Shown: positions 1 through 33,085 of the stretch, in pieces
How positions within the stretch are numbered: the stretch's first letter is position 1
How the letters are laid out: every line of letters starts with the position of its first letter
Origin: an uncultured bacterium
GTDB taxonomy: Bacteria; Lernaellota; Lernaellaia; Lernaellales; Lernaellaceae
Assembly: GCA_964534375.1 (NCBI GenBank)
Contig: CAZHPN010000055.1
Location: 1 to 33,085, forward strand
Direction: 5' to 3'
DNA length: 33,085 nt
Translations under genes and position numbers: made by a program
The notes under the pieces: generated by a model
What the model was told of the DNA's origin: nothing
The model's input: the letters and a program-made list of their open reading frames with translations, nothing else
Databases searched by the model: none

Positions 1-2
1 AA

Positions 3-85
3 TATCAAGCACTTACATTTCGTGAAAAAACGCTCGTGTTCGATTTCCGAACACGTGTGTTCGATTTTCGAACACCATCGAACAC
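3..85. promoter_or_regulatory. IHF-consensus site followed by two tandem palindromes GTGTTCG-N5-CGAACAC
   Basis: TATCAAGCACTTA (3-15) matches WATCAANNNNTTR. Palindromes at 36-54 and 57-75, plus a half site CGAACAC at 79-85. Function is inferred. Confidence 0.4.
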
Positions 86-218
86 TTATCGGTGCGCGCG
101 AGGGGTCGACGTTTTGTGGCGAACGGTCCAAATATGTCAGTTTCGGGGCATGCTCCGAGTGCCGTTACCGCCTTGCGCCGCTTGGGGGGACCCGAGTCCG
201 TTCACGCTGACGCCCCGG

Positions 219-333
219 TTTCCGAAGTGACTGGCACCTGTTTCCGGCAGTTTCCGAAGTGGCTGGCACCTGTTTCCGGCAGCACCTGTTTCCGGCAGCA
301 CCTGTTTCCGGCAGCACCTGTTTCCGGCAGCAC
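219..333. repeat. 16-bp modular tandem repeat
   Basis: CACCTGTTTCCGGCAG at 235-250, 267-282, 283-298, 299-314 and 315-330. TTTCCGAAGTG(A/G)CTGG at 219-234 and 251-266. Confidence 0.95.
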
Positions 334-370
334 GGTCAAGGAATGACGGCCGCCGCCGCCGAGGCGGCGT

Positions 371-445
371 CGAGTTACGAATGACGAGTGACGAGTTGAA
401 CGCGCAACTCGTAACGCGCAACTCGTAACGCGCAACTCGTCGCGC
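371..445. repeat. Heptamer-periodic array: CGAGTTA/CGAATGA units, then (AACGCGCAACTCGT)x3
   Basis: 14-mer exact at 399-412, 413-426 and 427-440. The left units are partly complementary to the right units. Confidence 0.9.
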
Positions 446-540
446 AGCCTCCCCCTTCCCCCCGGTTGCAGATCGACGCACGGGCGTCACATACTGGGCA
501 AGCAAACAACAACCAACCCGCGCCGATGGGGAGAACACAG

Positions 541-1764
541 ATGAATATCCGCTTCTTGTCGTGGGCGCTTTTGGCGGTGTTGGCCGGCGCAAGTTTCGCC
601 GTTTCCGCGTCGTGCGGCGCCGCCGCCAGCCGGGCGGGCGGCAACCCGGCCGATGACGATGCGGCAGCCGACGACGACGACAACGACGACAACGACGCGT
701 CGCCGTATTACGCGCCCGACGAACCGGGCCCGTTTGCGGTGGGCGTGACGACGATCTACCTGACCGACAAAACCCGCTGGGAAGATTACGGCCGGCGTTT
801 TCGCCAGATGCCCGTCGAGATTTGGTACCCGTCGAGCGGGCAAGGCGGCGCGCCGAACACGATCTCGGCGATCGTCGGCGAGATGCCCGCTTGGGCGATG
901 GACATTTTGCACCTGTTGTTCGGCGACGGCTTCGACGCGTTCTGGAACCTGACCACGTCGGCCAGCCGTGGGGCCGCGATTCTGGCGGACGGCGCGCCCT
1001 ACCCGCTCGTGCTGTTCAGCCACGGCGACGGCGGCCTGCGCGTCCAAAATTTCACGCTGTGCGAACGGCTGGCGAGCCACGGCTTCGTCGTCGCCGCGCC
1101 CGACCATTACGCCAACGCGGCCGTCACCAACGTGCCCGGAACGGAGCCGATTATTTTCGACCCCACCACCATGGACACGAGCTACTACCCGCAGCGCCGG
1201 TTGGACATTCAGTTTCTGGCCGCGCAATTATCGCTGATCAACGTGGCCGACGGCCCGTTGCACGGGTTGTTCGACTTCTCGCGCCTGGGCATGGCCGGCC
1301 ACAGTTCCGGCGGCTGGACGACGCTCGACGCCGGCGTGACCGACGATTTCCTCGACGGCATCGCGCCGCTGAACGGGTTGTGGCTCGCGCCCACGTATCC
1401 GGCGTACGCGAAGCCGATGTTCATGATCCAGGGCGAACGCGACACGGTGATCGGCGCGGCCGAGAACGCGAGCCTGATCGAAATCTTCAACGACCTCGCC
1501 TCGCCGAAGAAAATCCGCCTCGATTTCCGGGAGGGCGGACACACGAGCGCCACCAACGCCTGCAGTTTCTACCCGTCATGGGCGAAACAAATGTCGGCCG
1601 ACTGCAACGGCGCGAACCTCGATCCCGCGATCGGCGTCGCCATTTCCTCGGCGTATCTCACGGCCTATTTTCATTCGATTCTCATGGGCGATTCGCGCTA
1701 CGACGCCTACCTGGCCGAAAATCACTATCCGGACGAGATCGATTTCACCGCGGTGTGGCCGTAA
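541..1764 (+). CDS. Alpha/beta-hydrolase lipoprotein (PAF-acetylhydrolase/chlorophyllase/dienelactone hydrolase-like)
   Basis: ATG 541 after GGAGA. Signal peptide ends VSASC (lipobox-like). Motifs PLVLFSHGDGG, LASHGFVVAAPDH and nucleophile elbow GHSSGG, with candidate Asp (GERD) and His (GGH). Confidence 0.85.
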   Translation: MNIRFLSWALLAVLAGASFAVSASCGAAASRAGGNPADDDAAADDDDNDDNDASPYYAPDEPGPFAVGVTTIYLTDKTRWEDYGRRFRQMPVEIWYPSSGQGGAPNTISAIVGEMPAWAMDILHLLFGDGFDAFWNLTTSASRGAAILADGAPYPLVLFSHGDGGLRVQNFTLCERLASHGFVVAAPDHYANAAVTNVPGTEPIIFDPTTMDTSYYPQRRLDIQFLAAQLSLINVADGPLHGLFDFSRLGMAGHSSGGWTTLDAGVTDDFLDGIAPLNGLWLAPTYPAYAKPMFMIQGERDTVIGAAENASLIEIFNDLASPKKIRLDFREGGHTSATNACSFYPSWAKQMSADCNGANLDPAIGVAISSAYLTAYFHSILMGDSRYDAYLAENHYPDEIDFTAVWP

Positions 1765-1789
1765 CGGCGGACGCCGCGGCGGCGGGAAG

Positions 1790-1867
1790 CGAATTACGAG
1801 TTACGAATTACGAATGACGAGTGATGGGAAAGTCGTAACTCGTAACTCGTAACTCGTAACTCGTCAC
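1790..1867. repeat. Inverted heptamer arrays forming a long hairpin between convergent genes (possible bidirectional terminator)
   Basis: CGA(A/G)T(T/G)A x5 at 1790-1824 faces TCGTAAC x4 plus TCGTCAC at 1833-1867. The last unit contains the stop codon of the minus-strand gene. Confidence 0.9.
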
Positions 1868-3042
1868 GGGCGCCGCGGCAGCTTCGCGCTGTGCCGGCGC
1901 AGGGCGTCGGCCGTCAGGCCGGCGAGCGCGCGGCAACCGTCCGGCGTCGGGTGGATGTGATCGAACAACAGATCGGGGCGGCCGGAGAGCGGCGTGGCGT
2001 CGATCACGCGCGCGGCCGGGAACGTGCGGTCGATCATCTCGTAGATCGCCGCCCAGGCGCGCAGGTGAGCCGCGTAATTGAAGGCGTGATACCAGGTGAA
2101 GCAGCGCTCGTCGCGCACCGCCTGCGGCAAGTCGGGCGCGATCAGCGTGGCCTGCTTCATCACATAAAATTCCGCGCCCAGCAGGTCGCACACGCCTTTC
2201 ATCAGCAGCAGGTTCTGGCGAAAAACGTCGACGCCGCGCAGGTCGAAATCGGCCGCCAGTTCGGCGTCCGTTTTTCGCGGGCCGCCGGACTCGCCGCCGC
2301 CGATCGGCAGCCGGCCCCGCCGCGCGTGCGCCACACGAGTCGCGCAGTAAAGCTGCGACCAGCCCAACCAGCGGTCGAGGAAAGCGGCGGCCAGCGCGGG
2401 TTGGCCGACGACGGCCGGGAAGCCCCAATCGCGCTCGCCGGTGTAGAGCCGCCGCACGAGCCGTTCCGGACTCGCGTCGTCGAAATAGTACATCTCGTTC
2501 CAACCGTGGTAGACGACGACAATGTCCGGCGAAAAAAACCGGATCTGCGACCAGAGCCGGCCGTAGGACTCGAACGACGTGTAGCCGTCGGCCGCGGCGT
2601 TGATCATTTCCAGGTCCAGACCCGGGTACGCTTCCTTCAAACGCCGCCACGTTTGGAACGGCCAGGTGTCCTGGTCTTCGAGCAACGTCCCCGTGCCGGC
2701 GGTCGAACTGCCGCCGAAGAAGGCAATGCGCAGGCGCCCGGCGGGTTTGGCGACGGTTTGCATGGCGGGCGTCGAAACGAAGCCGAAGTTGTTCACCGAC
2801 TTGTGCGCGGACGCGTCGTTGCCGGGCCGCGGCACGAACGCCGCATACGGATGCACGTGCGCCCAATGCTGCTTCGGATTCGGCTGCTGCACCGGCGAGG
2901 TCAGTTCGCGAATGTCGAGCGGCCGGCGCGCGCGCATCATTTTCTCGCCGATGCCGAGGAGCGCCAACGCCGCCGTCGCCGTCATCGCCGCAACGAACAG
3001 CAGGCGTTTTCGCCAGGAAATTTCGCGACCTTCTTGCATCAT
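1864..3042 (-). CDS. Membrane-anchored SGNH/GDSL hydrolase family protein
   Basis: N-terminal TM helix. Blocks IAFFGGSSTAG, INAAADGYTS, YHGWNE and DHIHPT (DxxH). Start at ATG 3042 or 3039 after GGAAAGGG. Confidence 0.85.
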   Translation of the reverse strand: MMQEGREISWRKRLLFVAAMTATAALALLGIGEKMMRARRPLDIRELTSPVQQPNPKQHWAHVHPYAAFVPRPGNDASAHKSVNNFGFVSTPAMQTVAKPAGRLRIAFFGGSSTAGTGTLLEDQDTWPFQTWRRLKEAYPGLDLEMINAAADGYTSFESYGRLWSQIRFFSPDIVVVYHGWNEMYYFDDASPERLVRRLYTGERDWGFPAVVGQPALAAAFLDRWLGWSQLYCATRVAHARRGRLPIGGGESGGPRKTDAELAADFDLRGVDVFRQNLLLMKGVCDLLGAEFYVMKQATLIAPDLPQAVRDERCFTWYHAFNYAAHLRAWAAIYEMIDRTFPAARVIDATPLSGRPDLLFDHIHPTPDGCRALAGLTADALRRHSAKLPRRP

Positions 3043-3266
3043 CCCTTTCCGCGGCGATTCCCGCGGCCGACGGTCGACGCCGTCGGCGCGATTGTGCCAT
3101 TGACCGGCCCGCGCTGGCAAACAAGCCGCAAGCGCCCACGAACGGCGGCGGTTTTGGCGTCTTCTTGACGCCTCGAGGCGGCCGGCGCAACAATGCCCTG
3201 CCCCATTCGGCGGCGCGCGGCGCGATCGGCGCGCGGAGGCGAAATGCGCGAACAACGAGCCGTTTC

Positions 3267-5990
3267 TTGACGCGGCAGGACGCGCTGGACCGGGCCGCGG
3301 CCGGCCGCCTGGCCGGCGCCGACCTCGCCGGCGTCCCTCTCGCCAAGGCCGATTTATCGGGCGCGAATCTCCAAAAAATCGCCGCCGCCGGGGTCCGGCT
3401 GCGCGGGGCGGCGTTGCGCGGCGCCGACCTCGCCGGCGCTAACCTGGCCGGCGCCGACTTGCGCGAAGCCGATCTGACCGGCGCCAACCTGGCCGGCGCC
3501 GATTTGCGCGGCGCGCGCCTGCGGGAATGCCGTCTCGCGCGCGTGCAAGCGGCGGACGCCACGGCGGCAGGGGCCGATTTTTCCGTGGCGTTGTTGCAGG
3601 ACGCCGATTTCTCGCGGGCCGATCTGCGCGGGGCAAAATTCTACGGCGCCGCGCTCGACCGCGTGAATTTCGCCGGCGCCGATTTGTCGCGCGCGGAGTT
3701 CGACGGCGCGGAATTCCGCGAGGTCAATTTCGCCGGCGCCAATTTGGAACGGGCGACGCTGCATCGCGTTTACGGCCAGCCGCTGGCGGCGCTGGAGGCG
3801 TTGCAGGCGCGCGGCGCGCTCATCGACTGGTTTTTGTTCCGCCGTTTGCTGCGCGTGCTGCGGCGCAGCCTGGCGGCGAAGATCGTCGCGGCGGCGGCGA
3901 TCGCGGCGCTCGGCGCCGCCGGCTGGCAGTGGTTCGGCGAGCCGGACCATTGGTCGTACGAAACGCTGCAACGACGCGCCGAGGAACGATTCCACCGCGG
4001 CGAAATCGAGCGGGCCGTCGCGCTGGAACAGATGATCGTCCGCCGCTTCGGCGCCGACCGCAATCGCGCCGCCGACGCGCGGCTGGCGATCGCCGGCGGC
4101 TGGCGCGCGCGCGGGCGAATCGACCAGGCGCTGGCGGCCTACGAGGAAATCGCGGCGGCGTATGCGGGCGCTCCACAGGCGAGGGAGGCGCTGGAAGCAA
4201 TGGGGCGGATCGACGAGGAGCGCGGCGACCAGGAGCGGACCCGCGTTGTCTTCGAGCGGCTTGCTCAAACCGCGGCCGGAGACGCGGACGCCGCACGGCA
4301 GGCGGATTTCGCCCTCGCCGGCGTGCTGGCGAAGGAAGGCAAGAAGGTCGAGGCGCTCGCGCAATACGACGCGCTTTTCGTCAAGTATCGCGCCGAAAAA
4401 GACGCCGGCGACCGCGCGTTGCTCGCGTCGATCTCGTTGCTGTGCGAACTGGCGCGATTCGACGAGGCGGACGCCGCGCTGGCGCGCCTGCAGCAATACG
4501 ACGTCACGCCGCACGGCTTCGAGGCGCGGCTGGACGGCGAACGGAAGATCGTCGAGGCCCTGCGCCGGCGCGGCGACCTTGCGGCGGCCGCGCAACGCAG
4601 CCGGGCCGTTTACGAAACCTATCGCCGCGGCGGGCCGGACGGCGGCGACGAGGCGCCCGAATTGTTTCCACCCCAGGGCGAGGCGCGCTACCGGCAATTT
4701 TATCAAGCCGGGCATGGCGCCGAGCGCGTCCGTGAGTTCGGCTTCCTGCTCGTCGAGATTGATCAGCAGCAGGCGAAGATTTCCGAGGCCGAGACGCGAC
4801 TCGCCGAATTGGGCCGCCGCGCCGCGTCCGACGACCCCGGCCGCTTCTACGGCTTGCAGATGGCGCAGGCGCGGCTGTGCCTCGACCATGGCCGCGTCGC
4901 CGCCGGCGAGGCGATTTATCGCGCGATCATGACCCAGCGTCCCTCGGCCGAACTTGCCGCGCAGGCGGCGCTCGATCTGGCCGGCGCGTGGCGCCGCCGC
5001 GGCGAACGCGCGGCGGCGGCCCGGCTGCTGCGCGAAACGATGGCCGACGACCGCGCCGGCGGGCGGCGGGTCAGCGCGGCGATGGAACTGGCCGATCTGT
5101 TGGTGGAGGAAAAACGCTTCGCCGACGCCGACGCGGCGCTGGCCGGTCTGGCGCGAAAATTTGCCGCGGGCGCCGACGAGCGGGCGGACCTCGTCTTGCG
5201 GCGGGCGCAGTTGCTGGCGCAGCAGGATCGCGTCGCCGCGGCGATCGCGCTGGTCGACGCCGAACGGTCCCGCTTTGCGAGCCGGGCGAAGCGGCTCGAA
5301 GCGCAACGCGTCGTGCTGGGCCTGCAGGCGGGCCGCGGCGACATGGCCGCGGCGGAAGCGACGTACCGCGCGCTCGCCAAAGAATTCGCCGGCGACCCGG
5401 CGCTGGCGGGCGTGCAGGTTGATCTCGGGCAGCGTTACGTCGGCCGGCAAATGACCGCGCCGGCGCTGGCGCTGTTCGCCGCGGCCGCCCAAGACCCGCA
5501 CACGGACGCCGGCCGCTCGGCGCGGTGGGAAACGGCCGCCCTGCTGGCGGCGACGGGCGAGCCGGCGAAGGCGGCCTCGATTTTCGACGAGTTGATCGCC
5601 GAGCCGGGCGGCCCGCCGCAAGCGCTGCAGGCCGGCCTGGCGTACGCGGCGCTGCTCGAGCAGCAGCAGCGCTGGGACGACCTCGACCGGCTGTTCGCCC
5701 GTCTGCGCGCCATTTGGCCGCAGCAAAGCGGCGAACGCGATGCGCTCACGCTGCGGCAGGCCGCCGTCTTGCGCCGCCGCGAACGGCCCGCCGACGCCGC
5801 GGCGCTATTGGAAAAAGCGCTGGATGGCTTCGCCGACCGGGAGGGTCTCTATCAGGCGTGCGAGATGCTGCTGACGATCGCTCGCGCGGCCGGCGACGAA
5901 AAGAGAGCGGCCGCGACGCTCGCCCGGATCGCCGCCGCGTTTCCGGACGACCCCGGCCGGCTCGCGCGGGCGCGGGACAATCAGCGGTGA
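3267..5990 (+). CDS. Pentapeptide-repeat / single TM / TPR-like repeat protein
   Basis: About 31 consecutive A(D/N)LxG-type pentapeptides, a basic stretch, TM IVAAAAIAALGAAGWQWF, then ~680 aa of TPR-like helical repeats. Start uncertain: TTG 3267 chosen, frame open from 3165. Confidence 0.8.
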   Translation: MTRQDALDRAAAGRLAGADLAGVPLAKADLSGANLQKIAAAGVRLRGAALRGADLAGANLAGADLREADLTGANLAGADLRGARLRECRLARVQAADATAAGADFSVALLQDADFSRADLRGAKFYGAALDRVNFAGADLSRAEFDGAEFREVNFAGANLERATLHRVYGQPLAALEALQARGALIDWFLFRRLLRVLRRSLAAKIVAAAAIAALGAAGWQWFGEPDHWSYETLQRRAEERFHRGEIERAVALEQMIVRRFGADRNRAADARLAIAGGWRARGRIDQALAAYEEIAAAYAGAPQAREALEAMGRIDEERGDQERTRVVFERLAQTAAGDADAARQADFALAGVLAKEGKKVEALAQYDALFVKYRAEKDAGDRALLASISLLCELARFDEADAALARLQQYDVTPHGFEARLDGERKIVEALRRRGDLAAAAQRSRAVYETYRRGGPDGGDEAPELFPPQGEARYRQFYQAGHGAERVREFGFLLVEIDQQQAKISEAETRLAELGRRAASDDPGRFYGLQMAQARLCLDHGRVAAGEAIYRAIMTQRPSAELAAQAALDLAGAWRRRGERAAAARLLRETMADDRAGGRRVSAAMELADLLVEEKRFADADAALAGLARKFAAGADERADLVLRRAQLLAQQDRVAAAIALVDAERSRFASRAKRLEAQRVVLGLQAGRGDMAAAEATYRALAKEFAGDPALAGVQVDLGQRYVGRQMTAPALALFAAAAQDPHTDAGRSARWETAALLAATGEPAKAASIFDELIAEPGGPPQALQAGLAYAALLEQQQRWDDLDRLFARLRAIWPQQSGERDALTLRQAAVLRRRERPADAAALLEKALDGFADREGLYQACEMLLTIARAAGDEKRAAATLARIAAAFPDDPGRLARARDNQR

Positions 5991-6036
5991 ACTGTCGTCA
6001 GCGATCAGCGGCCCGCGGTCGGAAAATCGCGGTTCG

Positions 6037-8334
6037 CTACAATGCCGGCGTCGCCGGCGCAACCGGCGAGGGCGTCGCGACGCGGACCCGGCCGGCCGCG
6101 TGTTCGCGGGCGAATTGCTCCATCGCTTCCGCCGGGCCGGGCTTGCAAAACTGATATCCCTGCCCGCCGTCGCACTGCACGGAGACTCGCCCCTGGCGCC
6201 GCAGCGAACGCAGGGCCGCGAATTGTTCGGGCGTCTCGACGCCTTTGGCGACGACTTTCAACCCGAGGCTGTGCGCCATCGCCATGATCGTCTTGACGAT
6301 GGCCAGATTGTCGGCGTCGTCGACGACGTGGCGGACGAAATAGCGGTCGATCTTAAGGGTGTCCACCGGCAGCCGCTTGAGCCACGCCAGCGACGAGCAA
6401 CCGGAGCCGAAGTCGTCCAGAATCACCCGTACGCCGAGGTTGCGCAGTCCCTGGAGAATGCGCACGACCGATTCCGAGTTGTGCATCGCCGCCGTTTCCG
6501 TAATTTCGACCGCGAGGTTCGAGGGCAGCAAACCGCTGGCCGACAGGCACGCCGCCACGTCGGCGACGATATCGCCATTTTCCAACTGCCGATCGGACAA
6601 GTTGACCGCGATCGGCGCCGCCAGCACGCCGGCGCGCTGCCACGCCGCGTTTTGGCGGCAGGCCTCGGCCAGCACCCATTTGCCGATGGGCACGATCAAC
6701 CCGCTGGCTTCGGCGGCGTGGATAAACGCGAGCGGAAAAATCAGCCCTTCGCGCGGATGCCGCCAGCGCAGCAGCGCCTCGACGCCGACGATTTTGTCGG
6801 TGTCCAAGTCGATCACGGGCTGATAGTGGAGCACGAATTGCTCGTCGGCGATCGCCTGGCGCAGCGCCGACACGGCCGAATCCGCTTCCTCGGCCGTGCC
6901 GCCCATCGCCGGCGAGAAGAAGCTGAAGCTGTCGCCGCCCTTTTCCTTTGCGGCGTACATCGCCATATCCGATTCCTTCAGCAGAGTCTCGATGTCGCCG
7001 CCGTGGTCCGGGACAACGGTGATTCCGGCGCTGCAGTGCACGCAGACCTCGGTTCCCGCGACGACGATCGGCTGGCGCGCGGCGGCGACGATGCGGGAGG
7101 CGATCGCCGCGCAGTCCCGCGGGTTCGGCAGACCGCCGACAATGACCACGAATTCGTCGCCCCCCAGCCGGGCCAGCGTGTCGTACGGGCGGATGCACGC
7201 CGCGAACCGGCGCGCGATCTGCCGCAGCACTTCGTCGCCGGCGCCATGTCCGAGACGATCGTTGACCTCCTTGAAGCGGTCGAGATCCGCGAGAATAAAG
7301 GCGCTGAAATCGCGGTGGCGGCGCGCCCGCGCCAGGTTCTGCTGCAGATGCTCATGCAGCAAGACGCGATTCGGCAGGCCCGTCAGACTGTCATGGGTCG
7401 CCGTATGCCGGAGCTGCTCCTCGGCGCGCTTCCACCCCGTGATGTCCTCCGAGACGGCCAGAACGCCCGTGACGACGCCGGCCTTGCCGACCAGTGGAAT
7501 CTTGCTGGTGCGCAACCAATTTCTGCCGCCGCTGGCGGTGGTTTCCGCCTCTTCGTAATCCCGTTTCGCCTGCCCGGTTTCGAGCACTTGCCGGTCGTCC
7601 GCGCGATAGATTTCCGCCCGGTCCGCCCAGGGCATCTCAAAATCGCTCTTGCCGACGATCTCCGCCGTCGACGCCAGACCCGCGTCGGCCGCGAGGAGGC
7701 CGTTGCAGCCCAGAAAATTCAGGTCGCCGTCTTTCCACCAGACCCGCACGGGAATTGCGTCCAGCACCGTACGGAGGATCTGCCGCGATTCGTGCACGGC
7801 TTCCTCCGCCTCCACCTGCGCCGTGATGTCGATCGCGGCGCCGATCCATTTCGCGGGCCGGCCGTGCTCGTCAAAAATCAACGTCGCGCGATCGCGCCAC
7901 ACCGAATACGCGCCGTCTTTGCGCCGAAGCCGAAGCTGCACCGCGTACGGCGCGCCCGTCTCGAAGTTCGACTTGGCGGCCTCCAGCACTTTGATCGAGT
8001 CGTCGGGGTGGATCAAATCGGACCAGGCTTCCAGCGTACGCGGCGACTCGCCGGCCGGATAACCCAGGGGCGTGTCCGGATCGCCGTGGAACTCGGCGAC
8101 GCCGGTGTTGAAGTCGCGCACGTAAATCACCGCGCTGGCGGCCTGCATCGCGGTCAACAATACGTCGCGGCTTTCGCGCGCGACGCGCAATTCTTCGCAC
8201 GCGGCGTCGAGCCGCTGCAACAGGTCGCCGGCTAACTGGTGCGCTTCGCCAGACCCGCCGTGGCGTTCGCCAAGCGCCTCGACGCGCGCGCGAAGCTCTT
8301 CGACATCGGCATCGAACAAGTTGGGGGCTTTCAT
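6037..8334 (-). CDS. PAS-PAS-GGDEF-EAL diguanylate cyclase/phosphodiesterase
   Basis: Two PAS/PAC domains (IHPDD...DIT; WWKD...EDIT). HDSLTGLPNR, RPYD I-site, RLGGDEF, then VEALLRW, DDFGSG and LKIDR. Confidence 0.95.
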   Translation of the reverse strand: MKAPNLFDADVEELRARVEALGERHGGSGEAHQLAGDLLQRLDAACEELRVARESRDVLLTAMQAASAVIYVRDFNTGVAEFHGDPDTPLGYPAGESPRTLEAWSDLIHPDDSIKVLEAAKSNFETGAPYAVQLRLRRKDGAYSVWRDRATLIFDEHGRPAKWIGAAIDITAQVEAEEAVHESRQILRTVLDAIPVRVWWKDGDLNFLGCNGLLAADAGLASTAEIVGKSDFEMPWADRAEIYRADDRQVLETGQAKRDYEEAETTASGGRNWLRTSKIPLVGKAGVVTGVLAVSEDITGWKRAEEQLRHTATHDSLTGLPNRVLLHEHLQQNLARARRHRDFSAFILADLDRFKEVNDRLGHGAGDEVLRQIARRFAACIRPYDTLARLGGDEFVVIVGGLPNPRDCAAIASRIVAAARQPIVVAGTEVCVHCSAGITVVPDHGGDIETLLKESDMAMYAAKEKGGDSFSFFSPAMGGTAEEADSAVSALRQAIADEQFVLHYQPVIDLDTDKIVGVEALLRWRHPREGLIFPLAFIHAAEASGLIVPIGKWVLAEACRQNAAWQRAGVLAAPIAVNLSDRQLENGDIVADVAACLSASGLLPSNLAVEITETAAMHNSESVVRILQGLRNLGVRVILDDFGSGCSSLAWLKRLPVDTLKIDRYFVRHVVDDADNLAIVKTIMAMAHSLGLKVVAKGVETPEQFAALRSLRRQGRVSVQCDGGQGYQFCKPGPAEAMEQFAREHAAGRVRVATPSPVAPATPAL

Positions 8335-8341
8335 GCGGCGC

Positions 8342-8350
8342 AAACTACCA
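8342..8350 (-). promoter_or_regulatory. Extended -10 promoter, probably giving a leaderless mRNA
   Basis: Minus strand reads TG-g-TAGTTT, 7 nt, then ATG 8334. No Shine-Dalgarno is present. Confidence 0.45.
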
Positions 8351-8564
8351 TATTTAGCGGCGCGCCGTCACGGTGTCTTTTCCAGCCCGGCGCCGCCTTC
8401 GAGGTCGTGCGGCCGGCGGCGGCTCCGGATTCTGGAAGACCCAAGAACGGCCGCATTTTCCGCTTGCAAACCCTCGCATTTTCAGGTATGCAGATTCCCA
8501 GTGGGAAAAAGCGTCTTCCGGATTCGACAACTGAGAAAATAACGACCTGGAAAGGAAGACACGT

Positions 8565-8948
8565 ATGGCAGCTTTGCCTGCGCCGCGGCGATTCACTGTG
8601 TCCAAAGAAGGTGTAATCGCCGATTCGAAAACGGGGCTGGAGTGGCTCGTCGGGCCGGACGCCGACACCAACTTCGCCAAAGCGGAGACGTGGGTGAAAA
8701 ACTGCACGGTCGCCGGCGGCAATTGGCGAATGCCCACCAAGGCGGAACTCGCGACCGTGCACGAGAAGGGTTCGGGGCCGCGCAACATGCCCCCGGTCTT
8801 TCGCACCCAAGGCTGGTGGGCGTGGTCAGCGGACAAGATGGGGTCGTCCGCCTCGTGGTACTTCGACTTCCAGACCGGCGCCGACCGTTGGTACTACCGC
8901 ATTTTGTCGCGCGGCGGTCGGGCTTTTGCCGTCCGTTCCGGGAAATAA
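8565..8948 (+). CDS. DUF1566 (Lcl C-terminal-type) domain protein
   Basis: Motifs GVIADSKTGLEW, WRMPTKAEL, WAWS, WYFDFQTG and AFAVR. RBS GGAAAGGAAG. In-frame TGA upstream at 8532. Confidence 0.85.
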   Translation: MAALPAPRRFTVSKEGVIADSKTGLEWLVGPDADTNFAKAETWVKNCTVAGGNWRMPTKAELATVHEKGSGPRNMPPVFRTQGWWAWSADKMGSSASWYFDFQTGADRWYYRILSRGGRAFAVRSGK

Positions 8949-8961
8949 CCGCCCAGGGCCC

Positions 8962-9003
8962 GCTGCTCGCTGCTTGCTGTTCGCTGTTCGCTGTTCACTG
9001 ATC
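8962..9003. repeat. Heptamer array GCTGTTC-type x6 overlapping the kinase stop codon
   Basis: GCTGCTC GCTGCTT GCTGTTC GCTGTTC GCTGTTC ACTGATC. Minus-strand TGA at 8995-8997. Confidence 0.9.
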
Positions 9004-12000
9004 GAGCACTTCGCGAACTTTGCTCGCCAGCGCCGCGATCGTGAACGGTTTCGAAATGAACTGCGTTTCTTGGTCCAGCACGCCGTGATGCACGATGGCG
9101 TTGTCGGTATAACCGGACATATAGAGCACCTTCGTTTCGGGGCGGAGCCCCGCCAGCCGTTCGGCGAGCTGCCGGCCGCTCATCTGCGGCATGACCACAT
9201 CGGTGAGCATCAGGTGGATCGGCCCCGGGTGCTGTTCGCAGGTCAACAGCGCCTCGCCGGCGTTCGCGCAGGCCAATACCGTATATCCGGCCGACTTGAG
9301 GACCTGCTCGACGAGGCCGCGGACCATCGCCTCGTCTTCGACAATGAGGATCGTCTCCGTTCCCGCAGCCGTGGCGACCGGCGCCTTCCGGAGCGGCATG
9401 GCCTCCGCGACCGAGGCGTCGACCGGCAAGTAAATTTTGAATGACGTGCCGTGTCCGAGTTCGCTATAGACCCAGATGTTGCCGCCGCTTTGTTTGACGA
9501 TGCCGTACACCGTCGCGAGGCCCAGTCCGGTGCCCTTGCCTTTTTCCTTCGTCGTGAAGAACGGCTCGAAAATCCGCGCCTTCGTCTGCTCGTTCATGCC
9601 GCAGCCCGTGTCGGTCACCGCCAGCAGGACATAACGGCCTGGCGCAACCGCGACGTGCTCGGCCGCGTATTGTTCGTCCAACTCGACGTTGGCGGTCTCG
9701 ATCGTCAGTCGGCCCCCTTTCGGCATCGCGTCGCGCCCGTTTACCGCGAGGTTCATCAGGATCTGCTCGATCTGCCCCGGATCGGCCTTGACCTTGCCGA
9801 GATCCGCGGCGCACGCCGTCACGATGTCGATGTCTTCGCCGATCAGCCGGCGCAGCATTTTTTCCATGTCGGCAATCGTCTTGTTGATGTCGAGCACGAC
9901 CGGTTGCAGCACCTGTTTGCGGCTGAAGGCGAGAAGCTGGCGCGTCAGGCCCGCGGCCCGTTGGCCCGTTTCCAGGATTTGTTTCAGGTTCTTATAAAGC
10001 GGATCCTCGCTGCGGAGTTTGTCGAGAGAAAGCTCGGCGTAGTTGTTCATGACCTGCAGCAGGTTGTTGAAATCGTGCGCGACGCCGCCGGCCAACCGGC
10101 CGATCGTCTCCATTTTTTGCGCCTGGACGAGTTGCGCCTCGAGCTTTTTCTTTTCGTTTTCCCGCTCGATTTCCCCCGTGATGTCTTTGACGACGTGAAC
10201 GAGGCCCTCCAAGCGATTGTCTTTCCCAAAGATGGGCCAGGCGTCCAGCTCCAGGCGCCGGCCGCCGCTCGAGAACGCGCCTTTCTGCGGCAGCTTGGTT
10301 TTCATGGCGTGAATGCACGGACACTCCGGGATGGGCGCGTTTGTTCCATGCACCAATTCGAAACACCTTCGGCCGATGATCGCCTCGCGCGGCAAGCCGA
10401 GCGCGGTCGCGCCGGTCTTGTTGATTTCAACGAATTCGTGGTCGACGGAAAGAATGCAGACGATGTCCGAGATGGCGTCGAACGTGCCTTGCCACCTGGC
10501 GGCGGAAAGACGGACCGCTTCCTCGGCCCGCTTGCGCTCGGTGATGTCCTGATTCACCCCGAAGGTCCTGACCGTTCTGCCTTGGCCGTCCTTGACGATG
10601 AAAAATCGAACGACAATATCGCCCACCGTTCCGTCGCCAAAGATGACCCGGTGCTCGATTTGTCGGCTGAAGTGGGGGTCGGTCGTCGCGATGGACTTCC
10701 GAACTTCTTCGCCGACGACAAACGCGTCGTCGGGATGAACGAAGCGCCGGGCGTACTCGGCCGACGACATCGTATATCCGCCGGCATGCTCCGCCGTGGT
10801 GCGGAAAAGTTTGTAAAAATGGTCGTTGAACGTGAATACGTCGTTGGCCACGTCGTACTCCCAATGACCGAGATGCGCAATTTCCAAGGCATTGGAAAGC
10901 TGTTGTTCGTTCTTTCGCAGCGCTTCGTCAACGCGTTTTCGCTCGGTGATGTCGCGCGCGACCGCGGCGGTGGCGACCACTTCGCCATCGATAAAAATGG
11001 GGGAACTGCTCAATTCGCCGAAAACTTCGGCGCCGTCCTTCGCCAGGAACACGTATTCGACGGCGGAAATTGTCTCGCCGGAAATAACCCTGGTTGCGTT
11101 GGCGACGGCGCGGGCCAAACATTCCGGCGCCAGCAGATTCATCTCCCGAAACGACCGGCCGAGCAACTCCTCCGGTCGGTAGCCCAACATTTTCTCGACC
11201 GACGGCGAGACGCTGAGAAAGAACCCGTTTCGATCCAAGGAAAAGATCACGTCATGGATGCTGGCAAAATGAAGGCGGTACGTGGCCTCGCTCTTTCGCA
11301 GCGCTTCCTCGGCCCGCTTGCGCTCCGTAATGTCGCGCTCGACGGAAATGGAGAAATTTTTGCCGTCGACCATCCACTCCATCAGCGAACATTCGAATTC
11401 CCGGACGGCGCCGTCCTTGCAGCGATGTCGCACCTCAAAGGCGGCGACGCCGCCGACGGCGGCGCTCCGCGCTTGCGCGGTCGTCTTCCGCACCGCCTCG
11501 GGATCGACCTCCAACAGGGAAACCGGCCGGTCGATCACTTCCTCCGGCTGATATCCCAGCACCCGCGCGATGGCGCGATTGACGTCGCGAATGATGGGCG
11601 CGCCGTCCGGTTGGAGTTCGAGGAGAAGAATGACGTCCGCCGCTTGTTCGAACAACGTCCGGAAGCGCCCCTCGCTCTCCCGCAAGGCCAGTTCCGCCCG
11701 CCCGCGCTCGATGATGCCGGCCAAGGCGCCGGCGATGACCTGCAAGAACCGGTCGTCGCGCTTGCGATACGCGCTGCCTTCACGGATATAAATGGTGACC
11801 ACGCCCAGGGTTTTGCCGGCCGAGACGATCGGCACGCAGTAATTGCCGTGGGGTCGCGGGCCGCCGAAGCCGATTTCGTAGCGATCGTCGAGCCGATCGG
11901 CGAATTGGGTCAGTTGCGTCACGGCAGCGCGACCGCAGAGGCACCGGCCGAAGGGGATGTGGGCGCAGCTTTTCGCCACTGCCTCCGTCAGATTCGCGTG

Positions 12001-12345
12001 CGCTTTCATGACCAGGGTGTCGGGCTCTTCCGCCAGGAAAATGGCGCCGCGCGCTTCGAAGGCGAGCCAGCGGATCGAGAGGATTTGCTCCAAGGCGAAC
12101 GTGAGAATTTTTTCGAGCGATGCCGTCTTCAGGGAGTATTGCAGGAGCGAAAAGATCGCCTTTTGGGTTTCGTAAACCTGGCGTCGCTCTTCGTCGTTCC
12201 ACTGCATTTCCGATTCGCGCACAAGCGTTTCGGCATCCGGCTCGTCCGGCAACGAGACTGGAATTTTCGGTTCTTGCTGGAACTTCTTTTCGGCTTTGCC
12301 GTGCGGACGGACGGATTGCGCTGGGAGGCGCTTGCCCTTTGTCAT
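8995..12345 (-). CDS. Cytoplasmic hybrid sensor histidine kinase (GAF-PASx4-HisKA-HATPase-REC, CckA-like)
   Basis: RBS CAGGAG before ATG 12345. GAF domain, four PAS domains ending DITE/DITG, H-box VAHDFNN, N-box NGRDAM, DTGCGM, EPFFTTK, GTGLGL, receiver LTDVVMP...KPF. Confidence 0.95.
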   Translation of the reverse strand: MTKGKRLPAQSVRPHGKAEKKFQQEPKIPVSLPDEPDAETLVRESEMQWNDEERRQVYETQKAIFSLLQYSLKTASLEKILTFALEQILSIRWLAFEARGAIFLAEEPDTLVMKAHANLTEAVAKSCAHIPFGRCLCGRAAVTQLTQFADRLDDRYEIGFGGPRPHGNYCVPIVSAGKTLGVVTIYIREGSAYRKRDDRFLQVIAGALAGIIERGRAELALRESEGRFRTLFEQAADVILLLELQPDGAPIIRDVNRAIARVLGYQPEEVIDRPVSLLEVDPEAVRKTTAQARSAAVGGVAAFEVRHRCKDGAVREFECSLMEWMVDGKNFSISVERDITERKRAEEALRKSEATYRLHFASIHDVIFSLDRNGFFLSVSPSVEKMLGYRPEELLGRSFREMNLLAPECLARAVANATRVISGETISAVEYVFLAKDGAEVFGELSSSPIFIDGEVVATAAVARDITERKRVDEALRKNEQQLSNALEIAHLGHWEYDVANDVFTFNDHFYKLFRTTAEHAGGYTMSSAEYARRFVHPDDAFVVGEEVRKSIATTDPHFSRQIEHRVIFGDGTVGDIVVRFFIVKDGQGRTVRTFGVNQDITERKRAEEAVRLSAARWQGTFDAISDIVCILSVDHEFVEINKTGATALGLPREAIIGRRCFELVHGTNAPIPECPCIHAMKTKLPQKGAFSSGGRRLELDAWPIFGKDNRLEGLVHVVKDITGEIERENEKKKLEAQLVQAQKMETIGRLAGGVAHDFNNLLQVMNNYAELSLDKLRSEDPLYKNLKQILETGQRAAGLTRQLLAFSRKQVLQPVVLDINKTIADMEKMLRRLIGEDIDIVTACAADLGKVKADPGQIEQILMNLAVNGRDAMPKGGRLTIETANVELDEQYAAEHVAVAPGRYVLLAVTDTGCGMNEQTKARIFEPFFTTKEKGKGTGLGLATVYGIVKQSGGNIWVYSELGHGTSFKIYLPVDASVAEAMPLRKAPVATAAGTETILIVEDEAMVRGLVEQVLKSAGYTVLACANAGEALLTCEQHPGPIHLMLTDVVMPQMSGRQLAERLAGLRPETKVLYMSGYTDNAIVHHGVLDQETQFISKPFTIAALASKVREVLDQ

Positions 12346-12473
12346 GTCGCGCGACTCCTGGCCGACCGTAACTTGCAACGATCGCCGTAGACCGCTCAAA
12401 AGAAGCGGTTGTTGGACTCATAGATACGCGGCGCGGTCGTGGTTGTCAAACGGCGGTTGCCTTCGACGAGCGT

Positions 12474-12503
12474 TTGACCGCCGGCGCAAATGTGCGTTAT
12501 GCT
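12474..12503 (+). promoter_or_regulatory. Sigma70-type promoter for the antiporter-like gene
   Basis: TTGACC-N18-TATGCT in the divergent intergenic region. Confidence 0.5.
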
Positions 12504-12695
12504 GCGTCCCGGGAGTGACATTACCATTAAAAAATAAGAGATTTTCGCTTCGTCTGCGGTCTTGGGCGCGTTGCGGCGGCCCCCGACGAAGCGAAACCGG
12601 CGCCCGTTTTTTGTAGAAAAACAACGTGGGGGGCCGGCCGCATCCGGGGTTCCCAGGCCCGGCGGCGGCGCGGCGCGCAACGCGGGGATAACATC

Positions 12696-14357
12696 ATGTT
12701 CGGGCGGCGAAAGTATCTTCGGGGGCTCGTTATTTTTCTGTGGGCGATGTGCGGTTGGCTCGCGGCGACGCCAGCGGTCGCCGATCCGACGACGCCGGCG
12801 GCCCTCTCCACGACATCCCAAGAGCCGAAAACACCAACTTCGGCGACCGCTTTCAAATTGCCGGGGCCGCAAGGCGCCGTCGCTGCCGAGACGTCGCCGG
12901 CCGTTGAGCCCTCCCCGGATGATGCGACGCCCGCCGTCTCGCGGGCGTGGAACGCCGATGCGTCCCGTCGCGCGGCGCCGGTCAGCGCGAAGTCGCCCGC
13001 GTCCGCCGGCGAATACGTGCAGGACGTCGAATTGGGGATGATCGTGCCGCTGTGGAGCGCGATCCCCTTTCTCGGCCTGGTGCTCTCGCTGGCGCTGGTC
13101 CCGGCGCTTTCGCGTGAATTCTGGCGGCGCCAGCACCGGAAATTCGTCGCCTTCTGGGCCCTCGCCTTTGTCGTGCCGTTCACGATCGCGTTCGGCGAAT
13201 TGGCGTGGCGCGAGATTGCCAACATCCTGCTGTTCACGTATTTGCCGTTCATCGTTTTCCTTGGGAGCCTGTACGCCGTCGCCGGCGGGTTGATCGTTCG
13301 CGGCGCGTGGCGCGGCAGACCGTGGTCGAACGCGCTGCTGCTGCTGCTCGGCGCGGCCCTGGCCCCCGTCATCGGGGCCGCCGGCGCGGCGATGCTGCTG
13401 ATCCGGCCCTTCTTGCGGGCGAACGCGCACCGTCAACGCAAAACGCACCTGATCGTGTTTTTCATCTTTTTGGTCGGGAACATCGGCGCGTCGCCCCTGG
13501 GCAGCGGGCCGTTGCTGATCGGGTATCTGGCCGGCGTGCCGTTCTGGTGGTCGTTGGCGTTGTTGCCGCAGTGTTTGGCGACGACGGCGATTCTCTTGGC
13601 GCTCTTTCTGGCGATCGATATGCGGTTGGCCGCCCGCGAAAAAGCCGACCCGCCGGCCGCCGAACCGCTCCGCATTCACGGCTGGTTCCATCTGTTGTTT
13701 TTCGCGGGGATCGTCGCGGCGCTGATTGTGCCCGGCAAGTTGGCGTGGGGTTCGGCGACGATTTTCGGCCTGCGGCTCGCCTGGAGTTCGCTGCTGCGCG
13801 ACGTACTGATTCTTTTGATGGGCGCCCTCTCGGCGGCGACGACCCCGGCCGCGCAACGCGCCGAGAGCCGTTTCTCGTGGGAGCCGTTGACGCGGACGGC
13901 GATTCTCTTCGCCGGCATTTTCGTGACGATCATCCCCGGCCTCGCCATCCTGCGCGCGGGCGAGGACGGCGCGCTCGGCGATCTGATGGTCCGCGTTTGC
14001 GAACCGTGGCATTATTTCGTGCTCGCCGGCGGACTGGCGGCTTTCCTCAACAACGTGCCCGCCTATCTGGCGCTGTTGACCTCGCAGCTCAGCGTCTTTT
14101 ATCCGACGCTCCAGCAAAACGAGGCCGTGGCGCGGCTGCTCACCGACCACCGGATCTATCTCGTGGCGGTGGCTGCCGGCTCGACGATCCTGGGGGCGCT
14201 GACGTATGTCGGCAACGCGCCGACGTATCTCATTCACGCCATCGCCGAAGAGAACGGCGTTAAGATGCCCAGTTTCCTCGGCTACCTCTTTCTTTGGTCC
14301 GCGCCGATTCTGCTGCCGATTTTCGCATTTTTGACGTGGGCGTTTTATCTGCGATAG
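12696..14357 (+). CDS. Putative sodium:proton antiporter (ArsB/NhaD/CitMHS ion-transporter superfamily) with a P/A/T-rich N-terminal extension
   Basis: Polytopic. Family-like segments WSAIPF, YLPFIVFLGSLYAVAGG, MLLIRPFLRAN, FFIFLVGNIG, TYVGNAP and GVKMPSFLGY. Confidence 0.8.
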   Translation: MFGRRKYLRGLVIFLWAMCGWLAATPAVADPTTPAALSTTSQEPKTPTSATAFKLPGPQGAVAAETSPAVEPSPDDATPAVSRAWNADASRRAAPVSAKSPASAGEYVQDVELGMIVPLWSAIPFLGLVLSLALVPALSREFWRRQHRKFVAFWALAFVVPFTIAFGELAWREIANILLFTYLPFIVFLGSLYAVAGGLIVRGAWRGRPWSNALLLLLGAALAPVIGAAGAAMLLIRPFLRANAHRQRKTHLIVFFIFLVGNIGASPLGSGPLLIGYLAGVPFWWSLALLPQCLATTAILLALFLAIDMRLAAREKADPPAAEPLRIHGWFHLLFFAGIVAALIVPGKLAWGSATIFGLRLAWSSLLRDVLILLMGALSAATTPAAQRAESRFSWEPLTRTAILFAGIFVTIIPGLAILRAGEDGALGDLMVRVCEPWHYFVLAGGLAAFLNNVPAYLALLTSQLSVFYPTLQQNEAVARLLTDHRIYLVAVAAGSTILGALTYVGNAPTYLIHAIAEENGVKMPSFLGYLFLWSAPILLPIFAFLTWAFYLR

Positions 14358-14485
14358 TGTGTCGCCGCGGCCGCGGCCCCGCGCCGCACATCGGAAAGCA
14401 TCCCGCGGCGGCGCAAAAAAGGCGGCCGACAAAACGCCAAAAATATGCTAATGATGCGCCCCGAAAAATCGTGAGGGAACGCATC

Positions 14486-15472
14486 ATGATCGTCGCCATC
14501 ACCGGCGCCAGCGGCCACGTCGGCGCCAATCTAGTCCGGCGGTTGCTTGCCGACGGCCACACGTGCCGCGTGCTGGTCCGGCGCGACGAGCGGGCGTTGG
14601 CCGGGTTGAATATCGAAAGATTCGCCGGCGATGTGCTCGACCCGTCGTCGCTGGCCGCGGCATTTTCCGGCGCGGAGCGCGTTTTTCATCTCGCGGCGTT
14701 GATTTCCGTGGTCGGCGATCCGGACGGCGCGGTCGCGCGGACCAACGTCGTCGGGCCGCGCAATGTCGTCGCCGCCTGCCGGCAGGCCGGCGTGCGCCGC
14801 TTGGTGCACTTCAGTTCGATCCACGCGTACTCGCAGTCGCCGCTGGACCAGATTCTCGACGAGACCCGGCCGCACGTCGACGCCGCCCGCGCCTACGCCT
14901 ACGACGGCAGCAAGGCGGCCGGCGAACGCGAAGTGCTGGCCGGCGTCGCGCAAGGGCTCGACGCGGTGATCGTCAATCCGACGGCCGTGCTTGGACCGCA
15001 AGACTTCAAGCCGTCGCGAATGGGGCAAATCCTGCTCGATCTATACCATCGGCGGCTGCCGGCCCTGGTCGACGGCGGCTTCGATTGGGTCGACGCGCGC
15101 GACGTGGCCGACGGCGCCTGGCGAGCGGCGGAACGGGGCCGGACGGGCGAGAAATATCTGCTCGGCGGCCATTGGGCTTCGGTCCGCGAATTGGCGACGC
15201 TGGCGCAAGACGTCACGGGCGTGCCGGCCCCGCGGTTCGATACGCCGATGCCGCTGGCGCGGCTGGCCGCCCCGTTCGCGTTCGCCTTTTCGCGCTGGAC
15301 CGGCCGCACGGCGCTGTTCACGCCGGAATCGCTCGGGGCGCTGCGGGCCAACCGCCGCATCAGCCACGACAAAGCGACGCGCGAACTCGGCTATGCGCCG
15401 CGTCCGCTGGCCGAGACGGTGCGCGACGCCTATGCCTGGTTTCGCGCGGCCGGCCTGCTGGAAGCCAAATGA
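14486..15472 (+). CDS. Extended SDR / NAD-dependent epimerase-dehydratase (HpnA/DFR/3beta-HSD-like)
   Basis: RBS GAGGGA. Rossmann motif TGASGHVG, FHLAA, HFSS, YDGSK (YxxxK), VNPTAVLGP and GRTGEKYLL. Confidence 0.9.
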   Translation: MIVAITGASGHVGANLVRRLLADGHTCRVLVRRDERALAGLNIERFAGDVLDPSSLAAAFSGAERVFHLAALISVVGDPDGAVARTNVVGPRNVVAACRQAGVRRLVHFSSIHAYSQSPLDQILDETRPHVDAARAYAYDGSKAAGEREVLAGVAQGLDAVIVNPTAVLGPQDFKPSRMGQILLDLYHRRLPALVDGGFDWVDARDVADGAWRAAERGRTGEKYLLGGHWASVRELATLAQDVTGVPAPRFDTPMPLARLAAPFAFAFSRWTGRTALFTPESLGALRANRRISHDKATRELGYAPRPLAETVRDAYAWFRAAGLLEAK

Positions 15473-16230
15473 CCGAACCGCGCTTTTATCACATGCTCGT
15501 CGCCGTTTGGTATGTCCTCTCGGCTATCGTGTTTCTCTATTTGATGTTCGTCCCTGCGCCGTACGGCCGCCACGGTCGCGCCGGCTGGGGGCCGACGCTC
15601 GGCGCGCGCCGCGGCTGGGTCTTGATGGAGTTTCCCGCGGTCGCCGCGTTTGCGCTTTTTTTTCTATTGGGTTGGCGCACGGTTGGGCTGGCGACGTTCG
15701 TCTTCTTCGCGATGTGGATGACGCATTACGTGTACCGCACGTTCGTTTTTCCGTTTCGGCTTAGTCCGGGCGGGCGGCCCGTGCCGCTGGCCGTTGTCGC
15801 GATGGGATTTTTTTTCAATATCGTCAATTGCTATCTCAACGGCCGTTGGCTGTTTTCCCTGGCGCCGCACTACGCCCTGACCTGGCTCGTCGGCCCGCGT
15901 TTCTTGCTCGGCGCCGCGTTGTTTTTCGCCGGCTTCGCGATTCACCGCCGCGCCGACGCGATGCTGATCGCCCTGCGTGCGAACGGCCAAACCGGCTACC
16001 AGATTCCGCGCGGCTTTTTGTACGAGCGCATTTCCTGCCCCAATTATTTCGGCGAAATGCTCGAATGGCTCGGCTGGGCGGTCGCGACCTGGTCGCCGGG
16101 CGCACTCGCGTTTTTTGTCTGGACCGTCGCGAATCTGCTGCCCCGCGCCTTGACCCACCACCGCTGGTATAGACAAACCTTCGCCGAATACCCGCCCGAA
16201 CGAAAAGCGGTCGTGCCCTATCTTTTGTAG
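15469..16230 (+). CDS. Steroid 5-alpha-reductase family protein (3-oxo-5-alpha-steroid 4-dehydrogenase-like)
   Basis: ATGA overlap with the SDR. Motifs PAPYGRH, WVLMEFP, HYVYRT, YQIPRGFLYERISCPNYFGEMLEWLGW, NLLPRALTHHRWY and YPPERKAVVP. Confidence 0.9.
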   Translation: MTEPRFYHMLVAVWYVLSAIVFLYLMFVPAPYGRHGRAGWGPTLGARRGWVLMEFPAVAAFALFFLLGWRTVGLATFVFFAMWMTHYVYRTFVFPFRLSPGGRPVPLAVVAMGFFFNIVNCYLNGRWLFSLAPHYALTWLVGPRFLLGAALFFAGFAIHRRADAMLIALRANGQTGYQIPRGFLYERISCPNYFGEMLEWLGWAVATWSPGALAFFVWTVANLLPRALTHHRWYRQTFAEYPPERKAVVPYLL

Positions 16231-16237
16231 TGCGGAA

Positions 16238-17008
16238 TTACCCGGCCCTGAGCGCCGCCAACAACTGCCCATGTATCGCCGGGTTCGCCGCGACGATCAG
16301 CGGATGCTCGAGATCGACCGGGCCGCCGGCGAGGTCGGTGACGAGGCCTCCCGCTTCGCGGCAGATGGCGATGCCGGCGGCGACGTCCCACGGCGAGAGG
16401 TGCATTTCCCAGTAGCCGTCCCAGCGGCCGGCCGCCGTCCAGCACAAATCGAGCGAGGCGACGCCGACGCGGCGCACGCCCTGCACGGCCATCAGCACGC
16501 GGTTGTGTTCGGCGAGGTTGTTGTTCGCCAGCGTGCGGCGGGCGTAGGGAAAGCCGGTGGCGACCAGCGCGTCGGCCAGACGCGCGGTGCGGCTGACCGC
16601 GATGGGCGCGCCGTTGAGCGTGGCGCCGCCGCCTTTGGCCGCGACGAAGGTTTGCTTCAACGCCGGCGCGTGCACCACGCCGAGAACGGGCTCGCCGTCG
16701 ACTGCCAGGCCGATGCTGACGGCGAAGGCCCAGAAGTTGTGTGCGTAGTTGTTGGTGCCGTCGAGCGGATCGACGTACCAACGGCGCGCGCCGCCCGCGA
16801 CGAAAGCGCCTTCTTCCGCAACCACCGCGTCGCCCGGCCGCGCGGCGCTCAGGCGCTTGACGATCAGATCTTCGGATGCGCGATCGGCGTCGGTGACGAG
16901 ATTGAATTCGCCTTTGCTCGAAATTTCCGCCTTGCCGTAATACGACATGAGCAACTCGCCGGCTTCGCGGGCCACATCGAGCGCCAACGCCAGATCCGAA
17001 TCGGCCAT
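16238..17008 (-). CDS. suhB: Inositol-1-monophosphatase family protein
   Basis: RBS AGGAG before ATG 17008. Motifs LVTDAD, AEEG, VDPLDGTNNY, TGFPY and WDVAAG. Confidence 0.92.
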   Translation of the reverse strand: MADSDLALALDVAREAGELLMSYYGKAEISSKGEFNLVTDADRASEDLIVKRLSAARPGDAVVAEEGAFVAGGARRWYVDPLDGTNNYAHNFWAFAVSIGLAVDGEPVLGVVHAPALKQTFVAAKGGGATLNGAPIAVSRTARLADALVATGFPYARRTLANNNLAEHNRVLMAVQGVRRVGVASLDLCWTAAGRWDGYWEMHLSPWDVAAGIAICREAGGLVTDLAGGPVDLEHPLIVAANPAIHGQLLAALRAG

Positions 17009-17126
17009 TTTGCGGCTCCTCGTTTGGTGCGGCGGAAACATAGCCCATGCCGACGGTGATGGCCAGAGACGGAGAATATTGGGACCGCGAATGAACGGCA
17101 GTTTCACGCGAAGAAAATTTCGGAAA

Positions 17127-17207
17127 CTCACGCGGAGTCGCGGAGAGCGCAGAGAAGACAAGGCTTCTAGAGTCTTGAACTCCGCGACCTCCGCACCTCC
17201 GCGTGAG
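17127..17207. repeat. Palindromic element with 9-nt periodic CGCGGAG arms
   Basis: CTCACGCGGAG (17127-17137) and CTCCGCGTGAG (17197-17207) are perfect inverted ends. Each arm has three units, around an inner AAGAC/GTCTT stem. Confidence 0.85.
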
Positions 17208-17291
17208 ATCTTATCCTCGACCATTACGCGCTTGCGATGGCGGAGGCGATGCACAAGAATAATTTTTTGCGCCATCAAAGGAGATCGCCCG

Positions 17292-19076
17292 GTGCCCGAT
17301 CCCGAATCCCGAATCCCGAACCCCGAATCCCGGAACCCGGAACCCGGAACCCGGAACCCGGAACCCGAGCCCCGAGTCCCGAATCCCGAATCCCGCTTCC
17401 CGGTCCGCGCCTTCCTGCTCGCTTTCGCCTTGCTGCTCGCCGCCGGCTGGTTCTTCACGTCAGCGCACCCGGTGGACGACGCCTACATCACCTTCCGTTA
17501 CGCAGAGAACCTGATGCACGGCCGCGGCCTGGTTTTCAATGCAGGCGAACGGATCGAGGGCTGCACCAGTTTCGGCTGGCTGCTCGTCGCCGCGCCGCTG
17601 ACCCTGTTCGGCAAAGTCTTGACGCCGCGGCTGGCGACGCTGCTCGATCTGCTGGCCTGGGCGGGCGTGATCGCGTTGATCTGGCGGCGAATTCGCGACG
17701 AGATCGGCGACGCCCGGCCCGGGGCGCTCGAATGGTTCGTCATTCTCAACCTCACGCTCTGCCTGCCGGCGGTCATGTGGTCGTGGTCGGGCATGGAAAC
17801 CGCGCCGTTTGCGCTGGCGTGGGTCGCGGCCTGGTCGGCGCACCTGACCGAGCACAAGAAATCATGCTTGCCGTGGCGCTCGGGCCTGCTGACGTTTGCG
17901 GCCGGTCTGCTGCATCCGGAGGGCGCGCTGATCGGCGTCGCGCTCGGGCTCGGCTGGCTCTTGCCGTGGCGCGAGCGGCGCCTGCGGCAGGGCGCGGCGT
18001 ACCTCGCGATCGGCTGGGGGCTTTTCGGCGTTTATTGGCTCTGGCGCTGGCGTTATTTTGGCGAGTTCATGCCGAACACCTTCCACGTGAAGGTCGGCGG
18101 CGGCGGCGCGTCGCTGCTCCGCGAGGGGCTGCGGTACGTCGGCCTCGGCGCGCTGTCGAGCGTGACGCCGCTGGCGATGGTGGTCGCCGCAATCGTACGG
18201 CGCAAAACCTGGCGCGAGCAGCCGCGGTGGCTCTGGACCGCGCTCGGCCTCATTGCCGTGTTGGCAATCTATCTCGTGCGCGTCGGCGGCGACTATTTCC
18301 CGTTCCAGCGTTTTCTGCTGCCCGCGCTGCCATTTTGCGCGCTGGCCCTGTGGCGTTTCTGGCGCAACGGCCAGCCGCCGGCGGCGCGTCCATTCGGTTG
18401 GCTTATTGGCGCCGCGGCGACGGTCGCGCTCATGCTCTGGTCGTGTTTCGTGCCGAGCATGCAAATCGTCTGGCAGCGGATTTTCCAGGCCGTGGTGCCG
18501 CAGTTTGCCGAGGCGGGCCAGGCGATCGGCCAGCCCGGCGCGACGCCAGCGAACGCGACAATCGCCACGGTGCCGATCGGCGCCTTCGGCTTCCGGTCCG
18601 ACCGGCCGATTCTCGACTTGCTGGGCCTGGTCGACGCGCACATCGGCCATTTGCCGATGCCGACCGGCGAGCGCGTCATCGGCCACGAAAAATACGATTA
18701 TGATTACGTCTTCCGGCGCCGACCGGAGATCATCGTGCAGTTGCCGGCGTTGTTCGCCGACGACCTGAACGGCCTGGAATCGTGGCTGCGCAAGACGACG
18801 ATCAACCCCTACGAATACGACATCTACAATCATCCGGAATTGCGCGCGAATTACCGGCTCACATATTTCCCGGTGCGCGAGCCGGGGCGCACCGGCGTTT
18901 ACGCGTTTTTGCGCCAGGATCTGGTTGGCGACCCGGCGTACGAACGCTGGCGCGCCCTGCCGCCGGAAATGGCGGAGTTCCCGTTCGAGAAACACGCGGA
19001 ATATGTCGCGGACAACCGCCGGCGCTTCGGCAATCGCCGCCTCGGCAACTGGAAATTCGCCGGCCCCGAGAAATGA
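17292..19076 (+). CDS. GT-C-type polytopic glycosyltransferase (AftB-like DDAYI family)
   Basis: AAAGGAG ends 8 nt before in-frame GTG 17292. Motifs DDAYITFRYAENL-G-GLVFN-GERIEG-TS, SGMET, HPEG, PNTFHVK, GGDYFP-RFLLP, DLLGLVD and IGHEK. Confidence 0.85.
   Translation: MPDPESRIPNPESRNPEPGTRNPEPEPRVPNPESRFPVRAFLLAFALLLAAGWFFTSAHPVDDAYITFRYAENLMHGRGLVFNAGERIEGCTSFGWLLVAAPLTLFGKVLTPRLATLLDLLAWAGVIALIWRRIRDEIGDARPGALEWFVILNLTLCLPAVMWSWSGMETAPFALAWVAAWSAHLTEHKKSCLPWRSGLLTFAAGLLHPEGALIGVALGLGWLLPWRERRLRQGAAYLAIGWGLFGVYWLWRWRYFGEFMPNTFHVKVGGGGASLLREGLRYVGLGALSSVTPLAMVVAAIVRRKTWREQPRWLWTALGLIAVLAIYLVRVGGDYFPFQRFLLPALPFCALALWRFWRNGQPPAARPFGWLIGAAATVALMLWSCFVPSMQIVWQRIFQAVVPQFAEAGQAIGQPGATPANATIATVPIGAFGFRSDRPILDLLGLVDAHIGHLPMPTGERVIGHEKYDYDYVFRRRPEIIVQLPALFADDLNGLESWLRKTTINPYEYDIYNHPELRANYRLTYFPVREPGRTGVYAFLRQDLVGDPAYERWRALPPEMAEFPFEKHAEYVADNRRRFGNRRLGNWKFAGPEK
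17301..17405. repeat. 15 x 7-nt CCCGNNN array inside the 5' end of the glycosyltransferase CDS
   Basis: CCCGAAT x2, CCCGAAC, CCCGAAT, CCCGGAA x5, CCCGAGC, CCCGAGT, CCCGAAT x2, CCCGCTT, CCCGGTC; total 105 nt. Confidence 0.95.
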
Positions 19077-19164
19077 GATAGCGGCGATCGACCGAGTCAC
19101 ATCTTACTTATTTATCAGGATAGGCGGAATAGGCCGCTCATCTTAAGAGAGGGCTGCGTTGAGG

Positions 19165-19192
19165 GCATTCCGCATTCCGCATTCCGCACTTT
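19165..19192. repeat. GCATTCC x3 (+1 degenerate) just after the rel stop codon
   Basis: Read directly. Minus-strand stop at 19196-19198. Confidence 0.9.
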
Positions 19193-19195
19193 TTC

Positions 19196-21373
19196 TCAGT
19201 GTCTCACGCGGTCGACATCGATGACGCCCTTGGCCTTGCGCATCTCGGCCATCAGCCGATTGAGCTGCGCGATGTCGCGGATTTGCAGCACGAAATTCAG
19301 ATCGACGGTTTCGTCGTGGCGATGCACCGAATGGATTTCGTCGATGTTGACTTCCATGGCGTTCATGAAGCTGGTAATTTCGGCGAGCAGCCCCTTGCGG
19401 TCGTTGACGTGCACGACAATTTCGGTCGACACGACTTTGCCGTCGTTGCCGAGGTCCCATTCGACATCGACGCGGCGCTCCTCGGGCTGGTCGTGGGCGA
19501 TGGCGCAGTCGGCGGAATGGACCGTAATGCCGCGGCCGCGGGTGACGAAGCCGACGACGGATTCGCCCGGCACCGGGTTGCAGCATTTCGCCATGCGGAA
19601 GAGCACGTCGTCGATCCCCTGAATCTTGATGCCGCCGGTTTTTTTGCGCTTCAACGGCCGCAGCAGGCGGTCGATCGCGGTCTCCTGCGGGCCTTCCTCG
19701 AGTTTGTCGGGTTCGACCAATTCCGCCAAAATGTATTTGACCGACAGTTTGCCGTACCCGAGGCCGGCCAGCATCGACGGCCCGTCTTTGTAATTGAGCT
19801 TGACCCCGACCTTGTCGAGTTCGCCGGATTTCTCGAGTTTGCTCAGGGTCAGCTTGTACTTCGCCAACTCCTTCTCGAGCATCGTGCGGCCGGCGTCGAG
19901 GCTGTGCTCGTGCTCTTCGTCCTTGAGGAACGCGCGGATTTTGGCGCGGGCGGTGGCCGTTTTGACGATCTGCAGCCAGTCGCGGCTGGGGCGCTGGTCC
20001 TTTTTGGTGGTCACTTCCACGCGGTCGCCGCTCTGCAGTTCGTATTTCAGCGGCACCATCCGGCCGTTGACGCGCGCGCCGGAGCAGGTGTCGCCGATGT
20101 GCGTGTGGATGCGATAGGCGAAATCGAGCGGCGTTGCGCCCTTCGGCAGATTGATGACGTCGCCTTTGGGCGTGAACACGTACACCTCTTCCGAGAAGAG
20201 ATCCATTTTCAGCCCGGAGAGAAACGCCCGCGGGTCGTCGGCCTCTTTGTGCCACTCCATGATCTGCCGCAACCAGTCGAACTGCCGCCCGTCGCGTTCG
20301 TTGGACTCGCCCGATTTGTACCGCCAGTGCGCCGCGATGCCGAGCTCGGCGATGCGGTGCATATCCTGCGTGCGCAGTTGCACCTCCATGCGCTCGTTTT
20401 TCGGTCCGATGACCGTCGTGTGCAGGCTCTGGTACATGTTCGCCTTGGGCAACGCGATGTAATCCTTGAACCGCCCCGGCACCGGCCGCCACATCGAATG
20501 AATCAGGCCGAGCACTTCGTAACATTCGGCCACCGACGAGAGGATGATCCGGAAGGCGATGACATCCATCACCTCTTCGAAGCTGAGGTTCTGCGCCTGC
20601 ATCTTCTTGTAGATCGAATGCAGGCCCTTCATCCGGCCGGCAATCTCCGACTGAATATTGTGCTCGGTCAGCAGGTTGCGCAGGACGGCGATCACCTCTT
20701 CGACGTACGATTCGCGCGCCCGGCGACCCTTCGTCAATTTCATGATCAGGTTGTAGTACGCCTCGGGATTCAAAAAGCGGAACGACAGGTCTTCCAGCGC
20801 CGCTTTGATCCACTGGACGCCGAGCCGGTGCGCGAGCGGAACGTAGATGTCCATCGTCTCCATGGCGATGCGCCCGCGTTTTTCGCGCGGCACGAACTCC
20901 AGCGTGTACATGTTGTGCAAGCGGTCGGCCAGCTTGACCAGCAGCACGCGGATGTCCTTCGCGGTGGCCAGCAGGATCTTCTTGAAGTTCTCCGCCTGGC
21001 GGTGCTCCTGGCTGTGGAACTTCATTTGCGAGATTTTCGATACGCCGTCGACGAGGTTGGCGATGTCTTCGCCGAAAAGGTTGGAGATCAGATTGAGATC
21101 GACGCTCGGGCAGTCTTCGAGGGTGTCATGCAGCAGGCCCGTGGCGATCGTGCCTTCGTCCATCCGCATCTGCGCCAAAATATAGGCGACATTGATCGGG
21201 TGGTCGATGTACGGGTGGCCGCTGTAGCGCGCCTGCCCCTCGTGGTGGTGCATGGCGAAGACATACGCCCGCCGAATCAGCTCCACGTCGGGTTCGCCGA
21301 GATATTTCCGCACCTCGCGGATGATGTCGTCCGGCCTAACTTTTCTCGGCAGGAGCGAATCGAGCGATTGCAT
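19196..21373 (-). CDS. relA: Bifunctional (p)ppGpp synthetase/hydrolase (long RelA/SpoT homologue)
   Basis: HD motif LLHDTLED, VKLADRLHNM, synthetase DVIAFRI/YQSLHT/EVQLRT, AAHWRYK, TGS VYVFTPKG, AKCCNPVPG and a C-terminal ACT domain. Start at ATG 21373 overlaps the gmk 3' end. Confidence 0.95.
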   Translation of the reverse strand: MQSLDSLLPRKVRPDDIIREVRKYLGEPDVELIRRAYVFAMHHHEGQARYSGHPYIDHPINVAYILAQMRMDEGTIATGLLHDTLEDCPSVDLNLISNLFGEDIANLVDGVSKISQMKFHSQEHRQAENFKKILLATAKDIRVLLVKLADRLHNMYTLEFVPREKRGRIAMETMDIYVPLAHRLGVQWIKAALEDLSFRFLNPEAYYNLIMKLTKGRRARESYVEEVIAVLRNLLTEHNIQSEIAGRMKGLHSIYKKMQAQNLSFEEVMDVIAFRIILSSVAECYEVLGLIHSMWRPVPGRFKDYIALPKANMYQSLHTTVIGPKNERMEVQLRTQDMHRIAELGIAAHWRYKSGESNERDGRQFDWLRQIMEWHKEADDPRAFLSGLKMDLFSEEVYVFTPKGDVINLPKGATPLDFAYRIHTHIGDTCSGARVNGRMVPLKYELQSGDRVEVTTKKDQRPSRDWLQIVKTATARAKIRAFLKDEEHEHSLDAGRTMLEKELAKYKLTLSKLEKSGELDKVGVKLNYKDGPSMLAGLGYGKLSVKYILAELVEPDKLEEGPQETAIDRLLRPLKRKKTGGIKIQGIDDVLFRMAKCCNPVPGESVVGFVTRGRGITVHSADCAIAHDQPEERRVDVEWDLGNDGKVVSTEIVVHVNDRKGLLAEITSFMNAMEVNIDEIHSVHRHDETVDLNFVLQIRDIAQLNRLMAEMRKAKGVIDVDRVRH

Positions 21374-21965
21374 CGTGCATTTTCTCTCGCCGCTGGCGCG
21401 CGGCGCGAACAATGGACTCCAGCGAGCAGGCGGCGTCCTCTAACTCGTCGTTGACGATAATATAATCATATCGACGCGCGAACTCCGCCTCGCGGCGGGC
21501 GTTGGCCAGCCGGCGGGCGATGGCCTCCGGCGCATCGACGCCGCGGCCACGCAGGCGGCGTTCCTGTTCCTCGCGGCTCGGCGGCAACACGAAAACGAGC
21601 ACGGCGTCGGGGTGCTGCTCCTTGACCTGCATGCCGCCCTGCCCCTCGATGTCGAGAAACAGATCGGCCCCTTCGGCCGCCGCCGCGGCGATTTGCGCAT
21701 TGCTCGTGCCGTAGCGCCGGCCCTGGTATTCCGCCCACTCGGCCAGTTCGCCCGCGGCGATCATCCGGTCGAACTCCGCGTCGTCGACGAAGTGGTAGTC
21801 GACGCCGTTTTGCTCGGCGCCGCGCGGCGGCCGGGTCGTGTGACTGACGGAAAAACGCGCGGCCGGCAGGCGCTTCAGCACCAGCCGGGTCAGGGTGGTC
21901 TTGCCGGTTCCGCTCGGCGCGGAGACGACGATCAGGCTGCCGCCGCCGCGTGCGTCATTCGACAT
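21336..21965 (-). CDS. gmk: Guanylate kinase
   Basis: SAPSGTGKTT P-loop, SHTTRPPRGAE-NGVDYHF, YGT, VLPPS and YDYIIVND. Confidence 0.97.
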   Translation of the reverse strand: MSNDARGGGSLIVVSAPSGTGKTTLTRLVLKRLPAARFSVSHTTRPPRGAEQNGVDYHFVDDAEFDRMIAAGELAEWAEYQGRRYGTSNAQIAAAAAEGADLFLDIEGQGGMQVKEQHPDAVLVFVLPPSREEQERRLRGRGVDAPEAIARRLANARREAEFARRYDYIIVNDELEDAACSLESIVRAARQRREKMHDAIARFAPAEKS

Positions 21966-22833
21966 TCTGCACTTGCTCCCGAATCTTTTCGATTTCGACT
22001 TTCAAGTCCAGCGCCGCCCCGGAAAACGGCAGACCTTGCAGCTTGTTGCCCAGGGTCGTGATCTCGCGGTGCATTTCCTGCGCGAGGAAATCGAGCCGGC
22101 GGCCGACCGATTCCCCCGCGTCCAGCAGCGTTGCGAATTGATCGAAATGGCTGACCAGCCGCACCAGTTCCTCGTTGACGTCCAGCCGCGTCAGCCACAG
22201 CGCGGTCTCTTGGTGCAGCCGCGTCGCGTCGAGTTTGACTTCGGCCGCCAGTTGCACGGCGCGCTCGCGCAAGCGGTTCATGATTTCCCCTTGCGCCTGC
22301 GGCGCCGTCGCGGCCAACTGGTCGCGCAACACGCGCATCCGCGCCAGACCGTCGGCGAGGTCGCGACGCAACGAGGCGCCTTCGCGGGTTTTCATCTGCA
22401 AGGCGTTGTCCGTCGCGCGGGCGAAGGCGTCGCGCAGCGCCGGCCGCGCGATCTCGAAATCGTCGACATCCTCGCGCAACTCGAAGACGCCCGGCAGGCG
22501 GGAAATCGTATCCAGCGACGGCTTCTGCTCGAGCTTCAGCCGCGCCGCGATTTCTTCCAGCCGCGCGTAATACACGGCCGCCAATCCCGGATCGGCCTGG
22601 AGCTGATCGGCGTCGCGGCGCGTGCGCTCGTACAAGACGCTGACCTCGACGCGCCCGCGCCAGAAGCGCTCTTTGACCCAATCGCGCAGTTCCATTTCGA
22701 GCGGCGCCAGATTGCGCGGCACGCGCACCTGCAAATCCAGATGCCGGTGATTTACGGTCCGCACGTCAACTTGCGCGCGGCCGTGCTCGTCGGCGGCTAC
22801 GCCCCGGCCGAAGCCGGTCATCGAACGGATCAT
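21955..22833 (-). CDS. yicC: YicC/YloC family endoribonuclease
   Basis: MIRSMTGFGR, VNHRHLD, EELVRLVSH, GRRLDFLAQEMHRE and IREQVQNVE. Adjacent to gmk. Confidence 0.95.
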   Translation of the reverse strand: MIRSMTGFGRGVAADEHGRAQVDVRTVNHRHLDLQVRVPRNLAPLEMELRDWVKERFWRGRVEVSVLYERTRRDADQLQADPGLAAVYYARLEEIAARLKLEQKPSLDTISRLPGVFELREDVDDFEIARPALRDAFARATDNALQMKTREGASLRRDLADGLARMRVLRDQLAATAPQAQGEIMNRLRERAVQLAAEVKLDATRLHQETALWLTRLDVNEELVRLVSHFDQFATLLDAGESVGRRLDFLAQEMHREITTLGNKLQGLPFSGAALDLKVEIEKIREQVQNVE

Positions 22834-23432
22834 TCACCCTCCAAGTCGTTGCCGGCGGCGCACGACGGATCCGGCGGATGCGGCGCCTGCACGGCGGTCC
22901 GCCAGTCGGCGCGCAGCCGGCCGCGATAATAATTGCGGAATTCGGTCAGGATCGCCTTGACCGCATCGGTGCGGTAATCGGGATACGTCCACGGCAAATC
23001 TTGCCAGCCGTTTTGTTTCCACATAAGCGTCAGATCGGCGTAGATGCCCTGCCCCAGATACGGCCGGTGCGCGAAGCCCTTGCCGGTGGCCAGCACGAAG
23101 TTCGCGAGGGTCAGGGCGGCCGGGTCGAGATTGACGCGGCGCCCGGCTCCGGGCCGGCGGAAGCGCTCTTCGAGGCAGTTGGTCGCGATTTTCGTTTCAG
23201 CCAGGCGGCCGGGGTCGAACGGGTCGGCCATCGCGATGAAATAACGTTGCAGGCCGGGGCCGATTTCGGGCTCGTAATAATTGGTTTGGTCGAACGCGAG
23301 CGGCCCGCGGATCGCCGCCTCGGGCCCCAGCGCCTGGCGCAAAGCCGCCGGCACGGTGGGCCAATCGAGATCGGCCGCAACGAGCGCGCCGATGACCAGC
23401 AAGGCCGGAGGCGTGGGGCGGGGCTGACTCAT
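22830..23432 (-). CDS. DUF4416 family protein
   Basis: FDQTNYYEPEIG, KIATNCLE, RRVNLDP, HRPYLGQGIYADLTL and LPWTYPDYR. ATGA overlap with yicC. Confidence 0.85.
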   Translation of the reverse strand: MSQPRPTPPALLVIGALVAADLDWPTVPAALRQALGPEAAIRGPLAFDQTNYYEPEIGPGLQRYFIAMADPFDPGRLAETKIATNCLEERFRRPGAGRRVNLDPAALTLANFVLATGKGFAHRPYLGQGIYADLTLMWKQNGWQDLPWTYPDYRTDAVKAILTEFRNYYRGRLRADWRTAVQAPHPPDPSCAAGNDLEGE

Positions 23433-23435
23433 CGG

Positions 23436-23614
23436 CGGATCTCGGAATGCGGAATGCGGAATGCGGAATGCGGAACGGCTGTCGGACTGGTCAGACATGT
23501 CCGACCGGTCGGACCCGTCGGACCAACGCGGCGCCGAACCTGAGCACCGACCACTGACCATTGTTCACTGTTCACTGTTCACTTCTCACTGTTCACTGGC
23601 CACCGACCACTACT
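23436..23614. repeat. Composite intergenic array: CGGAATG heptamers, GTCGGACNN nonamers and CACTGTT heptamers
   Basis: Six heptamers at 23436-23477, five nonamers at 23481-23525 and ten heptamers at 23545-23614. The last heptamer contains the rfaE1 stop. Confidence 0.92.
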
Positions 23615-24617
23615 TTACCGTTTTCGCTTCGCGAATCGCCTCGGCGATCTTCGCCGCGGGCGCGCTGGCCGCGCCGACTTCGGCGATGACGATGCCGGCC
23701 GCGTAATTGGCGATGCGGGCGGCGTCGAGCAGGCTGCCGCCGACGGCAAGCCCGCAGCCGAGCGCGGCGATGACCGTATCGCCGGCGCCGGTGACGTCGT
23801 ACACCTCCCGCGCCACCGTGGGCAGATCGACGACCGACTCGTCCTCGAAAAACAACGTCATGCCCTCTTCGCCGCGGGTAATCACGAGCGTGTCGAGCCG
23901 CAGTTTTTTGCGCAGCCGGCGGCCAGCCGGGTGAATCGCTTCGTTGGTGTTCGGCAGCCGCACGCCGAGCATTTCGCCGGCCTCATGATGATTCGGGGTC
24001 ATCGACGCGAAGCCTCGGTAATGATGGGCGTTGCGAATTTTCGGATCGACCACGACCGGCACGCGGCGCGACGCGGCCAGGCGCCGCAGGGCGTCGAGCA
24101 ACTCTTTGCCGATCGCGCCCTTGGCGTAATCGCTGACCACGACGCCGTCGGTGGCGGGCATGGCGGCCGCGAGAAAATCGATCATTTGGCGACGGTCGCG
24201 CGGCGCCGGCGGGCGGTCGTCGTCCCAATCGACGCGCACGACCTGCTGGTGCTGGGCGATGACGCGTTCCTTGACGACGGTGCGCCGCCCGGCCGCCGTA
24301 AAGAGGCAGCAGTCGTCCACCGCCACGCCCGTCAGGCGCGCGCGCAGCTCGCGGCCGGGCTCGTCGTCGCCGACCAGCGCGCACAACGAGACCGACGCGC
24401 CCAACGCCCGGAGGTTGCTGGCGACGTTCGCCGCGCCGCCGAGCCGCAGTTCTTCGCGCGTGACCCGCACGATCGGCACCGGCGCTTCCGGGCTGATGCG
24501 CGCCACGTCGCCCCAGATGTAGCGGTCGACCATCGCGTCGCCGATGACGAGCATGCGGGCGCCCGCGTAGCGTTTCAGCAAGGCCGACAAGCGTTTTTTT
24601 CGTTCGCGCAAATTCAT
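23610..24617 (-). CDS. rfaE1: D-glycero-beta-D-manno-heptose-7-phosphate kinase (HldE kinase domain only)
   Basis: VIGDAMVDRY, RISPEAPVP, LGGAANVA, VSDYAKG, VDPK, TPN, TRGEEGM and DVTGAGDTV. Confidence 0.93.
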   Translation of the reverse strand: MNLRERKKRLSALLKRYAGARMLVIGDAMVDRYIWGDVARISPEAPVPIVRVTREELRLGGAANVASNLRALGASVSLCALVGDDEPGRELRARLTGVAVDDCCLFTAAGRRTVVKERVIAQHQQVVRVDWDDDRPPAPRDRRQMIDFLAAAMPATDGVVVSDYAKGAIGKELLDALRRLAASRRVPVVVDPKIRNAHHYRGFASMTPNHHEAGEMLGVRLPNTNEAIHPAGRRLRKKLRLDTLVITRGEEGMTLFFEDESVVDLPTVAREVYDVTGAGDTVIAALGCGLAVGGSLLDAARIANYAAGIVIAEVGAASAPAAKIAEAIREAKTVK

Positions 24618-25864
24618 CGTTCCGCCTCTTCGCCGGCCGGCGGCGCCGTCCAAAAAATAATCAGCGCCGCGGCGATCTGAAACGTCATGACCACCACCGT
24701 GTCGCCGCCGTTGTGCTGCAACAAACTCGCCGCGGCGAAACCGACCGCCGCCGCCGTCGCGCCGGCCCGCAGCCGCCGCGCCGCGTCATCCTCTTTTATC
24801 CCATCCGGCGGTTTTGCGCCAAGGGCGATCAGCGTCGCCAAAAACAGCGTGAACAGCAGCCCGGCCGGAATGCCCGACTCGGCGGCGTAGCTCAGGTAGC
24901 TGTTGTGCGCGTGGCCCCACGCCGTCCAATGGATGTTGTAGCCGGCGCGGTACTCCGTCGTCATGCGGCGGTAGGCGCCGGGGCCGATCCCGAACAGCGG
25001 GTGGTCGGCGATCATCGCCAGCGACGTTTTCCAGATGTAAAGCCGCTCGAGGTTGTCCTCGGAACGCACGGCCTGCCGCATGCGATGCGCCAGCGACGGG
25101 CTGGCCACATACGCGAGCGAGCCGAGTGCGAACGCGCCGAGAACGACCGCGGCCAGCACGCGCCGGCCGAGTTGCGCGCCGAACGTCAGCAGGCCCGCGA
25201 GCATGCCCAGCCAGGCGCTGCGGCCGTAGCTCCAGAGCAGCGCCAGCGAGCCCAACCCCAGCGCCGCGCCGAGCACGGCGCGCTCGCGCCGGCCCGTTTC
25301 CGCCAGCCACAAACCGATGCCGAGCAGCAGCACGATCGCCAGGCTGTTGCCGTACGTCAGATGATGATCGAAAAAACCGACCGCGTGGCAGTAATTGCCG
25401 TTGGGCTGCCGCAGTTGGACCGGCGGCGCCAGAATGCGCGGCACGGCCTCGCAGAAGAAATGCTGCGCAATGCCGTAGATCGCCGTGACGCCTGCGCCGA
25501 TGACCATCGCCCACAGCGCGCGCCGCGCGGTCTGGCGGCTGTCGAGCGCCGCCAGCGAAACGAAGAAGACAAACCACGCCCAATATTTCGGCAGCCGGCG
25601 GAACGCATCGCCCGGATTCAGCGACAGCGGCCAGGTCAGCAAAACCCAGCCGAGAAAAATCAGCAAGACGACGCCCGCCGGACCAATCGCCAACTCGAGC
25701 CGGCGCCGGCGAATCGCGCGCCCGGCGGTCAGGACGATCAGCAGCGCCAACGCGATTTGCGCGAGGCTGATCGAAAACGTCAGGCTGCAGGCCATCACGT
25801 AAAACGCGCCGCGAATCGCGCGGTCGAGGCCGAGATCGAATTTGTTCGACTGGCCGTCGGTCAT
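24614..25864 (-). CDS. O-antigen ligase (WaaL/Wzy_C) family membrane protein
   Basis: Polytopic. SYGRSAWLG, ERLYIWK, HPLFGIGPG and HAHNSYL. ATGA overlaps on both sides. Confidence 0.88.
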   Translation of the reverse strand: MTDGQSNKFDLGLDRAIRGAFYVMACSLTFSISLAQIALALLIVLTAGRAIRRRRLELAIGPAGVVLLIFLGWVLLTWPLSLNPGDAFRRLPKYWAWFVFFVSLAALDSRQTARRALWAMVIGAGVTAIYGIAQHFFCEAVPRILAPPVQLRQPNGNYCHAVGFFDHHLTYGNSLAIVLLLGIGLWLAETGRRERAVLGAALGLGSLALLWSYGRSAWLGMLAGLLTFGAQLGRRVLAAVVLGAFALGSLAYVASPSLAHRMRQAVRSEDNLERLYIWKTSLAMIADHPLFGIGPGAYRRMTTEYRAGYNIHWTAWGHAHNSYLSYAAESGIPAGLLFTLFLATLIALGAKPPDGIKEDDAARRLRAGATAAAVGFAAASLLQHNGGDTVVVMTFQIAAALIIFWTAPPAGEEAER

Positions 25865-26970
25865 CGTCTCGCCGCCATTTCGCCGAACATCGCCGCCGCG
25901 GCGTCGAGCCGGCGCGCCAGCGATAGATCGCGCACCGCGTGCTCGCGCGCCTGCCGCCGCCACGCGGGCGCGGCGAGAATTTCCAGAATGCCCGCCGCGA
26001 GCGCGTCCGCGTCGGGCTCGACAAAGCGGCCGGTTTCGCCGTCGAGCAGCGTTTCGGTCAGCGCGCCGACCCGTAACGCCGCGACCGGCACGCCGCAGGC
26101 CATCGCCTCGAGCGCGGCCCGGCACGCGCCGTCGGCGCCTTCGCCCAGGAGCAGCGCGACATCGAGCGCCGCCGTCGCCGCCGGCAGATCGTCGCGGCGA
26201 TAGCCGAGAAAGTGCACGCGGTCCGCAAAGGCCGTCGCACGCGCCGCGGCTTCGACCGCCGCCTGCCCCTCGCCGTGGCCGATGAAGAGCAGCCGCGCGT
26301 TCGGCAGGCGCTCGCGTACGCGGCCGAACGCCGCCAGGGCGAGGTCGTGGCCGCGGCCGGCCTTGATGCGGCTGACCAGGCCGATCAGCCGGTCGTCCGG
26401 CGCGGCGCCGATTTCAGCGCGAATCGCCTGCACGTTCTGCGCGGGCGAAAAGCGGTCGGTGTCGACGGCCGGCGGCAGCACGAAAACTCGTTCGGCGGGC
26501 AGGCCGTCGGTGGCGAGCAGCGCGTCTTTCCAGCGCCGCGACGCGACGACCAACGCATCGGTGCGGCGGAACAGCCAGCGCCGGCCGGGCCGCGGCGCCA
26601 ACTGCCGGCTGGCGTGAACTTGCCGCGCCAGGACCGGCCGCCGCGCCTGTTGCGCCGCGCGCCAGCCGAGCCAGTGATCGTGACTCTGGTTGCAAAAGAC
26701 GATGTCGACGTTTTCCTGGGCGACGAACTGCCGCAACCGGCGCACGTCGCGCCACAGCGCCAGCGGGTGGAAGCCCTTGCGGACGAACTCGACGCCCGGC
26801 GGCGCGGCGAGGCCCAGCGCGGCCACGTGCTCTTCCAGCGAGCCGGGCGGCGTGCGCGTCCAACCGACGGTCGAACGCCAGCCGCGATCCGCCAGGCCGC
26901 GCGCCAGTTGCAACGTCGGCTCGGCCGCGCCCGTCCAATGCTGCTGGGCGAGCAGAAACAGGACGTGCAT
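25861..26970 (-). CDS. Glycosyltransferase family 4
   Basis: RBS GGAGG before ATG 26970. Motifs WTGAAE, PAVDTDRF, VHFLGYR and DGACRAALEAMACGVPV. Confidence 0.9.
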   Translation of the reverse strand: MHVLFLLAQQHWTGAAEPTLQLARGLADRGWRSTVGWTRTPPGSLEEHVAALGLAAPPGVEFVRKGFHPLALWRDVRRLRQFVAQENVDIVFCNQSHDHWLGWRAAQQARRPVLARQVHASRQLAPRPGRRWLFRRTDALVVASRRWKDALLATDGLPAERVFVLPPAVDTDRFSPAQNVQAIRAEIGAAPDDRLIGLVSRIKAGRGHDLALAAFGRVRERLPNARLLFIGHGEGQAAVEAAARATAFADRVHFLGYRRDDLPAATAALDVALLLGEGADGACRAALEAMACGVPVAALRVGALTETLLDGETGRFVEPDADALAAGILEILAAPAWRRQAREHAVRDLSLARRLDAAAAMFGEMAARR

Positions 26971-26982
26971 TAGCGAGGCCTC

Positions 26983-27122
26983 CGGGAATCGGGATCCGGG
27001 GTGCGGGAATCGGGATTCGGGTTCCGGGGTCCGGGGTCCGGGGTCCAGGGTTCGGGGTCGGGGGTTCGGGGCGCGGCGTTTGGCAATCCGCAATCCGCAT
27101 TCCGCATTCCGCATTCCGCATT
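26983..27122. repeat. 20 consecutive heptamers in one register (CGGGNNN block then CCGCATT block)
   Basis: 140 nt filling nearly the whole gap between the heptosyltransferase stop (27128) and the GT4 RBS. Confidence 0.95.
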
Positions 27123-27127
27123 GCCGG

Positions 27128-28159
27128 TCATAGTTTTTCCAGCAACTGCGCCGCGGCGGTGTAGACCTGGGCCACGGCGATGCCGTCGACGGCGCGGCTT
27201 TGCGAAAACGGCTCGAACGGCTCGACGGCGCGCACGTTCGGACCGAGCGGCGCGACCCGGCGCGGATCGGTCGGGCCGAACAGCCCGACGACCGCGGCGC
27301 CCATTGCCGCCGCGATGTGCATCGGGCCGGAATCGTTGCCGACATACATCACGCATTTGCTGAGCAAATGCGCCAGTTCCTTCAGACTCGTGCGCGGCGC
27401 GACGAGCGCCTCGCGTTTCATCGCCCGGCGCACGGCGGCCACCGCCGGTTCTTCGCCCGGACCCCAAATCAGCAGCGGCTTCACGCCGAACGTCTCGACC
27501 AGCCGGTCCGCCACGGCGGCGAACCGGTCGGCGGGCCAGACCTTGCGCGGCAGGCTGGCGGCCGGGTTGATCGCCACGACCGGCCGGCCGGCGGGCACGT
27601 CGTCGATGAAGAACTCGTCGGCGACGCGCATTTTGTCCGCCGGAATGAAGGTCGCCGGCGGCGGCGGCGCGACCGTCGGGTCGACGCCCAGCGGCGCAAG
27701 CAGCGCCAGGTAGCGCCGGACCATGTGATAATCGGCCTCGCGCGGCCGGACCCACTTGTTCATGAACAGGAAATTTCCCTCGCGCGGCCGGCCGACGCCG
27801 ATGCGCAGCGGCGCCCCCGAACGCAGGGTGAAAAAGCCCGATTTGAAGAGATTTTGCAGATCGACCGCCGCGTCGTAGCCCACCGCGCGCACGGCGGCGA
27901 CGACCTCGCGGATCGTCGACCACGCCGCGCCGACCTGCCCTTTTTTCATATCGGCGGCCGCGGCACGGCGGTTCCAGACGTGCACGCGGTTGAGGTCCGG
28001 ATGCCCCAGCACCACTTCCTGGCTCTTCGTCTCGACCAGCCAGTCGATCTCCGCGTCCGGCCGAACAAGCCGCAACGCGCCGACCGCGGACAAGCCGTGC
28101 AGGCAATCGCCCACGGCGCCGAGTTTGACGATGAGTATTCGCTTCGGTTCCGGCGCCAA
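27128..28159 (-). CDS. Glycosyltransferase family 9, LPS heptosyltransferase (WaaC/WaaF-like)
   Basis: TTG start after GCGGAG. Motifs ILIVKLGAVGD, EIDWLVE, DLQNLFKS, KVWP, GNDSGPMHIAAA and LFGPT. Confidence 0.92.
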   Translation of the reverse strand: MAPEPKRILIVKLGAVGDCLHGLSAVGALRLVRPDAEIDWLVETKSQEVVLGHPDLNRVHVWNRRAAAADMKKGQVGAAWSTIREVVAAVRAVGYDAAVDLQNLFKSGFFTLRSGAPLRIGVGRPREGNFLFMNKWVRPREADYHMVRRYLALLAPLGVDPTVAPPPPATFIPADKMRVADEFFIDDVPAGRPVVAINPAASLPRKVWPADRFAAVADRLVETFGVKPLLIWGPGEEPAVAAVRRAMKREALVAPRTSLKELAHLLSKCVMYVGNDSGPMHIAAAMGAAVVGLFGPTDPRRVAPLGPNVRAVEPFEPFSQSRAVDGIAVAQVYTAAAQLLEKL

Positions 28160-28287
28160 CGTCGCTCCGCGTTTAGATTCTTCATGCTATGCAATTCGGT
28201 GGAGCGATGCAAATCGGCGGAGCGGAAACTTAAACACCGAGGGCACAGAGAAAACGGCCCGGCGTTAGTTGGCGGCGGTTGTCGCCG

Positions 28288-28332
28288 TAGGACGTATAGG
28301 CCCTATAGTTCGTATAGGTTCTATGAGTCCTA
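28288..28332. repeat. Nonamer array TAGGNCNTA x5
   Basis: TAGGACGTA TAGGCCCTA TAGTTCGTA TAGGTTCTA TGAGTCCTA. Confidence 0.85.
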
Positions 28333-28409
28333 TTCTCGAATTCCCACCTGCTCAGGCCGACCCGGCCCACGCGCCGCCAAAGAAAATAAGACGCCTGCTG
28401 TTTTATTTG

Positions 28410-28438
28410 GGAACTTCGCCGGCGCGGCCTTTGTCACA
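28410..28438 (+). promoter_or_regulatory. ECF (sigmaE-type) promoter
   Basis: GGAACTT-N16-GTCACA upstream of the TonB-like gene. Confidence 0.5.
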
Positions 28439-28615
28439 TTTAATGGCGACCGAATCGCACGACCGTGTCGCCCGGGTTGGCTTGGCAGCCGTGCAGCGAG
28501 CCGGTCGGCGGTTCGCCAACGGCGAACGAACGCGCCTCGGCCGAGGCGGGTTTCGAGACGCCGCCCGAGGGGGCTCTCGTCCCGCCGTCCGCGCCGCGGC
28601 GCAGGAGGGACGACG

Positions 28616-29521
28616 ATGACGGCGGCGACTTTTTCCAAGGCCCTTCCCCTGCGCAATTGGCGTTATTTCGGCGACCGCAATCTGTTGCTGGCGTTTCTGC
28701 CGTCGTTTTTGTTTCACCTCGCGCTGCTCGTGGTCGTTTCGCACATGGCGACCGGCGACGTGGTCGGGAGATATCTGGACACCGACTCGGCGACGCCGTG
28801 GGTGTTTCTGCCGCCAATCACCGACTTCAAGCCGCCGGTCGACGCTTCCGCGCCAAAAGTGAACCCGGTCGCCGGGAATTCCAAGGCGAGCGGCGCGCCG
28901 GCGGCGACCGCCCGGGCGTCGGCGAAATCGGGCGGTCTGCTAGGCGTGCTGCAAGACAATCAACAACTGCTGTCGGTGTTGACGCACGAAGGCGGCTTGA
29001 ACGCCAAGCTGCCGGGAATGAACACCGGCGCTGGACCTTTCGCCACGCCGCAAAACGGAGTGCGCCTCGCGTCGGCCGGCGACCATTCGCCCGTCATGAC
29101 GGACGCGCCGCACAGCGAGCGGATCGACATGCCGAACACGATTGGCCCCAAGGCGAGCGCTCCGATCGGCGAGCGGGCGCGCCGTGAGGTGACCTCGACG
29201 ATGCACGCGCCGCAAACAGATTCGACGGACGCCGACGCCAACCGCCTGGTCCGCGAGGCCCTGCTGGCCCGGATGCCGGCGGTCAAACACTGTTACGAGA
29301 AGGCGCTCAACGCGAACTCGAAATTGGAGGGCAAGATCACGGCGCAGGCGACGTTCGACGCGTCGGGGGCGGTGCAGTCCGCGGCGCTGTCGTACGACGG
29401 CCTCGGCGACGCCGGCGCCGCGGCGTGCATCGCCGACGCGCTGCGCAAGGCCAGAACCGCCGCGCCGCTCGGCCGGTCGATCACGGCGACCGTGCCGTAC
29501 GTCTTCGCGGCGATGAATTGA
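28616..29521 (+). CDS. TonB-like energy transducer with AgmX/PglI-type C-terminal domain (GltG-like)
   Basis: RBS AGGAGG. TM helix with SxxxH (SFLFH), low-complexity linker with GLLGVL, and C-terminal VKHCYEKAL-LEGKI...ACIADAL...PYVF. Confidence 0.82.
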   Translation: MTAATFSKALPLRNWRYFGDRNLLLAFLPSFLFHLALLVVVSHMATGDVVGRYLDTDSATPWVFLPPITDFKPPVDASAPKVNPVAGNSKASGAPAATARASAKSGGLLGVLQDNQQLLSVLTHEGGLNAKLPGMNTGAGPFATPQNGVRLASAGDHSPVMTDAPHSERIDMPNTIGPKASAPIGERARREVTSTMHAPQTDSTDADANRLVREALLARMPAVKHCYEKALNANSKLEGKITAQATFDASGAVQSAALSYDGLGDAGAAACIADALRKARTAAPLGRSITATVPYVFAAMN

Positions 29522-29565
29522 TTCGGGATCGAAGGAATGAACGGTTGAATGAATGAGGGGTTGTC

Positions 29566-29850
29566 CACAGATTACACAGATTACACAGACGAATTCATGA
29601 AATGATATTATTTCCGTGTCATCCGTACTACTATCCGCGAATTTCTTCGCTCGGCGCGAAGAATTTGGAAAGTTGAATACAACCGCAGATTACGCCGATG
29701 AACGCAGATTAGCGTGGCGGGCCGGGGCGAAATTTCGGCCGCCGAAATTTCGATTTCCCGGCCCGCAAATCTGCGCCAATCTGCGCAATCTGCGGCTAAA
29801 GAAAAATCATTTGGTTGCGGCCGAAGGCAGCGCTAAGAAATCTGCGGCTG
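29566..29850. repeat. Composite nested palindromic / nonamer repeat region between convergent genes
   Basis: CACAGATTA x2 plus CACAGAC. CGCAGATT arm (29681-29710) versus AATCTGCG arm (29768-29797), enclosing perfect stems 29717-29726/29757-29766 and 29728-29739/29741-29752. Confidence 0.85.
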
Positions 29851-29882
29851 ACCGCCAAAAATCAACCCATCCATCCCCGATC

Positions 29883-30800
29883 TCACGCCATGCCGGTGCG
29901 GTCGGTCGGCTCGAACGGATCGAAGATCTCGGTGAACGGATCGGTGCGGCGCAGATAAGCGACGTCGAGATGCGGCGAAATCCGCCGTACGGCTTCCATG
30001 TCGTTCTTCTGCGAACGGTGCGGCAGCGTATATTCGGCCGCGATCTGGGCGCACGACTTGCCGCCGAGGCACGGCTGGCGGACGTTGAAGGTCTCGGTAT
30101 AAGGCAGCGGATCGCCGCCGCCGAACATGCGATACAACCAATAGTGGTTGATGCCGAAATAGACGTTGGCGACGCGAAACGGCTCGCCCGGCAGCTTCGC
30201 CGTGCGGTCGGCCGCCAGCCGCACCGCCGCCGTGGCGAACCGCGAACCCGCCTGGTGCTCCGGGTGGCCGGTGAAACCGACGAGCGGGCAGAAGGTCAGC
30301 AGGAGATCGGGCTTGAAGTCGCGCACGGCCTTGGCGATCAGGACCGTCGGATCGCCGTGCTCGTCCACCCATTTTTGCGCGATCAAATGGCGTTTGGGAA
30401 ACGACGAGCCAGGCAGCGGCGCGTTCCAGTAATGTTCGTGCTGCAGCGTCGCGCCATAGAGTTCGGCGACCTTGCGCATTTCACGGCCGCGCGTCGTGCC
30501 CAGATCGGGTCTGCAGCCCTCGGGCGCGGCGCATTCGCCGCCATCGCCGTGCGTCAACACGAGGAAATACAGCGGGTTGCGCTGCTTCGGGCCGGCTTTG
30601 GCGAGAATCGGGCCGACCATCGATTCGTCGTCGGGATGCGGCGCGACCCACATGACGCGCGCCCCTTGCTCGATCAACCTGTCGGCCGACGATGCGGCGG
30701 ACCGCGCCGCCGGCGCCGCGTTCGCGCGTCCCGCCGCGCCGCCCACGGCCGCCAGTCCGGCCGCCGCCAACGTTCCTTTGATGAATTCACGACGTTTCAT
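29883..30800 (-). CDS. PIG-L/LmbE family deacetylase with a Tat signal peptide
   Basis: MKRREFIKG twin-arginine signal after GAGG. Motifs APHPDDE, LTHGDGG, RGREM, PDLLLTF and GHPEH. Confidence 0.88.
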   Translation of the reverse strand: MKRREFIKGTLAAAGLAAVGGAAGRANAAPAARSAASSADRLIEQGARVMWVAPHPDDESMVGPILAKAGPKQRNPLYFLVLTHGDGGECAAPEGCRPDLGTTRGREMRKVAELYGATLQHEHYWNAPLPGSSFPKRHLIAQKWVDEHGDPTVLIAKAVRDFKPDLLLTFCPLVGFTGHPEHQAGSRFATAAVRLAADRTAKLPGEPFRVANVYFGINHYWLYRMFGGGDPLPYTETFNVRQPCLGGKSCAQIAAEYTLPHRSQKNDMEAVRRISPHLDVAYLRRTDPFTEIFDPFEPTDRTGMA

Positions 30801-30916
30801 CGCCAACCTCTTGAGGAATTCCGGGATGGCAATCGGCATACGTGGCCTGCCTCGTCTCGGTTTGCGCTGGATCTTTTTTAATCCCACGCCACGCGGATGT
30901 AAAGCTGGCGCGAACT

Positions 30917-31444
30917 TCAGAACAACTTGTCCTCCTGCGCCGCGGGTTGCGGCGATTGATCCTCTTGCTGTTTCTTCTGTTGCTGCTGCTGGTAGCGCTG
31001 CATCATCTCCTCGCCGAGCTTCTGCCCCCAGTTGATGCCCGCCGTCGCCGAATCGGCCGTGATCTGCGGCAAGACGCTGATGAGTTTTTTCCCGGTGCGC
31101 GACTCGTAGAACGCCAGCAAATCCTGAATGTCTTTTTCGTCGAGATATTTGTCGTAGATCGGAATTATGATCTCGATCAACGTGTCGCCCTTGCTCGCTT
31201 CCTCAATGAAATCATCCCATAACGACGCCGGCGCGTCCGGGGTCATTTTTTTCAGTTCGCCCGCCAGTCGCCGCAGGAGTTGCAACTGCAATTCGCGCGT
31301 TCTGGTCAGTTCCAGAATCTTGCGAATATTCTTGACCTTGGCCGATTCCGGCTTGGTCTTGGCTTCCTCCGCGAACGCGGCGGCAGCGAACAGTGCGCAA
31401 ATCGTCAGCGCCAGGAAGGCCAGCAGGATCCGTTTGGCATTCAT
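30917..31444 (-). CDS. DUF2059 domain exported protein
   Basis: RBS AAAGGA, Sec signal ending AFA, IPIYDKYLDEKDIQDLLAFYESRTGKKL and a Gln-rich tail. Confidence 0.85.
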   Translation of the reverse strand: MNAKRILLAFLALTICALFAAAAFAEEAKTKPESAKVKNIRKILELTRTRELQLQLLRRLAGELKKMTPDAPASLWDDFIEEASKGDTLIEIIIPIYDKYLDEKDIQDLLAFYESRTGKKLISVLPQITADSATAGINWGQKLGEEMMQRYQQQQQKKQQEDQSPQPAAQEDKLF

Positions 31445-31732
31445 CGGGTTGTCCTTTATCAACGGGTTATGGTCGCGATGAGCCTGACCCGAACTTCATC
31501 GAAGGCCTGGAAAGGCAATTGTTGCGTTTGCATGGTTACGCGAGTCGATCATCGCTGTAAAGTCGGCAGCGTTCTCGCGATTTAATCTCAAAACACGATT
31601 GACTTGGGCCCGCGCGGTGCGCACTTATAAATTGTGGGAGGGGTGATGGGCCAGGACCGAGAGCGGCGGGTTTCCTCTCCGGGTTGCAGCGGCGTACACG
31701 AGTGAAAACCAGGGCTTGCGAGGTTCGGCAAA

Positions 31733-32083
31733 ATGGATTGGCGTAATAATCGGAAGAGCGGTCGCAGGGAAATATGGCGGATATGGATGGTCGTCAAGGC
31801 GATTCTCTGGTTGAGCCTGCCCTTCTCGCCGTCCGCGATGGCAGACCAGAGCGGCAGCGGAGAAATCGACCAAAACGACGCGGACATGGGACCGCAGGAA
31901 CATACGACCGGTTCTTCCGTCAAACAGAATTGGATTCGCGGCGCGAAAGTCGCCGGGAGCGAGGATGCAGCGTCCGCCAAGAGGGCGGCGCAATGTTTTG
32001 CGGGGGCCGCGGACGGATGGCCTCAAAATCACGCGGATCGGAGTCACCGCTTAATCACGTTCGCCAATTCGGTCGGCTGGTAG
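31733..32083 (+). CDS. Hypothetical small protein (doubtful)
   Basis: Best + strand ORF upstream of the 32138 terminator. Signal-like segment MVVKAILWLSLPFSPSAMA. No recognisable motif. Confidence 0.25.
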   Translation: MDWRNNRKSGRREIWRIWMVVKAILWLSLPFSPSAMADQSGSGEIDQNDADMGPQEHTTGSSVKQNWIRGAKVAGSEDAASAKRAAQCFAGAADGWPQNHADRSHRLITFANSVGW

Positions 32084-32137
32084 GTCGGCCGGGCGAGGAT
32101 TCGGTATTCCTCCGAGTGACGGCACGTCACGCGGCAT

Positions 32138-32171
32138 GGCGACGGTGGGTTTCCACCGCCGCCTTTTTCTT
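32138..32171 (+). terminator. Rho-independent terminator
   Basis: GGCGACGGTGG-GTTT-CCACCGCCGCC stem (1 mismatch) followed by TTTTTCTT. Confidence 0.7.
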
Positions 32172-32187
32172 GGCGCCCGCCGGCGCT

Positions 32188-32216
32188 TTGGAAATCGTGT
32201 GGAAGTCCGCTAGAAT
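32188..32216 (+). promoter_or_regulatory. Sigma70-type promoter of rluD (leaderless arrangement)
   Basis: TTGGAA-N17-TAGAAT ending 8 nt before ATG 32225. No SD is present. Confidence 0.55.
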
Positions 32217-32224
32217 GCCGCCCC

Positions 32225-33085
32225 ATGGAAACGCATCGGTTTGACGTGGGCCCCGATCACGCCGGACAGCGCCTCGACCAGGCGTTGGCGGCGCTAACGC
32301 CCGACCTTACGCGCAGTCGCGCCGGGCAAATCATCAAAGACGGCTTGGTGCAGCTCGACGGCCGCCCCGGCAAACCGGCCGCCATTCTGCGCGCCGGCCA
32401 GGTCATCACCGCGACGATACCGCCGCGCCCGACGATGGACCTCGCGCCGCAAGCGCTGCCGCTACGGATCGTTTTTGAAGACGAGCACCTGATCGTCATC
32501 GACAAAGCCGCCGGCATGGTCGTGCACCCCGCCGCAGGCAACCCCGACGGCACGCTGGTCAACGCCTTGCTGCACCACGCGCCGGCGATGGCGGACCTTG
32601 CCGGCGACGAGCGGCCGGGCATCGTCCACCGCCTCGACAAGGGCACCAGCGGGTTGCTCGTCGTCGCCAAAACCGGTCTGGCGCTGCAAGGCTTGCAACG
32701 GCAATTCGCCGGCCGCGAGGTCGCGAAAACGTACCTGGCGATCGTCCTGGGCCGGCCGGCCAAATCGGCGGGGCGCATCGAGATGGCCATCGGTCGCCAC
32801 GTGCGCGATCGCAAGAAGATCAGCAGCGTTACGGCCAAGGGCCGGCCGGCGATCACCGCCTGGCGCATCGAAGCAAGCTGCGGCGACGTGACCGCGCTCG
32901 CCTGCGACCTGCTGACCGGCCGTACCCACCAGATTCGCGTGCACTGCGCGGAAAGCGGCTGGCCGTTGGCCGGCGACGAAACCTACGGCGGCGTGCGGCC
33001 GATCCGCGACTTGCGGGATCCCGAACTGCGAGCCGCGTGCGCCGCGCACGAGCGGCCGGCGCTGCACGCGCGGCGGCTGGCGTTT
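32225..33085 (+). CDS. rluD: RluA/RluD family pseudouridine synthase with S4 domain (3' truncated by the window edge)
   Basis: Translated by hand because it is absent from the ORF track: METHRF...GQRLDQAL...RSR, EDEHLIVIDKAAGMVVHP, RPGIVHRLDKGTSGLLVVAK, TGRTHQIRVH and LHARRL. Confidence 0.93.
   Translation, partial: METHRFDVGPDHAGQRLDQALAALTPDLTRSRAGQIIKDGLVQLDGRPGKPAAILRAGQVITATIPPRPTMDLAPQALPLRIVFEDEHLIVIDKAAGMVVHPAAGNPDGTLVNALLHHAPAMADLAGDERPGIVHRLDKGTSGLLVVAKTGLALQGLQRQFAGREVAKTYLAIVLGRPAKSAGRIEMAIGRHVRDRKKISSVTAKGRPAITAWRIEASCGDVTALACDLLTGRTHQIRVHCAESGWPLAGDETYGGVRPIRDLRDPELRAACAAHERPALHARRLAF

Follow-up and report, generated by a model that had tools for sequence, protein, structure and literature searches.

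The stretch of DNA analysed here (the window, 33,085 nt) contains ten period-7 array tracts spread over seven gene junctions, as established by Tandem Repeats Finder and direct reading; the gene ends near the arrays were fixed with Pfam (Table 1). Together with a strict scan, these readings confirm the at least eight period-7 arrays with reused unit families reported in an earlier note on this DNA, and its positions for five stops (1864, 8995, 19196, 23610 and 27128) and three starts (23432, 26970, 17292) are correct. Within the window, GGAATGC recurs at three loci and TTACGAR, CAGYGAA/GTGAACA and CCCGNNN at two each. Although the reuse of four families therefore stands, the families are not independent, since GGAATGC and GGGAATC have a GGAAT core in common.

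Table 1. Repeat arrays of the window and the gene ends next to them.
Array	Position	Strand	Copies	Setting
TTACGAR family (CGAGTTA/CGAATGA/CGAGTGA)	371-396	+	3.7	left arm of weak convergent pair 371-440
14-mer, heptamers AACGCGC and AACTCGT alternating (AACTCGT is the reverse complement of the TTACGAG family)	399-440	-	3	right arm; ~100 nt before start 541
TTACGAR	1790-1820	+	4.4	hairpin left arm; 25 nt past stop of hydrolase gene 541-1764(+)
GTTACGA (TCGTAAC on +)	1833-1864	-	4.6, perfect	right arm; overlaps stop (1864) of - strand GDSL gene
CAGYGAA	8961-9004	-	6.3	fills 46-nt gap between convergent stops 8948 and 8995; stop TGA (8995-8997) of hybrid histidine kinase falls within its first unit
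CCCGAAT/CCCGGAA on + (G-rich GGGATTC on -)	17295-17395	-	14.6	begins 3 nt after GTG 17292 (SD AAGGAG)
GGAATGC (GCATTCC on +)	19165-19188	-	3.4, perfect	7 nt past SpoT/RelA stop (19196)
GGAATGC (CGGAATG on +)	23443-23475	+	4.7, perfect	10 nt upstream of DUF4416 start (23432, - strand); pyrimidine-rich in mRNA sense
9-mer (GTCGGACCG)	23481-23524	no strand		between heptamer arrays 23443-23475 and 23552-23609; only hairpin-forming part of its spacer
GTGAACA/GTGNNCA (TGTTCAC on +)	23552-23609 (23603 per Tandem Repeats Finder)	-	~8	reaches PfkB-kinase stop 23610
GGGAATC/GGGGTCC-type G-tract on + (CCCGNNN in mRNA sense)	26981-27071	+	~12	10 nt upstream of GT1 glycosyltransferase start (26970, - strand)
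GGAATGC/GGATTGC (GCAATCC/GCATTCC on +)	27083-27122	-	5.7	5 nt past heptosyltransferase stop (27128)

The C-rich array 17295-17395 had been read as lying at a gene junction; in fact it is translated, inside an ORF, into an N-terminal tail, rich in Pro, Glu and Asn, that belongs to a membrane glycosyltransferase-like protein. The database gene call agrees on the start of this gene, no other in-frame ATG, GTG or TTG is present ahead of the first TM helix, and the tails of the homologues vary at this place. In H. influenzae, phase variation of the hmw genes is driven by heptamer SSRs, a parallel for the view that the arrays are contingency loci in which copy-number changes of 7 nt switch genes on and off. 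Array 17295-17395 would be the main candidate, given that a one-unit change would shift the frame and that the adjoining genes make surface polysaccharide. We think this hardly probable: most arrays are intergenic and stand beside housekeeping genes, and Rehm 2015 (PMC4692102), in the sections available, likewise concluded against phase variation.

The restriction to period 7 is pronounced. The strict scan of the window returned ten period-7 hits, which amount to only eight distinct arrays, the stretch 17299-17395 having been counted as three hits, whereas the mean expected per window is 0.005 (200 second-order Markov simulations). No hit was obtained at periods 5, 6, 8-13 or 15, leaving aside four hits at period 4 and a single period-14 hit, which is the array of two alternating heptamers at 399-440. 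As for other genomes, picked for carrying GGAATGC x3, 207 period-7 arrays were counted in 78 sequences (1.15 Mb), 103 of them not of the selected unit, compared with 3, 6, 8 and 3 arrays at periods 5, 6, 8 and 9. The possibility of assembly artefacts at low-complexity sequence is practically negligible: we found no point in its support, intact in-frame genes flank the arrays, and the same architecture is present in contigs of several Mb and in complete genomes or plasmids of cultured strains (Nostoc punctiforme PCC 73102, Anabaena cylindrica PCC 7122, Streptomyces endophytica).

The arrays could be ordinary SSRs produced by replication slippage, with a 7-nt register mechanically favoured in some lineages and with neither an element nor a function behind them; they would be tolerated solely in non-coding spacers, and weak selection on transcripts would filter their orientation. 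The earlier note had held that slippage would not give a fixed period. This argument is overstated, as an excess of heptamers among long SSRs of many large, high-GC genomes was ascribed in 2007 to polymerase slippage and geometry, according to the available sections of Rehm 2015 (PMC4692102). Moreover, blocks of identical variant units such as the CCCGGAA x5 within 17295-17395 are typical of recent slippage, as many as 68 different unit families were counted in the 1.15 Mb, solo arrays (117) outnumber paired ones (69), and mobility genes are lacking nearby (among 120 array-flanking genes, no transposase, integrase or reverse transcriptase is recurrent). On the other hand, GGAATGC x3 is found in >10 phyla, and array length, instead of decaying from the 3-unit threshold, peaks at 4-4.9 units (70/113 GGAATGC-type and 36/81 other arrays; median 31-32 nt), with the peak near 31 nt holding also for units without G-runs. 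This length peak and the gene association described below argue against slippage alone, which we consider an unlikely though serious explanation.

The position of the arrays relative to gene ends is polarised. In the window, 9/9 arrays with a verified boundary at <=25 nt have it at the 5′ end of their purine-rich strand; array 371-396, without a verified gene on its 5′ side, was left out of the score, and array 8961-9004 breaks the rule for the + strand gene since it fills the gap between convergent stops. In ~75 unrelated genomes, arrays at the stops of Pfam-validated genes were purine-rich in sense in 43 cases versus 13 pyrimidine-rich (p=7e-5), while at starts the ratio of 22 pyrimidine to 14 purine was not significant, so that the polarity proposed earlier is statistically supported at stops. 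Neither is it a novelty. Polarity and convergent pairs are already known from the GGGAATC repeats: the parts of Rehm 2015 (PMC4692102) available describe a G-rich strand that is the coding strand <=50 bp after stops, including overlaps with the stop, and the non-coding strand <=50 bp before starts, with 70-75 convergent inverted pairs per genome and a preference for about four units. The polarity is mainly due to paired arrays (29:6, against 36:21 for solo arrays) and is largely geometric, because convergent arms fill the spacer and their 5′ ends point outward. The stop bias of the solo arrays, still 24:10, has no such geometric explanation.

Where arrays are paired, the convergent complementary arrangement is the most frequent one, in keeping with the suggestion of the earlier note that the arrays are arms of an element. 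Among 62 neighbouring pairs at <=600 nt, 36 were convergent, 20 tandem and 6 divergent; this ratio of convergent to divergent pairs and the complementarity of the arms speak against slippage. Folding gives hairpins of ~30 bp at z<-3 for 24/31 convergent pairs (median z -7.3), as compared to a median of -1.4 for tandem pairs. In the window, the intact hairpin 1790-1864 (region 1765-1870) folds at -47.2 kcal/mol (z -5.6) on the + strand and -49.5 (z -8.1) on the - strand, and the weak hairpin 371-440 (fold of 360-445) has a z of -1.1. Two of the four window pairs, the juxtaposed arms 23443-23609 and 26981-27122, are non-complementary (z -0.2 and +0.9 in one folding, +0.8 and -0.07 in another), and arrays 23552-23609 and 23443-23475 show no complementarity. 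Three arms are solo; for one of them, 19165-19188, GGCGGAATAGG near 19124 is a possible decayed partner. REP/BIME (REPIN) elements of proteobacteria are likewise short, palindromic and intergenic, are often arranged in inverted pairs, lie past gene ends and are co-transcribed with the genes, and in palindromy, pairing and position the window arrays resemble them. However, each REP is one imperfect palindrome rather than a row of tandem heptamers and is tied to RAYT transposases, and no RAYT-like gene was seen among the array-flanking genes.

The stem model does not cover the solo arrays, since two of those in the window fold worse than shuffles (z +2.0 for 8961-9004, with 198/200 shuffles folding as well, and z +1.6). 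Such unstructured tracts would suit cis-acting RNA or single-stranded DNA platforms, in which phased 7-nt sites are bound by a protein with a ~7 nt footprint, tuning translation, decay or Rho-dependent termination at cistron borders. Putative binders would be S1, CsrA (through the GGA of GGAATGC and GGGAATC), a protein with a cold-shock domain, or even the four-helix-bundle protein. Judging from sequence, the C-rich, G-poor sense arrays 17295-17395 and 26981-27071 look like Rho-loading sites before starts, and the window shows neither an enrichment of canonical U-tract terminators nor any such terminator at its array-bearing gene ends. In the portions available, binding of S1, Csp or CsrA was proposed for TAACTGA repeats (MacGregor 2015, PMC4679880), and most Xanthomonas repeats are transcribed (Rehm 2015, PMC4692102). 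We give platforms a small chance of being correct, as dozens of unrelated units would need many binders or a sequence-indifferent one, the start polarity lacks significance, and the flanking genes are without a functional theme (105/120 have a Pfam family, all housekeeping).

The earlier note mentioned a link, in other genomes, with small four-helix-bundle genes (TIGR02436), which our data bear out. Only 4 such ORFs occur among the 12,300 ORFs of the array-selected loci (4/121 loci), and all 4 lie within 100 nt of a GGAATGC array. For an unselected sample we took 20 of 31 plasmid records carrying the gene, chosen without regard to arrays: period-7 arrays were present at <=200 nt in 17/20, on both sides in 12, and arrays of period 5, 6, 8 or 9 around none, while the flanks were complementary (z<-3) in 16/20. 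In these 20 cassettes the purine-richer arm preceded the gene in 11 and followed it in 8, with one tie, and thus the polarity does not derive from the cassette itself. Gene and arms co-vary. Cassette pairs sharing an arm family are reciprocal best protein matches in 5/5 cases (71-88% identity) in differing gene neighbourhoods, whereas the three GGAATGC-flanked proteins are merely 39-55% identical to anything in the set. Both the tight tie to one gene family and the co-variation tell against slippage. The arm units AATTACG (Nostoc and Dolichospermum cassettes) and TACGAAT (locus L004) match the TTACGAR family of the window. In agreement with the earlier note, the window itself holds no four-helix-bundle gene; no remnant of one was detected either (best tblastn E 0.14).

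Taking together the anatomy of the arrays, their restriction to period 7, polarity, folding potential, gene association and gene/arm co-variation, we tentatively favour, at somewhat less than an even chance, arms of palindromic, IVS-like cassettes that are gene-less in the window. A full cassette would read 5′-(heptamer)4-5, loop, (reverse-complement heptamer)4-5-3′, and in other genomes the loop can hold the small gene (TIGR02436/PF05635) for the S23p/Avd-like protein known from the intervening sequences of 23S rRNA. The arrays would fill short spacers and be co-transcribed with the neighbouring genes, and matched arms would form an RNA stem of ~30 bp resembling the RNase III substrates of these intervening sequences; slippage would alter copy number, with length kept near 31 nt. 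Cutting of the array stems by RNase III may be extrapolated from the rRNA elements. The available sections of Warrier 2016 (PMC4990558) describe in the Coxiella burnetii 23S IVS an S23p ORF within a terminal stem of 28 bp, cleaved in vitro by RNase III, with copy-variable purine-rich GACAGAT heptamers upstream of the ORF. The likeness lies in an S23p-family gene between inverted arms, in other genomes, with a stem of ~30 bp; unlike the IVS, the window has neither rRNA (0 Rfam hits) nor an S23p ORF, and its arms are pure tandem heptamers between protein-coding genes. The cassettes may be mobile and may affect the flanking genes; no target-site duplication was seen. Further points against this reading are the lack of the gene in the window and its presence at just 4/121 array-selected loci, the two non-complementary window pairs, the poorly folding solo arrays, and flanking genes among which no mobility gene recurs.

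Whatever their origin, the window arrays are intergenic heptanucleotide repeats like those known from Xanthomonas and cyanobacteria, and belong to a widespread class that includes the GGGAATC, cyanobacterial heptanucleotide and TAACTGA repeats. The GGGNATC repeats (Xanthomonas GGGAATC, Nostoc GGGGAYT; Rehm 2015, PMC4692102, as far as available) are dispersed and ~90% intergenic, and have 7-nt tandem units, polarity and convergent pairs in common with the window, where array 26981-27071 has literal GGGAATC units. The window differs in its at least four unit families in 33 kb, three without G-runs, in density (ten arrays in 33 kb versus 186 in ~5 Mb), in convergent pairs that combine different non-complementary families, and in the four-helix-bundle link, of which the available sections of that paper make no mention. 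A G-quadruplex or i-motif role, proposed for those repeats with G4 formation in vitro and the four-unit preference, would fit the G3-4 tracts that recur at 7-nt intervals along the non-coding strand in 17295-17395 and 26981-27071. This is very improbable here: these two arrays have ~12-14 units, not four, and GGAATGC, TTACGAR and CAGTGAA show the same period, polarity and ~4-unit peak without G-runs.

The TAACTGA direct repeats of marine Beggiatoaceae, cyanobacteria and Bacteroidetes (MacGregor 2015, PMC4679880, in the parts available) are likewise intergenic heptamers, in 2-6 copies near starts, with a patchy cross-phylum distribution suggesting horizontal spread. They differ in that a single unit dominates, mostly on the coding strand and immediately ahead of starts, and in that just one indirect (inverted) set was reported. 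Heptanucleotide repeats of Calothrix PCC 7601 are mentioned in the introduction of Rehm 2015 (PMC4692102). The cyanobacterial parallel drawn by the earlier note is apt, as there too several tandem heptamer families are dispersed in one genome, mostly in non-coding DNA. The window organism, with LPS-heptose genes, 65.6% GC and closest protein homologues that carry the label Myxococcales (53% identity), is probably not a cyanobacterium. Its units differ from the STRR units, one of which resembles the arm ACTGGTC of a Euhalothece cassette.

Ten arrays of head-to-tail heptamers were located in the window (33,085 bp, 65.6% G+C) using Tandem Repeats Finder together with direct reading, and they are placed in the table on a gene map that rests on Pfam and NCBIfam. 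According to this map, 9/10 arrays are intergenic and one lies in the 5′ coding end of a gene. GGAATGC is reused at 3 loci and three other unit families at 2 loci each, while a 14-mer at 399-440 consists of two heptamers in alternation. A strict tandem scan (at least 3 copies, mismatches penalised) gave 10 period-7 matches, corresponding to 8 arrays of which one was split into three, and 0 arrays at periods 5, 6, 8-13 and 15; the mean of 200 second-order Markov simulations was 0.005 period-7 arrays per window. Repeat finder, reading, strict scan and simulations therefore agree that the arrays claimed in the earlier note are real, well above chance and specific for period 7; an artefact is hardly conceivable. 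A CRISPR array was rejected, since 7-nt units follow each other head to tail without spacers, as opposed to 25-40-nt repeats separated by unique spacers.

Verified genes and period-7 arrays of the window, in order of position
Feature	Positions	Strand	Basis
heptamer array	371-396		Tandem Repeats Finder, reading
hydrolase	541-1764	+	Pfam/NCBIfam
heptamer array	1790-1820		Tandem Repeats Finder, reading
heptamer array	1833-1864		Tandem Repeats Finder, reading
GDSL lipase	1864-~2700	-	Pfam/NCBIfam
pentapeptide-repeat protein	3165-5990	+	Pfam/NCBIfam
PAS-GGDEF-EAL	6037-8343	-	Pfam/NCBIfam
small Lcl_C-domain gene	8565-8948	+	Pfam/NCBIfam
heptamer array	8961-9004		Tandem Repeats Finder, reading
hybrid histidine kinase	8995-12399	-	Pfam/NCBIfam
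CitMHS_2 transporter	12696-14357	+	Pfam/NCBIfam
epimerase			Pfam/NCBIfam
steroid 5-alpha-reductase-like protein			Pfam/NCBIfam
inositol monophosphatase			Pfam/NCBIfam
membrane glycosyltransferase-like protein	17292-19076	+	Pfam/NCBIfam
heptamer array	17295-17395		Tandem Repeats Finder, reading
heptamer array	19165-19188		Tandem Repeats Finder, reading
SpoT/RelA	19196-21412	-	Pfam/NCBIfam
guanylate kinase		-	Pfam/NCBIfam
YicC		-	Pfam/NCBIfam
DUF4416	22830-23432	-	Pfam/NCBIfam
heptamer array	23443-23475		Tandem Repeats Finder, reading
heptamer array	23552-23603		Tandem Repeats Finder, reading
PfkB kinase	23610-24653	-	Pfam/NCBIfam
O-antigen ligase		-	Pfam/NCBIfam
GT1	25861-26970	-	Pfam/NCBIfam
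heptamer array	26981-27071		Tandem Repeats Finder, reading
heptamer array	27083-27122		Tandem Repeats Finder, reading
heptosyltransferase	27128-28159	-	Pfam/NCBIfam
PIG-L			Pfam/NCBIfam
DUF2059			Pfam/NCBIfam
RluD-like gene (leaves the window at its end)			Pfam/NCBIfam

The orientation of the arrays follows the neighbouring genes. In all nine arrays with a verified boundary within 25 nt, this boundary is found at the 5′ end of the purine-rich strand, either as a same-strand stop (1764, 1864, 8995, 19196, 23610 and 27128) or as an opposite-strand start (17292, 23432 and 26970), and every spacer therefore has a convergent arrangement with the purine-rich strands inward. The rule proposed earlier, purine-rich in sense after stops and pyrimidine-rich before starts, thus holds for 9/9 scorable arrays. 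One array, at 8961-9004, additionally lies 12 nt away from the convergent stop at 8948, for whose gene it breaks the rule; the 5′ side of the array at 371-396 is without a verified gene. Between the Lcl gene and the histidine-kinase stop on which it converges, the heptamer array occupies the entire 46-nt inter-stop gap.

Heptamer repeats in cyanobacteria have been known since 1990. The available text of Rehm et al. 2015 (PMC4692102) counts 186 GGGAATC-type arrays in one Xanthomonas genome and 183 in another, and reports GGGGAYT arrays from Nostoc; about 90% of the arrays are intergenic. There, up to 50 bp downstream of stops (stop overlap included) the coding strand is the G-rich one, and up to 50 bp upstream of starts the non-coding strand; 70-75 convergent inverted pairs are present per genome, four units are preferred, and G-quadruplexes (G4) formed in vitro, with no function found in that text. 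The same text recalls three heptanucleotide repeats in Calothrix and an earlier-noted heptamer excess among bacterial SSRs, for which polymerase slippage was proposed as the cause (PMC4692102), and the available part of MacGregor 2015 (PMC4679880) reports TAACTGA repeats in Beggiatoaceae, cyanobacteria and Bacteroidetes. From these descriptions it follows that the array class and its polarity were already published: the polarity seen in the earlier note is real in the window and significant at stops elsewhere (43:13, see below), but it is not new. Our window is an unusually dense, multi-family example of a class known in Xanthomonas since 2015. It agrees with this class in the 7-nt unit reused at dispersed loci, the spacer bias, the polarity and the convergent pairs, and differs in that G3 tracts able to form G-quadruplexes occur in only 2/10 arrays (17295-17395 and 26981-27071), the other families having no G-run. 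A literature search by unit sequences returned primer matches only.

Scanning 185,579 species-representative genomes for three copies of GGAATGC yielded at least 123 stretches. Among the matches listed, these fall in Acidobacteriota, Planctomycetota, Chloroflexota, Verrucomicrobiota, Bacteroidota and Gemmatimonadota, as well as in Cyanobacteria, Clostridia, Nitrospiria, Proteobacteria, Actinomycetota and one archaeon; no match listed is from the window's own genome. A tblastn comparison of the window proteins with the loci yielded no taxonomic placement. The 77 loci of at least 3 kb among these matches, together with the window (1.15 Mb), contain 207 period-7 arrays, 104 of the selected unit and 103 from 67 other families, and 3, 6, 8 and 3 arrays at periods 5, 6, 8 and 9, respectively; that other heptamer families are so frequent is informative, yet it comes from a biased sample of genomes selected for one heptamer array. 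Two of the loci, L041 and L042, overlap on one contig and are counted twice in this survey, in the gene-finder polarity and in the pair geometry, whereas L042 was removed from the Pfam-validated polarity, the paired/solo split and the length distribution. At one locus (L078, 9995-10030) a GGAATGC array lies between ruvC and ruvA; ruvA is likewise on the list of repeat-associated Xanthomonas genes in the available text of Rehm et al. 2015 (PMC4692102).

Polarity at these loci was scored with a self-trained gene finder, whose calls are precise, although about 40% of the verified genes in the window escaped it. With its calls, 55 arrays have a gene boundary within 50 nt at their 5′ side, compared with 26 at their 3′ side (p=0.0017); for the GGAATGC family alone the figures are 29 versus 7 (p=0.0003). 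Only this measure was significant, the cruder comparison of 5′ with 3′ distance giving 76:56 (p=0.098). Because the gene finder is incomplete, the test was repeated with Pfam-validated genes only (105/120 flanking genes with a family at E<=1e-5). Of the arrays no more than 60 nt from a stop, 43 have the purine-rich and 13 the pyrimidine-rich strand in sense (p=7e-5), while at starts 22 are pyrimidine- and 14 purine-rich (p=0.24); the p-value of the Fisher test is 4e-4. With these genes, paired arrays obey the rule 29:6 and solo arrays 36:21, the latter splitting into 24:10 at stops and 12:11 at starts. An unlikely explanation of the arrays is a platform for protein binding or termination. Consensus scans of the window found U-tract terminators not enriched (25 vs 26.5 expected, and 20 vs 16.0), with none at its array-bearing gene ends. 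A backup stop codon in all frames was rejected, as both strands of GGAATGC and GGGAATC are free of stop codons, and so was a role in keeping spurious AUG or SD-like motifs away from starts, as polarity is weaker there than at stops.

The arrays are also constrained in length. A peak at 4-4.9 units comprises 70/113 GGAATGC-type and 36/81 other arrays, with medians of 31-32 nt. Neutral repeats born by slippage, the cause already proposed for the bacterial heptamer excess, are a somewhat unlikely account, since neutral slippage does not predict such a peak; slippage may nevertheless shape copy number, length being kept near 31 nt. That the arrays are G-quadruplex elements is highly improbable: G4 formation is on record for the Xanthomonas repeats, but the four-unit preference is also seen in units without G-runs and hence is not attributable to G-quadruplexes in general.

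Neighbouring arrays are preferentially arranged as inverted pairs. Among 62 pairs no more than 600 nt apart, convergent ones (36) outnumber tandem (20) and divergent ones (6), against about 15, 31 and 15 expected for random orientation. Distinct convergent pairs within 150 nt fold at z<-3 in 24/31 cases (median -7.3), compared with 4/14 tandem pairs (median -1.4). Typically, (GCGGAAT)4-5 on the 5′ side is followed by a unique loop of 0-125 nt and by (ATTCCGC)4-5 on the 3′ side; many partner units, different in name, vary by 1-2 bases around a common GCGGA/TCCGC core, and relatives of the window families form the same hairpin architecture (TACGAAT in L004, GTGAACT in L069). The window contains 4 convergent pairs. 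The segment 1765-1870 has its arms at 1790-1864 and a terminal stem of ~28-30 bp, with folding energies of -47 to -50 kcal/mol (z -5.6 and -8.1 on the two strands); such a stem is absent from 23443-23609 and 26981-27122. Folding is weak at 360-445 (z -1.1), and an inverted-repeat scan of 1-560 with seed 9 found nothing; the spacers 23433-23609 (z +0.8) and 26971-27127 (z -0.07) fold no better than shuffles, and the solo arrays worse (z +2.0 and +1.6). The sole hairpin of the former spacer belongs to a 9-mer array (GTCGGACCG x4.9) at 23481-23524, between the two heptamer arrays. Both spacers interrupt a long minus-strand gene run (19196-28159; heptosyltransferase, GT1, O-antigen ligase, PfkB kinase, DUF4416, YicC, gmk and SpoT), in which they are the only array-filled junctions (177 and 157 nt). 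At L021, a convergent heptamer hairpin (8211-8290) is found within a called TPR-CHAT ORF (6398-9121), which is either two ORFs fused via a stop-free array or an in-frame insertion.

Clustering of ORFs near arrays revealed a small family matching NCBIfam TIGR02436, "four helix bundle protein" (E 2e-30 to 3e-17). Profile searches found only four members among 12,300 ORFs from the window and the loci picked by GGAATGC x3 (L001-L121), and 4/4 lie within 100 nt of a GGAATGC array: those of L047 and L064 are bracketed by inverted arrays and that of L056 by short arms, while at L111 an arm begins 8 nt past the stop. For a test independent of arrays, a plasmid collection was searched with the L047 protein, and 20 of the 31 records obtained were examined, picked for taxonomic spread; Nostoc punctiforme PCC 73102 and Anabaena cylindrica PCC 7122 are among the carriers of such plasmid cassettes. 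Period-7 arrays of at least ~2.6 copies occur within 200 nt of the gene at 17/20 loci (12 with arrays on both sides and 5 on one), the remaining 3 having inverted repeats nonetheless; arrays of period 5, 6, 8 or 9 were not found at these 20 loci. The 100-nt flanks up- and downstream are complementary at z<-3 in 16/20 (15 shuffles each), L123, L134, L135 and L137 failing. The statement in the earlier note that similar arrays flank four-helix-bundle genes elsewhere is thereby confirmed. Arm units are diverse (GAGGTCG, AATTACG, AATTTTG, AATTGCG, GATTTTA, ACTGGTC, ATTAGTG and others), the TTACGAR family of the window being among them. Relative to the gene, the purine-richer arm is upstream in 11 cassettes and downstream in 8, with 1 tie, so that polarity is not universal to the cassette.

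Cassettes sharing an arm family encode related proteins: 5/5 such pairs are reciprocal best matches (71-88% identity) despite different neighbour genes, and the three GGAATGC-flanked proteins from different phyla show only 39-55% identity to anything in the set. Plasmid cassettes are wedged into unrelated defence or transport operons (L122, L134-L138, L140), namely at hsdS|hsdR, cas2|cas1, RND adaptor|permease, helicase|N6-methylase, upstream of cas1, and at DUF1156|Swt1-HEPN (two phyla). At L056 (9780-11110, Planctomycetota), a ~235-bp unit is repeated three times in tandem, each copy with a GGAATGC hairpin (spacer ~85-120 nt), and the four-helix-bundle gene follows directly.

The reading with the best support, if somewhat short of an even chance, is that the window arrays are gene-less arms of this cassette family. 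The window inventory would then comprise one intact hairpin, one weak hairpin, two junctions with abutting arms of different families and three solo arms; the arrays would be co-transcribed with the neighbouring genes, and complementary arms might, by analogy, form RNase III-type stems. The earlier suggestion that the arrays are arms of an element is supported by the convergent complementary pairs and the cassettes, but the 120 flanking genes sent to Pfam are ordinary housekeeping genes with no transposase or other recurrent mobility gene, and no target-site duplication was evident at the 24 junctions inspected, although inverted arms as in a MITE or transposon are present. Further points against gene-less arms are that two of the four window pairs are unable to form a stem, that the leftover stop bias of solo arrays (24:10) is unaccounted for, and that the window itself, as previously claimed, contains no four-helix-bundle gene: TIGR02436/PF05635 had no match among ORFs of at least 50 aa, and the best tblastn E was 0.14.

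A parallel is provided by 23S rRNA intervening sequences (IVS). The available text of one study (PMC10053308) identifies PF05635 proteins as ORFs of some IVS and as homologous to the DGR protein Avd. In Coxiella, according to the available text of another (PMC4990558), a 428-nt IVS has a 28-bp terminal stem cut mid-stem by RNase III in vitro, and 2-3 GACAGAT heptamers, in strain-variable number, precede its S23p ORF. The window hairpin at 1790-1864 agrees with an IVS in its terminal inverted arms and stem length but has no TIGR02436/PF05635 ORF in the loop. Moreover, the IVS sits in an rRNA helix, whereas the window arrays lie between protein-coding genes, the whole window giving 0 Rfam matches at gathering thresholds; RNase III excision is known for rRNA elements only and would apply to the window arrays by analogy. 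Apart from these Coxiella heptamers, no paper linking heptamer arms with four-helix-bundle genes was found in the literature outside subscription journals and bioRxiv supplements.

A broader proposal, which we consider decidedly unlikely, traces heptamer arrays (STRRs, GGGAATC, GGAATGC and others) to a single, widely distributed family of selfish elements, whose genomic footprint they would be. In autonomous form, such an element would be a four-helix-bundle (Avd/S23p-like) gene between inverted heptamer arms, whose pentameric protein would recognise its own arms and promote spread or templated extension in 7-nt register, the window's gene-less hairpins and solo arms being non-autonomous progeny. 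If true, it would join three puzzles: 23S rRNA intervening sequences, stand-alone Avd relatives and the bacterial heptamer excess. The part most worth pursuing is the cross-phylum association of heptamer arms with four-helix-bundle cassettes. It offers testable handles in the ~30-bp hairpins of which most arrays are arms, in the ~31-nt length constraint with or without G-runs, and in a bracketed small gene family shared with rRNA intervening sequences and related to Avd. Should the link hold, annotation pipelines could mark cassettes, and what the heptamers are for could be asked experimentally with a single protein and a single RNA stem; should it fail, heptamer repeats stay a mutation-bias curiosity.

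The array at 17295-17395 is a particular case. It directly follows GTG 17292, which is preceded by the Shine-Dalgarno AAGGAG; there is no in-frame ATG, GTG or TTG alternative before the first transmembrane helix, the protein collection contains an identical 594-aa gene call, and all homologues (closest 72% identity) have variable 25-50-residue tails at the array position. Hence, the array is translated as a Pro/Glu/Asn-rich tail. The tail of the closest homologue is unrelated to that encoded at 17292-17400, yet contains "HNPES", which resembles the array-encoded PNPES and may be a seed or remnant of the array. Phase variation, which mainly concerns this array, is very unlikely as an explanation; the features of a contingency SSR (unit not divisible by 3, 5′ coding or promoter position, surface-related gene) are combined at 17295-17395 only.

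Repeats of other kinds are also present in the window. The ~1.7 kb at 28160-29880, with slightly lower G+C and Pfam support for 0/9 ORFs tried, contains 18-, 9- and 10-mer tandem repeats. The hydrolase gene is preceded by a 21-bp palindromic unit (x1.9) at 36-75, a 32-mer (x2) at 218-282 and the perfect 16-mer GCACCTGTTTCCGGCA (x4.2) at 266-333, which may be arrays of regulator-binding sites.
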